The notes under the pieces were generated by a model. It was not told where the DNA came from, did not search any database, and saw only the letters and a list, made by a program, of their open reading frames with translations. 64,000 bases of DNA from a virus (Duplodnaviria; Caudoviricetes): IMG/VR virus record IMGVR_UViG_3300011989_000010, positions 1 through 64,000 of that record; one strand, written 5' to 3'. Both the position numbers and the translations under genes were made by a program. Every line of letters begins with the position of its first letter. Positions within the stretch are counted from its first letter, which is position 1. This document shows, piece after piece, positions 1 to 64,000 of this stretch.

Positions 1-144
1 ATCTCTATAAGCCACATAATCATTTTCCGTACTAAATTTTTTTAAGTAAATCATATCATTAAATTTATATATAAATAGTTGATATATTCACTTAAGTTAA
101 TATAAAAATTAACTATTTATTTAAATAAATAATAAAAAATTATT

Positions 145-999
145 ATGAATATCAATCGTATAATAAAAGAAACAATAAATGATGAAATAAATAATATCTT
201 AATTGAGAGCGCAGGCGTATCTGATGAAATATACAAACATGTTGAAGAAATATATAAGCAAGTAATCAGAAAATTTAATGCTAAGCAATGGAGATATTAT
301 AAGGATGACATGTACGTTAAAATGTTCACGATTAATACTGAGCAAATATCATATATGCCTGAAGGATATGAAGCCATATTCTATGGGTATGACCCTGAAG
401 TAATGGATAAATCAGACGTTATTGAACTTTTAAACCTTAATAGGGTAGGTACTTCATTTGGAGATTGGATTAGAACAGAATTTGTAGTACCTCTTAATTT
501 CAATATTAGTGATAGAAATAATGGTGTTGTAAATGAAATTTTTAAGACATTGAATCACGAGATGATGCATTCTATGCAGGGTTCACTCTACAGAACAGTT
601 AAAAACCAAAAAGCATATAATAAGGCTTTCAAATACAGGTATGATGATTCAAACTCTATAGATAATATTATTAAAAATGCTAAAAACAAATACTTTAAAA
701 AGGTCGCAGAATTATACTATAAGTTGACACCTACTGAGATAGACGCAAGAATACAAGAATTGTATGCTGATTATGGCGAAAACAATACTGCTCTTAATGA
801 TTTACTGTATTTATCAAGTGATTGTGAATTAGTATATAAACAAGCAAGAGCATCTAAAGAAAATTATGATAAAATTGATGCAGCGTGTAAAAATATTGGG
901 ATTAATACTAATCAATTTATTAAATCATTGCCTAAAAAGAAACGCTATATTGATAGAAAAATATTTAGAGTCGTCGGAAGAATTAACATGGGGCTATAA
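145..999 (+). CDS. HExxH zincin-like putative metallopeptidase with I-x-E-rich leader
   Basis: 284-aa ORF containing LNHEMMHSMQ (HExxH); leader MNINRIIKETINDEINNILIES; TATTTAT at 114-120. Confidence 0.5.
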   Translation: MNINRIIKETINDEINNILIESAGVSDEIYKHVEEIYKQVIRKFNAKQWRYYKDDMYVKMFTINTEQISYMPEGYEAIFYGYDPEVMDKSDVIELLNLNRVGTSFGDWIRTEFVVPLNFNISDRNNGVVNEIFKTLNHEMMHSMQGSLYRTVKNQKAYNKAFKYRYDDSNSIDNIIKNAKNKYFKKVAELYYKLTPTEIDARIQELYADYGENNTALNDLLYLSSDCELVYKQARASKENYDKIDAACKNIGINTNQFIKSLPKKKRYIDRKIFRVVGRINMGL

Positions 1000-1003
1000 C
1001 AAT

Positions 1004-1036
1004 AAAGGTTGGACTAATTGAAGCCCAACCTTTTTT
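1004..1036. terminator. Bidirectional intrinsic terminator
   Basis: aaaggttgg...cccaacctttttt inverted repeat between convergent genes. Confidence 0.75.
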
Positions 1037-1040
1037 ACTA

Positions 1041-1511
1041 CTAACTTTTGTAAAATTTCAAAAACTTTTTCCAATATCCGTGGTTAACGCTTTTGCTATT
1101 AATACCACTGTTCCAAATTCTACAAGCAGCATTAGCACTGCCTGATTTGTTATATTGGTTCATTATTAAGATAAACATTTCTTTAGACTTCTTAACATTT
1201 AGTCTATCTGACAATGTGTATCTCTTCTTACTACCTTTACGTTTAAGGATGTCATTGCATTCTCTAACTAAGATAGGCGTAATTTGCAAAATTCCAAGTG
1301 AGTTTCCTCTTCTTGCGTTTTGGTCTCCACAACTTTCAACTTGGATAATTGCGTTCATAATTTTGTCCCATTTAGATGGGTTACTTTCTACATTTTCAAC
1401 TTTCGTTGATTCATTCATCTCCTTTTTTTGATTTCCACTTGCATATGAGTTTACTGATACGGCAAACATCATACATAAAAATAAAAATACTTTCTTTAAA
1501 TGTCTCATCAT
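1041..1511 (-). CDS. Secreted lytic transglycosylase (SLT/lysozyme-like)
   Basis: Signal-peptide-like N-terminus (MMRHLKKVFLFLCMMFAVSVNSYA); catalytic-Glu motif IIQVES, GILQI, and IWNSG. Confidence 0.75.
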   Translation of the reverse strand: MMRHLKKVFLFLCMMFAVSVNSYASGNQKKEMNESTKVENVESNPSKWDKIMNAIIQVESCGDQNARRGNSLGILQITPILVRECNDILKRKGSKKRYTLSDRLNVKKSKEMFILIMNQYNKSGSANAACRIWNSGINSKSVNHGYWKKFLKFYKS

Positions 1512-1524
1512 ATCGAATTTTATT

Positions 1525-1596
1525 GAGGTTCGAACGAATCCCTCGTTCGTTGGCTATGACTTATGTGAGAGCGAGTTTGCCATAGCAGGTGACCTC
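1525..1596 (-). ncRNA. Putative structured cis-regulatory RNA (3-way junction) in the leader of the transglycosylase gene
   Basis: GC-rich 72-nt island: P1 GAGGT/ACCTC, P2 GCTATGGC/GTCATAGC, P3 AACGAA/TTCGTT; loops are complementary (CTCG/CGAG or CTCTC/GAGGG). Confidence 0.45.
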
Positions 1597-1607
1597 TTAT
1601 TATTAGT

Positions 1608-2003
1608 CTATTTCTCTATTATAGAACCTTGATTAGTTATATTATTGTTATACCAAGCAATAAGAACTTTTTTCAAAAAGTTATCACGAGTCTTCCTATC
1701 CTCTTCCGAATTGTTTGGTAAGATTGTCTTAAATTTCTCTTGTAACAAATCAAATATTTGTCTATCAGTTAATAACTTCAAGACATTTTTCGCACTATCA
1801 AGTAGTGCAACAAAAGATTGCTTTTTCCTTTCGCCATTCTCATCAAACGTACCAATGTCACTAGTAGCCTTGGAGAAATTGGAATCAAGATAATTCTTGA
1901 TTTGTAGGACTTTATCTGATTGGTCTCCATCACTCAACGACTCATTAAGAATCGCTGAGAGAAGGACATCACGCTTATTTTCGCTAATAATTATCTTCTT
2001 CAT
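1608..2003 (-). CDS. Hypothetical protein with MKKIIISE leader
   Basis: 131-aa ORF; TATTTAT on sense strand at 2024-2030. Confidence 0.7.
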   Translation of the reverse strand: MKKIIISENKRDVLLSAILNESLSDGDQSDKVLQIKNYLDSNFSKATSDIGTFDENGERKKQSFVALLDSAKNVLKLLTDRQIFDLLQEKFKTILPNNSEEDRKTRDNFLKKVLIAWYNNNITNQGSIIEK

Positions 2004-2030
2004 AATATTACACGCTATAATATATAAATA

Positions 2031-2630
2031 TCACGAAAAATCTTTTAAGCCATAATAATGACTCAAATCAAAATTAATAGCATCATTGTTGGATATTATA
2101 TAAAATGAAGCCTCAGGAATTGAAAATATCTTTTTGAATCCAAGTTTCTTCCAATAGTTATGCGACTTCAAATCTTTTTCAACGGCACACCATACAAAAT
2201 CAAAAGTATCAATATACTCTTTACCAAATAGGAGCATTTTTTTATCCAAACCGCAGCCTCTCAAACGTTCATCAATAATGAATGAATGACCATTAAGTTG
2301 CGTGTATTGGTTTAAATATGTACCTAAACTTGGGTTAATTCCCATAATAGGAGAGCCTTCTTGAATTGGATAATAAGCGAAAAGTAGCAAGCCATAAATC
2401 TCGCCATCTCGTTTGTCAACCAGTTTCACTGATTTCATTAAATCCATCTTTGAATGGACTACCTGAGTGAATGCTTCAAAGTTCCCACTCATTCCCCAAC
2501 TTCTCGCAATAAACTCAATAATGCGAGAAACATCGTCAGGTTTTGTTGATTTAATCTCAACGTTAGCCAATAGTTCTTCAGCGGTCATACCGCTATCTCC
2601 GAATCTATTGGTTAAATCTAAAGCCATCAT
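2031..2630 (-). CDS. GNAT-family acetyltransferase
   Basis: Motif A IIDERLRGCGLDKKML and motif B SHNYWKKLGFKK. Confidence 0.7.
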   Translation of the reverse strand: MMALDLTNRFGDSGMTAEELLANVEIKSTKPDDVSRIIEFIARSWGMSGNFEAFTQVVHSKMDLMKSVKLVDKRDGEIYGLLLFAYYPIQEGSPIMGINPSLGTYLNQYTQLNGHSFIIDERLRGCGLDKKMLLFGKEYIDTFDFVWCAVEKDLKSHNYWKKLGFKKIFSIPEASFYIISNNDAINFDLSHYYGLKDFS

Positions 2631-2651
2631 ATTGCTATAGGTTTACAAATG

Positions 2652-2659
2652 CAAATATA
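2652..2659 (-). promoter_or_regulatory. Bacteroidota-type -7 promoter element TAnnTTTG
   Basis: TATATTTG on minus strand with TTTG about 25 nt upstream, just ahead of the GNAT start. Confidence 0.6.
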
Positions 2660-2703
2660 CAAAAAATTTTTTAAATTTCAAAATTTGCTTATTTTAAAAA
2701 GAA

Positions 2704-2738
2704 AATGGAGAGCCATTACAGAAATAATGCTCTCCATT
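2704..2738 (-). terminator. Intrinsic terminator after the clp locus
   Basis: aatggagagc...gctctccatt inverted repeat, followed by a T-run on the minus strand. Confidence 0.7.
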
Positions 2739-2776
2739 GAAAGGTATAAAAAATATTTGAAAAATTATGAGTGTTA

Positions 2777-3907
2777 TTATTTAATTACAACTTTATTGTC
2801 GGTACAAGTGGCACTAAATACGTAATCTTGTTTGTAATCATTTTCGAGCATCAAGTCAGTGATTTTATCCTCAAGATTATCTTGTACCAATCGAATGATA
2901 GGTCTTGCGCCAAACTCCTTCTGACTAACTGCTTTAACATGTAGGTAATCAACTACCTTCTCATCACAATGTAATCCATAATGTAGTTCGTGCAATCTAT
3001 CGTCAAGTTTCTTAACCTCCAGTTTAACAATTGACTTAAGATTATCGTCAGTCAAAGAGTTAAAATAAACAATCTTGTCAATTCGGTTTAAGAACTCAGG
3101 CGTGAATTTCTTCTTAAGTGACTTTTCAATAATTGACTTCTTGTTTGCTTCTTCGTCAGTATTAAATCCAACACCACCTCCAAAATCAGATGCTTGCTTA
3201 GCACCAATATTTGATGTCATAAGAACGATTACATTCTTAAAGTTAACAATTTGACCGCTTGAATCCGTCAAACGACCCTCGTCAAATAATTGAAGGAATA
3301 GGTTATATACCTCTTGGTCTGCCTTTTCAATCTCATCAAGTAGCAAAACACAATGTTGCTTATTCTTAATTGCTTCAGTCAATTGTCCGCCATTTTCATA
3401 ACCAACATAACCAGGTGCAGCACCAGTTAATTTAGCAACTGAATTCTTCTCTGAATACTCAGACATATCAATTCTAATCAAAGCCTTTTCATCAGCAAAA
3501 ATCTCTTCAGCAAGTTTCTTCGCAATTAGCGTGTTATGGCTTAGTATTCCATTTGTAAAATATCTATGGTTTGAATCGTCAGACAACGCCAAATCGTACA
3601 TCTCTTCATATTCATTTGTGTTAATAACATCAGTGACGGTTTCAATGCCATTTATGGTATAAATTTTATCACCTATAGTAAAATCTTTTGCAAATTTTTC
3701 TTCTAAATCTTCAGTGAAAAGAATGTGGTCATCTGCACACTCAAGTTCTTTACCACTAGATGTTTTAATAATATATTTCAGATAAGGTATTGTTTTGTTT
3801 ATAGAAACGATGTCAGCAAACCCATCATCAGTCTCAACTTCGTAATCTGTAACATCAATTATTTCTGTAAATTTTCTATTTATAGTGTCTGATAATTTTT
3901 CATTCAT
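2777..3907 (-). CDS. clpC: Split-intein C-fragment fused to the C-terminal half of ClpC/ClpB-like AAA+ ATPase NBD2
   Basis: ...YFTNGILSHN|TLIAKKLAEEIF, IRIDMSEYSEK, GAAPGYVGY, Walker B LLLDEIEKA, FTPEFLNRID, FGARPIIR. Likely start is the ATG at 3907 overlapping the upstream TGA (ORF track starts at 3928). Confidence 0.9.
   Translation of the reverse strand: MNEKLSDTINRKFTEIIDVTDYEVETDDGFADIVSINKTIPYLKYIIKTSSGKELECADDHILFTEDLEEKFAKDFTIGDKIYTINGIETVTDVINTNEYEEMYDLALSDDSNHRYFTNGILSHNTLIAKKLAEEIFADEKALIRIDMSEYSEKNSVAKLTGAAPGYVGYENGGQLTEAIKNKQHCVLLLDEIEKADQEVYNLFLQLFDEGRLTDSSGQIVNFKNVIVLMTSNIGAKQASDFGGGVGFNTDEEANKKSIIEKSLKKKFTPEFLNRIDKIVYFNSLTDDNLKSIVKLEVKKLDDRLHELHYGLHCDEKVVDYLHVKAVSQKEFGARPIIRLVQDNLEDKITDLMLENDYKQDYVFSATCTDNKVVIK
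3533..3907 (-). other. IntC of an atypically split intein (125 aa)
   Basis: Block B-like ELECADDHILF, block F EEMYDLAL, block G YFTNGILSHN followed by Thr+1. Confidence 0.88.
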
Positions 3908-5107
3908 TTTTTTAAAAAATTTATACATTCATTAATTACTTTTTCTTTATTTTCCCTATAATCTTTTTCCCACACTACAAACTCTTTAAATCCATTTCTT
4001 TCAGCAATATTTTTTTTTATCTTCATCTATTTTCCAAAGTTCTTTAGCTGTCTTATCGTGAAATGGATTTGGTTTATCAGATGGCTTAAACATTTTTGGG
4101 TTAGCGTGATAAATATCTCCGTTAAATTCAATGAATTTTCTTTTATTCAAATCACAGAAATCGTACCTATAGTAAAAATTATTGTCATTTTTTAAAGTAT
4201 ATTCTCTATTTTTATTTTCATAAAAAACAAAATCTTTTTCTTCTTCTGGATATTTTTTCAATATTTCGTCAAAAAGTTCTTGAGATATTTTGGAACAGCC
4301 TAGTTGATGAAAGCCTGTTTTGTTTAGGCTATCTTGCCATTTTTCTTGCCTTTTCTTCCATCTTTTTAGCCCTTCATTTTCTCCGTATTTTTTTATGCAC
4401 TTTTTAAGTGAAAATGTACTTTGCGATTCGGAAATCTTTTCTTTAGCCTCATTTTCAGAATAGCCTTTTTTAAGCCAATATTCTATGCACTTGACACTAT
4501 TTTTTCTACGTTCATTTTTACTTTTTGATGCATATCTTTTAGCAAGTTCTGTTTGATATTCAGATATTTTTTTTTCAGCCTCATTTTTAGAATAGCCTCT
4601 TTTAAGCCAGTATTCAACACACCAAATGCTTCTTTCTCTAAAGAATTTATTAGAATCTATGCCAAGTGATTCTATATATTTTTTGTTAACTATTGGTCCT
4701 TTACCAGCAGCTTTTTTACCCCTTTCAGATTGCATTTTTGATATTATTTCTTTCCCTTCATTTTCAGAATAACCTTTTTTTAGCCAATATTCTATACACA
4801 GCTTATTACGCTCCTTCATATATTCGTTAATGAAGTCTTCATCAAACCCACGTTCTAATAGTCCTTCACGAGAATTATGCCAATGCTTGATGAATGGAAT
4901 TTTTTTAATAACATCTTTTATTAATGTTAATTTGTTTATTTTTCCATCATTTGAACAATAGTAATCAAAGCAATCTTTTAATGCGTTTATTATTTTTTGA
5001 TTTTTAAAGTTTAGTAGTGGATTAAATGACTTTAATAGTTCAACAAATTCATTAAATTTTAAATCTTCTCCAAATGTTTTTCTTTTTTTATCTAATAATA
5101 TTGTCAT
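3904..5107 (-). CDS. Free-standing putative homing endonuclease (3x CxEYWLKxGYSxNE repeats plus Vsr/PD-(D/E)xK-like domain), frameshifted at an A9 run near its 3' end
   Basis: YRYDFCDLNKRKFIEFNGDIYH nuclease motif. The ORF stops at 4001, but removing one A at 4010-4018 continues IAERNGFKEFVVWEKDYRENKEKVINECINFLKK to a TGA at 3904-3906. Confidence 0.75.
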
Positions 5108-5131
5108 AATATTTTGTTTTCTATATAAATA

Positions 5132-7009
5132 TTATGATTTTTTATATTTATTGGCTCTACTGGCTAACTTTTTAAACTCTTCTATTGTAACTTCTTGTAT
5201 TTCAAGTGTTTTCTTATTTCTAATTCTTATTTTTGTGTTTTTGGTAACGCATTTTCCACATCCTGTAGGTCCACACATTAAAATGTTGGCCATTGTTTTT
5301 GTCTTGTCACCCAAGCCTACCTTATTTCTCTTAATAACCTTGCAAATGGCATCAACTGCCTCATCTTGTCCAATAACACTTTGTTTAAGGATTTCATCAA
5401 TGTGTGCAATCTTCTTTTTTTCGTTTGAAGACATCTTTGCAATTGGTACTTTTGTTAAGTTAGAAACAGTAGTTGCAATATCGTCAGCATCAATAATTGT
5501 AGTACTGCTCTTCTTTGAATTTTGCTCTCTCTTGTAGTCACTGAGTTCTTTATTAATAGTATTCTCTTCAAGTGTTAAAGCATCAATCTTTTCAAATTCA
5601 CCTGCATTCAATGCTACGTTCTTTTCTCCGTCAATAGCATTAAGTCGCTTCTTCAAATTAAGAATCTCAATTGGCTCTTTTTCACTTACTGATGTAGCAG
5701 CACCTGCCAAGTCAATAACATCAAAAGCAGAATCAGGTAAACTCCTATCAGTGATATAACGTTCAGCAAGTTCAACTGCCTTTTCAATCGCTTCATCAGT
5801 GTATGTTACATTATGATAATCTTCATAATACTTCTTAGACTTAAGCAATATTTCAATTGACTCTTTCTGAGAAGGTGCTTCAATAATCAACTTCTGCAAC
5901 TTTCTTGAAATTGATGTATTTGTTTCGATTGAATTTCTATAATCCTTAAAAGTTGTAGTACCAATGACCCTTACATCACCACCTGAAAGAATATCACCAA
6001 TCATACCTGAAAGGTCAGTGTCTTTATCCTTGCTTCCACTCTTCAGCACATTCTGCATATCGTCAATGAAAAGAATGTACTTGTTTGATGATTTTAACTC
6101 ATCAAAAAGACCTTTAACACGCTCTTCCAGCATTCCACGGAAATTAGTACCTGATACAATACTCATAATATCAATCATAACAATCTCCTTGCCCTCAAGG
6201 ATTGGTGGCACATTACCATTAACAATCATCGCAGCAAGGCCATTGATGATAGCAGTCTTTCCTACACCGCCATTTCCAACAAGAATCACGTTGTTCTTCT
6301 TTCTTCTTGCTAAAACCTTGATGATTTCCTGAATCTCTGCCTTTCTGCCAACCAACTCATCAATCTTGCCTTCCTTAGCCAAGGTGTTCAAGTTAGTTGT
6401 ATACTTTGAAATGAATTCATCCTTAGCTATGATTGAGGTTGCATTAACTTCACTCTTAAGTGGGAAAATAGCAGGTTTTAATGCCCCTCCATTGTTATTA
6501 ATGAACCCTTTTGCTTTAATTGGCTTTGGTGTTGGTCTTTTTGAGGTTTCTTCCATGCACTTGTCAAGAATGAAATTATATTCAATACCCACAGTATTAA
6601 AGACCTCTCTGATTTTAATGTTATTTTTTGGGTTCAGTATTGCCAAAAGTACATGCTCAGTTCCTACCACTTTTGCATTAGTCTTCTTTTTTTCCTCTTT
6701 AGCAGACTCCAATATCTTATTAAGTTCAAAGTCAAATTGAACTTTAGTTTTGTCAGTTTCTCCAATCAATGGTTTTGAATGGTCTTTAAGTACTGACGTA
6801 TAAATCTCCTTGAGTTCTTCCATATTATTGGACATAAGGCAATTGTCAAGAATCATATTTGCATGACAATTGTTAATATCAAAAATTGAGACCATAAGGT
6901 ACTCAGGTGTAAAAATGTCAGTAGGGAATTCGTTTACAAGGATGTCAACCATGTAGTTGAGAACATCATCTAATTCGTGGGAATAAATAGCATTATTGTC
7001 TTTACTCAT
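5132..7009 (-). CDS. clpC: ClpC/ClpB-like AAA+ ATPase N-terminal part ending in the split-intein N-fragment
   Basis: Clp N-domain (TPEYLMVSI, GTEHVLLAI), NBD1 Walker A GNGGVGKT, RYITDRSLPDSAFDVID, VIGQDEAV, NBD2 Walker A GPTGCGK followed by CVTKNTKIRIRN. Confidence 0.92.
   Translation of the reverse strand: MSKDNNAIYSHELDDVLNYMVDILVNEFPTDIFTPEYLMVSIFDINNCHANMILDNCLMSNNMEELKEIYTSVLKDHSKPLIGETDKTKVQFDFELNKILESAKEEKKKTNAKVVGTEHVLLAILNPKNNIKIREVFNTVGIEYNFILDKCMEETSKRPTPKPIKAKGFINNNGGALKPAIFPLKSEVNATSIIAKDEFISKYTTNLNTLAKEGKIDELVGRKAEIQEIIKVLARRKKNNVILVGNGGVGKTAIINGLAAMIVNGNVPPILEGKEIVMIDIMSIVSGTNFRGMLEERVKGLFDELKSSNKYILFIDDMQNVLKSGSKDKDTDLSGMIGDILSGGDVRVIGTTTFKDYRNSIETNTSISRKLQKLIIEAPSQKESIEILLKSKKYYEDYHNVTYTDEAIEKAVELAERYITDRSLPDSAFDVIDLAGAATSVSEKEPIEILNLKKRLNAIDGEKNVALNAGEFEKIDALTLEENTINKELSDYKREQNSKKSSTTIIDADDIATTVSNLTKVPIAKMSSNEKKKIAHIDEILKQSVIGQDEAVDAICKVIKRNKVGLGDKTKTMANILMCGPTGCGKCVTKNTKIRIRNKKTLEIQEVTIEEFKKLASRANKYKKS
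5135..5251 (-). other. IntN of an atypically split intein (39 aa)
   Basis: Block A CVTKNTKIRIRNKKTLEIQEVTIEEF immediately after Walker A GK, ending at TAA 5132-5134. Confidence 0.85.
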
Positions 7010-7063
7010 AAATTTTTCTTCTATTTATATAAAATATATAATAATATTTTTAATAGTCAAATT

Positions 7064-7097
7064 GAAAGAAGTCCCCTTTCTTTAGGTGGGAGTAGTT
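7064..7097 (+). mobile_element. Solo IS200/IS605 right-end-like hairpin
   Basis: GAAGTCCCC..CTTTAG..GGGAGTAGTT resembles the tnpB element right end (GAAGCCC..CTTTAG..GGGTAGTTCAC); flanked by an 11-bp direct repeat aatagtcaaat (7052-7062, 7099-7109). Confidence 0.5.
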
Positions 7098-7172
7098 AAA
7101 TAGTCAAATATTATATTACATGATATATAAAATGAAATAGGATTTAATATAAGTGAATTTTGGGGAAAAATA

Positions 7173-7200
7173 AAGCCCATAAGCCAAAAGACTTATGAGC
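7173..7200 (-). terminator. Terminator hairpin closely matching the IS right-end hairpin
   Basis: Minus strand gctcataagtc-tttt-ggcttatgggc plus U-tract; compare gcccataagtctttagcttatggg near 28716. Confidence 0.65.
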
Positions 7201-7251
7201 AAAATATTGTTTATTGTAAAATGAATATTTTTTGATTTTTTAAGACCATAA

Positions 7252-7986
7252 TTAATTATAACCAAGCACGCCACGCACGGAAAACCCAAAGTTGCGGTAG
7301 TAGTAGTCCAAGCTCGCATTGCCTGAACCGAAGCCGAGGTACTGCCCGTTACCGACATTGCTCGTACTAAGCACCGAGGACCAAACGTAACCGTCGCCTC
7401 CACTATAGTGGACCGAACCGCCCCACGCAACACCAGCAGCAGGAATAAAGATAGACTTGGAAGGATCACTCTTTGAAGTGAATGTCATACCAGTACCGTT
7501 AGAAGTTGTCCAACCAGTATCAGTATTACTAATTAATTCCTGAATCTGCTTAGGAGTAGGCATATGCCAACTTCCTCCCATATTGGTGTGTGCAGCATCA
7601 TCCTCTAAATCCAATGTGGCACCCGTGGTTGTGTACTCACTAAACTTTGAAGAACTTCCATCAATGCTGAATTTATAATCATTCCAAGTGAATTGCTTGT
7701 CTTTTCCAACTTGTTCAGCTGTGTAACCACTTGTATCTCCCCAAGCGAAGTAAAGTCCATAATCTGAAGGCTTAGATGCACCCACATTCATTGTAGCCCA
7801 AAGTGTTCCGCTTGGAAGCCCTAAATCTACATAATCGTGTCCATTAGTCTTTGGTTTTGGTGGGTAGTTATAGTATACGCTCTCCTTGTCGTCACTAAAC
7901 GACACATTCGGCTTAAGGTACTTGTTCTTATCATCCCTATAAGCAACATAATCACTTTCAGTGCTAAATAATTTTAAATATTCCAT
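7252..7986 (-). CDS. C-type-lectin-fold (DUF1566-like) putative receptor-binding protein, DGR target paralog A
   Basis: YVDLGLPSGTLWATMNVGAS...DDAAHTNMGGSWHMPT...WSS...GFSVRGV, a Bacteroidota family known as DGR targets; GC-rich NNY-rich 3' end. Confidence 0.75.
   Translation of the reverse strand: MEYLKLFSTESDYVAYRDDKNKYLKPNVSFSDDKESVYYNYPPKPKTNGHDYVDLGLPSGTLWATMNVGASKPSDYGLYFAWGDTSGYTAEQVGKDKQFTWNDYKFSIDGSSSKFSEYTTTGATLDLEDDAAHTNMGGSWHMPTPKQIQELISNTDTGWTTSNGTGMTFTSKSDPSKSIFIPAAGVAWGGSVHYSGGDGYVWSSVLSTSNVGNGQYLGFGSGNASLDYYYRNFGFSVRGVLGYN
7261..7425 (-). repeat. DGR variable repeat (VR-A) with IMH-like 3' end
   Basis: Aligns gap-free to 38983-39150; identical 21-nt 3' end tccgtgcgtggcgtgcttggt; differences concentrated in codon positions 1-2 of NNC/NNT codons. 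Confidence 0.7.
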
Positions 7987-8097
7987 ATATTAAATTAATT
8001 ATTAATATTATGTTATATAATAAATATTAAAGAAATTATTAAAGAAAAAATGAAAATTAAATATACTCTTTCTTTTGTTTTTTTAACTTTTTTTTAG

Positions 8098-8105
8098 TAT
8101 ATTTG
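8098..8105 (+). promoter_or_regulatory. Bacteroidota-type -7 promoter element
   Basis: TATATTTG with TTTG upstream, 40 nt before the KTSC gene. Confidence 0.6.
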
Positions 8106-8145
8106 CGTGAGTAGTTAAAATTTATATAGAATAAAAAATTAATTC

Positions 8146-8649
8146 ATGAGCAAATTATTTAATTATTACGAAAATGATGTGGACAAGGTTTGGTATAATA
8201 GTTCTAACATCAAATATTCCGAATGCATTGACAAAGAGGGTCAATTAAAGGTTTTGAAGGTAGTCTTTTCAAATGGTACACAATATCAGTACAATGGCGT
8301 GAACGTTCAAGATTATCTTATGTTTCGTGAAAATGAATCTCAGGGGAAGGCATTAAACAAATTCATTAAGGCCAAAGGTTATGAATTTGAAAAGTTAGAT
8401 AATGCTGACCTTGATGCAATAAATGAAGAATATTCATTTAGAACAGGAAAGGGTGCTGAGATTGAATCTTATGATGGTGGCATTATAGTTTATGATTCAC
8501 AAAGACATGTTTTATGTGACATTGATTTGTCAAAAGAACAGTCATATGAAGGCGTTATTAAACAAGTACTTGAATCAGTTGGCTATATTGTAAAAGACCA
8601 AGATTTTGAATCAGGTGATTCTAATACAAAAGAAAAAGTTAATAGTTAA
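8146..8649 (+). CDS. KTSC-domain protein
   Basis: SSNIKYSE..LKVVFSNGTQYQYNGV...ESQGKALNKFIK fits the KTSC pattern. Confidence 0.65.
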   Translation: MSKLFNYYENDVDKVWYNSSNIKYSECIDKEGQLKVLKVVFSNGTQYQYNGVNVQDYLMFRENESQGKALNKFIKAKGYEFEKLDNADLDAINEEYSFRTGKGAEIESYDGGIIVYDSQRHVLCDIDLSKEQSYEGVIKQVLESVGYIVKDQDFESGDSNTKEKVNS

Positions 8650-8652
8650 TAA

Positions 8653-9657
8653 ATGGAAGTTAATAAAATTTATAATTGTGATTGCTTGGATGGTTTAAAG
8701 CAATTAGACGACAATTGTGTTGATTTGACTGTTACATCTCCTCCTTATGACAATTTAAGGAGTTATGGCGATATGGATAGTTGGAATTTTGAGATTTTTA
8801 AGCCTATTGCTGAACAATTGTTTAGGGTAACAAAAGATGGTGGTGTCGTTGTATGGGTTGTAGGTGATGCTTGTATTAATGGCTCAGAAACAGGTACATC
8901 ATTTCGTCAAGCATTGTATTTTATGCAATGTGGCTTTAAGCTCCATGATACAATGATATATGAGAAAAATTCTTCATCTTTTCCTGCAAGACGAGATTCA
9001 AAAAGGTATACACAAATTTTTGAATATATGTTTGTGTTTGTCAAAGGTAAAATTAGAAAGGATATTAAACTTATTGCAGACAAAAGAAATAAATGGGCAG
9101 GATGGACTAATTGGGGAAAGCATTCATCTTATACCAAAGATGAAAGGAAACAAGTAACCGATATAAAACATGTACCTGAATTTAGTCTTAGAAATAATAT
9201 TTGGAAATATTCAACATCATTCAATGACAAGACAAGTCATCCTGCTGTGTTTCCTGAGAAATTGGCAGAAGACCATATCAAGTCTTGGACTAATGAAGGT
9301 GATTTAGTGCTTGATCCATTTATGGGAAGTGGAACAACTGCTAAAATGGCAATGATAAATAAGCGAAATTATATAGGATTTGAAAGAAACAAAGATTATT
9401 ATGAAGAATCGCTTCTAAGAGTAGGAAAATACACTGATAAAATAAAAGAAGATACTGACGAAACAGTTGAAATCCCTGTGAATGAAGGTAAGGAAATATG
9501 TCAAGTTGATTCTAAAAATGATAATGAAGTAGAAGAAAAAACTAAGTTATTCAAAGAATATGTAGAAAAATTAAACGATTACTTCAACGAGCAAACTTTG
9601 GGTATTTTAAAAAATCTTAAATTCGTTTTCCAATCAAAATCAAAAGAACAAAAGTGA
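8653..9657 (+). CDS. Beta-class amino DNA methyltransferase (N4-mC/N6-mA)
   Basis: Motif IV TSPPY precedes motif I DPFMGSGTT; HPAVFPEKL; SPPY suggests N4-cytosine. Confidence 0.9.
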   Translation: MEVNKIYNCDCLDGLKQLDDNCVDLTVTSPPYDNLRSYGDMDSWNFEIFKPIAEQLFRVTKDGGVVVWVVGDACINGSETGTSFRQALYFMQCGFKLHDTMIYEKNSSSFPARRDSKRYTQIFEYMFVFVKGKIRKDIKLIADKRNKWAGWTNWGKHSSYTKDERKQVTDIKHVPEFSLRNNIWKYSTSFNDKTSHPAVFPEKLAEDHIKSWTNEGDLVLDPFMGSGTTAKMAMINKRNYIGFERNKDYYEESLLRVGKYTDKIKEDTDETVEIPVNEGKEICQVDSKNDNEVEEKTKLFKEYVEKLNDYFNEQTLGILKNLKFVFQSKSKEQK

Positions 9658-9661
9658 ATTT

Positions 9662-9832
9662 ATGATACCAAGTTTTATGAATATGCCTAATGGTGATTTG
9701 TTTTTACAAATGTTTGATTCGAACATCACTATAGATTTAAACGAAAGTAATTATTATTTAAAGAAGCGTTTTGAAGAAATTGGTAAAATAATACAACGTG
9801 TTAAAAATATGGAGAACTCCTTACAATTTTAA
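9662..9832 (+). CDS. Small hypothetical protein (56 aa)
   Basis: ATG...TAA frame filling the gap between the MTase and the P-loop gene; read manually. Confidence 0.45.
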   Translation: MIPSFMNMPNGDLFLQMFDSNITIDLNESNYYLKKRFEEIGKIIQRVKNMENSLQF

Positions 9833-9850
9833 ATTAATTTTTTTAAATTC

Positions 9851-10336
9851 ATGAGTGCAATTTTAGTAGCAGGATTCCCTGGTATCGGAAAGACTTATGC
9901 TTTCAACACATTAGGAAAGCAACTTAAAATACTTGATTCTGATTCAAGTAAGTTTGACAAGTCAGATTTTCCAAAAAATTATATAGAACATATTAAAGAA
10001 AATATTGTAAATAACGACATTATTTTCATTTCATCTCACAAAGAGGTTAGAGATGCCCTTGAAATGGAGAATATTGACTTTGATTTGTTCTATCCCTCTA
10101 AAGATAGACGAAATGAATTTTTGGAGAACTATGTAGCAAGACATTCTCCTAGAGATTTGATTATGAAGATTGATAATCATTGGAACGAATGGATTGATGA
10201 AATAGAACATGATAGCAATAAGAATTGTCACGCACATTGCCTATCTCATACAGGAGAATTTATTGGCAACAATCCAATGGTAATGACTTATGTGAATCAG
10301 GTAATTAAAGCAAAAGAAAGTAAAAATAATGAATAA
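9851..10336 (+). CDS. P-loop NTPase / nucleotide-kinase-like protein
   Basis: N-terminal Walker A VAGFPGIGKT; DSDSSKF. Confidence 0.65.
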   Translation: MSAILVAGFPGIGKTYAFNTLGKQLKILDSDSSKFDKSDFPKNYIEHIKENIVNNDIIFISSHKEVRDALEMENIDFDLFYPSKDRRNEFLENYVARHSPRDLIMKIDNHWNEWIDEIEHDSNKNCHAHCLSHTGEFIGNNPMVMTYVNQVIKAKESKNNE

Positions 10337-11270
10337 CGTTGATAAACAGTATTTAGACCTATTAAGGGATATTAAAGAGAATGGTGTTGAAAAGGACACA
10401 CGAAGTGGTAAAGTAAAATCAGTCTTTGGACGTACTTTACGATTCGACCTTAAAAAGGGTTTCCCTCTTTTAACCACAAAAAAAGTGTTTTATAGAGGTG
10501 TTATTGAAGAACTTTTATGGTTTTTAAGTGGTTCAACCAACATTAAACCACTAATCGAAAAGAATGTACACATTTGGGATGCTGACGCTTATAGATATTA
10601 TAAGGACTTGTCAAAATCATACAAAGAGGTTTTAGATTTTGATTCTTTTATTGAGGCAGTTAAAGAGGAAACAACATATGCGTTTAGAACTGACAAATCA
10701 AGTGTTTTTAAATATTATAAGGCAGGTGATTTAGGCCATGTATATGGGTATCAATGGCGAAATTTTGGAGGAAGTGGTGTTGACCAAATTAAGAATATAA
10801 TTGATACTCTTAAGAGCAATCCAAATGACAGACGTTTACTTTGTGTTGCATTTAATCCTGCTGATTTAAAGGATATGGCTTTACCGCCTTGTCATATTTT
10901 GTTTCAGTTCTATGTCAGAAAATTAGATGATGGACGACTTGGCTTGTCTTGTAAGTGGACTCAGAGAAGTGTGGATTCATTCTTAGGATTGCCATTCAAT
11001 ATTGCCTCTTATGCAGCCTTAACCTATATGATTGCAGAAGTAGTTGACATGGTGCCTGATGAACTAATTGGTGATTTGGGAGATACCCACATTTATATGA
11101 ATCATATGGATGCCGTTAATGAGCAATTAAGCAGGAATGGATATGATGAATTGCCAACACTAAAGTTTGGCAGAGAAATTAAGGATATTAATGATTTTAA
11201 ATATGAAGATTTTATAATTGAAAATTATAAATCAGATGGTAAAATATCAGCACCACTAAGTGTTGGATAA
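10329..11270 (+). CDS. thyA: Thymidylate synthase
   Basis: GFPLLTTKK, VYGYQWR, ALPPCH catalytic Cys, QRSVDSFLGLPFNIASY, DTHIYMNH. Confidence 0.97.
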   Translation: MNNVDKQYLDLLRDIKENGVEKDTRSGKVKSVFGRTLRFDLKKGFPLLTTKKVFYRGVIEELLWFLSGSTNIKPLIEKNVHIWDADAYRYYKDLSKSYKEVLDFDSFIEAVKEETTYAFRTDKSSVFKYYKAGDLGHVYGYQWRNFGGSGVDQIKNIIDTLKSNPNDRRLLCVAFNPADLKDMALPPCHILFQFYVRKLDDGRLGLSCKWTQRSVDSFLGLPFNIASYAALTYMIAEVVDMVPDELIGDLGDTHIYMNHMDAVNEQLSRNGYDELPTLKFGREIKDINDFKYEDFIIENYKSDGKISAPLSVG

Positions 11271-11274
11271 TGAA

Positions 11275-11312
11275 AAAAAGCGAGACTTGTAATGGTCTCG
11301 CTTTTATTTTTT
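11275..11312. terminator. Bidirectional intrinsic terminator
   Basis: aaaaaaagcgagac...gtctcgcttttatttt between convergent genes. Confidence 0.75.
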
Positions 11313-11315
11313 TTG

Positions 11316-12203
11316 TCATCTTCTAATGCCAAATCTACGTCTACCAGCACCTTGACTAACCACTTTAGGTTCTTCTTTAATTAAATATGGTTCATACATG
11401 CTTGGGTCTTTTTGTGCTTTAATGTACCACTGCATAATAGCACTTTTTTCTTTTTTAGGAATAAATTCGTCATATTGTGTTTGACCGAAGGTAGCAGGCT
11501 GAAAATCCCTATGTAAAATAGGAGAAGCATCACCATAGGTTTTTTCGGTTGCAGAATTTGCTCTCTTGTTTCTAATCCAATTTATAGAACCCTCAGGATA
11601 TGAATTTGTTTCTTTATTTAAAATGCCAACACTAATACGTGCTAACTTACCAGATGAAATTTGATTACATTTAATAAAGTCGGCCTTTGCAGCCTTGTAT
11701 TTAGGATTAAAGAAAAGGTTAGCCCATACAGGTTCACCTCCGCTATACACCCTTAATATTAGAGTATAATAACATCTACATCTATATAAGAAGTCTTTTT
11801 TATCTGCCGTTCTTGCGTAAAGGATGTCGTCAGCTACATAGAAAGTAGTTGGATGCATCCATTTATTTTTTTGATAAGTAGCTTTTTCATTATCTTTAGG
11901 GTCTTCATTAGTAGCTCTTGAATAAAGTGCACCTAAGTTATGTGAAATCTTCTCATAGACACCATAAATTGTCTCCACGATTTCATTCATTTCATCCTTC
12001 AATGCTTGATTGTATGTGTCAATATCTTTATCTTTAACTTCAGCACTAAGATTTGGATTTTTGAAGAAGCCTTTCTGATTCAACTTGTCGTACATATTGA
12101 ACCTATCTCTGGCATCAGTGATATTTTTATCCTCTTTCTCAATCAAATAGGTTAAACGGTTAAATTTTGCTTCGTTTAATATAATCGTCTTTTTCATCAT
12201 CAA
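11316..12203 (-). CDS. Hypothetical protein with MKKTIILNE leader
   Basis: 295-aa ORF; TATTTAT on sense strand at 12216-12222. Confidence 0.7.
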   Translation of the reverse strand: MMMKKTIILNEAKFNRLTYLIEKEDKNITDARDRFNMYDKLNQKGFFKNPNLSAEVKDKDIDTYNQALKDEMNEIVETIYGVYEKISHNLGALYSRATNEDPKDNEKATYQKNKWMHPTTFYVADDILYARTADKKDFLYRCRCYYTLILRVYSGGEPVWANLFFNPKYKAAKADFIKCNQISSGKLARISVGILNKETNSYPEGSINWIRNKRANSATEKTYGDASPILHRDFQPATFGQTQYDEFIPKKEKSAIMQWYIKAQKDPSMYEPYLIKEEPKVVSQGAGRRRFGIRR

Positions 12204-12249
12204 GAATATTTATATATAAATAACTTTTAAAGAGAAAAAAATATTTAAT

Positions 12250-12510
12250 ATGTTATATAACGATTATGATTCTTATGGATACGACACGTCCGAGCAATTC
12301 GTTTCATTAGCAGTTCAAAATGGTTTTGAATATGATGGCGAAAAGAAAAACAAAGAAAAGATTAAATACACTGAAATGGAATCATTCACTTCTGAGCATG
12401 GTGTCAAGGAGGCTGAGTTGTTAGTTCCTCTTTGCCTTTGTGGTAAGAAGATAACTCCAAAGTTGATTACGGATGACGATACAATTAATGATAGAAGAAC
12501 ACAGAACTAA
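12250..12510 (+). CDS. Hypothetical protein
   Basis: 86-aa ORF abutting the next gene. Confidence 0.5.
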   Translation: MLYNDYDSYGYDTSEQFVSLAVQNGFEYDGEKKNKEKIKYTEMESFTSEHGVKEAELLVPLCLCGKKITPKLITDDDTINDRRTQN

Positions 12511-12513
12511 ACA

Positions 12514-13419
12514 ATGAAAGTAATATTACCTGAATCTAAACTTTTATATTTAAAAAATAATCTACTAAAGGAAGAAAATTCATTAGTGGACAGGGACACC
12601 TATACTATAGGTGCTGAAGGTGATGGAGGTAATAACGAATATTTTCATATCGAAGAGAACCAAGAGCAAGAAGTCAATGCTGACGAAGTTAAATTAGATT
12701 CATTCAAGGCAGAAGACCATTTAGCACCAAAGATTTGGAAAGGTATGATGCTTAGTTCTAAGGTTAGACTTAAATTGTTGGACATTGCTGATGACTTTTG
12801 GGACACTTGTAATTTAGGATGGGTTAAATTAAGAGGAATACATTTAACAGGTTCCATTTGCAATTTTAATTGGTCAAAGTACTCAGATATTGATTTACAT
12901 TTAGTTGTTGATTTTTCTGATGTTAGCGAAAGAAAAGATTTCGTTCAACAATATTTCGATGCTAAAAAGAATGAATGGAATAATGAGCATGAGAACTTGA
13001 AGATTTACGGTTTTCCTGTAGAGTTATACGTTGAAGATATTAATGCTAAAACTGAGTCAGGAGGCTTATTTAATCTTGAAACCAATGCTTGGATTAAAGT
13101 ACCATCACCTGATGACGTACATTCTATTGAATTGGGCAAATACGAGATAAAAGAAAAGTCAGCAAATATTATGACAAAGATTGATAATTATTACAATCTT
13201 TTGAATAGTACAACTGATGATGCTAAATTAAGGAAGTTAGGTGATAAGGCGCATCGTCTTTTAAAGAAAATTAAAGCGATGAGAAAATTTGGTCTTAAAC
13301 GTGGTGGAGAAGGCGACCCTTATAATATTGTATATAAGGTGCTGAGAAGAACCGAATACCTTGATAAACTATGGAGCATTTCAAGTAAATTGTATGACAA
13401 ACTAAATAGTATTGAATAA
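12514..13419 (+). CDS. Pol-beta-superfamily nucleotidyltransferase
   Basis: LTGSICNFNWSKYSDIDLHLVVD (GS...DxD) with a third acidic residue in PVELYVED; leader MKVILPESKL. Confidence 0.75.
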   Translation: MKVILPESKLLYLKNNLLKEENSLVDRDTYTIGAEGDGGNNEYFHIEENQEQEVNADEVKLDSFKAEDHLAPKIWKGMMLSSKVRLKLLDIADDFWDTCNLGWVKLRGIHLTGSICNFNWSKYSDIDLHLVVDFSDVSERKDFVQQYFDAKKNEWNNEHENLKIYGFPVELYVEDINAKTESGGLFNLETNAWIKVPSPDDVHSIELGKYEIKEKSANIMTKIDNYYNLLNSTTDDAKLRKLGDKAHRLLKKIKAMRKFGLKRGGEGDPYNIVYKVLRRTEYLDKLWSISSKLYDKLNSIE

Positions 13420-14012
13420 TGGCTTTAAATTGGGATAAAGAATTTTTAAGGGATAAAAGAAAAGGCCGTTTTAGAACTGTAAAAAACGACAAAGGTGAAA
13501 AAGTTCCATCACATTGTGATAAATGTGGTGAGAAAATTTATATCTATATACAAGGTGAGCCAATATTTAAATGTGGAAAATGCGGTAAATATTTTGGAAC
13601 AGTACAATTTAATGAATCAAAAAATAGCCCTAAAAAAATTATCGTAAACGAAAAGCAATTTAAATTAATTTCTGAAGAGGTAGTTGCGGACGGTAATTCC
13701 GACCATAACCCTTATAAAAAGAAATGGGATGCAGAAAGAGACAGTTTGATTAGCTTTATTGTCAATAATGGCAAATTAATGACAAGCAAGGAAAACGGTA
13801 AAAAATACTACACACTTTTTGATGAAATGCTATCAAAATATATGGGAATTAATTTTGTACTTTGCGTACAATATAATGAAAAGGATTTAAAACCTGGGTC
13901 TATTGTTTATATAAGAGCACAAGATAAGTTTACTCCACAACTTTTCAATGATATTAATTTTGATTCAAGAGGAAGAGATAACATTAGTGGCACTCAAGAC
14001 GATTTAAATTGA
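13419..14012 (+). CDS. Zn-ribbon-containing hypothetical protein
   Basis: CDKC...CGKC; internal KKIIVNEKQFKLISEE motif. Confidence 0.6.
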   Translation: MALNWDKEFLRDKRKGRFRTVKNDKGEKVPSHCDKCGEKIYIYIQGEPIFKCGKCGKYFGTVQFNESKNSPKKIIVNEKQFKLISEEVVADGNSDHNPYKKKWDAERDSLISFIVNNGKLMTSKENGKKYYTLFDEMLSKYMGINFVLCVQYNEKDLKPGSIVYIRAQDKFTPQLFNDINFDSRGRDNISGTQDDLN

Positions 14013-14031
14013 TAAATTTAATAAAAAAAAT

Positions 14032-15220
14032 ATGCCAAAAAAGAAAACCAAAGAAGAATTCATAAAATAGGCTGATATTATACATAATTATAAATACAAC
14101 TATTCAAAAGTAAATTATATTAATAACAAAACTAAGGTTTGCATTATTTGCCCTGAGCATGGAGAATTTTGGCAAACACCTGCTAATCATTTAAAAGGAG
14201 CAAATTGTCCTAAATGTGGCTGTGTATTAAGAATTAAAAACAATACAAAATCTTTTGAGTGGTTTTTAAAAAAAGCTAATGAAATACATCATAACAAATA
14301 CAAGTATGATAGCACAAACTATATAAATACTAGTACACCTATTATTATCACATGTCCTAAACATGGATATTTTGTACAAAAACCTTGTTGGCATTTAAAA
14401 GGTGATGGATGCCCTAAATGTGCTGGAAATTATGTTTTATCAACTGAAGAATTTATCAAAAAAGCAAAAAAAATTCATGGTAATAAATATGATTACTCTA
14501 AAGTTAAATATATAAAAAGTAAAGAGAAAATATGCATAATTTGTCCTGAACACGGAGAGTTTTGGCAAACACCAAATGAGCATTTAATGGGCAACGGTTG
14601 CAAAAAATGCGGATATAAAAAAATCAGTAATAAAGTAAGTTTAACCACACAAGTTTTTATTGAACGTGCTAAAAAAATACATGGAGATAAGTACGATTAC
14701 AGTAAAGTAAAGTATGTTAGTACACGTGTACCTATTGCTATTATCTGTAAAAAGCATGGAATTTTTTATCAAAAGCCAAATTATCATTTATCTGGTTGTG
14801 GCTGTCCTTTTTGTAATAAAAGTAAATTAGAAGAAGAAATGAAAGAGTTTTTAGAGGAAAAAAAGATTTCATAATTAAGTTGCAAGGAAACCCACGAATC
14901 TTCAGTTCGTGGGAGGTTGACTTATTTACCAATTCAGAAATAATTTTCTTGGAAAACAATCATTAGATTTTTATTTACCTGATTATAATATTGGCATTGA
15001 GTGCCAAGGAAGGCAACACTTCGAACCTATAGATTTTGGAGGAAAAGGAGAAAAATGGGCTAAAAAACAATTAATTGAATCGAAAGAAAGAGATAATAAA
15101 AAATTTGAACTTTGTAAAAAACAAGGAATAAAATTAATTTATTATTTAAATAATAGTAAATATTTCGGAAATTATACAAACGAAATTCATAGCCCAATCG
15201 AAATAAAAAAATTTATTTAA
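14032..15220 (+). pseudogene. Disrupted Zn-ribbon-repeat (DUF723-like) / Vsr-like homing endonuclease
   Basis: One frame from ATG 14032 with an in-frame TAG at 14068; four HxxKYxYSxxxY...C-x2-HG-x-F-x-Q-x-P-x2-HL-x-G-x2-C-x2-C repeats; the nuclease part (LDFYLPDYNIGIECQGRQHF) lies in another frame after a ~49-bp insert. Confidence 0.8.
14874..14922 (+). mobile_element. ~49-bp IS605-end-like hairpin insertion (MITE/solo end)
   Basis: taagttgcaaggaaacccacgaatcttcagttcgtgggaggttgac; removing it restores ...KKIS-Y-IYQFRNNFLGKQSLD; resembles the left end at 27413-27460. Confidence 0.7.
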
Positions 15221-15280
15221 AAATTTTTGCTATTTACAAAGTATTTATTATTAAATTAATATATTAATTAAGATTATAAA

Positions 15281-17017
15281 ATGAAAAATAATCAAGATGT
15301 AAATAGCCAACTTATAAGGATGAGAAACCTTATGAAGTATGGTATTGATGAAAGTAAGAAAACACCTTATACAGGGGTTGAATACGAAAAAGAGAACGGA
15401 GGTAAATTATACGGTATTGTGCGTGAAGGCACTAAATACTATATAAAAGTATCTCCTAATAAAAAAGGTAAGTTAGCTGAAAACTACGAATACATTGGCG
15501 GCTTTAGAAACAGAAAAGACAACGAATACAGCTCCTTTGCTGATGCGCAGAAAAACTTTGACCTTAAGATGATGTCAATCAACGAGGCTAATGCACCTGA
15601 GAAGAAGATTATGGTTGAATCTTGGAATCCAGATAAGCAAGAGGAGTTGACTGTAGAGTCTACTGATAGAATGAAGAGAGAAATCTCTCGTGAACGTCAG
15701 ATTATGTTGAATGCTACACGTATCAACGAAAAGAAGTCCCAAAACCTCGCTCCAATTTCAGAGACTTGCAAGGAAAACTGTGAGTCTGAGTGCGATGGTT
15801 ATGACTTTAAGGATGCTGAGAATCCAAAGGATTCTTTCAGAAAGAAGAAACACGAAGAGGGCGATGCTAAGAAAGCAAATCCTGACTATAAAGATGCTAA
15901 GATTGAAGAGGCTTCAGAGCCACTTGCTTGGCATAGTACAGGCAAGGATGCCGCAGGTAACATTGCTGATACTTATATGGACAAATCTCATGGAACAGAG
16001 ATTGGTGATTCCGCTCCTTTCAATGATGCAAAGGGTAAAGACATTGACGATAAGGAAGGTACTTCAACTACAGGCGAAATGAATAATGGTGTTGTAGAAG
16101 GTAAATCTATGGCAATGGATAACGGTGACAATCAGAATAGCCCTGCAGTTGGTGTTGGTAAGATTGGTGACACTGCCCCATTTGATGCTGAAGATGGTCG
16201 TCAGATTGATGAGGACATTGATGATATTAATGCTGATGCCGATGTAGAGGATGACGATACACCTGATGTAGACGATGATGTTACACCTGATGCTGAAGGC
16301 GGTGCTGATGACGATTTTGCTGATGATGCAGACCTTGGAGATGAGGGTGATTTCGGTGCTGACGATGAGGGTCTTGACGATGATGATGTTGCTGACGATG
16401 AAGGTCTTGACGATGATGATACTTTCGATGATGACGAGGATGATGATGTTGACCCTGACTTGCACGATTTGCAGGATCAGATTTCTGATTTAAGCGATAA
16501 ACTTGATGCAGTTCTTAATGCAGTTGGTGGCGATGAGCCAACAGTTAATGATTCTGAATATGAAGACGATGACCTTTATGATGACGATGATGATGAGCCA
16601 ATCGAAGATGGAATGGCTTTCGAATCTCGCAGACGCAATGGTGCTCAGGTATACGAATCTCGTGCTTTTAGACAGATGAGGATGAATGAGGCAAGACGTA
16701 ATCGTGCTCGTAGAATTAACGAGGAAGATGGTATGAAGCCATTCTCAGATGCAGGTCGTGTTCCAAGAGGCAATATGAACAAGTTGAATGACTTTGGTAA
16801 GCATCCTGCATATCAGAAGAAGGTAATGAATTTGCCTAGAACTTCAATGCAAGAGTTCCCAGGTTATTACGATATGAACGATGATAGCGTTTATAACGAG
16901 AATCCATATGGCGAGAAAATTGGCAGTGGTGCTCCTTTCGAGGTAGACCCTGAAGAAATAGAGAATACTATTGCTGAGTCAATTATGCGCCACTTGGGAA
17001 AAAAATACCTACGATAA
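15281..17017 (+). CDS. Large acidic head-associated/scaffold-like protein (short isoform)
   Basis: 578 aa with a D/E-rich low-complexity tract and many I/V/L-x-E sites; TATTTAT at 15242-15248. Confidence 0.7.
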   Translation: MKNNQDVNSQLIRMRNLMKYGIDESKKTPYTGVEYEKENGGKLYGIVREGTKYYIKVSPNKKGKLAENYEYIGGFRNRKDNEYSSFADAQKNFDLKMMSINEANAPEKKIMVESWNPDKQEELTVESTDRMKREISRERQIMLNATRINEKKSQNLAPISETCKENCESECDGYDFKDAENPKDSFRKKKHEEGDAKKANPDYKDAKIEEASEPLAWHSTGKDAAGNIADTYMDKSHGTEIGDSAPFNDAKGKDIDDKEGTSTTGEMNNGVVEGKSMAMDNGDNQNSPAVGVGKIGDTAPFDAEDGRQIDEDIDDINADADVEDDDTPDVDDDVTPDAEGGADDDFADDADLGDEGDFGADDEGLDDDDVADDEGLDDDDTFDDDEDDDVDPDLHDLQDQISDLSDKLDAVLNAVGGDEPTVNDSEYEDDDLYDDDDDEPIEDGMAFESRRRNGAQVYESRAFRQMRMNEARRNRARRINEEDGMKPFSDAGRVPRGNMNKLNDFGKHPAYQKKVMNLPRTSMQEFPGYYDMNDDSVYNENPYGEKIGSGAPFEVDPEEIENTIAESIMRHLGKKYLR

Positions 17018-17544
17018 CTGAAAAGTATGTTTTAAATACTGGCATACCAAAACAGGATAGCACTCCTGATATGGGGATGCTGCCAGATGAAGGTGCTGAA
17101 GACCCAACGGCAGAAATGCCACCTATGGATGATATGAATGGTGGTTTACCACCAACACCTCCAAATGGAGTTGATGCTCCTGACACTGGTGATGGTATGC
17201 AAGATAACCAAGAAGATGATGATGAAGGCATTGACATCTATAATAGCTTGCCAGTTGAAAAGAAGAGTGCAGCTATTAAGTATATGAAGAGTATGCAAGA
17301 TGATGACGAAGATGCTGAATCAAACTCTAATGGTGGAAATGAAGGCGGTGCTCCTGAAATGCCTATGGAATCCAAATCATATATAGAAAAGTTAGTAACT
17401 GAAATTGCTAATGGAATTATAAGTGATTTTGATATGAATGACAGAGAAGGCATTAAGGGAACTAAGCGTGATGAAAAACAAATCACAAATAAAAGGCTTA
17501 GTAACGGAAGAGGTACTATGAATCCTTTTGTTAGTGGCAGATAA
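16996..17544 (+). CDS. -1 frameshift extension of the 15281 protein (ORF track start 17071)
   Basis: Frame open from 16978; slippery G GGA AAA AAA at 16996-17005, just before the upstream TAA at 17015. Confidence 0.6.
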   Translation, partial: GKKIPTITEKYVLNTGIPKQDSTPDMGMLPDEGAEDPTAEMPPMDDMNGGLPPTPPNGVDAPDTGDGMQDNQEDDDEGIDIYNSLPVEKKSAAIKYMKSMQDDDEDAESNSNGGNEGGAPEMPMESKSYIEKLVTEIANGIISDFDMNDREGIKGTKRDEKQITNKRLSNGRGTMNPFVSGR

Positions 17545-17547
17545 TAT

Positions 17548-17580
17548 TAAGGGGGAGTCGTTAAGACTTCCCTTTTTTCT
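17548..17580 (+). terminator. Intrinsic terminator
   Basis: aagggggagtc...gacttccctttttt. Confidence 0.7.
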
Positions 17581-17615
17581 TTTATAAAATATTTATATTA
17601 AAATTTATTTCACAT

Positions 17616-18047
17616 ATGAGAAAAATTATTTTTGAAAAGAGGCAATTAAGACTTAAAGAGGAAGACATCAACATACAGTCTAAATCTTTAAATACACAAC
17701 CAGATAAAAAGACTGAGGTTAATGTTGACCCTGTTTCATCACAAGCAGGCTCACCTAATTTGGCTAATGATATTAATAACGCAAAGCAGAAAGACCCTAA
17801 TGCACAAATTTATACATTTAATCCGTCTACATATGCTGACAAAAATAAGTCACAAAACCCAACAACGATTAATGTTCAAGCAAACGATGGCGTTGATTTG
17901 TCAAACACTTTAAGTGACGCTATGAAGACCAATCCACAAGTGGCACAAGCAGTTAATGCAGGTAATGCAATGGTAAAGGCTGATTTGAAAGCAGAATCAA
18001 TTAATTTTACTAAAAAGGAATTAGATGAATTTTTAATAAATCTTTAG
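17616..18047 (+). CDS. Hypothetical protein with MRKIIFE leader
   Basis: 143-aa ORF; TATTTAT at 17590-17596. Confidence 0.7.
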   Translation: MRKIIFEKRQLRLKEEDINIQSKSLNTQPDKKTEVNVDPVSSQAGSPNLANDINNAKQKDPNAQIYTFNPSTYADKNKSQNPTTINVQANDGVDLSNTLSDAMKTNPQVAQAVNAGNAMVKADLKAESINFTKKELDEFLINL

Positions 18048-18048
18048 C

Positions 18049-20202
18049 ATGAAGAAGATTATTTTATCAGAAAATAAGTTAAATATTATAAAGGAAAACA
18101 TAAACGACATTATGGCGAATAAGTTGCCTGAGTATGTTTATAAATCAGTCAAGAAACATAACACTTCCTTGGGTGATTGTCCTGCATTTCCACCTTCTCA
18201 TGATTATGATTTTGATTATAAGGTTTTAAAAAGAAGATATGCTGAAATCATTGATGAAATGAATTCTTATGGGCTACCTTTAGATGAGGTAAAGGCTGAG
18301 AATCTTCTTTCTAAATTAATGAGTGAGGCAATTAAAAAGGAGACACCAATACGGCCGCAACTTAATAAATTAACTGAAAATGTTGTTAATGAGTTATTTG
18401 CAGTTCCTGCTGAGACAGTTAATCTTACTTGCGAACTTAAGGATGAGATTGAAGCTAACAAGTCTTTAAGGATATTACCTGAAGATGATGTAAATGACAG
18501 TGACTCATATGTTTTCTCAGATGTAAGTGAAATAAACCAAGTTGATGATATTGTTAAGCAAAGACGTTTTGTTGATTCTTTGATACAGGGTTATGCTATG
18601 ATTGCCTCAAGATATGAAGATTTATATTCAGAGTATTTTGAAACACATGGATTTAGTGATTTATTGTCTCTTTATAACAAAATTAATGCTTTAAATGATT
18701 ACTTGGTGTTTGTCAAGAAAGAAAAAATTGATAAAAAGAATCCAAGTTTAATTTCATATGTTGGTGTACATTTAGGACACGGAAACAACAAGACTATAAT
18801 CAGATCACAAGGTTTAATTTTCCCTTATCTTTTAAGGGAAACTATCAGAGGATTCATGGAATTATTCTCTTCACATGGATTACCTGAAGATAATCAAAAG
18901 GCTCAAATGATAATCAAAAGAGCAGATTTCACAATGGCTGAACCTTGGGACATTCGTTTTGGAAAGACTTTATGGGAAATGATGTTTGGTAAAGATAAAA
19001 TAAAGCCAAATATGATACCATATTTCTTTGCTGATTTTTGCTCGTTAGATACATCTGAGTTCTTCGGTTTAAGTCAGGAACTTTTGGCTAAGACCAAGAA
19101 GGGTAAATCTTATATTGAAAAAACAATAAGTGATATTTCAAACAACATTGATTATCAAGCATTTTTAAAGAATATTCAACAAAAGAACGTAGATTCATCA
19201 ATGATTACTGATGGATATATGACTGCTGATGATTTGGATAATTATCAAATTTCAGAAGAAGATAACATCGAAGAAAATCAAGAGAATGAGTACCTTGATA
19301 AAACACACGGAATGCCTTTAAAACGATATTTGCAAGAACCAGAAGAACTTGCTGATGAATATTTAATTCAAGACTACGCATATGACATACCTGAATTCTT
19401 CAATAATGATAGAGATGCTATTATGGAGTTGTCTGATGAAGAATTGGATATGCTTGAAGCATATAAAAACAATCAGGCGGATGAAGACGATTTGTTAGAT
19501 ATTTTGGAAAATCATCCTGATATAAAAAAAGCATTTGGCCGTTTTTGCAGAGGCATAGCTCGTGAATATAATAGGGGTGCTCGTTATATATACGATTACA
19601 ATCAAGATGTGTATTCAAACAATCAGTGGCTTATACATTTCACCCCTGACCCTGCTGAGATTGCTATGAATGGCTTCACTAAGGGAACACAAGATGTGGA
19701 AGAACTTGGCGTAACACACGGAAGTCAAAGACATGAAGAAGGATATAATTTTGCATTTATTGCTGATAAGGCAACTAACGCAGAAGCAAGATATTACTTA
19801 GGGAATGACTGCTATGGTAGACTAGATGATAACGCAGGCGCAGTTATGTTTAAAGCTGATGGTGTTGAAGCGTATCACGGAGGTGATAATCAAGACCAAG
19901 TTATATTCTGGGGACCAAGTGCAAGAAACATCATACCTATATATCACGGAAACGTTGAAGAATTGTCTTATGTAAGTTGGGATTATGATGATATTGAAAA
20001 TCCTGATAAATTCTATAAAAATAGAGGTGACACCAACTGTTGGTATATTTTAGGCAAAAATAATAATCTACTATATTGTAATGAAAATATACGTAAAATT
20101 ATAACGTGGGTAAAGAACAATTATTTCCAATATCGTAATGAATTAATTAATTATACAAATGCGAAAAACGATTTTTGGAGACCACGAAGAAAAAATAGAT
20201 GA
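18049..20202 (+). CDS. Two-domain protein with MKKIILSE leader; C-terminal domain possibly ADP-ribosyltransferase-like
   Basis: 717 aa; C-terminal WLIHFT..GF..GYNFAF..VMFKAD..QDQVIFW pattern. Confidence 0.55.
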   Translation: MKKIILSENKLNIIKENINDIMANKLPEYVYKSVKKHNTSLGDCPAFPPSHDYDFDYKVLKRRYAEIIDEMNSYGLPLDEVKAENLLSKLMSEAIKKETPIRPQLNKLTENVVNELFAVPAETVNLTCELKDEIEANKSLRILPEDDVNDSDSYVFSDVSEINQVDDIVKQRRFVDSLIQGYAMIASRYEDLYSEYFETHGFSDLLSLYNKINALNDYLVFVKKEKIDKKNPSLISYVGVHLGHGNNKTIIRSQGLIFPYLLRETIRGFMELFSSHGLPEDNQKAQMIIKRADFTMAEPWDIRFGKTLWEMMFGKDKIKPNMIPYFFADFCSLDTSEFFGLSQELLAKTKKGKSYIEKTISDISNNIDYQAFLKNIQQKNVDSSMITDGYMTADDLDNYQISEEDNIEENQENEYLDKTHGMPLKRYLQEPEELADEYLIQDYAYDIPEFFNNDRDAIMELSDEELDMLEAYKNNQADEDDLLDILENHPDIKKAFGRFCRGIAREYNRGARYIYDYNQDVYSNNQWLIHFTPDPAEIAMNGFTKGTQDVEELGVTHGSQRHEEGYNFAFIADKATNAEARYYLGNDCYGRLDDNAGAVMFKADGVEAYHGGDNQDQVIFWGPSARNIIPIYHGNVEELSYVSWDYDDIENPDKFYKNRGDTNCWYILGKNNNLLYCNENIRKIITWVKNNYFQYRNELINYTNAKNDFWRPRRKNR

Positions 20203-22088
20203 CTATGATTATAGATGCTAACGAAATGGCGGCTGAGTACATCAAATCTTATCAAGACAAATCAAGAATTTATTTTATTGAGAAGTATTTGAGTACGTTC
20301 AACGCAGCAGTAGGAAAGAAAACACCTTTCATTTGTTTTCCACGTCAGAAAGTTTTTCTGAGAACATTGGCAAAGGTGAGAAACATTGTTTCAATTAAAC
20401 CTCGTCAGTGTGGCATCACAACTTTGACAAGCGCATGGGCAACTGCTCAGTGTGTGTTTGCACCTGAGGATGCTCCTGAAACTATACTTTGTGTAGGTAA
20501 CAAACTTGATCTTGCTAATCAGTTGATTACAAAGATACGTGACTTCCTCACACAAGTACCAAGATGGTATTGGGGTGATGACTACTATTCACCAGACCCT
20601 AAATCAGATAAAAACATTAAATCTATCTTCATCAAAGATAGTAAATCAGAACTTGAGTTATTCAACGGATGCAGAATTGTAGCACGTTCATCAGGTGAAA
20701 ATGCAGCCCGTGGTATCTCAGCAGTATCAATTCTTATTCTTGATGAGGCAGGGTTTATTGAGAATGGTAAGGCAGTTTATGCCACTTGTGCGGCTTGTAT
20801 GGCTTCAAACCCTAACTCAAAGACTGTAATGGTGTCAACGCCAAATGGACACGATGAACTTTACTACAACACCTATAAGCAGGCTTTAGCGCACGAGAAT
20901 AACTTTACCGCAGTTCAGTTTAGATGGTATCAAGACCCTCGTTATAACAAGAATCTTAAATGGTTTAAAAAAGGTAAGGATAGCGAAAAGGTTAAGTGGT
21001 TTTATGAGCCGACACTTGATGCTGAAGGTACTGTGAAGTACGATGAGGAGCATTGGGAAAAAATGGTACAGGATGGTTGGACTCCACGTTCTCCTTGGTA
21101 CGATGAAATGTGTAAGTCTTTCAACAACGACTCTATGAAAATTGCTCAGGAGTTGGATGTGTCATTCCAAGGTTCTGCTAACAACGTTGTTGCGCCTGAA
21201 TTCATTGAGCAACAAAGCAATTTGAATGTAAGAGAGCCTTTAAGTGATTTTAAAGACCCAATGAACGATGAAACTTGGTTCTGGAAGAGACCAATTGACG
21301 GACATAGGTATATTCTGGGATGTGATCCTTCCCGTGGAGTTTCAGCCGATAGGACTGCAATTGAAATCATTGATATGGATGGTGAGGATGAAAATGGCTT
21401 GCCTATTATTGAGCAGGTAGGTGAATACGTAGGCAAAAAACTTGGTGATGATATTGGTGGTATGGTATATCAATATGCGAACCTTTATAATGAGGCTTAT
21501 GTGGTAGTCGATTGCACAGGTGGTCAAGGTGATGCCCTAATTCTTACTATGATTCAATTGGGATATAAGAATTTCTATTATGAGGATGGAAATCAGAAAA
21601 CATATACCGTTCAGAATCAGTCAGATAAACCTTTGAATTTTTCTGATAGACTACCAGGTTTCCACTTCCAAGGAAATAGATACCCTGTACTTGCAAGTTT
21701 TGCAGGTATGGTGCGTTCAAATGAGTTTAAAATTCGTTCAACACGTGTAATAAACGAACTTGATACTTGGATTTTTGAAGGCGAGACAGGTAGAATGAAC
21801 CATCAGGAAGGTTCTCACGATGATACAATTTGTGCGCTTGCTATGGCTTTATTCGTAATGCGTTATACTTATAACAAATTAGAGGAATCAAAACATAAAG
21901 ACCAAGCAATTCTCAATGCTTATATGATGGGTGGGGCTATCAGTGCCAATAGAAATAGAATTAAAGATGACAAGCCAATCACACCAAAGGGTGGCTTACC
22001 TTTCTACAATGAAAAAATATTGTCAAAAACTAACAATGGCTTAAATAATCAAGGAGCATATCTTTGGTTGTTCTCAGGAATGTATTAA
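20199..22088 (+). CDS. terL: Terminase large subunit (T4 gp17-like)
   Basis: KPRQCGITT (Walker A), ILILDEAGFIE (Walker B), VSTPNG (motif III), RNase H-like ILGCDPSRG and HDDTICALA. Confidence 0.93.
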   Translation: MTMIIDANEMAAEYIKSYQDKSRIYFIEKYLSTFNAAVGKKTPFICFPRQKVFLRTLAKVRNIVSIKPRQCGITTLTSAWATAQCVFAPEDAPETILCVGNKLDLANQLITKIRDFLTQVPRWYWGDDYYSPDPKSDKNIKSIFIKDSKSELELFNGCRIVARSSGENAARGISAVSILILDEAGFIENGKAVYATCAACMASNPNSKTVMVSTPNGHDELYYNTYKQALAHENNFTAVQFRWYQDPRYNKNLKWFKKGKDSEKVKWFYEPTLDAEGTVKYDEEHWEKMVQDGWTPRSPWYDEMCKSFNNDSMKIAQELDVSFQGSANNVVAPEFIEQQSNLNVREPLSDFKDPMNDETWFWKRPIDGHRYILGCDPSRGVSADRTAIEIIDMDGEDENGLPIIEQVGEYVGKKLGDDIGGMVYQYANLYNEAYVVVDCTGGQGDALILTMIQLGYKNFYYEDGNQKTYTVQNQSDKPLNFSDRLPGFHFQGNRYPVLASFAGMVRSNEFKIRSTRVINELDTWIFEGETGRMNHQEGSHDDTICALAMALFVMRYTYNKLEESKHKDQAILNAYMMGGAISANRNRIKDDKPITPKGGLPFYNEKILSKTNNGLNNQGAYLWLFSGMY

Positions 22089-22108
22089 AAAAAAATAAAT
22101 AAAATAAT

Positions 22109-22141
22109 AAAGACTAATCAGTGATGGTTAGTCTTTTTTTG
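22109..22141 (+). terminator. Intrinsic terminator
   Basis: aaagactaatc...gttagtcttttttt. Confidence 0.7.
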
Positions 22142-22205
22142 TTGGCAGATATTTATTTTTAATAATAAATATTTATTTTTTTAAATATATAATTCATTAT
22201 TAATA

Positions 22206-25200
22206 ATGGCAAGAAAATACACAATTTTTCAGAACATAGATAGAGCCTTTAGTGGCAATTGGAATGCTGACGCATCATCACCACATATCAATTCATACGA
22301 TATGTCAACTGCTGACAAGAGTATTCTATACAGAACCACTAACAAAGATGATTATGAAAGTAAAAAGCTAGAACTTCAGCAGAATGCTTACTTAAAGGAT
22401 AGATGGGTAAAGGCTAATGTCGATTTGTCCGTAAGCGCTTATGCAGGGCTTAACAATGTTAAGTTAATGTATCGTGATGCTGATTTAATGGATGCATTCC
22501 CTGAGATTGGTGCAGCATTGGATATTGTTACAGAAGAGAGTACCATTACATCTGACAAGGGAATGATTGTTAATGTATATTCTAAATCTGATAGAATTAA
22601 ATCTATACTTGAAGACTTATTCGTTAATAGATTGAATATTCAAGTTACTGCGCCAATGGTTGTCAGGGCAATGTGCAAATATGGCAATCAGTTTATGCTT
22701 CTTGATATTGACAATAAGTTGGGTGTCAAGGGTTGGAAACAATTACCTGTTTTTAACGTTGAAAGAATTGAAAATGGTATTGCTAATCCTTATGGTGCTA
22801 TTACTACTCAGTACAATAATACAAACAATATTGATACTTCAACAAAGTTCATTTGGGTAAACGAAAACAATTCTCAAGTACCTTTCAGAAATTGGCAGAT
22901 TGCACACTTTAGATTGCTGACCAACTCATTGTATTTACCGTATGGTTGTTTGGTTGGTGATACAAGAATTGAAACAGAATTAGGCTATAAAGAAATACAA
23001 AATATACATATTGGTGATAAAGTTTGGACGTTTAATTTGGCAACTCAGCAAAGAGAGTTGTCAACAGTTACCATGCAAATGAATAAAGGCGAAAAAGATG
23101 TTTATTACGTAGGTACTAAACATCATTCAATAGAAGGAACATCTGACCATAAGTTGTTGATATTTGATAAATCTAATAAAAAATTTAAATATAAAGAGAT
23201 TAAAGATATTCAAACTGATGATTTATTGGTTACTTTTGATGGTGTTAAAAATGAGACAAAAAAAATAAAAATAGATAAATCTGATTTAAAAGATTTCGAG
23301 CACGGTAAAAAATCACTAAAATGGTGGGATGATTATATCAAATATATTCCTGAATACATTACAGAGGATTTTGCTAAACTTTTCGGTTTTATGCTTGGTG
23401 ATGGATGGGTAAGTCATTCTATGAATGTAATGTTTGCCCTTGGTGAGTACAACACTTTAAATGAAGAATATATAAAGTTGTTAGAAAAATATTCAGGTAA
23501 AAAGATTTCATTTCTTTCACAAAAAAAGAATTCTAATAAAAAGCTTAAATATCACACAGCTTTCGTAACATCTAAAATGTTGGCAACTATTTTAAAAAGA
23601 ATGGGTTTTTTAGGTGATTGTTATACAAAAAGAATACCTTCATGGGTTTTTGAAGCAAATGCTGAAATTAAAAAATCTTTCTTAAAAGGTTTAATTGATG
23701 CTGATGGGTCAATAAGTATAATATCTAAAGACAGTTTTGGGTATACTATTGAATTAGCTAATGAAGAATTGGTTAAAGATATTAAAACTCTTGTAATGTC
23801 TTTAGGGTTAAAATGTGGAAATGTACATAAAAGAGATAGATTAGGTGTTGTTTCAAAAAATAAAGATGGTGATAGTATAATTGTAAAACATTATAGTTAT
23901 TATATTAATTTTTGTAATAAAGAATTGCATCAAGTTAAAAGAATTACACCGCATATAGATTCCATTAAATTAGAAAAAATCAAAAATGTTAAACACATTG
24001 GCCAGAAAGAAACTTTTGACATTACTGTTGATAATGACAATTCTAATTTCTTTGCAAACGGTATTGTGACCCATAACTGTTCATATCTGAACGGGGCGAG
24101 ACGGCACTGGCGAATGCTAAGCCTCATGGAGGACTTAATGCTGATATATCGTCTTGAGCGTTCTATTGAAAGACGTGTCTATAAAATTTACGTTGGTGCA
24201 ATTGATGATGCCGATGTCCAAGCATACGTAGAAAACATTGCAAACAATTTTAAGAGGACACCTATTATAGATCCTATGACAGGGCAGCTAGATTTAAGGA
24301 AGAATATCCTTTCGTGCGATCAAGATATTTTTATTCCTGTACGTGACCAAAATGCACCTACACCTATTGATACTTTGTCAGCCGCTCAGAATTTGACTGC
24401 AATGGATGACATTAAGTTTGTTCAGGATAAGGTTTGCACTGCGTTGAGAATCCCTAAGACTTTCTTGAACTTTGAGGAAGCGCAAGGAAATGGAAATAAC
24501 CTTGCTTTGGAGGATATACGTTTCACACGTACAGTTAATAGAATTCAACAGGCTTTCTTGATGGAGTTGACAAAGGTTGCAAGTATTCACCTTTATCTTT
24601 TAGGCTTTACTGATGACCTTACAAACTTCAATCTTACGATGAACAACCCATCAACTCAGGCTGAACAACTTGAAATTGATAACCTTCAGAAGAAGATTAC
24701 TGCTGCACGTGATGCAATATCAGACCCAGGTAATGGTATTCCAATCATGTCTCAAACAAGGGCATTGAAGGAGATTATGAAATGGTCAGAAAAGGATATT
24801 AAAGATAACCTTGAAGAAATTCGTCTTGAAAAGGGTATCGCTGCCGAACTTGAAAAAACATCGCAAATCATCAAGAGAACTGGTTTATTTGATACCGTTG
24901 ATAGAATGTACGGAGAACCAGGTGCTGAATACCAAGATGATGTTCAGCAACAAGGAGACCAAATGGGCGGAGGAGGTCTCGGAGGAGGCGGAGGCGCTCC
25001 AATGGGCGGAGGTGACTTCGGTTCAGACCTTGATGACTTAGGTGCTCCTGATAGTGACGAGAATGGTGATATTGCAGGTGCTGAAGGCTCAGAACCAACT
25101 GCTGATATGGAAAGTGGTACTGACACAGGAGGTGGTGATGAGACAGAAGGTAATCCAATGGAATCACGTAGAGGCAGAAAGCCAATTCTTGCTGAAGCAA

Positions 25201-25427
25201 AACGAAAAATGTATAAAAAACTAATCAAAGAATCAGAACAAAAGGCTGACCAATTATTCTCACAATATCTAAAACGTTTGGATGAGGCAAACGAAAAGAA
25301 GAAACAGGAAACTTCAATTGAAAAGGCAGACATTTATGATAAATCATTAATGATTAATGAAGAGTTTAACAAAATGTTAAATGGACTTGATAAAAAGTTA
25401 AATGAAGATAACGAAAAGGCGGATTAA
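22206..25427 (+). CDS. Portal protein (T4 gp20-like) containing an intein
   Basis: FPEIGAALDIVTEE, IAHFRL, LSLMEDLMLIYRLERSIERRVYKIYVG, DIFIPVR, DDIKFVQDKVCTALRIP; gp20-like acidic tail. Confidence 0.92.
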   Translation: MARKYTIFQNIDRAFSGNWNADASSPHINSYDMSTADKSILYRTTNKDDYESKKLELQQNAYLKDRWVKANVDLSVSAYAGLNNVKLMYRDADLMDAFPEIGAALDIVTEESTITSDKGMIVNVYSKSDRIKSILEDLFVNRLNIQVTAPMVVRAMCKYGNQFMLLDIDNKLGVKGWKQLPVFNVERIENGIANPYGAITTQYNNTNNIDTSTKFIWVNENNSQVPFRNWQIAHFRLLTNSLYLPYGCLVGDTRIETELGYKEIQNIHIGDKVWTFNLATQQRELSTVTMQMNKGEKDVYYVGTKHHSIEGTSDHKLLIFDKSNKKFKYKEIKDIQTDDLLVTFDGVKNETKKIKIDKSDLKDFEHGKKSLKWWDDYIKYIPEYITEDFAKLFGFMLGDGWVSHSMNVMFALGEYNTLNEEYIKLLEKYSGKKISFLSQKKNSNKKLKYHTAFVTSKMLATILKRMGFLGDCYTKRIPSWVFEANAEIKKSFLKGLIDADGSISIISKDSFGYTIELANEELVKDIKTLVMSLGLKCGNVHKRDRLGVVSKNKDGDSIIVKHYSYYINFCNKELHQVKRITPHIDSIKLEKIKNVKHIGQKETFDITVDNDNSNFFANGIVTHNCSYLNGARRHWRMLSLMEDLMLIYRLERSIERRVYKIYVGAIDDADVQAYVENIANNFKRTPIIDPMTGQLDLRKNILSCDQDIFIPVRDQNAPTPIDTLSAAQNLTAMDDIKFVQDKVCTALRIPKTFLNFEEAQGNGNNLALEDIRFTRTVNRIQQAFLMELTKVASIHLYLLGFTDDLTNFNLTMNNPSTQAEQLEIDNLQKKITAARDAISDPGNGIPIMSQTRALKEIMKWSEKDIKDNLEEIRLEKGIAAELEKTSQIIKRTGLFDTVDRMYGEPGAEYQDDVQQQGDQMGGGGLGGGGGAPMGGGDFGSDLDDLGAPDSDENGDIAGAEGSEPTADMESGTDTGGGDETEGNPMESRRGRKPILAEAKRKMYKKLIKESEQKADQLFSQYLKRLDEANEKKKQETSIEKADIYDKSLMINEEFNKMLNGLDKKLNEDNEKAD
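22947..24077 (+). mobile_element. Contiguous intein (377 aa) with LAGLIDADG homing endonuclease in the portal gene
   Basis: LPYG|CLVGDTRIET...GTSDHKLL (block B)...FGFMLGDGW...FLKGLIDADG...TFDITV...NGIVTHN|C. Confidence 0.93.
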
Positions 25428-25444
25428 TCATCCGCCTTTTTTTA
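25415..25444 (+). terminator. Intrinsic terminator
   Basis: aaaaggcgga...tccgcctttttt. Confidence 0.7.
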
Positions 25445-25483
25445 TTAACAAGAAATATTTATTAAATAATAAAACGTTTTATA

Positions 25484-26431
25484 ATGGAAAATAATAGTAA
25501 ACAATTTCTTTCACAATTAGAGAAGGGCTATAAAGGTTTGGCTGCTGCGTTAAAGAAGAATGATGCAGAGATTGCTGATACTTGGTTTAGAAGGCTTCAG
25601 AAAGATTATGAGGAATACAAAAATGATATAGAGTATCAGGATAGTGTCACTAATTCAACTGTTGGCGAAATGGGTACAATGTTCGAGTCAGAACTTCCAA
25701 AACTTTTCGTTAAGAACAAAAGGGCAGTTGGAGAAATAACAAGACTTATCAAAGAGGATGCAAATATCAAGTCTCAGTTGCAGTTCTTTGAGGCAATGAA
25801 GAATTATGATGGTGTTGCTGATGCAAAAGAATATATTAAGGAATCAGTGGAGTTGGCTTCCAAAAATATCAATCTTAATACCTTGAAGGAATCTAATGAT
25901 AAGTTTGCTAAGTTAATTATTAAATATGGTGTTAAAGGTGAGGATGAAATTAATGAGAGCAAGAGTGCTTTTTTTAATGCAGGTACTTATCTTCTGACAC
26001 ATAAAAAGAAATTAAATAATCTTTCTCAGATTTCAGCAAATAGAAACATTGTGGAGTCATATATTAATGACCATAAGAAAACCATTCAGGAGGATAGAAT
26101 TAACATCAAGAAACTAACTGAGGATTTCGACAAGAAGATGGCTATGCTCAATGAGGATGAACGTGCTTTGGTTAATGACATTATCAATTCAAGGTCTTCA
26201 GTTGCTGAGAAGAGGCAGATTAAGTTCTTTAACGACTTGAAGGAAAAGTGTCTTGATAAGATTAACAGGATGATTACCGAATCAAGTGATGAGGATAGAG
26301 AAGGTTTGGAATCCATCAAGGAAGAGATTGCATCAATGCAGTATTGCAAGGAAACTATTATTAAAGATACTGCAAAATTGCTTGAAGTTGGTGCAGTTTT
26401 ATCTGATAATGATAACAAAAAGTTTTTTTAA
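25484..26431 (+). CDS. Putative prohead core/assembly protein (coiled-coil)
   Basis: 315-aa helical ORF directly after the portal; repeated I/L-x-E sites; TATTTAT at 25456-25462. Confidence 0.55.
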   Translation: MENNSKQFLSQLEKGYKGLAAALKKNDAEIADTWFRRLQKDYEEYKNDIEYQDSVTNSTVGEMGTMFESELPKLFVKNKRAVGEITRLIKEDANIKSQLQFFEAMKNYDGVADAKEYIKESVELASKNINLNTLKESNDKFAKLIIKYGVKGEDEINESKSAFFNAGTYLLTHKKKLNNLSQISANRNIVESYINDHKKTIQEDRINIKKLTEDFDKKMAMLNEDERALVNDIINSRSSVAEKRQIKFFNDLKEKCLDKINRMITESSDEDREGLESIKEEIASMQYCKETIIKDTAKLLEVGAVLSDNDNKKFF

Positions 26432-26516
26432 TTGAAAACTCAATAAATTCACTAAGTCTTTAGCTTATTGACGCTTTCATTATTTTTATTATTTTTTATA
26501 TAGAATGGCATAAATA

Positions 26517-26945
26517 ATGAAAAGATTAAATAAAGAATACATTTTAGATTTTTCTAATGATATTGACGTTAGATTTGGCTCAGTGAACAAGGATGACCCA
26601 AAAGTAATTTATCTTTCAGGTAAGTGTTGGGTATCACCTAAATTTGAAGACGATTATAGCAATATTTTTGAGACAATTAAAAGGGACTTTAAACATTCGA
26701 TTTCAACGTTCCTTTTTGGTAACAATTATTATTCAAGCAGATTTATTTTAGACTTTGACATTAATTGTGATGGGCTGAAAATGAATCAGAAAAAATTCTT
26801 GTCATTTAATATATTTTTTAGACAGGCAAATCAGCCACCTTGTAAATTAACTAATGAATCTTTATCAGATAATTTTTCAAGTTTGGTTAATTCTTTACTG
26901 AGGTCTTTAAGAGAAAATGAATTTTCGGTTTCTAAACATAAATAA
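26517..26945 (+). CDS. Hypothetical protein
   Basis: 142-aa ORF. Confidence 0.65.
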   Translation: MKRLNKEYILDFSNDIDVRFGSVNKDDPKVIYLSGKCWVSPKFEDDYSNIFETIKRDFKHSISTFLFGNNYYSSRFILDFDINCDGLKMNQKKFLSFNIFFRQANQPPCKLTNESLSDNFSSLVNSLLRSLRENEFSVSKHK

Positions 26946-26971
26946 GAACTATTTATAAGGAAAAATACATT

Positions 26972-27412
26972 ATGAAAAGGATTATAAGATTAACCGAAAG
27001 TGACTTGCATAGAATCATTGAAAATTCTATTAATACCGTATTAAATGAAATAGGTGATACAGACAGTGGTAAGGATGCCATTGCACAGGTACAGGGTAGA
27101 GCTGCTGCAAGAATAATGAAAGACCCTTCACATGCTGCCAAATATCAGAAAACATATAATGATGCTGAAAACAGACTTAAAGGTCAGAAAAACGGAAAAG
27201 GCTTCCAAAAAGGTTTTCAGAAAGGTATAAAAGAGGCAAAAAATGATGATATTGAAAACGGCATAGATAATGACTTTGACTTATATAATGATGACGGGAC
27301 ATATGATTATACTGAAACACCTGATTATGATTCATTGTATGGGGATATGAGTGATGATGATATGCAGCAGTATATGGATGATGCAGATGCTGACAGATTT
27401 ATAAACTTATAG
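26972..27412 (+). CDS. Hypothetical protein with MKRIIRLTESDLHRII leader
   Basis: Leader nearly identical to 43806-44141; its TAG stop overlaps the IS left boundary. Confidence 0.7.
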   Translation: MKRIIRLTESDLHRIIENSINTVLNEIGDTDSGKDAIAQVQGRAAARIMKDPSHAAKYQKTYNDAENRLKGQKNGKGFQKGFQKGIKEAKNDDIENGIDNDFDLYNDDGTYDYTETPDYDSLYGDMSDDDMQQYMDDADADRFINL

Positions 27413-28748
27413 CCAAGAAAACCCACAAGTCTTCAGGTTGTTGGATGAATTGGCTATTAATAAATATAATTTAAAAAATATAACTATATATTTATTTAAT
27501 TCATATTTTTTGTATATATTTGTATATATAAAATAACTTTTATGAGGTACAAGGCTTATAAATATAGAATTTATCCTAATAAGAAACAGCAGGAACTGAT
27601 AAACAAACATATCGGTTGCTGCCGCTATGTCTATAACCTTTGCCTTGAAAAGAAAATTAATGCTTATAAGACTTCGAAGAAAAGCATTTCATGCTTTGAA
27701 CTTATTAAACTACTTCCTGCTCTAAAGAAAGAGCAAGAAACGTCTTTCCTTAAAGAAGTAAACTCTCTATCACTTCAGGCTGCAATTCGTAACCTTGATA
27801 GTGCGTACCAAAGGTTCTTTAAGGAGAAGAAAGGTTTCCCAAAGTTCAAGTCAAAAAGGAATGCAAGGCAATCTTTTCAAATCGTACAGAATACTACTGT
27901 TGACTTTGACAAGAAGAAGGTTTATATTCCCAAATTTAAAGATGGCATTAAATGTAGATTTCATAGGTTCTTTGATGGGAAGATTAAAACTTCTACCATA
28001 TCAAGAACATCAACAGGTAGGTATTATATATCCATTTTAGTACAGTTTGATGAAGACAATCCAAGTAAGAAGCCCATTGACGAGAACAAAGCAGTGGGAA
28101 TCGACTTGGGCATCAAGACTTTTGCCACGCTATCCAATGGAGAAGAAATACCAAATCCAAAGAATTTAAAGAATGCATTGGTCAGACTGAAAAGACTTCA
28201 GAAAAGGTTATCAAAAAAGACCAAGGGTTCAAACAATCGTGATAAGGCAAGAAAGGTTCTTGCTTGTCAGTATGAAAGAGTGACCAATAGGAGAAATGAC
28301 TTCCTTGAAAAAGTCACTCATCAATTGGTTACAAATTACGATACCATTTGTTTGGAAACCTTGTCTGCAAGGAATATGATGAAAAATCATCATCTTGCGC
28401 AAGCCTTGTCAGATATTGCCATTGGTAGGTTTAATGAACTCATTGAGCAAAAAGCCGAATGGTACGGTGTAAACATCTTGCGTATTGGTAGATTTGAACC
28501 AAGTAGTAAGATGTGTTCCTGCGGCTATGTCTATAGAGATTTGAAGTTATCTCAACGTGTTTGGACTTGTCCAAATTGTGGAAGGACAAACCAGAGAGAC
28601 TTGCTTGCGGCCAACAACATAAAGGCCTTTGCATTCAATAAACGGCATAATACCGCAGGAACTGCGGAAATTCACGCTTGTGGAGATATGAACCTCAAAG
28701 AGGTTCAGCCCAAGAAGCCCATAAGTCTTTAGCTTATGGGTAGTTCAC
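27411..28748 (+). mobile_element. IS200/IS605-family (IS1341-type, tnpB-only) element
   Basis: Left hairpin atagccaa..cccacaagtcttcaggttgttgg..ttggctat after TTAT (27407-27410); right hairpin gcccataagtctttagcttatgggtagttcac; no tnpA in the window; left boundary inferred. Confidence 0.85.
27542..28732 (+). CDS. tnpB: TnpB RNA-guided endonuclease
   Basis: HTH MRYKAYKYRIYPN..GCCRYVYN; RuvC I GIDLG, RuvC II CLETL, Zn finger CSCG/CPNCG, RuvC III RDLLAANNI. Confidence 0.95.
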   Translation: MRYKAYKYRIYPNKKQQELINKHIGCCRYVYNLCLEKKINAYKTSKKSISCFELIKLLPALKKEQETSFLKEVNSLSLQAAIRNLDSAYQRFFKEKKGFPKFKSKRNARQSFQIVQNTTVDFDKKKVYIPKFKDGIKCRFHRFFDGKIKTSTISRTSTGRYYISILVQFDEDNPSKKPIDENKAVGIDLGIKTFATLSNGEEIPNPKNLKNALVRLKRLQKRLSKKTKGSNNRDKARKVLACQYERVTNRRNDFLEKVTHQLVTNYDTICLETLSARNMMKNHHLAQALSDIAIGRFNELIEQKAEWYGVNILRIGRFEPSSKMCSCGYVYRDLKLSQRVWTCPNCGRTNQRDLLAANNIKAFAFNKRHNTAGTAEIHACGDMNLKEVQPKKPISL

Positions 28749-28836
28749 TACCTTTATATTCTGATAATAATTCTAATTCAGGATGTTCAATAGATAATTG
28801 CTCTTTAAATTCTTCAGTTGTTTTCTTTTTAGGCAT
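28749..28836 (-). pseudogene. 5' stub of a nuclease-like gene truncated by the IS
   Basis: MPKKKTTEEFKEQLSIEHPELELLSEYKG runs into the IS right end; same MPKKKTxEEF start as 14032; TATATTTG at 28865-28872. Confidence 0.6.
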
Positions 28837-28906
28837 AAAAAATATTTATTTATATAATATATTGCAAATATATAAATAAATATATTTAGGTGATAGTTTT
28901 TGAACT

Positions 28907-29614
28907 TTAATTTTTCAAGATTCGTTGAATTTTTTGTATTTTTTCATTTATAACATTTTTTTTAGGATTCATTTCTTTACTTTCTACCCAAGATTCAAGA
29001 CCTTCATGGCCATTCATGGTAATATACGCATTATTTGTTGACGGGTCTGAAACTATGTCCCAGCATATTAATTCAAAGTCGGACCCAACTATATAAGTTC
29101 CCAATTTATTTTCAACTGAGCCTACACCTCTTGAAGACACTCCAATCTTATAACCATTAAGCAAAAGATTTGCTGCCATATCACCCATAGTTGAAACAAT
29201 GCCTTCGTTTACGAAACCTTGTGAAATGTTCAATTCCATCTTGCCAACGAGGGTATGACCTTCCCAATGTAATTCAATAATATTGTGAGAAATTCTGCCC
29301 AAGTCAATTGTAGATTCTGCTGGATGATTTAATTCACCATATGCTCGATGCTCAGCAATTTTCTGCTGATAAGCCTCAACTTGTCTTTTAAGTACATTTT
29401 CAGGGTAAATACGACCATTTGCATTCTTTATATCAAACTTCTGAAAAACTGCGTCAATTACAAATGGATAAGGTACGTGCCATCCACCATCAGCAACACC
29501 TTCCTTAATGGTTCTATTATTCCCTTCATTAAGTGAGATGTAGCCATCGTTATCTATAATAAGACCTGTACCTGTCTTACCCTTTTTTATTTCTACTAAT
29601 TCGTTTTTATCCAT
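28907..29614 (-). CDS. Prohead protease (T4 gp21-like)
   Basis: AVFQKFDIKNANGRIYP, GELNHP, ISHNI, IGVSSRGVGS, WDIVSDPS; likely start 29614 (MDKNELVE) after TATTTAT at 29633-29639. Confidence 0.92.
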   Translation of the reverse strand: MDKNELVEIKKGKTGTGLIIDNDGYISLNEGNNRTIKEGVADGGWHVPYPFVIDAVFQKFDIKNANGRIYPENVLKRQVEAYQQKIAEHRAYGELNHPAESTIDLGRISHNIIELHWEGHTLVGKMELNISQGFVNEGIVSTMGDMAANLLLNGYKIGVSSRGVGSVENKLGTYIVGSDFELICWDIVSDPSTNNAYITMNGHEGLESWVESKEMNPKKNVINEKIQKIQRILKN

Positions 29615-29854
29615 AATATGATATTTATAACTATAAATATATAATAAATATATCTTTGAAATTATAAAATTAGTGTAAATAAAAATCATTTTATATTTAT
29701 TACAGAGCAAGAAAACTAACTCAATAAATAAAAAATAGAAAAATCGCTGATATTATTAGGTTTTTTGAAGTATTTATTAATGATAAAAAATAATTTTTTT
29801 TGGTTTAGTAATATATTTATATATAAAATAACTTAACAATTCATTTTTTTCATA

Positions 29855-31387
29855 ATGAAGAATAATAAAATAAGAAGCAAAGTTGTAAAGGAATCTTTAT
29901 TGGACTATAACAATCTTGCTAATACATTGAAAGAGAATACAACTGCTGCCGTTAGGGATTTACTTTCCGAGGCAGTACGTGATACATATTCTAAGATTCT
30001 TACCGAGGATGACGAGGATAAGGATTATGATGTAGAGGAAGTGGATGATACTGATTCTGGAACGAGTGGCGATGCAGACGCAACAGTAGATGATACTGAC
30101 GCAGAAGGCTCTGACGATGTGGATGCTGTGGATGTTGATGACACTGAAGACAGTGGTGACACCGAAGATGTTGATGACACTGAGGACGACGGTGAAATGA
30201 CTGACGAAGTACCTGCTGAAGGTGAGGGCGAAGACGGTGATGAATGGTCTCAATTCGACAAGTACAAGGTTTCAGATGACGAGTATGACTTCTCAAATGC
30301 GGAAGACGATGAAATCGTAAAAGTTTACAAGTTATTGAACAATGATGACCAAGTAATCGTTAATAAGAGTGATGATAATAAGGTCAACATTAAGGATAAC
30401 GAAACAGGCGCTGAGTATCTTATTGACTTAGGTGACGATGGCGCATCAGAAGATTTCGGTGGTGCTGAAGATGATTTTGGAGGTGATGACACTGGTTTCG
30501 ATGATGAAGATGACTTTGATAACGAAGAAGATAACGATATGAATGAATCTAGAATTTATGAAATAGCACTTGATGAATATGATTCTCATGTTGGCTATAC
30601 TGATAATTATCAGAGCAAGGACGTATTAGACACAAAGGGCGTTCCTGTCGCAGACGACAAGGACAGTAACGATTGGGGTTCTAAGGGTCTTAAGGATAGA
30701 GGCAACAGAAAGCCTTGGTCAGGAAAGAGAAATAACGCAAGCGAAAATCAGCCATTTACTGCTAGTAAGGGTAAGACTGTAGAAGAGGAAGATGACATCG
30801 AAGGCGGCGATGCAGAAGCAGCAATCTCAGAGAGTGCTGGCGAGTGTGGCGCTAAGATGGGTGCTAAACGTAGAATGAGAGGTACTAAGTCTCACAATCC
30901 AAATACAGGTGATGATGAAATCCCTTATGTTTCAAGCCATGCTTCAGTAGCAGGTGAATATAAGGGTAGTAAGGCTGATAAGTCTTATGGAAGTAAGGTT
31001 GAGTCAGTTATGCGTAAGGCTAACAAGATTTTCGCAGAAAACAAAGAACTTAAATCTGCACTTGGCAAATTTAAGAACGTACTCGAAGAGGCTGCGGTTA
31101 CGAACGTCAACCTTGGCCAGATTATCAAGTTGATTTCTGAAAACACAACATCTCAGAATGAGAAGAAGGAAATCATCGCACGATTTGGCAAAGAGGCTAA
31201 GACAGTTGAGCAGTCTAAGAACTTGTACGAATCAATCTCAAGAGATTTGCAGAAGAAGAATACCATGAATCTTGACGAAGGAAAGCAGTACGGAGTTGAG
31301 GGTTCTAAGCAAATCAACGAGACACAAATCTATCAGTCAAAGGATTTACTTGATTCACTTGACTTAATGCATAGACTTTGTAAGTAA
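29855..31387 (+). CDS. Prohead scaffold/core protein (gp22-like)
   Basis: Acidic 510-aa ORF with C-terminal coiled coil immediately upstream of the MCP; TATTTAT at 29814-29820. Confidence 0.7.
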   Translation: MKNNKIRSKVVKESLLDYNNLANTLKENTTAAVRDLLSEAVRDTYSKILTEDDEDKDYDVEEVDDTDSGTSGDADATVDDTDAEGSDDVDAVDVDDTEDSGDTEDVDDTEDDGEMTDEVPAEGEGEDGDEWSQFDKYKVSDDEYDFSNAEDDEIVKVYKLLNNDDQVIVNKSDDNKVNIKDNETGAEYLIDLGDDGASEDFGGAEDDFGGDDTGFDDEDDFDNEEDNDMNESRIYEIALDEYDSHVGYTDNYQSKDVLDTKGVPVADDKDSNDWGSKGLKDRGNRKPWSGKRNNASENQPFTASKGKTVEEEDDIEGGDAEAAISESAGECGAKMGAKRRMRGTKSHNPNTGDDEIPYVSSHASVAGEYKGSKADKSYGSKVESVMRKANKIFAENKELKSALGKFKNVLEEAAVTNVNLGQIIKLISENTTSQNEKKEIIARFGKEAKTVEQSKNLYESISRDLQKKNTMNLDEGKQYGVEGSKQINETQIYQSKDLLDSLDLMHRLCK

Positions 31388-31433
31388 AACGAAAAAATAA
31401 ATTAAAATTTTTATTAATAAAAATCTTTTATAA

Positions 31434-33416
31434 ATGAGAGAATTTTTAACTAGCGGTCAGGTCGGCAATATCGAGTTGAACGCACAAAAGAAGATACGTG
31501 AGGACATTCAGAATCGTTGGGACCAGTTAGGTTTCACTGAGGGTCTTGATGGTACAATCAAGGAGAATGTTGCTACATTGTATGAAAATGAGGCTAAGCA
31601 CTTGATTTATGAGGCTACTGCTTCTGATAACTCTGGCTCTTTCGAGACTGTAGTTTTCCCAATTATCCGTCGTGTATTCAGCAAGTTACTTGCTAACGAC
31701 ATTGTATCAGTTCAGGCTATGAACCTTCCTGTTGGTAAGTTGTTCTTCATCCTCCCTGTTACATCAGAGCGTGAGTGGGAAGTTCCTGCTGATGGCGCGG
31801 CTGCCGCAGCTGCTGGTGACATCGTAGATGGTACTACAGGTCGTCATAAGGGTCTTATGGGCTATGACCGTACTAACCGTAACAAGGAAGGTCGTGTTGA
31901 GCCACGTTACTATCTTCCTGATGAGACGGTTGCTGACTTGGAGAAGGATAAGTGGTATGTACCACAGTTGAATCAGACACCTGCTGATGCTACTACTTAC
32001 GATGCAGCATTGAAAGCAGCTAAGGATGCAGGTCTTGGTGTAACTGCTCTTCGTCAGGATGGTCCTGAGGTTACTCAGTACTTCGAGAAGAGTCTTTACG
32101 ACTTGTTCTACAACGACTTCCTTTATGATAATTCTAAGGGTAAGGTAACTATCAAGGTAGGTCAGGCTTCTCTTGCTAAGTTGACTCCACGTGGTATGGA
32201 GGATTTCGCAGCAGGTGATACAGTACAGGTTAACGGTTTCGATGGTACTGTTCGTAACGTAATCCTTAAGGTTTCAGGTTTCTCTTCATTCAACGCTTCT
32301 AAGTTGACTGGTCCTGATGGTAACGAGATGGACACTGAAGGTTTCTTGGCTTCATTGAAGGTTATTACAACTGAAGCTATTGCATCTACAGGTGTTGAGG
32401 GTGCAAGTGGTGTTACTACTGCATCGTTCAAGAAGTATGAAGCAGTTCCTTTCCGTGTTGCTACTCAGAAATATGGCAAGGGTATCGTAGAGTATGGTAA
32501 TGCTTGCGATGCTGAAGGTAATATGTATCTTGAACTTGACCTTGCTAAACCAGTTGTTCAGCAGGCAGGTACAATTGATGGTTATGTAGGTGTTGCACCT
32601 ACTGCTATCACAGATGCATCAATGTTCAAGGTTGCTTGGGCACAGTATGACTCACTTGAGTTGGAGACTGAGATTGGTGAGGTTTCATTCAAGTTGGATT
32701 CAGTAACTGTCTCAGTTGAGGAGCGTAAGTTACGTGCTACATGGTCTCCAGAGTTGGCACAGGATGTTAGCGCATTCCACAACATTGATGCAGAGGCAGA
32801 GTTGACTGCTATTCTTTCTGAGCAGATTGCTGCTGAGATTGACCGTGAGATTCTTCGTGACCTTCGTAAGGGTGCACCTTGGCAGGCTCGTTGGGATGTA
32901 AATGGTTGGAGACGTATGGCAGCTTTCTCTACTAACTACACTCAGAAGGATTGGAATCAGGAGTTATTCACAAAGATTAATCAGATTTCTGCTCAAATCC
33001 ACAAGGCTACTCTTCGTGGTGGTGCTAACTTCATCGTAGTATCTTCAGAGATTTCTGCATTGTTCGATAACCTTGAGTACTTCCACGTAAGTGATGCATC
33101 TGCTGAGTCAGATCAGTACAATATGGGTATTGAGAAGATTGGTTCTTTGAATGGTCGTTATCAGGTATATCGTGACCCGTATTCTCCACACTGGTCAATC
33201 ATCATTGGTCACAAGGGTAAGTCACTTCTTGATACAGGTTACATCTATGCACCGTATGTACCAATGCAGTTGACTCCTACAATGTACAACCCATTCAACT
33301 TTGCTCCTGTAAAAGGCATTATGACCAGGTACGCTAAGAAGATGGTGAACAACAGATATTATGGTCACATTCGTGTCGATGGTTTGGTCCATTGGGATAT
33401 TGCTGAACTTAGATAA
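31434..33416 (+). CDS. Major capsid protein (T4 gp23-like)
   Basis: PIIRRVF..LAND IVSVQAM..PVG, RKLRATWSPELAQD, DAEAELTAILSEQIAAEIDREI, YIYAPYVP, F.PVKGIMTRYA; GC-richer high-expression codons. Confidence 0.95.
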   Translation: MREFLTSGQVGNIELNAQKKIREDIQNRWDQLGFTEGLDGTIKENVATLYENEAKHLIYEATASDNSGSFETVVFPIIRRVFSKLLANDIVSVQAMNLPVGKLFFILPVTSEREWEVPADGAAAAAAGDIVDGTTGRHKGLMGYDRTNRNKEGRVEPRYYLPDETVADLEKDKWYVPQLNQTPADATTYDAALKAAKDAGLGVTALRQDGPEVTQYFEKSLYDLFYNDFLYDNSKGKVTIKVGQASLAKLTPRGMEDFAAGDTVQVNGFDGTVRNVILKVSGFSSFNASKLTGPDGNEMDTEGFLASLKVITTEAIASTGVEGASGVTTASFKKYEAVPFRVATQKYGKGIVEYGNACDAEGNMYLELDLAKPVVQQAGTIDGYVGVAPTAITDASMFKVAWAQYDSLELETEIGEVSFKLDSVTVSVEERKLRATWSPELAQDVSAFHNIDAEAELTAILSEQIAAEIDREILRDLRKGAPWQARWDVNGWRRMAAFSTNYTQKDWNQELFTKINQISAQIHKATLRGGANFIVVSSEISALFDNLEYFHVSDASAESDQYNMGIEKIGSLNGRYQVYRDPYSPHWSIIIGHKGKSLLDTGYIYAPYVPMQLTPTMYNPFNFAPVKGIMTRYAKKMVNNRYYGHIRVDGLVHWDIAELR

Positions 33417-33445
33417 TCTATTGATTACTAATAAGTTATATAATG

Positions 33446-33481
33446 AAAAGAGTTCTCATTTTTGGGAACTCTTTTTTTTTT
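33446..33481 (+). terminator. Intrinsic terminator after the MCP
   Basis: aaaagagttctc...gggaactctttttttt. Confidence 0.75.
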
Positions 33482-33568
33482 ATCTTTTCCAATAAATAAA
33501 ACCTTTTAAATTTGCTTTTAATAAAAATTTATTATATATTTGCAATATGAAAAATAAATTAAAATTTT

Positions 33569-35278
33569 ATGGGAAAGAAAGTAACAATAAATGAAAATGA
33601 CATAATTAATGATTACAAATCATCAGTTATAAGTGTTGACTCCTTAGCTAAAAAATATCATGTTGGCAAAATAAGAATCAGGAAAATACTATCTGATAAT
33701 AATGTTGAAAGGAGGAAACGTGGAGGACAGGAAAAAGGTTTTAATTTTAAACCTGATGATTGGAAAATTGAAAAGTATCCAAAAATAAACGGAAAACACT
33801 ACATTGCTTATTCCAAAGATGGAAAATATTATACAAATGATTATATGAATCAGGCAGGTAAGCTTACTTCATACATTAAAACATTGGGTATTGAAATTCC
33901 GACATTGTATGATAGAAGAAAATATTATATGATGAATGGAAATTATTGGTGGGAGCAGTGGTTTGATATTAAGTTAATTGACGATAAACCTGTTAAAAAA
34001 TGTCCATATTGTGATTGGGAAACAACTGATATTGAGAACAAAAGTGGAATGTTTATGCAGCATTTAATAAAAGAGCATAAACTAACCATTGAAGAATATC
34101 TTAAAAAACACCCTGAAGATAATGATTATTTTCAAAAACAAGCTAAAATTATAGCTAAAAATAAACTATTAATTGATGATGGGAATTATGTCAAATGCCC
34201 CATTTGTGGTAAAAAAATGATGAGAATGACTTATTGGCATATTAAAAATCATGGACTTACCATAACTGAATTTAAATATAAATTTCCTGATTTTAAAATG
34301 GAATCAGAATTAATGGAGGAAAAAGATAGGGAAAACCAAAAATTAAGCAATTTAGCTGAGCGAAAAACAGAAACCGTATCACTTGCTGAAAAAGAAATAT
34401 CAGATTTTTTAGAAAAAAATAAAATTAATATTGTTAAGAATGACAGAAAAATATTAGATGGGAAAGAAATTGACATTTTAATTCCTGACTATAACATTGG
34501 TATTGAGTATGATGGGCTAAGATATCATTGCGAGGGGGTATCTAACAAAACCTCTGATAGTCATTTGTTTAAGACAAAAAAAGCCGCCGAAAAAGGAATC
34601 AATTTAATACACATTTTTGAAGATGAATATCAAATTCATAAAGAATTAGTTTTTGATAAAATTAAGCAAATATTGCATTTAAATAATAATATTAAAATAG
34701 GTGCAAGAAAATGCAAAATAAAAGAAATTAATTCAGATGCAGCTAAAGATTTTTTAAATGCTTTCCATTTACAGGGGTTTGCCAACTCATCAGTTTATAT
34801 AGGTGCTTTTTATAACAATGAACTTATTGGTGTAATGACTTTTAAAAAGAATGGCTTGGACAAAACTGAACAGTGGGAATTGAATAGATTTGCTACCAAT
34901 TTTAAATATAATTGTCAAGGACTTGGTAGTAAATTATTTAAATATTTCATTAATTTAAAAAATCCATATACTGTATCAAGTTTTGCTGATAGAAGATGGA
35001 CTCTTAACCCATTTAATAATTTATATATAAATTTAGGCTTTAAATTCAGTGGCTTTACAAGACCAAGTTATACATATTTTAAATTAAAATGGGGTAAAGG
35101 CGAAGATAGATATAAAAGATTTCATAAGATGGATTTCAGAAAGCATATACTTCTTAAAAAGCATTCTGAATTATCTTCTGATATGACTGAATATGAAATG
35201 GCTAAAACATTAGGCTATGGCAGAATATGGGATTGTGGTATGCTAAAATATGTTTGGTATAATGAAAACATAAATTAA
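33569..35278 (+). CDS. Hef-like mobile endonuclease (Zn fingers, PD-(D/E)xK domain, GNAT-like C-domain)
   Basis: CPYC..H..H and CPICG; EIDILIPDYNIGIEYDGLRYH; GARKC..FLNAFHLQG; WELNRFA; SFADRRW; RIWDCG; TATATTTG at 33535-33542. Confidence 0.7.
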   Translation: MGKKVTINENDIINDYKSSVISVDSLAKKYHVGKIRIRKILSDNNVERRKRGGQEKGFNFKPDDWKIEKYPKINGKHYIAYSKDGKYYTNDYMNQAGKLTSYIKTLGIEIPTLYDRRKYYMMNGNYWWEQWFDIKLIDDKPVKKCPYCDWETTDIENKSGMFMQHLIKEHKLTIEEYLKKHPEDNDYFQKQAKIIAKNKLLIDDGNYVKCPICGKKMMRMTYWHIKNHGLTITEFKYKFPDFKMESELMEEKDRENQKLSNLAERKTETVSLAEKEISDFLEKNKINIVKNDRKILDGKEIDILIPDYNIGIEYDGLRYHCEGVSNKTSDSHLFKTKKAAEKGINLIHIFEDEYQIHKELVFDKIKQILHLNNNIKIGARKCKIKEINSDAAKDFLNAFHLQGFANSSVYIGAFYNNELIGVMTFKKNGLDKTEQWELNRFATNFKYNCQGLGSKLFKYFINLKNPYTVSSFADRRWTLNPFNNLYINLGFKFSGFTRPSYTYFKLKWGKGEDRYKRFHKMDFRKHILLKKHSELSSDMTEYEMAKTLGYGRIWDCGMLKYVWYNENIN

Positions 35279-35394
35279 AGCTGAATGGAGGTTCTTAATT
35301 GAATCTCCATTTTTTTATTTTTATATATTTAATATTTATCATCCTTAAAAACTATTTATATAAAAATAAGCATATTAATAAATTATAATAAATT

Positions 35395-35667
35395 ATGTCC
35401 AAACTTTTTGACCCATTGGCATCTTATGTAACAATGCCTTCAAGTGCAGAAAGCACTAACTATATAAATGGTGATTTTGCACCTGACCATAAAGGAGATT
35501 ACAGAAAAGGTATTGCAGTAACTTCTGAAGAAATAACAGGTGATTTGTCAGATGACAATTTACCTTTTGCCTTAAGAACTGAATTTAAAGAAGAAACAAA
35601 GGCTTCTGATACAAATAAAGATGCTGCAAGTGCAAAAACTGATGATTCTTCTGATTCAAATAAATAA
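35395..35667 (+). CDS. Hypothetical late protein
   Basis: 90-aa ORF; TATTTAT at 35353-35359. Confidence 0.6.
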   Translation: MSKLFDPLASYVTMPSSAESTNYINGDFAPDHKGDYRKGIAVTSEEITGDLSDDNLPFALRTEFKEETKASDTNKDAASAKTDDSSDSNK

Positions 35668-35695
35668 TTTAGCAAGGGAATAAAAATTAAATAAA

Positions 35696-35938
35696 ATGAA
35701 TGATTTAAAGCTTAATAAGCAGAATAAGGGTAATTATGTATCTGCAACAACACTTGACAATTACTATACTAAAGAACAGACAAGTGCTGCAACTGCAATA
35801 CAAGAGGCTTTAAATTGTAAACAGGATACAGGTAATTATGCATTAAAATCTGATTTGATTAGTGGATATAGTGAGGATGATTTAGTCGGCTTAATTAAAA
35901 AATTAGATGAAAAAATTACAAAATTAGAGAATAAATAA
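35696..35938 (+). CDS. Small fibre-related protein
   Basis: DNYYTKEQTSAATAIQEAL resembles the YYKKEETS repeat of the downstream fibre. Confidence 0.55.
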   Translation: MNDLKLNKQNKGNYVSATTLDNYYTKEQTSAATAIQEALNCKQDTGNYALKSDLISGYSEDDLVGLIKKLDEKITKLENK

Positions 35939-35940
35939 AT

Positions 35941-38871
35941 ATGACAAAAATTAGACATTTAGAGCCTTATGGCTTTAATGAGCAACCACAATTTAATGGT
36001 CTTGCAAATACTGTTAAGGCTAATATTGAAAATATTAAGGAAAAGAATCAGGAGCAAGACAAAAAAGATGAATCACAGGATGAAAATATCAAACAAGCCA
36101 TTGATAAATCTGTAGTTTCACTTGAAATGCTAAGTACCCCAACAGAAGGAAGCAACAGAACATATGCAGTTAAACAGGGTGGAAATGAAATTGGAAAGAT
36201 AGAGATTCCATTCAGTAGCCTTGTTAAGTCAACAACTTATGATGCAGAAAAAAATCTTCTTATATTCACAATTGACCATGACAAGGAGATAAAAGTTAAC
36301 TTGACAGACCTAATTGAAGATGCTGACTTGGTGCAAAGGAGAATATTTGATGACTTCAAAAATGAAGTTAATTCATTTAGCTCTAATACAACTGATTCAA
36401 TATCTGAACTTGTACAAAAATTAGGAAGTGGATTTACAGGCGCAAATACTGTTACATCTGTTATTGAGAGAAACGAAAAAGTAGTTTCTTCATCACTCAA
36501 TGACTTGAATGATAGAAAACTTGACGCATCTGCATATACACCTACAGACTTGTCAGATTATTATAAGAAAGAAGAAACAAGTGGCAAGACGGATTTAGAT
36601 ACTGCATTTAATTCAAAAGCTAATAAGACTGACTTAGACACCCATATTAGTGATAAGATAAAGCATATTACTGCTGATGAAAGAACTAAGTGGGATAACG
36701 CTACGGATACATTGGCAACCCATACAGGAGATTCTACTATTCATATTAGTGCCGATGAAAGAACTAAGTGGGATAACGCTACGGATACATTGGCAACACA
36801 TACAGGCGATTCTGCAATCCATATCACTTCAGATGAAAGAACTAAGTGGGATGGAAAGATTTCAAACGCACAGTATAATAGTAGTGACAAAAAGATATAC
36901 TTCTATAGTGGGGCAACTACAGAAAGCCCAGTAGCAAATATTGATGCTACAGATTTTATTAAGGACGGAATGGTATCTAATGTGGAAATAAAGGATGTTG
37001 AAAACAGTGGTTCTTGTCTTGTTATAACATTTAACGCGGACGCTGGAAAGCAAGATATTAATATTCCTATTTCCACAATATTTAATCCCACAAACTATTA
37101 TTTGAAGACTGAAACAAGTGGTAGTACTGAGCTAAATACAGCATTTGGCTTAAAGGCTAATCAATCTGATTTCACTGCCCATACAGGAAATAACGGCATA
37201 CATATTACTGCCGATGAAAGAAGTAAGTGGAATAATGCAGCAGCAAGCAGTCATACACACACAAATAAGGCTATATTAGACACGATAACAACTATTGATA
37301 CTGAGCTTAATGAAAATTCAAAGAACTTAGTGGAAAATTCTGCCATAACAAAGGTAATACTAGAAAATGAAAAAATAGTTTCAGCATCACTTAATGATTT
37401 AAATGACAGAAAACTTGATGCATCTGCATATACTAAAACAGACTTGTCAGATTACTACAAGAAAGAGGAAACAAGTGGAAAGACGGATTTAGATGCTGCA
37501 TTTAATAAAAAGGCTAATTCTACTGACTTGGCTACAAAGGCTAACCAATCTGACTTTACTGCCCATATTAGTGATAATATCAAGCATATTACTTCAGATG
37601 AAAGAACTAACTGGAATAATGCTGCCACAAATAGCCATACACACGCAAATAAAGACGTATTGGACAAGATAACAACAATTGATAGTGAACTTAGTGACGC
37701 ATCAAACAATTTGGTTGTAAATTCTGCCATCACAAAGGTAATAGTAGATAATGAGAAAGTAGTTTCAGCAGCTCTTAATGACTTGAATGATAGAAAACTT
37801 GACTCATCTGCATATACGCCTACGGACTTGTCAGATTACTACAAAAAGGAAGAAACAAGCGCTAAAACTGAATTGACAACGGCATTTAATTTAAAGGCTA
37901 ATTCTGCTGACTTAACTGCTCATACGGGCAATTCTGCAATCCATATTACTTCAGATGAAAGAACTAAATGGAATGGAAAACTTTCAAATGCTCAATACAG
38001 TAAAGCTGATAAGAAGATATACTTCTATAGTGGATCAACTACAGAAACACCAGTATTAAACATTGATGCTACGGATTTTATTAAGGATGGAATGGTATCA
38101 AAAGTAGAAATAAAGGATGTTGAAAACAGTGGTTCTTGCCTTGTAATAACATTTAATGCAGATGCTGGCAGTCAGGTTATAACAATTCCTGTGTCTAAAA
38201 TATTCGATTCTGGAAAGTATTATTTGAAGACTGAAACAAGTGGGAAGACAGAAATATCTGGCGCACTTGCGCTAAAGGCTGATACGTCTGCATTAACTGC
38301 CCATACTGGAAATAACGACATACATATTACTACCGCTGAAAGAACAAAGTGGAATAATGCTGACGCAAATAGCCATACACACGCAAATAAAGACGTATTA
38401 GACAAGATAACGGCTATTGACACAGAACTTAGTAAAACATCAAACAATTTGGTTGTAAATTCCGCTATCACAAAGGTAATACTAGAAAATGAAAAAATAG
38501 TTTCAGCATCACTTAATGATTTAAATGACAGAAAGCTTGATGCTTCAGCATATACTAAAACAGACTTGTCAGATTACTACAAGAAGGAAGAAACAAGTGG
38601 CAAGTCAGAAATAGATACAGCATTAGCAGCAAAGTCTAATACAGGGCATAAGCATCAATCTAGTGATATAAGTGATATCGTTACTGGAATTACAGCTTCA
38701 AATAGTGGTTCAACAAGTGTACCAACAGTGAACGCAGTTATGCAGTTAATTAATGCTAAGTTAGATATAAATTACACTGGATTCACAGGTACTACACTTA
38801 CAGGAGTTACAACTATTGTTGAGGCAATTCAAAAAATTGCTGACAAGTTAGATAAACTTCCAAATAGCTAA
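35941..38871 (+). CDS. Repeat-built tail/head fibre protein
   Basis: 976 aa with 4x SLNDLNDRKLDxSAYTxTDLSDYYKKEETS, 7x H(I/T)xxxxxHIxxxERxxW, 2x KKIYFYSG..FIKDGMVS..GSCLVITFNADAG and 3x SHTHxNKxxLD. Confidence 0.7.
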   Translation: MTKIRHLEPYGFNEQPQFNGLANTVKANIENIKEKNQEQDKKDESQDENIKQAIDKSVVSLEMLSTPTEGSNRTYAVKQGGNEIGKIEIPFSSLVKSTTYDAEKNLLIFTIDHDKEIKVNLTDLIEDADLVQRRIFDDFKNEVNSFSSNTTDSISELVQKLGSGFTGANTVTSVIERNEKVVSSSLNDLNDRKLDASAYTPTDLSDYYKKEETSGKTDLDTAFNSKANKTDLDTHISDKIKHITADERTKWDNATDTLATHTGDSTIHISADERTKWDNATDTLATHTGDSAIHITSDERTKWDGKISNAQYNSSDKKIYFYSGATTESPVANIDATDFIKDGMVSNVEIKDVENSGSCLVITFNADAGKQDINIPISTIFNPTNYYLKTETSGSTELNTAFGLKANQSDFTAHTGNNGIHITADERSKWNNAAASSHTHTNKAILDTITTIDTELNENSKNLVENSAITKVILENEKIVSASLNDLNDRKLDASAYTKTDLSDYYKKEETSGKTDLDAAFNKKANSTDLATKANQSDFTAHISDNIKHITSDERTNWNNAATNSHTHANKDVLDKITTIDSELSDASNNLVVNSAITKVIVDNEKVVSAALNDLNDRKLDSSAYTPTDLSDYYKKEETSAKTELTTAFNLKANSADLTAHTGNSAIHITSDERTKWNGKLSNAQYSKADKKIYFYSGSTTETPVLNIDATDFIKDGMVSKVEIKDVENSGSCLVITFNADAGSQVITIPVSKIFDSGKYYLKTETSGKTEISGALALKADTSALTAHTGNNDIHITTAERTKWNNADANSHTHANKDVLDKITAIDTELSKTSNNLVVNSAITKVILENEKIVSASLNDLNDRKLDASAYTKTDLSDYYKKEETSGKSEIDTALAAKSNTGHKHQSSDISDIVTGITASNSGSTSVPTVNAVMQLINAKLDINYTGFTGTTLTGVTTIVEAIQKIADKLDKLPNS
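36676..36851 (+). repeat. 78-bp tandem repeat in the fibre gene
   Basis: gatgaaagaactaagtgggat recurs at 36676, 36754 and 36832. Confidence 0.85.
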
Positions 38872-38894
38872 CAAATAATATAATATTAAAAAAA

Positions 38895-38943
38895 TGAAAA
38901 CGTATGAATGCCAAATAGCAAAGGCAATCATACGTTTTTTTTT
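38895..38943. terminator. Bidirectional terminator
   Basis: aaaacgtatgaatgcc...ggcaatcatacgtttttttt between convergent genes. Confidence 0.7.
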
Positions 38944-38979
38944 GTATTAATTAAAAATAAATAAAAAGATAAATAAATC

Positions 38980-39711
38980 CTAACCAAGCACGCCACGCAC
39001 GGAGAACCCGTAGTAACGGTAGTTGTAGTAAAGGTCGACAAAGCTTGAACGGAAGCCGAGGTACTGCCCGTAATAGACATTGCCCGTACTCAGCATAGAG
39101 GACCAAACGACACCGCTGCTACCACTATAGGCAAGTGAACCACTCGAAGCGTAACCTGCAGCAGGAATAAAGATAGATTTTGAAGTATCAGTCTTTGAAG
39201 TAAACAATCTACCATTTACTCCATCCAGTTTCGTCCACGTGCTTGTAGTGCCATTAAGAAGCTCCTGAATTTGTGTAGGTGTAGGCATTTTCCAAGTACC
39301 TCCCATATTAACGTATGCAGCATCGTCCTCTAATTCTAATCTTGCACCAGTGGTTTTGTACTTGCTAAAGTTTGAAGAACTTCCATCAATGCTCCATTTG
39401 TAATTATCCCAGTCGAACTGTTTATCCTTTCCTACTTGTTCAGCTGTGTAACCAGTTGTGTCTCCCCATTGGAAGTAAAGACCTGTATCACTTGGCTTAG
39501 ATGCCCCCACATTCATTGTAGCCCAAAGTGTTCCACTTGTAAGCCCTAAATCTACATAATCGTGCCCATTAGCTTTTGGTTTTGGTGGGTAGTTATAGTA
39601 TACGCTCTCCTTGTCGTCACTAAACGACACATTCGGCTTCAAGTATTTACTCTTGTCATCTCTATATGCCAAATAGTTCGTTTCAGTGTCAAATAATTTT
39701 AAATATTCCAT
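38980..39711 (-). CDS. C-type-lectin-fold putative receptor-binding protein, DGR target paralog B
   Basis: Near-identical N-terminal two-thirds to 7252-7986; hypervariable C-terminus. Confidence 0.75.
   Translation of the reverse strand: MEYLKLFDTETNYLAYRDDKSKYLKPNVSFSDDKESVYYNYPPKPKANGHDYVDLGLTSGTLWATMNVGASKPSDTGLYFQWGDTTGYTAEQVGKDKQFDWDNYKWSIDGSSSNFSKYKTTGARLELEDDAAYVNMGGTWKMPTPTQIQELLNGTTSTWTKLDGVNGRLFTSKTDTSKSIFIPAAGYASSGSLAYSGSSGVVWSSMLSTGNVYYGQYLGFRSSFVDLYYNYRYYGFSVRGVLG
38983..39150 (-). repeat. DGR variable repeat (VR-B)
   Basis: Gap-free alignment to VR-A with the same 21-nt 3' end. Confidence 0.7.
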
Positions 39712-39796
39712 ATATTAAATTAATTTTTTAATTATATATAAATATCAAAATTTGATGAAACATTGGATAACTTTTGTTTTTAAAAAACTACGTTCA

Positions 39797-40540
39797 CTAA
39801 TTAATATTATTCCACTTATCAAAGATAGCTTTATCCTTGAGTTCTACTATTTTCTTAATTTGAAGCCAATTATTTTTATTTATATCATCTCTGCTTCCTG
39901 TATGCCTCCTATATTTGAACAGAATCTTGTCTTCCCTAAACACCTTTGGCTTTCTATCAAGTAAACGTATAAAGAACTCCCAATCTTCATATGCTTTAAG
40001 GTGTTCATCAAATCCTCCTACTTCATCAAAATCTTTCTTCCTTATCATTGACGTGCAATATATGCAGTTTGCCATAAGGAAGTCTTTCATATCCTTGAAC
40101 TTTCTTAATCCCCATAGATTTTCTGTTCCATTATCCCAAAACATGATAGCCATTCCATAGAATAAAGCATAATCATTATTGTTATCCAAGAAATTAACAC
40201 CATCAAGCAAATAATCTTCAAGTATAATATCATCGGCATCCAAGAAAAGAAGATATTTACCTGTTGCAACACTTGCCGCATAATTTCTTGCCTTTCCTGG
40301 TCCTCCGTTTTCTTCTGTAAGATATTTGAACTTGTCATTTCCTTTAATCTTTTCAAGTACAATCTTTTCACTATTGTCAGTTGAACCATCATTGACAATT
40401 ATACATTCCCAATTTTTATACTTTTGATTAATAACACTGTCTAATGTTTCACTTATGTATTTTTCCGCATTATATAATGGAATTAAAATGCTAACCTTTG
40501 AATCATTCATATTTTTTATTTTTATATAAAAAATATTCAA
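39797..40540 (-). CDS. Glycosyltransferase family 2
   Basis: VSILIPLYNAE, IIVNDGSTD, GPGKARN, FLDADD, EDWEF. Confidence 0.92.
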   Translation of the reverse strand: MNIFYIKIKNMNDSKVSILIPLYNAEKYISETLDSVINQKYKNWECIIVNDGSTDNSEKIVLEKIKGNDKFKYLTEENGGPGKARNYAASVATGKYLLFLDADDIILEDYLLDGVNFLDNNNDYALFYGMAIMFWDNGTENLWGLRKFKDMKDFLMANCIYCTSMIRKKDFDEVGGFDEHLKAYEDWEFFIRLLDRKPKVFREDKILFKYRRHTGSRDDINKNNWLQIKKIVELKDKAIFDKWNNIN

Positions 40541-40672
40541 AATACTTGTTATTTAAATAAAAAATGCAGCCATTTCTGACTGCATTATAAATAATTAAAT
40601 TAAAAAAAAAGGTAAATAAATAAATCCTTCAATAAATATATCAAGTTGTACTTAATTAAATACAAATATAGG

Positions 40673-41421
40673 TTAGCCAATTACACCACGAATAGAACAG
40701 CCAAGACAGCGGCCTACGTCACTTGCCAAAGATTCCGATCTGTTACAATAAAGAACTAAACCCCTATTATCATTACGGCTACTTAGCATAGATGAAAAAA
40801 TTATTCCTAATTTTGAAATTTTTATAACCGAACCTTCAGAAGCCTGACCTGCCATAGGAATGAATATAAACTTTGACGTATCCTTTTTGGAAGTGAATGC
40901 TATACCGCTTACTCCATCAGATGTTGTCAAAGCAGTTGTGGTATTGTCAATAAGTTCTTGACATTGGCCAGAAGTTGGCATATGCCAATCTCCACCCATA
41001 TTTACGTGAGCCGCATCATCTTCCAATTCCAACGTTGTTAGACCATTAAATTTATACTTTCTAAAGTAATTATCTAGAGTAGGCTGACCCCACTTATAAT
41101 CTCTATAATTATCAGCAAACTTCTTTTGTCCTTCACCTGTTCCAACTTGTTCGGCTGTGTATCCAGAAGTATCTCCCCATTGGAAGTATAATCCATAATC
41201 TTCTGGCTTTGAAGCACCCACGTTCATTGTTGCCCAAAGCGTTCCACTTGGAAGTCCTAAATCTACATAATCGTATCCATTATTATTTATTGGGGGGGGG
41301 TAAAGTTGTAGTACACGTTTCCGTTGTCATCAGAAAGTGATACATTTGGCTTCAGATAGTTACTACTATCTCTGTAAGCCACATAATCATTTTCAGTACT
41401 AAATTCTTTTAAGTAAATCAT
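40673..41421 (-). pseudogene. Third lectin-fold paralog C, split by a poly-C9 frameshift (possibly phase-variable)
   Basis: MIYLKEFSTENDYVAYRD..YYNFTPPQ* then, in another frame, NNNGYDYVDLGLPSGTLWATMNVG..; C10 or C7 at 41292-41300 would join them; 3' end diverged and AT-rich. Confidence 0.8.
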
Positions 41422-41539
41422 ATCATTAAATTTTATATATAAATATTTTAAAGGTATAATAATTTGTTTATGTGGAAATAAAAAAGGTATGATTAATGAA
41501 CCACACCTTTTATGTTTTAATGAACTATCTAATTTGTTA

Positions 41540-42349
41540 TTAATCAAGTCTATCAAGAATTTTAGTGATTATAGGGTTTCTAACAATATCTTCCCTATTG
41601 AATTCAGTTACTCCGACCTCTTCCATATCAGAAAGTCTTTCAGCAACGAAAGCCAAACCACATTCTTCTCTACCTTTTACGATTTCCCTTCTGTTTACTT
41701 GTTCGCAATCTCCTGTAATAATTATTTTTGAATTTTCACCAATACGTGTAAGGAGCAATTTCATATTATCCTTAGTATATTGTTCAGCCTCATTTACAAG
41801 AATTAAGGCATTATCGAAAGTCTTACCTAAAATGAAGTTAATAAATTCATATCTGACATAGCCACCATTAATCAAAGCGGAAGCGGTTATTTTAGCTTCT
41901 CCATTTCCGCTAATCTTAAGAATCTTTTCTATAGTGTCTTTGTCTGCTTCCTTGTAAGGTCTTGTTTTGTCTTCCAACTCGCCCTTCAAGAAACCAAGTC
42001 CTAAGTCCGCACCTCCTGCTGGGGCTGTAGGAACAATCATAATGATTTTCTCGAAATTTTGCTCTTTTAATTCCTTTAATGCATATGACAATGAAATAAA
42101 AGATTTACCAGTGCCTGCACTTCCAATGCCAAAGCAAACTTCCTTTGTCTTGTCCTTCAAAATATTCAAGAACTCCTTTTGCTTTTGATTTTTGCACTTA
42201 ATTTCGAGTTTGTAATTTAATGTTTTGAGTTGATTCTTATACGCATCAAGATATTCTAATCCTGATGATAAAGCATCTGCTCTCATCTTTGAATCAATGA
42301 ACTCCATATCGAAACCATCAATTCCTTTAAGGTGCTTTTTTCTACCCAT
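41540..42349 (-). CDS. phoH: PhoH-family ATPase
   Basis: KNQKQKEF, GSAGTGKS, GFLKGELEDK, GKTFDNALILVNEAEQ, TRIGENSKIIITGD, DIVRNPII. Confidence 0.9.
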   Translation of the reverse strand: MGRKKHLKGIDGFDMEFIDSKMRADALSSGLEYLDAYKNQLKTLNYKLEIKCKNQKQKEFLNILKDKTKEVCFGIGSAGTGKSFISLSYALKELKEQNFEKIIMIVPTAPAGGADLGLGFLKGELEDKTRPYKEADKDTIEKILKISGNGEAKITASALINGGYVRYEFINFILGKTFDNALILVNEAEQYTKDNMKLLLTRIGENSKIIITGDCEQVNRREIVKGREECGLAFVAERLSDMEEVGVTEFNREDIVRNPIITKILDRLD

Positions 42350-42530
42350 AAATTTTTTTGTTTATAAAATCTTATTATAAAATGAAAAGGGCGGAAAATA
42401 GTTAAATATCTCACGCCCATACATTATATATAATTTAGATAGTCCATAAGTAAAAATCCTTTCAACTTTTCTATAAATATTCTGCCAAATATAAAAAGCA
42501 ATGAAAAAAATAAATAAACCATTAACATAT

Positions 42531-42684
42531 TTTAATAAAAAAGATTTTGCGGTCTAATAATAAAATAGTATCATTGGGGGTGTTGAGACGAACGAAAGTT
42601 TGCTCAATGGAAAAAAAAAAATAAATCGTTAATATCTTTTAACAAAAAAGATTCTGAGGTTTAATAATAAAGTAGTATCTTTCG
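42531..42684 (+). promoter_or_regulatory. Two 47-bp direct repeats, probable tandem host-type promoters
   Basis: tttaataaaaaagattttgcggtctaataataaaatagtatcattgg (42531-42577) and tttaacaaaaaagattctgaggtttaataataaagtagtatctttcg (42638-42684), each ending in a TAnnTTTG-like element. Confidence 0.6.
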
Positions 42685-42718
42685 AACGTTAAACAAAAAA
42701 TAAGTAATTCTAAATAAT

Positions 42719-43762
42719 ATGAGCAACTTAAATTTCGGTGCATTTCAGATGCCAACAATGAACGTAGCAACAGTAAATAACAATGCAGCAGTCTCTGAGG
42801 CACCAGCTGGGGTTGACTTAGATCACTTCGAGGATTGGAATCTTCACAAGGTTCAAGACATCACCCTTGATCAGTTGAAGCAGACTTCTCGTGAGTTGGG
42901 TGGCAATGGAGCGCCTAACAATGGTATTCTTCACTACGTCTTCATCAATCGTGTGCTTGATATGTGCAAGGAACACAATTTCAATGCTGAGATTCGTGAC
43001 CTCTTCGCTTGTAAGCAAGGTTCTTCTCAGTGGCCAGGTGTTTCTGTAGTTGACAACATTGCAAAGAGAATCAATGAGCCTGAGTTGATGCAGCAACGTA
43101 ACATTCACGCAACTATCGTTCGCCGTGTGTTCTGCAACATCACCATCAGAGATTTCGATGACAATTCTGAGTATACAAATGCCCTCACATTGTCTTACTC
43201 TCAGCGAGGCATTCAGGCAGCTGTAGGTCAGCACGTATGGGCTTGCCACAACATGACCATCCTTGGTGCAGACCAAACCATCTCTACCTTCAATGATGGT
43301 ACTTTCGAGAGCAGTAATAAGTATACACGTGTAAAGTATACATTTGAGGATGTACTCGCACGTATTGAGGATTGGCTCAGCCATATGGACTCAATAGCAC
43401 ATAGCGGTAGCGAGAAGATTCGCAAGATGAAGGAGACTGTTATCCCTGCCAATGTGATGTATGGTTTGTTTGGCTTCCTCTCAGCATATCGTGTTCAGTG
43501 CGATAGCAAGAATGATAGCATTCGCATCAAGGAGACCTATCCACTCAATAACTCTCAGTTGAATCAGTTCATTGAGTCTTGCCTCATTAAGGCAAAGCAG
43601 AATGAGTATGCAAGTCCTGACCATACTGGCTTCATTACTGCTTGGGACTTCTACAACGCAGCTACTGATACACACAAAGCACATCAGATGGATAGCGTTC
43701 AGGTTGTTCCTCAGAACGTAGCATTGATGAACTTCATGGATAAGTTCGTTCTTGGATTGTAA
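42719..43762 (+). CDS. Bacteroidota DUF932-like protein
   Basis: GILHY..I..V.D.C, VRRVFCNITI, GIQAAVG..V.ACHN..IL, YPLN.SQ, TAWD.YN.AT, VPQN.AL match a Bacteroides family recalled from memory; strongly GC-shifted codons. Confidence 0.55.
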   Translation: MSNLNFGAFQMPTMNVATVNNNAAVSEAPAGVDLDHFEDWNLHKVQDITLDQLKQTSRELGGNGAPNNGILHYVFINRVLDMCKEHNFNAEIRDLFACKQGSSQWPGVSVVDNIAKRINEPELMQQRNIHATIVRRVFCNITIRDFDDNSEYTNALTLSYSQRGIQAAVGQHVWACHNMTILGADQTISTFNDGTFESSNKYTRVKYTFEDVLARIEDWLSHMDSIAHSGSEKIRKMKETVIPANVMYGLFGFLSAYRVQCDSKNDSIRIKETYPLNNSQLNQFIESCLIKAKQNEYASPDHTGFITAWDFYNAATDTHKAHQMDSVQVVPQNVALMNFMDKFVLGL

Positions 43763-43769
43763 ATCAATA

Positions 43770-43805
43770 AAAAAAAGGGGACTCAAATCGAGTTCCCTTT
43801 TTTAG
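43770..43805. terminator. Bidirectional terminator
   Basis: aaaaaaagggactc...gagttcccttttt between convergent genes. Confidence 0.75.
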
Positions 43806-44141
43806 TTAAATTCCTCTTTTTCCACGACCGTACGAATGCTCGTCATGGTAGAGACTATCGCCCATTGTTCTCCAAGTTCCTTTATATCCTCTCGCTCTTT
43901 CGCCTTTATCGAAAGGCATTGAGTAACCATCATCATAATCATCCTCACATGGTTCTAATTGTGCTTCCATACCATATCTGCCTCCATCATCCCAGACATT
44001 TTGGTTAGCGTCATCAGAAAGATATGGCTCATCTTCGTACTCGTCATAGTCGTCATAAGAACTTTCTCTTAAAACTCTCTTTACTGAATTTTCGATAATG
44101 CGATGCAAATCGCCTTCAGTTAATCTAACAAGTCTTTTCAT
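43806..44141 (-). CDS. Acidic protein with MKRLVRLTEGDLHRII leader
   Basis: Leader paralogous to 26972; TATTTAT sense at 44161-44167. Confidence 0.7.
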   Translation of the reverse strand: MKRLVRLTEGDLHRIIENSVKRVLRESSYDDYDEYEDEPYLSDDANQNVWDDGGRYGMEAQLEPCEDDYDDGYSMPFDKGERARGYKGTWRTMGDSLYHDEHSYGRGKRGI

Positions 44142-44167
44142 TTTAATATTTTTTTATATTATAAATA

Positions 44168-45691
44168 TTATGCGTATTTGTTATCCAAATCATCTACGAT
44201 TCTAAAATGAATCATATCGTGATGAATAATAGATTGCATACCATAATTTATTTTTATGTCAATGTAATAATTCTGAGGTATAAGCATATTGGTATCAATA
44301 ATCATATAACTCTCACTTATGGTCTTATTTAAATTCTCCCAATTGATTACATCAATTTCTCTCTCACCATCTTTCACATAAAGTCTTGCTTCAATTCCAT
44401 TGATGTTTTGCATTTGTGTGGTATTATATTTAACTCTTGTAGCAACACCGAGTTTTCTTATGTCACCTCGTTTAATTACCTCGTTTGATGCTATTCCAAA
44501 CACACTTGGTGTGAATGTAGGTTCGTCTTCAATTGAGTTGCCAATGTTAAACCAATTGGTTGGTTCTTTAAGCGTAAAATCGAGTTCTACGGGGCTTAAT
44601 TCAGTTCCGTGGTAAACTATACCACCCCAAGTATCATAGAGCATTGTATTAGCCTTAAAATCGTTGTGAGACAACTTTATATCAATATAATAAACACCTG
44701 TTGAATGGTGCTTAACCTCATACTCTTGTGAATACTCAATATACTCATCATTTGCATCATAAACCTCGCCAGAAACAACACAAGTAGGCAACTTATCAAG
44801 GTTAGTTAATTTACCTCCAATAGTGCAATAAAGATATAATTTATTATCTTTGTCTATTATAAAGTTTGCTCTATCATCTGAGATATAATCAGAATAATTT
44901 GTCTCAACGTATGGTTCAAAGAACGTGTTAGTCTTATCAGTTAAAAAGCCAACGTAATTTTCAGTTGATGCTTCTGAGTTATATTGTTGTGTGTAGGCAT
45001 TTTTATCTGCTACATTTTCAAAGTCAGGTGTGAATGCAATACCAATCCCATAATTTTCTAAATCACCAGTGATAAACTTATTAAAGACATCAGTAATATC
45101 CAATGATATGTTTTCATTTCCAATATCAAAATGTTGTCTTCCAATAACAATATCACTACCTTCTTCAGAAGAAAATTTGTCATATTCCAAAGATAACGTG
45201 TCAGTAGAATAAACGCCTTCCTCTTTCCAATTATAGCCATTTTTTGCTTGATACCAATTACTGCCATCAGTTGACACTAATCTCGAAGCATTATGCGTGT
45301 TCTTAGTATCATAGAAATTCTCATTGAAGGCAGTCTTTGAATAATCGAATCCCTTTCCCCTGTCCCATTCTTGCGGTATTAAAAAGAATAATACATCAAA
45401 TGAAGTGGCACGTTTCTTTATGCCACTGCCAATTGAACTATACTCTTTGGTGTGCAACTGAGTAAAGTCTAATGACCCTGCATTAGTAATATGTAGCGTA
45501 TGCTTCAGTTTATCAATGTTAGGGAAAATGCCATTGTCAACCATATTCTTAATTTTATTATGGTCAAAATAGCATAGAATCCTTGATGTATGACCACCAT
45601 AAACCAATTCAGCAACAGGGTTAATACCTGTATTGATATTACTACCTTTTACAATTGTACTGAATTTACTTAAATATGTTCTTTCTATCAT
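44168..45691 (-). CDS. Hypothetical virion structural protein
   Basis: 507-aa beta-rich ORF in a late operon; TATTTAT sense at 45713-45719. Confidence 0.55.
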   Translation of the reverse strand: MIERTYLSKFSTIVKGSNINTGINPVAELVYGGHTSRILCYFDHNKIKNMVDNGIFPNIDKLKHTLHITNAGSLDFTQLHTKEYSSIGSGIKKRATSFDVLFFLIPQEWDRGKGFDYSKTAFNENFYDTKNTHNASRLVSTDGSNWYQAKNGYNWKEEGVYSTDTLSLEYDKFSSEEGSDIVIGRQHFDIGNENISLDITDVFNKFITGDLENYGIGIAFTPDFENVADKNAYTQQYNSEASTENYVGFLTDKTNTFFEPYVETNYSDYISDDRANFIIDKDNKLYLYCTIGGKLTNLDKLPTCVVSGEVYDANDEYIEYSQEYEVKHHSTGVYYIDIKLSHNDFKANTMLYDTWGGIVYHGTELSPVELDFTLKEPTNWFNIGNSIEDEPTFTPSVFGIASNEVIKRGDIRKLGVATRVKYNTTQMQNINGIEARLYVKDGEREIDVINWENLNKTISESYMIIDTNMLIPQNYYIDIKINYGMQSIIHHDMIHFRIVDDLDNKYA

Positions 45692-45721
45692 TTTCTTAAA
45701 ACTTATTATATAATAAATATT

Positions 45722-46672
45722 TTACGAAATGCGAACATACTCAGATAAGATAGTATTCAAGTCAAAATTAGATAGTGATAAAACGTAATTCGCAAGTGTA
45801 GGAGGTAATTGGTTATACTTATGCGTATGTGTTAATAAAGCATCTCTCATCAACTTAAGAAATTTCACTAGTACATCACCTTTAGGCAATTGATGCAATT
45901 CTGACATAATCTGCTCCATATCTTCATCACGAAGCATATCATTTCTATCGGTTTTAGATGGATTAATTTTATTATCTCCTACACCAATTAAATTGATTTT
46001 ATCAGCAACTATATTAATAGCACTATTGGTTTTTGATGGTTCGCTTATTTTTTTACCAGCTTCTGCATTGTAATTTTCGACATTACCAGCCAAATTAGAT
46101 TTATACTTCAATTGTATATATGCAGGGTCGATGTCGTTAAAGATAACCTTGCCTATATTGGTAATGACACCTTCTTGTTTAGCGGCTGCATTTGTTAATG
46201 AGTCCTCTTTACGAACACCACATCTAATGAGCACTTGATCAGATCCTTCCCCAACCGCTTTGTCCATAATGATGTCCTGACTCTCTCTACCAACGACTGA
46301 AACCGAGCCTAAACGTGCAAAAGAACCTTGCGTTCTTGCATCATTCTTGATATTAGGCAATGGTCCAATAGGTCCACCATTTAAAACTGACATAGCCTGT
46401 CCTCTGCCATATGAGAACTCGCATTTCTCATTGTATTGTGGCTGAGAAATTATTGGTCCAATATAGTATCTATTACTGCCCTTGCCATTTTCTTCCAGCA
46501 AGAAAACGCCTTCACCTACTTTAGGTACGACTTGGAATTGTTTAGGTAGTAAAGGGAATGCCCAAGGAACTTCTCCACCACCATCCTCATGTGCACGTGC
46601 TTTAATTCGTAGAGCACCTGCAGGGTCAATGTTGGTTTGCTCAACATGACCTAATTTAACTATCATTGCCAT
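45722..46672 (-). CDS. Baseplate hub/spike-like protein (gp5/VgrG OB-fold N-terminus)
   Basis: G.V....DP..A.RIKAR..PWAFPLLP....VPKVGEGVF..RYYIGP. Confidence 0.55.
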   Translation of the reverse strand: MAMIVKLGHVEQTNIDPAGALRIKARAHEDGGGEVPWAFPLLPKQFQVVPKVGEGVFLLEENGKGSNRYYIGPIISQPQYNEKCEFSYGRGQAMSVLNGGPIGPLPNIKNDARTQGSFARLGSVSVVGRESQDIIMDKAVGEGSDQVLIRCGVRKEDSLTNAAAKQEGVITNIGKVIFNDIDPAYIQLKYKSNLAGNVENYNAEAGKKISEPSKTNSAINIVADKINLIGVGDNKINPSKTDRNDMLRDEDMEQIMSELHQLPKGDVLVKFLKLMRDALLTHTHKYNQLPPTLANYVLSLSNFDLNTILSEYVRIS

Positions 46673-46845
46673 ATACCCTTATTTCTATTTTCTACTTCCT
46701 TTTTGGCTTCGGCAAATTCAAGGTCAAGTTTCTGCATCTCCTGAATTAAGCCCAAAACCTTATGTTTTGTTGCCTCATACTCATTTTCTAAAGTCTTCAA
46801 CTTAAGGTTGAGTTCAGCGTTTGTATAGTTCTGATACTTTTTCAT
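46663..46845 (-). CDS. Small coiled-coil hypothetical protein
   Basis: 60-aa ORF coupled to its neighbours. Confidence 0.55.
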   Translation of the reverse strand: MKKYQNYTNAELNLKLKTLENEYEATKHKVLGLIQEMQKLDLEFAEAKKEVENRNKGIWQ

Positions 46846-46848
46846 TTT

Positions 46849-47241
46849 TCATTGTATTATTGCAGTTCCAGTTGCAAAGTTGGTGTTAATTCCTTGTGAA
46901 ATCATTGGTCCACCACTATTTGCTCCTGAAGTGATTACATTAATAGCACCTGGTTGTATCGCTATTTGAGTATTAGCATCTTGGTGTAATGCACGATAAA
47001 TTTCCTCAACAATGGCAATTATTACGACAAGTGATTTATTTTCGTCACCATCTTCAGCAGCTCCAGTAGGTATACCATGTTTATTCATTGCTTTAACAAT
47101 GTTGCCAACTGAAACAACTGTAGAAAGCCCAGGTCTTTGTGGACCACCTAATGCCATAAGCATAGGTGGGATTTGTGGGGCAGGACCTCTAACTTTACTA
47201 AAAATAGCTTTGATAGTGGATATTATTGATGTTATATTCAT
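46849..47241 (-). CDS. Hypothetical protein
   Basis: 130-aa ORF in the operon. Confidence 0.6.
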   Translation of the reverse strand: MNITSIISTIKAIFSKVRGPAPQIPPMLMALGGPQRPGLSTVVSVGNIVKAMNKHGIPTGAAEDGDENKSLVVIIAIVEEIYRALHQDANTQIAIQPGAINVITSGANSGGPMISQGINTNFATGTAIIQ

Positions 47242-47256
47242 AATGAAATTTCTTTT

Positions 47257-50253
47257 TTAGCAGTTATTGCTTACTGGTTTATCCGTATTATTTTCACTTG
47301 TTGAAGAGCCAATAATATCAGCATAATCAACATTATCAAGTACAGTTGGCAGGTCATAGTCAGTTCCCTTACCATTATTCTTATCTCCATACTTACTTAA
47401 TAAAGCTTGTAATACTGAGTTCAGCCTATTAGAATATTCTTTGCCCTTTCTAAGCATTGCTAATAATTCTGACAAAATATCTTGATATACTGAATACTGT
47501 TCTTTCTCAACCTTAAATGCTAATTGAGCTGCAAGAAGCCCTAAATAATCAAGGATATAATCTAACAACTTCTTCAAAATAAGGTCTCTGAGTTCTTTTA
47601 CAATGCCTACAACCAATCCTTTCATTCCATTAAGCAACTCTTCAGCATTGAATGTTTCACCTCCATCGCCCATTAATTGCTTATTAACTGAAATAAGCAT
47701 CAAAACTTTAGGACTTAATAGTGACTGAATCAAAATAGCAGCAAGCTGACTTAGCATATTAGAGGCAAAATCTAACTTTGTCTTTTTTGAATCCTGCAAA
47801 GCGTAAACATTTTGGTTACCTGTTACCTTAGCAGTTGCAGCACTGATTGCATTGCTTAATACAGTCTTTTGTTCTTGTTTAGTACCATTCTCAGGATAAT
47901 TCTGAAGGATTTCATAAACGTCACTTAAATCAACCACGTCAGTCTTATCATTAAGATATGGTTGTTGATGGTATCTTTTGTCTTCAGCCTGTTGTAGCAT
48001 ACTTGAATACTGATTATTATCAAAAGTAAAGAAACAATCTGTCAATTCAGTATCTTCAGTTTCGATAATTTTTCTTACAATTTCAGTAATTCTTTGTTTG
48101 TTACCAAAATAGTCATACTCATTTTGGTCATATATCTTATTAATGCCAATTTTAAAAGTTGAATCGTATGATGGGTTTGTTGCCGCATCTAATAATTTAG
48201 CGCAAACTACTTTAGGGCTGAACAATCTCATGCCCATAATGTAGTCATAGTTAAATTCGTACACAGTTAAACCATTATAGCACTGAATCAAATGTTTCGT
48301 ATAATCACCTTTTCTATTGTTAGGGTTGCCTGTTTGAGCCAAAAAATACTCACCAGTTTTTTTACTTATAAACAAGCTACATTTATCAACCCTTTCTCCA
48401 ACACCCATTATCACATAATCTTTATCAAGTCCTCCACCTTCTTTTGCTACTAAAGTTTGATAACACTCATTTAAAGCATTAAGTATTTTTGCTTTTAATA
48501 CTTCGGTATCGTATTCATTTTTGTTGTCTGGAATCCATTTATTGAAAGCCAAGTACAAAACTTTTGCATTCAAAGATGAACCACTGCACTTAGCAATAAT
48601 GGCTTCCTTTACTGCATTCATACCAGTTTTTCCACTAACGGTTTCATTGTGAACCATTCTCATAATGTCACTATAATCACTATCGCTAAAATTCTTTGAA
48701 GCCTCTTGAATATGTTGTGCATAACCTATTGCTGAAATATTGTCATTGTGTACATATGGTCTATTTTCACTTGTCATTTTATCAGTAGGCAAAGAGAAAT
48801 TGCCATTAGGGTCAGGATTACCATAGGCATCAAACAAAATACGTTTCCATCTCCATATAGGCTCATCGTTATTCAGATAAGGTATATAAACATACGGCTT
48901 AGGCAAAATGGTAAAATTAATCTTTTGTGTTGAGCCTCCTACATAATCAGTTTGATAATCAGTAGGCGACATAAATTGCAAATTGCAAATAGCTTTCTGA
49001 TTAGCATAATCCCCTATTTGCTTATTTGTTCTATAGCCTAAATTATAGTTGTAGTATTGACTCTTATCAACATACCAATCAGCACTATTCCAATTGCTTG
49101 AAACAGGTACAAACTCATTTCTAATTACTCTTGTTTCTCCAGTGTACATAGGATCCACTTGTTCGAAATGAGCGCCAATACAAAGTGAGATTTCATTTGG
49201 GTTGTTTTTGTTCACAATTGTACTACCGACTGACATAGTTGAACTACCTGATGATATAAGGTTAAGATTTAATGGGGCAAAAAGACTCGTCTTTCCACCT
49301 CCTTGACCAATTGTATCAACAAAATTTTTTCCGTCAATTGTTACAACTTGTCCATTAATTTCAGCAGGTGTAGGAGAAGGGAATTTAGCAACGTGCATTA
49401 CAAACCATATGAACGCATTCATATCTTCTGCTCTGCACAACTCCCATTTGCTTTTCATACTACTGATATTTCCTACCCTTTGAACGCTTGTGCTTCCATC
49501 AGCATTTTCAACTGTACCATAACCTGTAGAATTATTAACACCCAAACCTTTATAAAATAACTCCATTTCGTCATTAATAACACCGAAATAGTTATTCATA
49601 CCTTTATCACTATAAGGCGAATATGCAAGAATACCTTCAGGGTCAATTGAATCACAATCAATTAACATACCTCTTTGCTTATCTACTTTAGGCTTACCTG
49701 TATATTCACTAAATTGATATTTTAATTTATCAAAATAGTATTCGCCACTTCTTTGACGTAATTGCTTTGGTATTCGTGGGTCTGCTGAACAGGAAACTAT
49801 TGATTTAATATTAGCCAATAAAGCTGCCTTTAAACCAATTTCTACCTCAGGTAAAACATCAACTAAGAAACTAACCAGCCATTTCTCGATTTCCTCATCA
49901 GTAACGCCTATCGTATTTAGCAAATCCAATAAAAGTGCTAAAGGACTTAATGAGAAAGTAAACGAGTTACTTGTCAATAAGTCCATTCCTACATCAGTAT
50001 ATTCTGGTAGCTTCTCAAGGGTTGCCATAGCCGTATCAATATAGCTATAAACCTCCCTTTCAGCATCTTTTACTTTCTTTTGATACTGATTTATTTTGTC
50101 TTGTATTGAAGATATGTTTTGTTTTTTTCCTTCAGCGCTAGTTTTAGCTCCTTCAGTGTTATTAGGTAAAGATGCATTTGACGATGCTTTTTTGTTTTTA
50201 CTAAGCATTTCGTTAATTTGGTCAACTGACATCTCCTTTACTTCGTTTGCCAT
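47257..50253 (-). CDS. Large hypothetical virion protein
   Basis: 998-aa uninterrupted ORF in a late operon. Confidence 0.65.
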   Translation of the reverse strand: MANEVKEMSVDQINEMLSKNKKASSNASLPNNTEGAKTSAEGKKQNISSIQDKINQYQKKVKDAEREVYSYIDTAMATLEKLPEYTDVGMDLLTSNSFTFSLSPLALLLDLLNTIGVTDEEIEKWLVSFLVDVLPEVEIGLKAALLANIKSIVSCSADPRIPKQLRQRSGEYYFDKLKYQFSEYTGKPKVDKQRGMLIDCDSIDPEGILAYSPYSDKGMNNYFGVINDEMELFYKGLGVNNSTGYGTVENADGSTSVQRVGNISSMKSKWELCRAEDMNAFIWFVMHVAKFPSPTPAEINGQVVTIDGKNFVDTIGQGGGKTSLFAPLNLNLISSGSSTMSVGSTIVNKNNPNEISLCIGAHFEQVDPMYTGETRVIRNEFVPVSSNWNSADWYVDKSQYYNYNLGYRTNKQIGDYANQKAICNLQFMSPTDYQTDYVGGSTQKINFTILPKPYVYIPYLNNDEPIWRWKRILFDAYGNPDPNGNFSLPTDKMTSENRPYVHNDNISAIGYAQHIQEASKNFSDSDYSDIMRMVHNETVSGKTGMNAVKEAIIAKCSGSSLNAKVLYLAFNKWIPDNKNEYDTEVLKAKILNALNECYQTLVAKEGGGLDKDYVIMGVGERVDKCSLFISKKTGEYFLAQTGNPNNRKGDYTKHLIQCYNGLTVYEFNYDYIMGMRLFSPKVVCAKLLDAATNPSYDSTFKIGINKIYDQNEYDYFGNKQRITEIVRKIIETEDTELTDCFFTFDNNQYSSMLQQAEDKRYHQQPYLNDKTDVVDLSDVYEILQNYPENGTKQEQKTVLSNAISAATAKVTGNQNVYALQDSKKTKLDFASNMLSQLAAILIQSLLSPKVLMLISVNKQLMGDGGETFNAEELLNGMKGLVVGIVKELRDLILKKLLDYILDYLGLLAAQLAFKVEKEQYSVYQDILSELLAMLRKGKEYSNRLNSVLQALLSKYGDKNNGKGTDYDLPTVLDNVDYADIIGSSTSENNTDKPVSNNC

Positions 50254-50648
50254 TACTTCTTCAATTCTATGGTTTTAGTCTTGTCAGGTTCTTGATATGA
50301 CTCACTTACCATCTGCTTGATTTTCTTAAGGTCAAAGGTAGCATTGCTTGCACCACTCTGTTCTACTGCCTCCTTAATATCTCCATTATGGTTCATAATG
50401 TCAGTCATTAATTTAGCAATATCTAACTTAGTTCTAATCGCTTTGTCTTTAATGGTAAGATAATCATTCATTGCCTTGCTATACTTCTGCTTGGAGTCCA
50501 TCACTTCGTCTTGCAGACGTGTAGCATTGGCTAATTTGTTCATTTCATCTTGTGCTTGGACAAGTTGTTGGTCTGCTAATCTATACGTCTCCTGAAGCAA
50601 ATCACGAACGTTGTTAGCATTGTTTAATTCTATTTTAAATTTAGCCAT
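50253..50648 (-). CDS. Hypothetical helical protein
   Basis: 131 aa; TATTTAT sense at 50665-50671. Confidence 0.6.
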   Translation of the reverse strand: MAKFKIELNNANNVRDLLQETYRLADQQLVQAQDEMNKLANATRLQDEVMDSKQKYSKAMNDYLTIKDKAIRTKLDIAKLMTDIMNHNGDIKEAVEQSGASNATFDLKKIKQMVSESYQEPDKTKTIELKK

Positions 50649-50676
50649 TTCCTTATATTATTCTATAAATAGTTAT

Positions 50677-51438
50677 TTACGCATTTATCATAACCTTTTT
50701 CAGCCCATAATATGCGGTTTTATACTTCCTCATACCATCACGAATCTGCTTGGTATTCAATAAGGTAGTTTCTTTTAAGAAGAGTAAGATTGAACTCTTA
50801 TTGAACTTATTGCTGCCCATCTGAGCAAATAAGTCTTCCCAATTGGTCATAAGTTCAACTAAAGCCTCTCCAACCTTAATCTCATCCTCATTCAATTTAT
50901 ACTTGTCACGATTATCAATAATGTTATTAATTTCCTTAACAGTATTGCTCATTAATTCGTTTAAAAATGTAATTCGTCCAGAATTATCATCATAAGAGTA
51001 TTTAACATTATTAGTCAAATCTGACTGCATAACATCATATCTTTCATTTCTTTTCTGTTTCTTATTGAATTGGTTAATCTTGTAAATTAAATAATTTTTA
51101 CAAATAGTGCCACAATAAGAATAAGCCTTATAACCAGTGTCGGGATTAAAATTTTCAATTTTGGTCATCAAAAAAGAAACCGTGTCATCAAAAGTTTCTT
51201 GAAATTCTTCATCGGGTGGATATAGATTGTATCTTCTAATAATTGATTCAATCATCTTTGTAAAAGCAGGCTCAAGCCACTTGTTAAAGATTTTGTCTTT
51301 TTCTTCTTTAGTGGATGCGTGTAAATAATCCTTAACTGCTTGTTCTTGCTCTTCGTAAAAATACCCCTTTCTTTTCTTGCTTGGTTTTCTGCCTCTTTTT
51401 GCCATTGCTTTATATTTATATTTAGTTAAACTATCCAA
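50677..51438 (-). CDS. Late-transcription sigma factor (T4 gp55-like)
   Basis: YFYEEQE.A..Y; sigma region-2-like DDTVSFLMTKIENFNPDTGYKAYSYCGTICKNYLI. Confidence 0.65.
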   Translation of the reverse strand: MDSLTKYKYKAMAKRGRKPSKKRKGYFYEEQEQAVKDYLHASTKEEKDKIFNKWLEPAFTKMIESIIRRYNLYPPDEEFQETFDDTVSFLMTKIENFNPDTGYKAYSYCGTICKNYLIYKINQFNKKQKRNERYDVMQSDLTNNVKYSYDDNSGRITFLNELMSNTVKEINNIIDNRDKYKLNEDEIKVGEALVELMTNWEDLFAQMGSNKFNKSSILLFLKETTLLNTKQIRDGMRKYKTAYYGLKKVMINA

Positions 51439-51605
51439 TAATATTTATTTCAATACTAAATATCATCAAAGGCAAAAATCTATGCAATTTCAGCACACTT
51501 TCTTCCACATTTTTTATATATAAAAAATCTTCGTGTTGCCGTTTTGATGTGTAAAAAAAAATGGTGCTAACCACCAAAGAATTAGCACCATTGAATTTAT
51601 TTTTT

Positions 51606-52382
51606 TTAATCTTTTTTAACTTCTTCCTTGGAATATGGTGCTACTTCTCGTTGTTTAATGAAGAAATACTCCTTCTTAGCCACATTCATCCAATGTCTTG
51701 CTTCCTCATCGCTAATTGTAGCACGATAATTTTCAAGTAAAGAATCCTTACGACCAAGGTAATGTGCATAACCAACCTTAGGTATTACAAACACACCCTT
51801 ACCCTTGTTAGTCAAACGTAAAAGGAACTCGTACCAAAAATATACAGGAATATTTGTCTTTAACCCACCAAGTTCCTTCCAATCAGCAGTATTGAAAACG
51901 CCACCAGTTAAGTAGAACTCGAAGAAGTTCTGCAAGCAATCAAGGTCAATAACACCAATCTCATTTGAGAATGATGAAGCCCAAGGTGCTTCGTTACCAA
52001 TACCTGCATACTCCTTAGTATTGAAATCAACCAAATCCTCAAGAGGCAAGAATACACTTGTTTCAGGCTTAAACTCAATATAAGTCTTTACGTTGTTAAA
52101 CCAAATAGGTGTATACTCATCATCATATTCGAGAATAGAAAACCATTTATAATCATCATTAACTGCACTATTGACAAGTGTAGGGAAATCAGTAGCATCA
52201 TTGCCACTTACCTTTACATTCTTTTTATCTTTAAGTGCATCAGTTACATCCTTTACAATTGCATTTGAAGCTGAAACAACAATGTCAATATCAGCAGGTA
52301 CTGAATTAACTGCATCATTGAGCAAAGGCTTAACATCATCATCAAACTTGTGCAATGGAATAATTACTAATATATCGCTCAT
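51606..52382 (-). CDS. GT-A fold glycosyltransferase-like protein
   Basis: ILVIIPLHK, LVNSAVN, WFSILEYDDEY (DxD-like), YEFLLRL. Confidence 0.6.
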   Translation of the reverse strand: MSDILVIIPLHKFDDDVKPLLNDAVNSVPADIDIVVSASNAIVKDVTDALKDKKNVKVSGNDATDFPTLVNSAVNDDYKWFSILEYDDEYTPIWFNNVKTYIEFKPETSVFLPLEDLVDFNTKEYAGIGNEAPWASSFSNEIGVIDLDCLQNFFEFYLTGGVFNTADWKELGGLKTNIPVYFWYEFLLRLTNKGKGVFVIPKVGYAHYLGRKDSLLENYRATISDEEARHWMNVAKKEYFFIKQREVAPYSKEEVKKD

Positions 52383-52422
52383 TTTTTTAATCTATTTTTA
52401 ATTTAGTAGGTAATTATGTGAA

Positions 52423-53550
52423 CTACTCATTTGCATCAGTTTTTGATGCTTTACTTTCAACAACATTTACAAGTTGTTCCATCTCCTTCTTTCGATTCTC
52501 AATTATGCTATTAAGGTACTCACTGAACTCCTTCTGAGTAGTCTCGAATGGGTAAAGTTCATTTACCTTCTTAGCCTCATCAAACAAAGTTGAAGGTACT
52601 TTATCAGTAATCCAAGAACGAACCACACTTGCGATTGCTCTCTGAACCTCATGGAAATCATCGAACCAAATGCAGCAATTGCGTAACTTGCCAACCTTAT
52701 CCTCAGAATCCTCATTCATCCACTTCAATGGCTCTTCAGGAATCTTAGCGATTACAATAGAACCACTCTTCATAGCCTCAAGTGCTGAATAACCGAAACT
52801 TGTCTTGTCGTCAACCCAAATTGTTATTGCTGCATCTCTCAATGATTCAGCAAACTGCTCTTTTGAGAAACCTCTCAAGTCACGGAATGAAACCCACTTG
52901 AATGAAGGGTATTTCCAATAGAAAGGTTTGATGATTCGGTTTATATCCTCCTGATCAGAAGCGACAATATTGACAATCATCTTCTTAGGCTGAATGGTTG
53001 TTCCGAACATTTTATCAATGTAAGGGGTAATTACCTTTGTCTTAACATAAGGGAAAATATCTTTAAGCAACTCTGCATTGTGCTCAGTATTTGTAATTGC
53101 ATCAAGAATACCAAAGTCTCCCCATTGTGCTGCAAATGGCATCTGCTCTACAAGATAATCATAATTCTGAAGGATTGCAATTCTCTTACAAGGCAACTTC
53201 TTTGTTTGATTCATTACATTTGCGAAAATCTCAGGAATGAAAAGAATATCAGAAGGTGTGATTTCAACGTCATCACTTGCAATGTCATAATGTGGAATAT
53301 TAGCATAATCCTCACCGAGCCAGTCCTTAACACCAACAAACTTATCATCCTTATCTGCACTCTGATAAAGCATAGCAACCTTGTAGCCGTCATTTTTGGC
53401 AATCATAGCCAACTTGTAGATATATTCAAGACTACCACTTGGATTTCCCTTTGTATCAAGGATGAAAAAGAACACATTGTTCTCTTTTTTGTCAATCTTC
53501 TTTATTTCTGCTTGTACTCTCTTTAGAGCCTTTTCTTCTTTCTTATTCAT
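52423..53550 (-). CDS. GT-B fold glycosyltransferase
   Basis: DILFIPEI; GFSKEQFAESLRDAAITIWVDDKTSFGYSALEAMKSGSIVI (E-x7-E-like signature region). Confidence 0.7.
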   Translation of the reverse strand: MNKKEEKALKRVQAEIKKIDKKENNVFFFILDTKGNPSGSLEYIYKLAMIAKNDGYKVAMLYQSADKDDKFVGVKDWLGEDYANIPHYDIASDDVEITPSDILFIPEIFANVMNQTKKLPCKRIAILQNYDYLVEQMPFAAQWGDFGILDAITNTEHNAELLKDIFPYVKTKVITPYIDKMFGTTIQPKKMIVNIVASDQEDINRIIKPFYWKYPSFKWVSFRDLRGFSKEQFAESLRDAAITIWVDDKTSFGYSALEAMKSGSIVIAKIPEEPLKWMNEDSEDKVGKLRNCCIWFDDFHEVQRAIASVVRSWITDKVPSTLFDEAKKVNELYPFETTQKEFSEYLNSIIENRKKEMEQLVNVVESKASKTDANE

Positions 53551-53891
53551 TTAACCTCTTTAATTAAACCATAATTTATCATTGTGTTAAGAACCATTCT
53601 CTGACCAAGCGACATTGGTGTAAGTGACGTATCAAGTTCTACATTATCCAACATACCAATAAAGGTCTTAACCAAATCGTATCTAATCGTCTCCTTTTCG
53701 GTAAAATCACTTCCTTTAACCTCGTGAATAACCCTACTTAGAAGAGTCTGTTTTCCTTCATCATTCAGTCCATAAGTCTCAGTGATTTCATTATCGTGAG
53801 TCTTTTCAGTTTTTGAATTCTCCTCAAAAACAAATTCCTTAATTTCGTTAAGGTCAAGAACTAAATTCTCATTAAGTTTTCCGTCTTCCAT
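53547..53891 (-). CDS. Hypothetical protein
   Basis: 114-aa ORF, translationally coupled. Confidence 0.6.
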   Translation of the reverse strand: MEDGKLNENLVLDLNEIKEFVFEENSKTEKTHDNEITETYGLNDEGKQTLLSRVIHEVKGSDFTEKETIRYDLVKTFIGMLDNVELDTSLTPMSLGQRMVLNTMINYGLIKEVK

Positions 53892-53894
53892 AAT

Positions 53895-54506
53895 TTACTT
53901 TTTAAACTCAATTAATTTATCAAGGAATTTGTCATCTTCGATAACGTCTTCCATAGTCGCATAAGCAAACTTGTCATCATCGTCTGCCTCGTTATTACCA
54001 TTACTTAAAATCTTAACAGTTAACTTATCATTTTCTTTTGCCCAAGTTAAAGATTTCTCATCAGAAGAAATAATTACATCGCACTTGTCCTTAAGTTCGT
54101 CAATAGCTTTTGGAAAAATTACTTCTCTTACTCTTGTGCCTAACTTACTTAAGAAGAAATAGGATGATTGAATAGTTAAAGCCTCTTCACCTAAACTATA
54201 ATAAATCACTCTAAACTCTTCATCTTCCCTATTGGTCATTTCTTCCATCCAAGAGGTAATGTCTCTTGGCAGGTTTTTATCCATAGCCTTTGCACAACCA
54301 AAAATCTCATATGGATAATCTATGTAAATAAATTCGTTACGTTCCCTTTTACTATCAAACTTGATGTACGTTTCAAGAACATTCTCATGTTTTTCATCAA
54401 TTTTATCAGTTTCCATCTCAGGATGATAATCTCTCTGATAGTACTTTAAGAGTTGTTTATTAACGTTTCGAATTACATGGTTTAATTCTATAGCTATTGT
54501 AATCAT
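53895..54506 (-). CDS. HAD-superfamily 5'(3')-nucleotidase-like protein with degenerate motif I
   Basis: ITIAIELNHVIR in place of DxD; YPYEIFG.A; FFLSK.G; CDVII. Confidence 0.5.
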   Translation of the reverse strand: MITIAIELNHVIRNVNKQLLKYYQRDYHPEMETDKIDEKHENVLETYIKFDSKRERNEFIYIDYPYEIFGCAKAMDKNLPRDITSWMEEMTNREDEEFRVIYYSLGEEALTIQSSYFFLSKLGTRVREVIFPKAIDELKDKCDVIISSDEKSLTWAKENDKLTVKILSNGNNEADDDDKFAYATMEDVIEDDKFLDKLIEFKK

Positions 54507-54536
54507 CGCATTAATTTAATTTCTGTACAAAATATA

Positions 54537-55559
54537 TTATTTTAGATTCGATAGTAAATACTTTTGTAGGCAATCTTTACACATAGCCTTACCATAAGTG
54601 TATTTAGTTACATCAGCATCGTATGTATTAATCTCTTTGCCACAAATTTCACAATGTGCTACTCTAACTTGCCCACCAGAAATATCAATTGCAGTATTCT
54701 TTGCCTCATTTGTTTCATATTTTTTAGCCATCTTCTCATCGAAGAACTTAGCCTTTAAATCGTTTACATCATATATCTCCCACGTAAATGTTAGACGTAT
54801 TTCAGCATTACTTTCTTCAACCTTGGTGAGTGAAGGAGAAATGAAACTATAAACCTTTAGGTCAGGTTCATCGTTTGTTGCTTTATAAGTTGTGAAATTT
54901 AGACTAATCATTGATGAAGCAATCTCATTATGCTTGTATACCTCATCAGCAATATGTTTGTCATTTATAAGTTGTGCATTGTTATAAATCGCTAGCAACC
55001 TTTTAAGCTCATTGATAAATGGTGCTGACTTCTTTTCATAGCCATCAGGTATATTGCTAAAATGCAACGTAGTTGTTACTTCTTTAGTTTCCTCATTTAT
55101 GTCAACATCAATTTGGTTAGCGAATTGCTCCAACTTAAATTTAACCAATGGGTTATCATATGAAATCTGCAATGTGTAAATTTCAGTACCATACTTGCCA
55201 ACTCTTTTTAATTCTTCAAGCACATCTGAAGCAATCAATTTACATTCTTGTGAAAAATGTATTCGTTTAATATCAACAGGCTTAGCCTCTTTCTTAATTG
55301 CAGTTCCACCACCTAAATACTCATAGTTTTTAGCCTCATCATCGACCTTATAAGTTCTATACCTTAACTCCTTAACTGATTGGGTTATTTCACCTTTTAG
55401 AAGGTGTTTTGCGACTCTTTCGTCTGATACTTCTTGATGTATACTCTGGCCCTCATCACCAATTGATTGACTTCCCATTATTTCATTGTCAGCAGCCTTC
55501 ATTCCAAAAGGTAGTGCGTATAATATTTTATAAGCCCATTTCTTAATTTTATTCGTCAT
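54537..55559 (-). CDS. Hypothetical protein with C-terminal Zn finger
   Basis: CEICG...MCKDC. Confidence 0.6.
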   Translation of the reverse strand: MTNKIKKWAYKILYALPFGMKAADNEIMGSQSIGDEGQSIHQEVSDERVAKHLLKGEITQSVKELRYRTYKVDDEAKNYEYLGGGTAIKKEAKPVDIKRIHFSQECKLIASDVLEELKRVGKYGTEIYTLQISYDNPLVKFKLEQFANQIDVDINEETKEVTTTLHFSNIPDGYEKKSAPFINELKRLLAIYNNAQLINDKHIADEVYKHNEIASSMISLNFTTYKATNDEPDLKVYSFISPSLTKVEESNAEIRLTFTWEIYDVNDLKAKFFDEKMAKKYETNEAKNTAIDISGGQVRVAHCEICGKEINTYDADVTKYTYGKAMCKDCLQKYLLSNLK

Positions 55560-55797
55560 AAATTTCCATTAATTTTTCCTCAATTATTGACTTAACTGTG
55601 TTAAGCAGCTCAACGAACTTTCCACGTTTCTCATATGCCGCCTTAGTACCTGGTGGCATTCGTTGGAATGCAGGGTCAGCACTCATCGTAGCGTATGAGG
55701 TTAAAAGATTAGCATAATCTTCGCATACTAACTCAACCGCATTCCTTAGGTCAACTAAGCTATTTAAGCTTTTCTTTCTTAATTTTTCAACATTCAT
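55549..55797 (-). CDS. Hypothetical protein
   Basis: 82-aa ORF coupled to the next gene. Confidence 0.55.
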   Translation of the reverse strand: MNVEKLRKKSLNSLVDLRNAVELVCEDYANLLTSYATMSADPAFQRMPPGTKAAYEKRGKFVELLNTVKSIIEEKLMEIYDE

Positions 55798-55840
55798 AAT
55801 TTAATTTTTTTTAGAATTATTAGCAAAAATTATACCAGTA

Positions 55841-56530
55841 TTATTTTTCTAAATCAATTGGATAGTAATCTTTATACTTCTCATTGATTTGGTTTCTATT
55901 CGTGTACCATTCAGGCTTCATTTCACCTACTGAATTGTGTGCTATTCTAATATTAGTTGTTACACCAATTTTAGTCTTTCCATCAATATAATTGGCAAGA
56001 CAGAAATCAATGTCATAGAAATTAAAACCCTTAACTTCAGGGTCAAAGTTCTTTGATATTCTCTTTTTGTGTACTGCCATAAAAAGACCGTCAATAACAC
56101 AAACTTCCTGTAAATCGTGGTCTAATAACGGAGAGAATGCAGTAAGCCAAGACTTACCATCATGCCTATGTAAAACTTGACCATACTTTTTATTGTATTG
56201 CCACCAAGCACCATTCTCATCAAATTGTGCAGAACCTGCAACGCCTATTATGCCATAATCCTTATGCTTATTGAAAAGCCTAAGTATTTCAGCACCCCAT
56301 CCCTTCTTAAGAAATTCAATATCATCGTGTATGAAAATAATCACATTGCTATCAACCTTATCAGATTTAATCATATCTTCATAAATCTGAGTCAAACCAA
56401 CACCATCTTGATTAATTAGGAAATATACATGTGCATTGCAACCACAAGTATCTTTGATATGCTGAATAAAATCTTTCTTCTGCTCGCTATTTTCTCTCGA
56501 GCAAACAACTACTGCTATACTATTGTCCAT
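55841..56530 (-). CDS. Glycosyltransferase (GT2-like, Glyco_tranf_2_5 type)
   Basis: GLTQIYED, IFIHDDIEF, GIIGVAGS, VIDGLFMA, FNFYDIDFC. Confidence 0.8.
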   Translation of the reverse strand: MDNSIAVVVCSRENSEQKKDFIQHIKDTCGCNAHVYFLINQDGVGLTQIYEDMIKSDKVDSNVIIFIHDDIEFLKKGWGAEILRLFNKHKDYGIIGVAGSAQFDENGAWWQYNKKYGQVLHRHDGKSWLTAFSPLLDHDLQEVCVIDGLFMAVHKKRISKNFDPEVKGFNFYDIDFCLANYIDGKTKIGVTTNIRIAHNSVGEMKPEWYTNRNQINEKYKDYYPIDLEK

Positions 56531-56561
56531 TTATTTTTTTTATTCTAAAAAATAAAAAAAA

Positions 56562-56595
56562 ATGTGACTAAATCAACAAAGACTTAGCCACATTC
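56562..56595 (-). terminator. Intrinsic terminator
   Basis: aatgtgactaa...ttagccacatt with a U-run on the minus strand. Confidence 0.65.
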
Positions 56596-56658
56596 CAAAG
56601 AGATTTATATTTTATATATGCAAATAATAATTCCTTATTTTTTTAATTTCTTGATACT

Positions 56659-57789
56659 TCATTTATTCACTGACATATAAGTATTATTTGAAATCACTAT
56701 AGTATCAGTATTAGTTATGAAATCATTCAACGTTTTGGCATTTGTATAAGACATTGCTGAACGAAGGTAATCAGTAAAATTATCTACCCATTGTTTAAGA
56801 GTGTATTTTACCTCAACAATCTTTTCAATACCCTCACTTGTTCGTATTTTCTGACCGTGCATCAATTCTTGTGCTTTCTTGGAAGCCATACCAAAAAACG
56901 ACTTCTTCAATGTTTTTATAAAAGTAAATGCCTCTTTTGATAGTACGTCAGAAACAAGCCAACCGCCATCATCTTCTTCAATGTGGTGGTGTGTTAGATA
57001 AATTCGTTCCCCATCAGAAGTCTCAAAGAACGTCTTAGCAGCGCTTTCTACCATTCGAGTGAACAATCCTCCAATCATAACGTAATCAGCGCCAAGAGCC
57101 AATGCTTTTATGGCATCTGAGTAATTTCTAATACCACCATCAGCGATGATTTTTGGCAGTGATTTGTATGTACCATTTTTAACAACACCCCTCATTATTC
57201 CAACATATTTTTTCTGCTCACTTGTCTCGTCAATCAAGGAAGCCATTGGATAATGCACACCTAAATTTGATGATGTAATACAACCTTCACCACTACCAAT
57301 TCCACAACGTATATAATCTACACCAACTTTAGCCATCTCTAAGTATGTTGAAGGATTGGCAATGTTCCCTACCATAATCTCGGTTTGAATATCTTTATAC
57401 TTTTCCTTAAAATCCTTAACCAAAGATAGCATCTTTGCCATATGGCCATTTGCGATGTCAATAAGCGCTTTTATTTTCTGACCACTTACAGTCTTTTCAA
57501 TAAAGACTTCTTCAAATTCCTTCAACCCAAATGCAGCCCATTTACCATTTACTGCATATGAAACTCGTGTGTTTAGGTTTACCGTTCTTGGAAGAATGGC
57601 ATTGATACCATTCTCCTCGAACAAATTAAAGTTGGATTCGTCTACAACGCTACTCATTGGTGCAGTGAATAAAGGTAATTTACCATCAATAAAAGGGTCA
57701 CAATCCTTTCGATGCTCAATGTCAGAAGTGATTGTAGGTACAATACCAATATCATGATATGAATATTTAATTTCTTTTCGTAGCGCCAT
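56659..57789 (-). CDS. guaC: GMP reductase (IMPDH/GMPR family, no CBS domain)
   Basis: IDIANGH, IMVGNI, RCGIGSGEGCIT (catalytic Cys), IIADGGIR..KALALGADYVMIG, FFGMAS..SEG. Confidence 0.8.
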   Translation of the reverse strand: MALRKEIKYSYHDIGIVPTITSDIEHRKDCDPFIDGKLPLFTAPMSSVVDESNFNLFEENGINAILPRTVNLNTRVSYAVNGKWAAFGLKEFEEVFIEKTVSGQKIKALIDIANGHMAKMLSLVKDFKEKYKDIQTEIMVGNIANPSTYLEMAKVGVDYIRCGIGSGEGCITSSNLGVHYPMASLIDETSEQKKYVGIMRGVVKNGTYKSLPKIIADGGIRNYSDAIKALALGADYVMIGGLFTRMVESAAKTFFETSDGERIYLTHHHIEEDDGGWLVSDVLSKEAFTFIKTLKKSFFGMASKKAQELMHGQKIRTSEGIEKIVEVKYTLKQWVDNFTDYLRSAMSYTNAKTLNDFITNTDTIVISNNTYMSVNK

Positions 57790-58300
57790 AAATTTTCTTG
57801 TTTTTATTAATTAGCCAACCGACTTGCGCAGGCTTATCGTTAATCTTTTTAATGTTTAATACTGAGAAAATGCAGTTAAAACCCTCTGAATGTTCGTCAA
57901 GATTTGTTATTTTAAAAGGTGATACGATTGAAGCACTAAAGTCCAAATCCTTACCAAAAATCTGACAAGTAACTTTATCTCCATCCTTTAAAGTGTTTGA
58001 ATCTAAAATAACATTATGGTCTACAAAATATCTCCATTTTCGACATACACTTTTAAATTTAGGATAGCGCTTATAAAATTGAGAAGCAGACCAAGTAAAT
58101 CCCATAAGTGGGGCTATGCAGTCACGATAACCAAAATTCTTAATCTTTTCATTAAGGACTTTTTTTGGCGTTGTTGTATTTCTTCTCGTCATTTTGTAAT
58201 AGCTATTTATGACTTCGCATTCATGGCTAATTGCATTAACGATCTCATCATACACATTTTCCTCTTTACAAAATCTATAGAATATTTGTTCTAATGTCAT
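57767..58300 (-). CDS. Hypothetical protein
   Basis: Likely start MTLEQIFY at 58300; the track start overlaps dut. Confidence 0.55.
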   Translation of the reverse strand: MTLEQIFYRFCKEENVYDEIVNAISHECEVINSYYKMTRRNTTTPKKVLNEKIKNFGYRDCIAPLMGFTWSASQFYKRYPKFKSVCRKWRYFVDHNVILDSNTLKDGDKVTCQIFGKDLDFSASIVSPFKITNLDEHSEGFNCIFSVLNIKKINDKPAQVGWLINKNKKIYGATKRN

Positions 58301-58304
58301 GTTT

Positions 58305-58937
58305 TTATTTTTTGTCCGTTGAACCGAAAGCACCAGTTCCACGAGATGTTTCACTTAATTCAGTTACTATTTGAATATTAACATCAGGATAAGGAAGCAC
58401 TAACATCTGGCCAATCTTCTTACCAACCTCATAAGGCGCAAATTCAAGGTTTCGTGTCATTTCGATAACTCGCTCCTTTGTTTCCTCGTAATTCTTCATA
58501 GCTTTATTCATAACCTTTTTGATTCTGAATAAATTGAATGGATTTTTAAGACTTTTGAGCATTGAGTTAATATAAGCCTTCATTCCAATTGTTTCTGCAC
58601 GTTGGTAAGTTGATGTACGTGACTTGAAACACCATATAAGTTCACCACGATAAATTGTTGTATCAATAAGACCAACTGAATTAGCTAAATAGCAATCAGT
58701 CTTTCTGTTTGAAGACCTTGGGAACAAGAAAGTGCCGAATCCCTTGGCAGTTTCCATTGCTAAACCAGTGTGATAAATGTAGCAATCCTTCTTCTCATCC
58801 CACTCTGCTGAAATTGCAGTCATATCCATTCCAATGTCACCCTGGTTATTACCATTATCGTCTACGTGAGCATAAGTTGGTATAACTGCCCTATCGTCTA
58901 ATTTCTTAAGTTTTAATGTTACTTCTTTTCTACTCAT
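58305..58937 (-). CDS. dut: Trimeric dUTPase with an insertion
   Basis: GDIGMD, PRSS, NSVGLID..YRGE, IGQML, RGTGAFGST. Confidence 0.9.
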   Translation of the reverse strand: MSRKEVTLKLKKLDDRAVIPTYAHVDDNGNNQGDIGMDMTAISAEWDEKKDCYIYHTGLAMETAKGFGTFLFPRSSNRKTDCYLANSVGLIDTTIYRGELIWCFKSRTSTYQRAETIGMKAYINSMLKSLKNPFNLFRIKKVMNKAMKNYEETKERVIEMTRNLEFAPYEVGKKIGQMLVLPYPDVNIQIVTELSETSRGTGAFGSTDKK

Positions 58938-58944
58938 ATGTCAA

Positions 58945-59514
58945 TTATGCTTTCTTTGTATTAATATCCTGCAAATATGTCATCTCGCTTGCTTGTCTTA
59001 CGATTGAAGCCAAAAGACTTGAATGCCAACGTGCTTGGTTATCACTCAAATCTCTATCATTAACAGTCATTGCCTCAGCCTCTTCAGGGGTGAAATTAAT
59101 TCCAAAACTCTGAGCAAGAACCAATGAATGTAAACCAGTTCTAATTGAAGGTTGATTTGGTGTATATTTGTAAATAATTCCCCTATTTTTAACCTCATAC
59201 TCATTGTCATTTGGAATGATTCGTACTGCCTTTGCAATCTGATGGAGAAGACAAATCTTCACAAGTGTATTTTGATTAACTCTAATATCCTCAGGGAATA
59301 GATTATTCAATTTGACTGCATAAGGTGTCAAAACCTTGAGTATTGTTTCAATTAAAGTACCGTCTCCACAAAGACCACTTTCACTGTTGAGTGAAAAAGT
59401 ACCATTCTTGAGTTTTTCACCAATCCCTTCAACCAAAGCATTTGTTTCAATTCCTAACTGATTCAATTTCTTGATAAACAAATCAAAATTGTGTTGTTTT
59501 AGTTCTGTTGTCAT
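58945..59514 (-). CDS. HD-domain-like protein
   Basis: CLLHQIAK (HD replaced by HQ), GLHSL; TATATTTG at 59558-59565. Confidence 0.55.
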   Translation of the reverse strand: MTTELKQHNFDLFIKKLNQLGIETNALVEGIGEKLKNGTFSLNSESGLCGDGTLIETILKVLTPYAVKLNNLFPEDIRVNQNTLVKICLLHQIAKAVRIIPNDNEYEVKNRGIIYKYTPNQPSIRTGLHSLVLAQSFGINFTPEEAEAMTVNDRDLSDNQARWHSSLLASIVRQASEMTYLQDINTKKA

Positions 59515-59729
59515 AACTAATTAATTAAAAAAGAAAATATTGTTTTTTGATACGTTACAAATATACACAAAATAGTTAAGAAAAACAAAAAAATCTTAAA
59601 TAATATTTTTTTCTTTTAATATTTTCTTTTTTTATATAATATATAATATAATAACTAGAATAATATAATATTAATTAAATTATATATGTTATAAAATATA
59701 TTTATTATTATATATAATATTATATTAAC

Positions 59730-59969
59730 ATGAAGAAAAAATTATATAAAATAATATCCGAGGAAATTGAAAAACTTGCCAAGCAAGGAAATCACGAACC
59801 ATTTGAAAATCCAAATGTGACTGCATCACGTCAATATAGAAATAATGCTACGCCTAAGGAATTCTTCAACGATGTTGTTGATTCCAATGAAAGCGAAGAG
59901 AGAATAAGTGAGGAATATTTACATGGAATTATTGAAAATATTGTAAAAAAAATTCTTAAAAATTATTAA
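59730..59969 (+). CDS. Small protein with I-x-E leader
   Basis: MKKKLYKIISEE..ISEEYLHGIIENIVK; TATTTAT at 59699-59705. Confidence 0.55.
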   Translation: MKKKLYKIISEEIEKLAKQGNHEPFENPNVTASRQYRNNATPKEFFNDVVDSNESEERISEEYLHGIIENIVKKILKNY

Positions 59970-59973
59970 TAGT

Positions 59974-60005
59974 AAAAAGGGATATGTTTTTTGACATATC
60001 CCTTA
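59974..60005. terminator. Bidirectional terminator
   Basis: aagggatatgt...acatatccctt. Confidence 0.7.
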
Positions 60006-60049
60006 ATTTTAGCTAAAAAAGTAAATAAAATATTTAAATTACGCTCAGA

Positions 60050-61279
60050 TTACTTCTTTGAATTTTCAACAATCTTTTTATATGCTTCAACTCTCTGCTT
60101 ACAAATAGTTTCAAGTGAATACTTATCCTTAACTGACTCATAAAGGTTGTCTTGAAGCATTTTAACATACTCTGGATGTTCAGCTAAGAAATTAATATCC
60201 TTAACCCAATCCTTGTGATTTTTACGTGAGTCAACAAGCAATGCAGTACCCTTTTCATTGATTTTTCCACCACGCTCTTTAAGCGGAACTAAATCAAGTG
60301 TATAAGCACCAAAGTTTTGCGCAATAATGGCAGTGTGTGTAAAACCTGCTTCAATCTCTTTAAGTTGAGACTTCATCTTGTTGAACTCGTTTTCCTTCAA
60401 CGGTGCAAGCAAAACATCAACATTTTCATAGTGTGTAGCATAGTTATTGATGTTACGTGTCCACATTCTACGATAAGGCTCGTCAACGAATGGGTCGTCA
60501 ACACCTGATATAAATTTCATCAAGAAATCCTTATGCTCCTTTGAGATGTATTTATAGTTATTTGTAATAATTTTTTCATATTCGAACCAAACTGATTCTT
60601 GTGGCAAAATAGGTCTTCTTTCAACCTGACCTGTATCATTGTGATAGATTGTTCGAGTGCCATTAGTGTCAAAGCCACATAGCACTAACTGAACATTAGT
60701 ATCAGGTCTTGCAGTTTCGGAAATACCATTAAGCAACTCAATATCGTGCAGGTGTGAAGAACCGCAAATCAATCCAACACGTAGCTTGTTTGATTTAGTC
60801 TTAGGGACAGTATACTGCTTCTCAGAAGGGTCAATAGCATTAGGGAAAATCAAAACATTCTTGTTATGCTTTTTAATCTCCTTAGCGAAAATAGGCGTAG
60901 TGGTAGATACATAATCGGCCATTTTCAAATGATTGATAATAGGCTCGTGCCACTTTTCCTTCTTTGCTGAAATGCTCATTGGATGGTCATTACCAAGATA
61001 ATAATGATCATCAACGTCTACAATAACAGGAATGCCTAAGAATTTAATAAGATTCATCAATTGCAATCCTTTATCCAATTGCTTATGAATGTGAATCAAA
61101 TCATATTGCTTGAAGAATGACTCCAAATTATCCATAGGAAGGTCATTCATATACATAATATCAACATCAAACTCATCCTTATAATGCTCTGCAATATAAA
61201 CATGAGGATCAACTGAGCGGAACTTACCCACACCTGTACGGTCAGATGGGATAACTAACATTTTAATCTTTTTATCCAT
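60050..61279 (-). CDS. GT-B fold glycosyltransferase
   Basis: GVGKFRSVDPH, VDVDDHY, VFPNAID-like, VGLICGSSHLHDIELL, DVLLAPL..NEFNKMKSQLKEIEAG. Confidence 0.8.
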   Translation of the reverse strand: MDKKIKMLVIPSDRTGVGKFRSVDPHVYIAEHYKDEFDVDIMYMNDLPMDNLESFFKQYDLIHIHKQLDKGLQLMNLIKFLGIPVIVDVDDHYYLGNDHPMSISAKKEKWHEPIINHLKMADYVSTTTPIFAKEIKKHNKNVLIFPNAIDPSEKQYTVPKTKSNKLRVGLICGSSHLHDIELLNGISETARPDTNVQLVLCGFDTNGTRTIYHNDTGQVERRPILPQESVWFEYEKIITNNYKYISKEHKDFLMKFISGVDDPFVDEPYRRMWTRNINNYATHYENVDVLLAPLKENEFNKMKSQLKEIEAGFTHTAIIAQNFGAYTLDLVPLKERGGKINEKGTALLVDSRKNHKDWVKDINFLAEHPEYVKMLQDNLYESVKDKYSLETICKQRVEAYKKIVENSKK

Positions 61280-61356
61280 TTATTTTAACCTTTGTTTAAA
61301 AAATAAAAGTAAAAATGCTTTAATCAAGATATTTATTTATAAAATAAACGTTTATT

Positions 61357-61938
61357 ATGAAAAATTTAAACAAGATTATAACCGAATCAATTCACGAGAC
61401 AGTTAATCAAATCATTCAAGAAGATATTGATAGGCAAAACCGCCTTTGTGAGCAAGTAATGATTAACGAGGGTATTTGGAGTGGACTTAAGACAATGTGG
61501 AATGGTGCTAAAGCATTGGGTGGACAGCTAAGAAATGCAGGTGCTTATGCTAAACAGGTCACCAATTTTCAGTCACAGTTGCAGAAGGTTAACAATGCAA
61601 ATCAAGTAATCCAAGATATGGCTAATCAAGGTGTAATCAATGCTAGTACTTTAAAGTATTGGAATGAACAATTAGCCAAGTATACACAATACTTGCAGAA
61701 TAATATTAATGCTGCTTATAATGGTGGCGCTGATTATAGAAATACACAAGCTGCATCTTATCAACAAGTTCAGCAAGCAAATGCAATCCCTAATCAGATT
61801 AAGCAGTTGCAGACGTGGCTTGCTTCAGCACAAAAGAAGGGTGATGCTAATAAGGTAGCAAAATATATGCAACAAATTCAAAACTTACAGAATCAGCAAA
61901 AACAATTGTTAGGTAGACAACAAATTCAAAATAGTTAA
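61357..61938 (+). CDS. Gln-rich helical protein with I-x-E leader
   Basis: MKNLNKIITESIHE..INE|GIWSGLK; TATTTAT at 61330-61336. Confidence 0.6.
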   Translation: MKNLNKIITESIHETVNQIIQEDIDRQNRLCEQVMINEGIWSGLKTMWNGAKALGGQLRNAGAYAKQVTNFQSQLQKVNNANQVIQDMANQGVINASTLKYWNEQLAKYTQYLQNNINAAYNGGADYRNTQAASYQQVQQANAIPNQIKQLQTWLASAQKKGDANKVAKYMQQIQNLQNQQKQLLGRQQIQNS

Positions 61939-61943
61939 AACAA

Positions 61944-61982
61944 TAAAGCGAGATTCAACTAAGAATCTCGCTTATTTTTTTT
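61944..61982. terminator. Bidirectional terminator
   Basis: aaagcgagattc...gaatctcgctt. Confidence 0.7.
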
Positions 61983-62035
61983 TGCCTTTCCGAAAATAAG
62001 AAAGGACTTACTTTTATAGTATGCAATGCAATGCC

Positions 62036-62815
62036 TTACTTTTTGTCTTTGATGTTGCCTTTATAGACTAACTTAGCCTCATAAATATCACCATTTTCAG
62101 AAATGAAACTGAATTTGTTTCCAATTTTCATTGCCTTCAACTCGCTTATATTTCCCTTAGCCGTTGATTTATTTTCGCTAATTATTCTCTTATTAAGAGC
62201 GTTTGCATATTTCTTCACCGCACTCTCAATAATCGTCTTTATAAGACCATAATCAACTCCATTTGTTGTTTGTTCATTAATAACGTTCTGAGTAGGCAAA
62301 TTGTTAGAATTTTTCATAATCTGCTTAACCTCTTGAACTTCGTCATTTGATGCATCAATAGTGTCGTTACTAATTGGATTTTGCTTAAATGCCTCAACAA
62401 TTTCTTTAGGTAAGAATTTAGCTGCACGAGGTGCTTCCTCTTGTATCAATCTATTTTGATTAACTAAGCCTAAACCACCTGACATTTGTTGCTGATTTAC
62501 CCCTTGTTGTAATTTAGCCATTCTCTGCTCAAGCATTTGGTCGTATTGAACACCTGCTTGGCCAACCTCCTCATTTACAGCACTTCTATTTGATGAAGTT
62601 GAATAACTATCCTCCATCATATCAAAAGCATCGCCTGCAAGAGATTTGGAATTCTTTAAGAAGTTACCTCTATCCCTTTGTCTCTCAGCAATTATATGTG
62701 AATCTTGTAATGCATCCTGATGTATCAACTTTCGTGCTTTGCTATTTCTTGCATTTTGTTTAATAGTTTCAAAAGCTGAACTATCTAAAGCGGTAATTGT
62801 ATCTGCTCCTGCCAT
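62036..62815 (-). CDS. Hypothetical protein
   Basis: 259-aa ORF. Confidence 0.6.
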   Translation of the reverse strand: MAGADTITALDSSAFETIKQNARNSKARKLIHQDALQDSHIIAERQRDRGNFLKNSKSLAGDAFDMMEDSYSTSSNRSAVNEEVGQAGVQYDQMLEQRMAKLQQGVNQQQMSGGLGLVNQNRLIQEEAPRAAKFLPKEIVEAFKQNPISNDTIDASNDEVQEVKQIMKNSNNLPTQNVINEQTTNGVDYGLIKTIIESAVKKYANALNKRIISENKSTAKGNISELKAMKIGNKFSFISENGDIYEAKLVYKGNIKDKK

Positions 62816-63593
62816 TTTTTAAATTATTGTAATCATTATCTTCATCGTCATAATCCTCATCATCAAAATCTTTGATTGGACCACGATAATTGTCTAAATC
62901 ATCATCCTTGTGAAGTTGACGTTGTTGGGCTTGTTTTTCTTGTTCTGCTCTATCGTAATCGCCCCAATACTTTTGCATTTCATCAGCATCTCTTTCGGTA
63001 TCTGCAAGATTTTGCCTATATTGGGCATATTTCTTACTATTAGGTCGAGAAGTGTAAATATTATTCTTCTTTTGTCTAATAGGTCCACTTGGCATTGTTT
63101 TAAGTTTGGACAAATCAAGCGCATTGCTATGATTAACCAATTGGTCAGTTTGTTTTCTCAGTTTATCCAAAGAAGGCTGATAGAGATTTTCGTCCCCTTT
63201 ATTAAAATGTACTTGAGTAATGACTGAAACTAAAGTGTTATCGCCATTTTCGTTATAAGCAGGTGCATCAAAACCTTGGTCTTTAGGCTCAAGTTCAAAA
63301 ATAGAGTTCTTTAAAGGTTTCCATTTATTGATTCTATCAAGCCTAAATAACTTCCATTTAGGTATACCCCTTAATGTAGCACCTTGGTACTGATATGCTC
63401 GTAATGCCAAGTTTCCTGCCTTTGTTATACCTAAAGCATAAGGCTCGATAAGTCTTTGACCTGGTGCATTATTATTTTCATCACTATAATCTATAAGGAC
63501 ACGAGTTCTGTTCTCAATAGCATTTGATACACTGTTTTGATCTATTGATTCATTTAATACGCTTTTTAAAATTGTGTATAAGTTTAGACTCAT
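62781..63593 (-). CDS. WYL-domain protein
   Basis: VLIDY..G.RLIEPYALG..LRAYQ..WKLFRLDRI. Confidence 0.75.
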   Translation of the reverse strand: MSLNLYTILKSVLNESIDQNSVSNAIENRTRVLIDYSDENNNAPGQRLIEPYALGITKAGNLALRAYQYQGATLRGIPKWKLFRLDRINKWKPLKNSIFELEPKDQGFDAPAYNENGDNTLVSVITQVHFNKGDENLYQPSLDKLRKQTDQLVNHSNALDLSKLKTMPSGPIRQKKNNIYTSRPNSKKYAQYRQNLADTERDADEMQKYWGDYDRAEQEKQAQQRQLHKDDDLDNYRGPIKDFDDEDYDDEDNDYNNLKNGRSRYNYRFR

Positions 63594-63604
63594 ATCCTGA
63601 TTAG

Positions 63605-64000
63605 TTAAAGATTCTTTGTTGTTTGACCAATGAAGTATTGACCTTGTGATACGTTCTCAGCAGTCTTAATAAGGTCAGCACCATATTGATTTTCGTTATT
63701 GTAAAGTTCAGAAGCCATAGCCTTTTTACGACCACCAATATCATTTCTACCTTCAATATCATAGATACCACCACCATTGAAAGTGTCGAAGTTAGAATAA
63801 TCAATCATATTGGTTGGCTTAGAGCAATCAGGTAACCATGCAGTGTGACCTCCGTGACCTGTACCCTTACCAAGAGCATCGCCATCGCTTAAAGCATCCT
63901 TGTGTGTTGGACCATATTGGTCTTCGATATTATAGTCTGAACGTACAATTTCGTTTTGTCTTTCAGTTATACCTCTCAATTCAAGACAAGTTTGTCCATT
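63605..64000 (-). CDS. Hypothetical protein (5' end beyond the window)
   Basis: Frame is open to the window edge (..NGQTCLELRGITERQ..). Confidence 0.55.
   Translation of the reverse strand, partial: NGQTCLELRGITERQNEIVRSDYNIEDQYGPTHKDALSDGDALGKGTGHGGHTAWLPDCSKPTNMIDYSNFDTFNGGGIYDIEGRNDIGGRKKAMASELYNNENQYGADLIKTAENVSQGQYFIGQTTKNL

Follow-up and report, generated by a model that had tools for sequence, protein, structure and literature searches.

A family of lectin-fold genes on a jumbo-phage fragment

The window analyzed here is the first 64 kb (64,000 nucleotides) of a linear IMG/VR record of 87,879 bp, to which CheckV assigns a completeness of 25%. Terminase, portal, major head and tail-fibre-like genes are all present on this record. 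IMG/VR phages of 295–412 kb have major capsid proteins 80–95% identical to that of the record, which makes the source, as judged from its sequence, a fragment of a jumbo phage. The phage is of rumen or gut type, and its full genome would be roughly 350 kb.

Two genes on the minus strand form the center of this analysis. Gene A (positions 7252..7986) encodes 244 amino acids and gene B (38980..39711) encodes 243; the two proteins are 75% identical, and the two open reading frames are therefore paralogs, as the original prediction had them. Each product begins with an N-terminal module of ~45 aa followed by an Lcl_C/DUF1566-type domain with a predicted C-type-lectin fold. Gene B is convergent with, and adjoins, a gene on the plus strand (35941..38871) for a repeat-rich tail-fibre-like protein of 976 aa that matches PHROG tail and tail-fibre families.

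In both genes, the final 57 codons resemble the variable regions of DGR target genes. In gene A this tail (7261..7431, minus strand) is GC-rich and adenine-poor and contains ~20 hypervariable codons, all of the form NNY, and gene B has a corresponding tail (38983..39153, minus strand). Alignments also show that both tails end in the same GC-rich sequence, TCCGTGCGTGGCGTGCTTGGTTA, which lies on the minus strand at 7259..7281 in gene A and at 38981..39003 in gene B, in an IMH-like position. This common end had been predicted at 21 nt and is in fact 23 nt long. An identical 3′ end is what would be expected if a single RT/Avd/template cassette, located in the unsequenced part of the genome, were at present acting in trans to diversify A, B and the truncated paralogs, a possibility that we regard as real but doubtful and to which we return below. 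The only hairpins downstream of the two tails point the other way. They lie ~60 nt past the stop codon of gene A (7178..7197, minus strand) and ~45 nt past that of gene B (38900..38935, minus strand), each followed by a T run. As read by eye, they are AT-rich and are most likely terminators rather than the GC-rich hairpins of a DGR.

The family extends beyond this pair. Paralog C (40673..41421, minus strand), 54% identical to A, was recovered by tblastn in two frames: it is frameshifted, with its N-terminal module and lectin domain in different frames, and its tail is not variable-region-like. In addition, tblastn found an N-terminal stub of 18 codons from a further paralog, cut by the contig end (1..54, minus strand), and a matching N-terminal stub at the opposite end of the full record (87796–87879, plus strand). 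Paralog C and the two stubs had been missed by the original prediction.

Fold and family of the lectin domain

The AlphaFold model of gene A residues 45–243, built from an 83-sequence alignment, has a pLDDT of 96. Its best structural match is the C-terminal domain of Legionella Lcl (Z 7.6, rmsd 2.9, 104 residues aligned), and other matches include the DGR variable proteins TvpA (Z 7.2), TaqVP (Z 6.3) and Mtd (Z 5.8). Names of the C-type-lectin or formylglycine-generating-enzyme type predominate among the top 50 matches. All Z values are below 8, and the fold call thus rests on the consistency of this list and not on any single score. The model places the A/B domain among the C-type-lectin folds, with the Lcl_C/DUF1566 (CLec2) proteins, which bears out the lectin fold originally proposed for both proteins.

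Proteins A and B themselves have no Pfam or NCBIfam match. Among the 83 aligned homologs, however, 60 match PF07603 and 6 match PF09603 (E ≤ 0.01). A Foldseek search against the PDB gave no significant match, and sequence and profile searches of the PDB gave none. Distant homologs of A and B are found mostly in Bacteroidales genomes from the guts of ruminants and other animals, and in Prevotella Lak phages. Family members (P0050, P0019 and P0142) also occur on ENA contigs of 340–378 kb. Proteins with DUF1566 or Fib_succ_major domains make up category d of the known DGR targets, 14% of the set (Wu et al., 2018, PMC5758913).

Homologs of A and B with complete DGR cassettes

Two homologous loci show what a DGR acting on this domain looks like. 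At the first (L152), the gene for a 245-aa homolog has an accessory gene, a 190-nt repeat and an RVT_1 gene downstream of it; all mismatches between the variable region and the second repeat copy, the template, fall at template adenines. The second (L317) lies in a Paludibacteraceae bacterial genome (G023), where one template corresponds to five variable regions dispersed over four contigs, and 22–28 of the 24–29 mismatches fall at template adenines. The original prediction had called for an A-rich copy beside an RT/Avd in the rest of the phage genome, with mismatches at its adenines. In the record under study no such copy was found.

That a single template serves five dispersed targets in a homologous bacterial system lends weight to remote diversification of A and B. 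Such cassettes are rare in the family, however: among about 250 gene ends of the family in the fetched metagenome and genome loci, just 2 had a DGR in cis. Because cassettes in cis are this rare, and because distant members share some of the compositional features described below, membership in the family does not by itself imply targeting.

The imprint of DGR writing in the tails

The tails of A and B differ sharply in composition from their surroundings. Their GC content is ~0.55, compared with ~0.40 upstream and 0.34 for the record, and adenine accounts for 12% of their invariant bases, whereas the upstream figure is 36%. The depletion extends to silent sites: in gene A, four-fold codons end in A at 2/33 positions in the tail and at 27/75 upstream. 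All hypervariable codons are NNY (20/20) in both A and B. Among the 120 closest homologs, the hypervariable positions have an entropy of 2.5–3.5 bits, and K, E, Q, M and W occupy only 2.9% of them, compared with 21% at upstream variable positions. Moreover, when aligned by eye, most of the 20 positions coincide with Asn codons in the translations of the L152 and L317 templates.

We considered whether DGRs need ever have been involved. Ordinary paralogs whose ligand-binding loops are under diversifying selection could acquire an unusual tail composition from a higher-GC Bacteroidales origin combined with a binding-site preference for Tyr, Asn, Asp, Gly and Ser. Distant family members that are not DGR targets are also poor in K, E, Q, M and W at the same positions (9%), and for this reason the skewed composition may stem partly from the residues that a binding site can accommodate. 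The scarcity of cassettes in cis across the family fits this explanation as well. It does not account for a silent-site adenine depletion confined to the tail, nor for variable positions that are mostly the Asn codons of a homologous template, and we consider it improbable. Allele pairs in sister clusters, described below, also speak against it.

The variable region of both genes sits at the 3′ end, within a predicted C-type-lectin fold, and it ends in the GC-rich 23 nt common to A and B, with AT-rich hairpins (by eye) further downstream. Given the fold, the cassettes of homologs, the match to template Asn codons, the NNY-only repertoire and the tail-only differences between sister alleles, the assignment of the A and B C-terminal regions as DGR-type variable repeats is well supported at the level of the family.

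Comparison of gene A with gene B

The base-level comparison of the two genes is less telling than first supposed. Across the last 57 codons there are no indels and 42/171 nt differ (25%), with 19, 10 and 13 differences at codon positions 1, 2 and 3, respectively, and nearly all differing codons are NNC or NNT. The lack of indels, the bias to the first two positions and the NNC/NNT codons agree with the original description of the tails. Heavy divergence relative to the rest of the gene does not, since 19% of bases already differ across the upstream 186 codons, chiefly in third positions, and the tail is only moderately above this. The description of the gene bodies as near-identical was likewise overstated: dS is ~0.66 upstream and 0.42 in the tail. 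With gene bodies that already differ at 19% of bases, the contrast between body and tail is weak. At the amino-acid level the tail is much the more divergent, the corresponding dN/dS values being 0.22 and 0.62. Well-diverged gene bodies, and a tail dN/dS that does not exceed 1, are among the points in favor of ordinary paralogs never touched by a DGR.

The same comparison bears on whether one template could be serving both genes. Silent differences are equally frequent in the invariant scaffold of the tail (8/35) and in the gene body (35/138), which suggests that the tails are not being homogenized by one common template. We considered this as proof against a common template and rejected it, as template adenines at third positions could explain 7 of the 8 scaffold differences. 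A second observation concerns adenine itself, which is involved in 2/13 third-position differences between A and B and in 19/29 of those at positions 1 and 2 (Fisher p = 0.006). The rarity of adenine at third positions argues against a single common template, and hence against diversification of both genes by one remote cassette, but is not decisive. Overall, the comparison of A with B is ambiguous and does not separate tails that are frozen from tails served by one template.

Search for an RT, an accessory gene and a template

No cassette was found on the record. RVT_1 has no match in the 87,879 bp, which represent ~25% of the genome, and tblastn searches of the same 87.9 kb with three DGR RTs, together with searches for two accessory proteins, returned no homolog. 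No third copy of the repeat is present in the window or the full record, where low-stringency blastn recovered only A, B and C. The claim that no RT or template lies nearby therefore stands for the whole record, itself a fragment of about a quarter of the genome. Since three quarters of the genome are missing, a distant cassette elsewhere in it is possible.

Related sequences were searched in the same manner. The related fragments G001, G002 and G004 yielded neither a template nor an RT. Four IMG/VR fragments with family members (three of them close and A-type) had no RT match, and the complete Lak-A2 genome had none. When IMG/VR was scanned for the exact pattern, with every A/B variable site set to N, there were 0 matches. 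A scan of IMG/VR with an exact 20-mer from the 3′ end found, elsewhere, only the variable regions of two related fragments and no template. Scattered single-site matches to a 14-base version of the 3′ end in unrelated IMG/VR contigs were read as chance. Nor did 401 Bacteroidales genomes yield a template for A or B. The failure to find a template in the record (G000), in the three related fragments or by the 20-mer scan counts against a cassette that now diversifies A and B in trans, as does the finding that the complete phage relatives G008, G010 and G013 have no RT.

Two other relatives do carry DGRs. These, G009 and G014, whose major capsid proteins are 82% and 65% identical to that of the record, have canonical Avd/TR/RT cassettes with adenine-only mismatches, which makes a cassette in the unsequenced part of this genome more plausible. 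These phages belong to the same clade by major capsid protein, but their DGR targets are large (674 aa in G009, 1816 aa in G014) and neither is detectably related to A or B. Neither genome contains a member of the A/B family, and the record has no neighboring genes in common with the surroundings of either cassette.

The lack of an RT in several complete phage relatives could also be read differently, namely that the phage itself lacks a cassette and that its lectin genes are rewritten on infection by the DGR of a Bacteroidales host, or of a co-resident element, that matches their conserved 3′ end. Many copies of the domain family occur in Bacteroidales genomes, at least one of which has a multi-target DGR for it, and the 3′ ends of A and B have GGNTTTTCCGTGCGTG in common with the L152 template. 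On the other hand, their last 15 nt are unlike the end of that template, the copies in the Paludibacteraceae genome (G023) are just 72–78% identical to A's tail over about 75 nt, and 400 further sampled Bacteroidales genomes contain nothing like A's tail at E ≤ 1e-8. If true, this would be cross-genome mutagenic retrohoming, with a jumbo phage borrowing its host's diversifier. We know of no case of cross-genome retrohoming, and we consider this scenario highly improbable.

Static and actively diversified copies

Alleles of the family bear on whether the tails are changing. The gene A tail is identical in three independent alleles (P0001, P0121 and P0122) that differ from one another at 7 columns of the N-terminal module, by 6 substitutions and one deletion, and in the stop codon. 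For gene B, the same protein occurs on two contigs. The case for stasis draws on three alleles for gene A and a single one for gene B. Static tails were likewise seen in 10/19 clusters defined at 90% identity.

Sister clusters of the same subfamily present the opposite picture. The pairs P0030/P0356 and P0098/P0357 each show 0 differences in ~170 upstream residues and 21–22 in the tail. The pair P0012/P0355 and the P0099 cluster follow the same tail-only pattern, and several sister clusters with identical gene bodies show 15–22 variable-region changes. Point mutation followed by selection cannot produce 21–22 tail changes against none in ~170 upstream residues, and this pattern speaks against a history without DGRs. 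Judged by these alleles, the sister lineages of the A/B subfamily are actively diversified, which favors a working cassette that reaches A and B as well. However, whereas sister clusters contain alleles distinguished by the variable region alone, the three alleles of gene A are not of this kind. An unchanged tail in three otherwise diverged alleles argues against present diversification in trans, and the variable region of gene A looks frozen rather than actively rewritten.

The proposal that one remote cassette diversifies A and B in trans is therefore upheld in part. Its premise, that the tails are DGR-type variable repeats, holds at the family level; the cassette does not follow from it, with no RT, Avd-like gene or template found in the sequences searched and with A's tail the same in three alleles. 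The reading toward which we lean, with some reserve, is that the A and B tails are variable regions made by a DGR that are now static or only rarely rewritten, the cassette having been lost or lying at a distance. A, B, the degraded paralog C and the two truncated copies would be accessory phage proteins, each combining the ~45-aa module with a C-type-lectin-fold domain. During diversification, cDNA would have been copied from a template repeat rich in Asn codons, with random bases placed opposite template adenines, and would have overwritten the 3′ portion of the gene as far as its conserved GC-rich end. The template for the A and B tails would itself end in TCCGTGCGTGGCGTGCTTGG and would carry AAY at roughly 20 hypervariable codons. 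Writing of this kind would explain why ~20 hypervariable NNY codons are set in an invariant, adenine-poor scaffold. From a variable region of A that is unchanged across three diverged alleles, we infer that neither variable region is being rewritten at present in this phage lineage. The RT/template cassette may have been lost, or may lie in the three quarters of the genome that are not sequenced, acting rarely.

Relation to known DGR systems

Among characterized targets, A and B most resemble the category d/CLec2 variable regions (DUF1566, DUF823, Fib_succ_major; Legionella LdtA; PMC5758913). Shared elements include a C-terminal variable region of ~57 codons, an Lcl_C/DUF1566-type fold, hypervariable NNY codons set in a constant scaffold with WSS within it and SVRGV at its end, and a GC-rich 3′ end. 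Unlike these proteins, the 244-aa product of gene A is a phage protein whose N-terminal module is phage-specific, and it is not a lipoprotein; no RT, accessory gene or template has been found with A or B. As they stand, A and B are ordinary members of the known CLec2 target class in an incomplete genome.

The dispersed lectin paralogs, with homologous variable regions and a common 3′ end, also recall multi-target DGRs such as those of Treponema denticola (seven targets) and of the Paludibacteraceae genome described above. Those systems possess a template and variable regions that differ only at adenines, whereas none was found for A and B, and A is static. The Bordetella phage BPP-1 protein Mtd, like other receptor-binding DGR targets of phages, is likewise a phage-encoded C-type-lectin fold (predicted in A and B) with a C-terminal variable region, and gene B, for its part, lies beside a tail-fibre gene. 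However, Mtd adjoins avd-TR-brt, and its structural similarity to A is modest (Z 5.8).

Targets that are not adjacent to the RT, and DGR components that act in trans, have been documented (PMC5758913), and this precedent supports diversification of A and B by a remote cassette. Remote and multi-target DGRs being already on record, the idea of action in trans is not new even if it is true here. Phage-associated targets nearly always lie within 50 kb of the RT (Wu et al., PMC5758913), and should a cassette later be found far off in this roughly 350-kb genome, it would extend the ~50 kb rule for the distance between target and RT.

DGR surveys find targets only beside an RT, and remote targets are missed by them (Roux et al., 2021, PMC8144416). 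The A/B case illustrates that variable regions are recognizable without their cassette, from an NNY-only repertoire, adenine depletion at silent sites and the comparison of alleles. It also points to a single phage lectin gene family in which some copies are being rewritten and others are frozen. Compared with the closest relative (G005), gene A is a clean indel of ~0.9 kb.

Lectin genes as accessory cargo

In the closest IMG/VR relative of the phage, G005, window positions 7063–7987, which hold the C-type-lectin-fold gene A and its flanks, are missing, and a ClpC-like gene directly abuts the next gene where the window carries gene A. The segment of the window containing gene B (38980–39711, minus strand), a glycosyltransferase gene and paralog C is also replaced in this relative. 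Because gene A is absent and the second segment replaced, the lectin genes of the window are, on this genomic comparison, accessory cargo.

Each end of the contig (window 1–54; full record 87796–87879) cuts through the conserved N-terminal module of another paralog, which suggests that the assembly broke at this repeated lectin gene family.

The lectin domain and N-terminal module of paralog C (window 40673–41421, minus strand) are found in different frames, and its tail lacks the GC-rich character of the variable regions. Aberrant tails were seen in one ENA/Logan cluster of family proteins (P0113 and P0135–P0141), where approximately 27 residues look frame-shifted and are followed by NTTNYHN; only a few later tail positions vary within this cluster.

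Diversity-generating retroelements in phage relatives and bacteria

The jumbo-phage relative G014, a complete genome of 356 kb with 65% capsid identity, contains two diversity-generating retroelement (DGR) cassettes, L302 (G014:C1:84000–98000) and L303 (G014:C1:232000–246000). L302 comprises a 433-aa reverse transcriptase (RT), a 135-aa gene in the position of the accessory protein Avd, a template and a variable region located at the C-terminus of an 1816-aa protein. Mismatches between this template and variable region fall at adenines only. A further relative, G009 (82% capsid identity), carries a DGR at L304 (G009:C1:84000–97000) whose template is located inside the RT reading frame, at its 5′ end, and whose 674-aa target directly adjoins a tail-fibre gene.

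The Paludibacteraceae genome G023 (L317, L385–L390) carries a bacterial multi-target DGR: five variable regions of the A/B family, distributed over four contigs, share a single template repeat. At L152, where an A/B-family homolog adjoins a canonical DGR cassette, an IS1595-family transposase gene (L152:7931–8953) immediately follows the RT. Arrays of two to four lectin-domain copies occur in many Bacteroidales loci, and one 6.4 kb metagenome contig (L163) holds seven such paralogs in tandem.

What the first reader, a model, noticed from the sequence alone, without database searches (positions are those of the whole stretch)
16990..17544. Probable -1 programmed ribosomal frameshift in the acidic 578-aa head-region protein
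Seen: TTG GGA AAA AAA TAC CTA CGA TAA places a canonical X XXY YYZ heptamer (G GGA AAA) five codons before the stop. The -1 frame is open from 16978 to 17544 (GKKIPTITEKYVLNTG..DMGMLPDEG) with the same acidic/Pro style and no convincing independent start. The fusion would be about 754 aa. Known: phage -1 frameshifts typically occur in tail chaperones (lambda G-T, G GGA AAG) or capsid genes. Inference: two isoforms of an inner-head/scaffold-like protein at a fixed ratio.
Basis: partly seen in the sequence, partly recalled or inferred. Interest (0 to 1): 0.72.

Follow-up and report, generated by a model that had tools for sequence, protein, structure and literature searches.

The report
Conserved frameshift extends phage head-module protein
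A rumen jumbo phage makes a long and a short form of an acidic, disordered head-module protein by slipping one base back at GGGAAAAAAA; about 80 relatives keep this frame break, so it is real programmed recoding, though whether the ribosome or the RNA polymerase slips is still open.

Summary
ORF 15281-17017 (578 aa) ends ...TTG GGA AAA AAA TAC CTA CGA TAA. The -1 frame is open from 16978 to 17544, and a -1 shift gives a 754-aa fusion.

A heptamer or an A7 run alone is at chance level in this AT-rich contig. The comparative evidence is decisive:
- About 80 distinct relatives (39-98% identity, cattle, sheep and one human gut metagenome, contigs up to 412 kb) all break frame at an A-rich tract 0-23 nt before the stop.
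- All continue into a conserved 150-200-aa ORF that has no start codon.
- That ORF shows third-position substitution bias upstream of any ATG.
- No in-frame fused form was found anywhere.

The mechanism is unresolved. The window's clade keeps in-phase G_GGA_AAA, and one member has only A4, which favours ribosomal -1 frameshifting here. Most other clades carry A9-A10, and 12 need +1 rather than -1, which points to transcriptional slippage or ribosome sliding there.

The protein is acidic and mostly disordered. It lies in a T4-type head module (gp20 portal, gp21 protease, gp23 capsid) and carries conserved [LIV]-x-E motifs, one directly after the junction. A prohead-core or internal-protein role is plausible but inferred.

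This is a new member of a known kind.

The parts
15281..17017 (+). 0-frame ORF of 578 aa. It is acidic and mostly disordered, with conserved N-terminal (1-150) and C-terminal (about 480-575) regions.
   Evidence: It has 888 homologues; all of the top 120 are 358-611 aa.
16996..17002 (+). G_GGA_AAA slippery heptamer, in X_XXY_YYZ phase.
   Evidence: It is conserved in the window, L029, L044, L102, L103, L104, L105, L107 and L109 (L108 has the same G GGA AAA after ATG). It is the only slippery element in L103.
16999..17005 (+). A7 run, equal to an A_AAA_AAA heptamer in phase. It is the homologue of the A6-A11 runs of relatives.
17015..17017 (+). 0-frame stop TAA. It is embedded in the -1-frame codons ATA ACT (the I-T of the I-T-E motif).
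   Evidence: In relatives the stop lies 0-23 nt after the run.
17002..17544 (+). Trans-frame C-terminal extension of 180 codons plus stop, read in the -1 frame. It is Pro/Met/Gly/Asp-rich with conserved motifs (MPMES, GTKR.EK, NPF.S.R).
   Evidence: It is conserved from the first codon after the run. Third-position substitution bias is seen upstream of any ATG.
17014..17022 (+). I-T-E (ATA ACT GAA), a conserved [ILV]-x-E motif directly after the junction. It is a candidate cleavage site for the T4-type prohead protease.
   Evidence: Cleavage itself is inferred.
17071..17073 (+). First ATG in the -1 frame. It lies 22 codons inside the conserved extension and is not a conserved start.
17549..17585 (+). 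Terminator-like hairpin (11-bp stem plus T tract) directly after the extension ORF. It is the only + strand terminator-like site between 14900 and 17700.
28907..29710 (-). Context: T4 gp21-type prohead protease (Peptidase_S77).
   Evidence: E = 1.6e-22, above the curated cut-off.

Best explanation
Gene 15281-17017 and the start-less ORF that follows it are one recoded gene. Most decoding events stop at TAA 17015 and give the 578-aa acidic protein. In a minority the reading frame moves back one base on GGGAAAAAAA (16996-17005), and translation runs on to 17544. This gives a 754-aa isoform with a 180-residue Pro/Met/Gly/Asp-rich C-terminal extension.

In this window the most likely mechanism is ribosomal -1 tandem slippage on G_GGA_AAA and/or A_AAA_AAA, without a strong stimulator and hence probably at low efficiency.

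Shown: the site and the two-frame architecture are conserved, the downstream frame is under coding selection upstream of any start codon, and no in-frame allele was found.

Inferred:
- The shift is ribosomal.
- The short form is the majority product.
- The protein is a component of the T4-type prohead core, or a packaged internal protein.
- Its extension is separated by the gp21-type protease at the conserved [ILV]-x-E next to the junction.
For: 1. In-phase heptamers and an open -1 frame are present.

2. There are 72 distinct junctions from IMG/VR and metagenome contigs, plus 8 more from assemblies. All break frame at an A-rich tract 0-23 nt before the stop and continue in a 150-200-aa ORF.

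3. The extension is conserved from the first codon after the run, while the first ATG lies 13-29 codons later. In the 17 codons around ERPTKLEIPNS, pairwise differences by codon position 1/2/3 are 1274/1222/3560. In the window's clade, TAT>TAC, GTT>GTC, TTA>CTA and ACT>ACA are synonymous in the -1 frame upstream of the ATG.

4. No fused form was found. The top 120 homologues of the upstream protein are 611 aa or shorter, although proteins up to 1012 aa were searched. All 25 hits of the extension in 1.84 billion representatives are 79-180 aa. Two searches restricted to longer proteins found nothing.

5. Four contigs from RNA libraries of two studies bridge both ORFs with no indel at the run. 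The only terminator-like site follows the extension ORF.

6. Evidence for a ribosomal shift in this clade:
- G_GGA_AAA is conserved, and L103 keeps only G_GGA_AAA with A4.
- Every short-run lineage is in the phase that tandem slippage needs: A4, A6 as A_AAA_AAC, A7 in two lineages, and A8.
- A_AAA_AAA-type heptamers are known ribosomal frameshift sites (PMC3711429).

7. Internal contrast: a nuclease gene in the same window is also broken at an A9 run, but there the close relative L111 is in frame with A8. That is what an accidental homopolymer frameshift looks like.
Against: - No conserved stimulatory hairpin or pseudoknot lies 5-9 nt downstream, and there is no upstream element. Mean z of folding energy is -0.9 downstream and -0.4 upstream.
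- In the wider family the modal runs are A9 (44 of 72) and A10 (22 of 72). This is the hybrid length at which bacterial RNA polymerase slips efficiently (PMC5009743; PMC3711429).
- 12 junctions need +1, which a -1 ribosomal shift cannot give, and the direction changed at least 3-5 times on the tree. The ancestral mechanism may therefore be transcriptional, and A7 may still allow some slippage. Potyvirus GA6 gives about 2%.
- L103 is known from only two contigs and could be a non-functional variant.
- No protein or raw-read RNA evidence exists for either isoform.
Confidence: 0.55

Rival explanations
1. Programmed transcriptional slippage. RNA polymerase (host or phage-encoded) adds one A at the A-tract, A7 to A8 here and A9 to A10 in most relatives. 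In the +1 clades it adds two As or drops one. Standard translation of the edited mRNA then gives the same 754-aa fusion.
For: - Run lengths in the family cluster at A9-A10 (66 of 72 junctions). This is the 9-10 bp RNA-DNA hybrid length at which slippage is efficient in vivo (PMC5009743 section 43; 'An, n>7' in PMC3711429).
- The synonymous sites inside the run are invariant. The Leu codon always ends in A and Lys is always AAA, so the run exceeds the 7 nt that a heptamer needs.
- Both -1 and +1 requirements occur, with at least 3-5 switches and never an in-frame state. In the +1 loci the +1 frame has TAA at the start of the run, so the shift must occur inside the run.
- No stimulator of ribosomal frameshifting was found.
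- The dnaX family shows the same mix of A7-A10 runs.
Against: - The window has only A7 preceded by GGG, and L103 has only A4. At that length, slippage without a nascent-RNA stimulator is not expected, and no upstream hairpin was seen.
- All short runs are in the ribosomal heptamer phase, which slippage does not require.
- RNA-library contigs show the unedited A7, although contigs cannot show minority species.
Confidence: 0.33
2. Two independent genes. The downstream ORF would be translated on its own from ATG 17071 or from a non-canonical or coupled start, and the heptamer would be coincidental.
For: - Gene callers annotate it that way everywhere.
- Heptamers and A7 runs are common by chance in this genome.
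- A similar-looking heptamer-plus-overlap elsewhere in the contig is an ordinary gene overlap.
Against: - Amino-acid conservation and third-position bias start directly after the run, 13-29 codons before the first ATG.
- The position and kind of the first start codon are not conserved.
- There is no AT-rich leader like those before the real starts at 15281 and 17616.
- The A-tract and the nearby stop are conserved in all of about 80 relatives.
Confidence: 0.05
3. The break is not programmed. It would be an assembly or sequencing error in a homopolymer, a decaying pseudogene, or DNA-level phase variation of the A-tract.
For: - Homopolymers are error-prone and mutable.
- L055 has A11 where its near-identical relatives have A9.
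- A nuclease gene in the same window is broken by an A8-to-A9 change.
Against: - None of about 80 distinct junctions is in frame, where roughly one third would be expected under free length variation.
- Run length is stable within clades.
- The same A7 appears in independent DNA and RNA-library contigs.
- Both ORFs are under purifying selection.
- Even L055 jumps from A9 to A11 and so avoids the in-frame A10.
Confidence: 0.04

Closest known systems
Phage lambda gpG/gpGT tail-assembly-chaperone frameshift (slip site G_GGA_AAG). It is conserved in dsDNA phage tail genes, with -1 in most and +1 or -2 in some (own knowledge; described in PMC5009743).
   Same: [quoted passage not shown]
- A 0-frame stop a few codons later.
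- A start-less overlapping ORF and a minority fusion product.
- The direction of the shift varies between relatives.
   Different: - It is not in the tail module and is not a chaperone-sized pair. Here the upstream part is 578 aa, acidic and disordered, and lies beside the terminase, portal, protease and capsid genes.
- There is no sequence similarity.
- Most relatives use long A runs instead of a heptamer.
Phage T7 capsid gene 10A/10B, and the capsid-gene frameshifts of Listeria phages A118 and PSA (own knowledge).
   Same: A head-module gene gets a C-terminal extension in a minority of products through a frameshift close to its stop.
   Different: In those cases the major capsid protein itself is extended. 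Here the capsid protein is a separate gp23-type gene at 31434-33416, and the recoded protein is an acidic, disordered protein of unknown role.
dnaX tau/gamma: E. coli A_AAA_AAG ribosomal -1 frameshift against Thermus thermophilus A9 transcriptional slippage, and the A7-A10 two-ORF dnaX genes of Chlorobi (PMC5009743; PMC3711429).
   Same: Homologous genes reach the same two-product outcome at an A-tract whose length varies between lineages. The mechanism probably switches between ribosome and polymerase.
   Different: In dnaX the shift truncates the protein; here it extends it. dnaX is a host replication gene and this is a phage structural-module gene. In E. coli dnaX strong stimulators are known; none was found here.
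Potyvirus P3N-PIPO: slippage at GAAAAAA by the viral polymerase, about 2% (PMC4552492 and PMC5027478; PMC5009743).
   Same: A G followed by an A6-7 tract, a low-level single-A insertion, and a trans-frame C-terminal domain.
   Different: That is the RNA-dependent RNA polymerase of an RNA virus. Here a DNA-dependent polymerase would have to slip on A7.
T4 prohead-core and internal proteins (gp22, gp67, gp68, IPI-III, Alt) processed by gp21 after Glu (PMC5694885; the L/I-x-E consensus is from own knowledge).
   Same: - An acidic protein in a gp20/gp21/gp23-type head module.
- Eleven conserved [LIV]-x-E motifs, against five for the reversed control motif.
   Different: - No detectable homology.
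- It is more than twice as long as gp22 and lies upstream of the terminase.
- Neither processing nor presence in the virion has been shown.
- None of the T4 proteins is known to be frameshifted.

Membership tests
Programmed -1 ribosomal frameshift site (tandem slippage) | X_XXY_YYZ heptamer in the 0-frame phase | tested here: met
   G_GGA_AAA at 16996-17002 and A_AAA_AAA at 16999-17005. All short-run relatives are in phase.
Programmed -1 ribosomal frameshift site (tandem slippage) | Overlapping -1 ORF without its own start, under coding selection from the shift site onwards | tested here: met
Programmed -1 ribosomal frameshift site (tandem slippage) | Phylogenetic conservation of the shift site and of the out-of-frame arrangement | tested here: met
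   About 80 distinct junctions, none in frame. No fused homologues.
Programmed -1 ribosomal frameshift site (tandem slippage) | Stimulatory element: a downstream hairpin or pseudoknot at 5-9 nt, or an upstream SD-like sequence | tested here: not met
   No conserved structure; mean z is -0.9 downstream and -0.4 upstream. Genes here have no SD-like leaders. This element is not obligatory for low-efficiency sites.
Programmed -1 ribosomal frameshift site (tandem slippage) | Trans-frame protein made from unedited mRNA | not testable with these tools
   Only Logan contigs were available, with no raw RNA reads and no proteomics.
Programmed transcriptional realignment (slippage) | Homopolymer of about 8-9 nt or more, or a shorter run with a nascent-RNA hairpin | tested here: not met
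   The window has A7 and L103 has A4, with no upstream hairpin. The feature is met in 66 of 72 relatives, which have A9-A11.
Programmed transcriptional realignment (slippage) | Length heterogeneity of the run that is specific to RNA | tested here: inconclusive
   Four RNA-library contigs show the unedited run, but contigs drop minority variants.
Programmed transcriptional realignment (slippage) | No dependence on codon phase or on a single shift direction | tested here: inconclusive
   In the family, 60 junctions need -1 and 12 need +1, and long runs start at codon position 1 or 3. In the window's clade all need -1 and all are in phase.
Phase-variable homopolymer (contingency) locus | ON (in-frame) and OFF alleles among close relatives, with run length unstable at the DNA level | tested here: not met
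   No in-frame allele was found. Run length is stable within clades, with one A9/A11 pair.
T4-type prohead core / internal head protein | Encoded with gp20 portal, gp21 protease and gp23 capsid genes | tested here: met
   Portal_T4, Peptidase_S77, Gp23 and TerL.
T4-type prohead core / internal head protein | Sequence or structural homology to gp22, gp67, gp68, the IPs or Alt | tested here: not met
   No Pfam, PHROG or PDB hit. The AF2 models are mostly disordered, with mean pLDDT 49 and 60.
T4-type prohead core / internal head protein | Processing by the prohead protease after Glu, and presence in proheads | not testable with these tools
   Only the motifs can be counted: 11 conserved [LIV]-x-E against 5 control motifs, plus one at the junction.
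Lambda-type tail assembly chaperone G/GT | A small chaperone pair directly upstream of the tape-measure gene | tested here: not met
   The gene lies upstream of the terminase and portal genes, is 578 aa long, and has no tape-measure gene next to it.

The most novel reading that the evidence does not exclude
In this family of gut and rumen jumbo phages the same trans-frame fusion would be produced by polymerase slippage on an A9-A10 tract, and lineages would flip freely between needing +1 nt and needing -1 or +2 nt. The window's clade would have handed the job over to the ribosome on G_GGA_AAA. That would be a natural series showing a switch between transcriptional and translational recoding inside one phage structural gene. 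In addition, the conserved [ILV]-x-E at the junction would let the T4-type prohead protease release the frameshift-encoded peptide inside the head. The frameshift would then meter a protease-liberated cargo or assembly peptide.
Probability: 0.3. Interest if true: 0.78.

Novelty: new member of a known kind. Interest (0 to 1): 0.6.

Why it matters
- Annotation. In hundreds of gut and rumen jumbo-phage contigs the extension is called as a separate small hypothetical gene that starts at an arbitrary internal ATG or GTG. It is really the C-terminal part of a 750-aa isoform.
- Recoding biology. The family gives about 80 natural variants of one recoding site. They span A4 with G_GGA_AAA, A6 as A_AAA_AAC, and A7 to A11, with both -1 and +1 requirements and never an in-frame state. 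This is a ready-made series for asking when the ribosome and when the RNA polymerase does the slipping. It would probably concern a host without Shine-Dalgarno-led translation, as the SD-less leaders suggest.
- Head assembly. A counterpart of the T4 scaffold and core proteins has not been confirmed in giant phages (PMC5694885). An acidic, disordered, two-isoform protein carrying protease motifs in a T4-type head module is a candidate worth testing.

Tried and rejected
- **Phage records.** tblastn of both ORFs against GenBank phage records gave no match. A single-protein scan of IMG/VR with the extension ORF found nothing. Relatives of the extension were reached only through the upstream gene.
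- **Family and structure searches.** Pfam and PHROGs gave no family for either ORF. A PDB profile search gave no hit. The ESM Atlas gave only unnamed viral clusters at scores of 0.82 or less, which is the level of shuffled sequences.
- **Structure prediction.** AlphaFold2 with alignments gave mean pLDDT 49 (578 aa) and 60 (extension), mostly disordered. No fold search was run on such models.
- **RNA stimulators.** No conserved element was found. A small hairpin, GTCTTTGAAGAAAGAC, lies about 17 nt downstream in the FEERP clade. It is absent from the window's clade and from L006, L007 and L025, and may simply follow from the V-F-E-E-R-P codons.
- **Fused forms.** None was found. The two searches restricted to longer proteins are weak evidence by the tool's own statement.
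- **RNA evidence.** Only Logan contigs were available. They bridge the site unedited but cannot show minority edited transcripts, transcript ends or expression level.
- **Phase variation, assembly error and independent initiation.** Considered and rejected; see the rival explanations.
- **Second heptamer case.** A heptamer with a long -1 ORF at G000 82747-83916 (-) is an ordinary overlap with a gene that has its own GTG start.
- **Nuclease control.** The A9 frame break in the nuclease gene 4001-5107 (-) is not conserved, because relative L111 is in frame.
- **Tree.** The careful tree search did not finish, so the quick IQ-TREE tree was used.
Full report
**1. What is there**

The window is part of an 87,879-nt viral contig with about 33% G+C. 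ORF 15281-17017 (+, 578 aa) ends ...CAC TTG GGA AAA AAA TAC CTA CGA TAA.

Two overlapping X_XXY_YYZ heptamers are in phase: G_GGA_AAA at 16996-17002 and A_AAA_AAA at 16999-17005. The -1 frame is open from 16978 to 17544. The first start codon in that frame is the ATG at 17071.

A -1 shift on either heptamer, or one extra A in the mRNA, gives the same 754-aa protein, with the junction ...HLGKKIPTITEK.

**2. Is it more than chance?**

The motif alone is not.
- The contig has about 205 in-phase X_XXY_YYZ heptamers in 91 ORFs of 100 aa or more.
- It has 23 A7 and 34 T7 runs, as a first-order Markov model predicts.
- A heptamer within 45 nt of a stop followed by a -1 extension of more than 100 codons occurs twice. 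The other case, outside the window, is a normal overlap with a gene that has its own GTG start.

The decision therefore rests on comparison with relatives.

**3. Comparative evidence**

*Sources.* The upstream protein found 28 loci in IMG/VR, 73 in metagenome contigs and 888 proteins. Eight further loci were fetched by exact protein look-up. They come from cattle and sheep gut or rumen metagenomes and one human gut assembly (L067), on contigs up to 412 kb.

*Shared architecture.* There are 72 distinct junction sequences plus the 8 extra loci. Every one has the same layout: an A-rich tract, a 0-frame stop 0-23 nt later, and a 150-200-aa ORF that continues in another frame.

*Shift needed.* Sixty junctions need -1 and twelve need +1. 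None is in frame.

*No fused form.*
- The top 120 homologues of the upstream protein are 358-611 aa, although the search covered 317-1012 aa.
- All 25 hits of the extension among 1.84 billion representatives are 79-180 aa.
- Two searches restricted to longer proteins, one with the single protein and one with the 67-sequence alignment, found nothing (weak evidence).

*Start-less coding.* The extension is conserved from the first codon after the run, with [IVL]-[NTS..]-E followed by VL.VP or FEERPTKLEIPNS. The first ATG lies 13-29 codons further on, at no fixed place. In 30 distinct nucleotide versions of the 17 codons around ERPTKLEIPNS, pairwise differences by codon position 1/2/3 are 1274/1222/3560. 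That stretch is therefore translated in the shifted frame upstream of any start codon. Within the window's own clade, the codons after the stop differ from L104 by four synonymous changes in the -1 frame.

*Transcription unit.* Four contigs from metatranscriptome libraries of two studies bridge both ORFs without an indel at the run. The only + strand terminator-like hairpin in 14900-17700 lies directly after the extension ORF, at 17549-17575.

*Internal control.* A nuclease gene in the same window (4001-5107, -) is also broken 9 nt before its stop, at an A9 run. Its 92%-identical relative L111 has A8 and is in frame. That is what an accidental homopolymer frameshift looks like, and it is the opposite of the pattern at 16999.

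Together this establishes programmed recoding (about 0.9). It rules out assembly error, pseudogene, phase variation and independent initiation as main explanations.

**4. Mechanism**

Counts of run length, codon position of the first A, and shift needed:

| Run | First A at codon position | Shift needed | Junctions | Note |
|---|---|---|---|---|
| A9 | 3 | -1 | 41 | |
| A10 | 1 | -1 | 10 | |
| A10 | 3 | +1 | 10 | |
| A7 | 3 | -1 | 3 | |
| A9 | 1 | -1 | 3 | |
| A10 | 1 | +1 | 1 | |
| A8 | 3 | -1 | 1 | |
| A6 | 3 | -1 | 1 | L045, A_AAA_AAC |
| A11 | 3 | +1 | 1 | L055; same flanks as A9 loci |
| A10 | 3 | -1 | 1 | |

A quick maximum-likelihood tree needs five changes between the -1 and +1 states, at least three of them forced by well-supported branches. 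The +1 clade L062/064/066/067/097 is stable at A10. In the +1 loci the target frame has TAA at the start of the run, so the shift must happen inside the run.

Points that favour transcriptional slippage, or ribosome sliding on poly(A) (PMC4363877), in the wider family:
- The run-length mode of 9-10 equals the RNA-DNA hybrid length of RNA polymerase, and is the length at which bacterial polymerase slips efficiently in vivo (PMC5009743; PMC3711429).
- Synonymous sites inside the run are invariant.
- Both shift directions are used.
- No conserved stimulatory structure was found.

The window's clade differs. It has 11 rows on the tree with 99% support, and all need -1. It carries TTG GGA AAA followed by zero to five more As:
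- A7 in the window, L029, L102, L105, L107 and L108;
- A8 in L044, L104 and L109;
- A9 without the GGG in L030 and L106;
- only A4 in L103, where G_GGA_AAA is the sole slippery element.

All short-run lineages are in the phase that tandem slippage needs: the window's clade, L016 with A7 and L045 with A6. If phase did not matter, three independent lineages all being in phase would have a chance of about 1 in 27.

For this window I therefore favour ribosomal -1 frameshifting (about 0.55) over transcriptional slippage (about 0.33). Both may contribute. All routes give the identical protein, so a junction peptide proves recoding but cannot name the mechanism.

**5. What the protein is**

*No known family.* No Pfam, PHROG or PDB family matches either part. 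The AlphaFold2 models are mostly disordered: mean pLDDT 49 for the 578-aa part, with a few helices and a small N-terminal sheet, and 60 for the extension, with three or four helices. The name 'RNA polymerase delta subunit' that JGI gives one homologue probably reflects only the acidic low-complexity region.

*Gene neighbourhood.* The neighbourhood is a T4-type head module:

| Window coordinates | Strand | Gene |
|---|---|---|
| 17616-18047 | + | 143-aa protein |
| 18049-20202 | + | 717-aa protein |
| 20199-22088 | + | TerL |
| 22206-25427 | + | gp20-type portal with an intein |
| 27542-28732 | + | TnpB-like transposase |
| 28907-29710 | - | gp21-type prohead protease (Peptidase_S77, E = 1.6e-22) |
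| 29855-31387 | + | 510-aa protein |
| 31434-33416 | + | gp23-type capsid protein |

*Protease motifs.* T4-type and giant-phage prohead proteases cut after Glu. They process core, scaffold and internal proteins (PMC5694885). The T4 consensus L/I-x-E is from my own knowledge. The upstream protein has 11 [LIV]-x-E motifs conserved in 80% or more of 81 homologues, against 5 for the reversed control motif. The extension has 2 against 0, and one of the two is the I-T-E directly after the junction.

*Reading.* This fits an acidic prohead-core or packaged protein whose frameshift-encoded tail is cut off during maturation. That is inference only, at about 0.35.

**6. Comparison with known systems and novelty**

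The architecture is that of classical phage frameshifts: lambda G/GT, with nearly the same heptamer, and T7 10A/10B. The spread of A-tract lengths recalls dnaX, where homologous genes use either ribosomal or transcriptional slippage.

I found no description of this gene family or of its recoding in the searched literature. All sources annotate the extension as a separate small gene.

I class it as a new member of a known kind. It has an unusually informative natural series of site variants.

**7. Scores**

- Programmed recoding is real: about 0.9.
- Ribosomal -1 shift in this window: about 0.55.
- Transcriptional slippage: about 0.33.
- Interest: 0.6.

Noticed in passing
window 4001-5107 (-); A9 run at 4010-4018; L111:2480-2760: The nuclease gene between the split-intein halves is frameshifted at an A9 run 9 nt before its stop. 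The +1 frame carries the conserved C-terminus (...NIAERNGFKEFVVWEKDY...FLKK*), which ends in the ATGA overlap with the next gene. The 92%-identical relative L111 has A8 and is in frame. This is therefore a recent homopolymer mutation or an assembly error, perhaps partly rescued by slippage, and not conserved recoding.
   Followed up: yes
window 28907-29710 (-) and 27542-28732 (+): A T4 gp21-type prohead protease (Peptidase_S77, E = 1.6e-22) lies on the opposite strand inside the otherwise + strand head module. It is next to a TnpB/IS605-like transposase gene. An A8 run sits 49 nt before the protease stop.
   Followed up: partly
window 17616-17690 and 18049-18120: The 143-aa and 717-aa proteins downstream share a similar N-terminal leader (M-[RK]-K-I-I-x-x-E-x-x-L-x-x-x-K-E-x-I-N) that contains an [LI]-K-E motif. 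These look like T4-style capsid-targeting sequences cut by the prohead protease.
   Followed up: no
window 17011-17029; L102-L109, L030, L044: In the window's clade the roughly 19 nt ACGATAACTGAAAAGTA after the slip site are invariant in 11 sequences of 55-98% protein identity. This includes three synonymous sites beyond the 0-frame stop, while the next four codons vary synonymously. There may be an extra nucleotide-level constraint, such as a weak hairpin with a GAAA loop or a stop-codon context.
   Followed up: partly
L005, L008, L011, L023 and others, about 17 nt after the A run: The FEERPTKL clade has a 6-8-bp hairpin, G(G)TCTTTGAAGAAAGAC(C), downstream of the run. It is kept with a C-to-T (G-U) change in L008 but is lost in L006, L007 and L025. 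It is too far from the run for a classical frameshift stimulator and may be a by-product of the V-F-E-E-R-P codons.
   Followed up: partly
L055 against L012, L048 and L056: Near-identical strains differ by A11 against A9 at the site, which skips the in-frame A10. This is the only within-clade run-length polymorphism seen.
   Followed up: partly
G000:C1:82747-83916 (-), locus L114: A homing-endonuclease-like gene with four repeats of a ...GDKYDYSK...CP.HGEFWQ... module plus a Vsr-like end sits between two paralogous small genes. Its in-phase A_AAA_AAG and the overlapping -1 ORF are an ordinary gene overlap, because the downstream gene has its own GTG start.
   Followed up: yes
window 22206-25427: The T4-type portal gene carries an intein with a LAGLIDADG homing-endonuclease domain (Pfam Intein_splicing, LAGLIDADG_3 and Hom_end hits between residues 255 and 624).
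   Followed up: partly
L067 (ENA ORMS01000222, human gut metagenome): A member of the stable A10 / +1 clade comes from a human gut assembly, so the phage family is not confined to ruminants.
   Followed up: no
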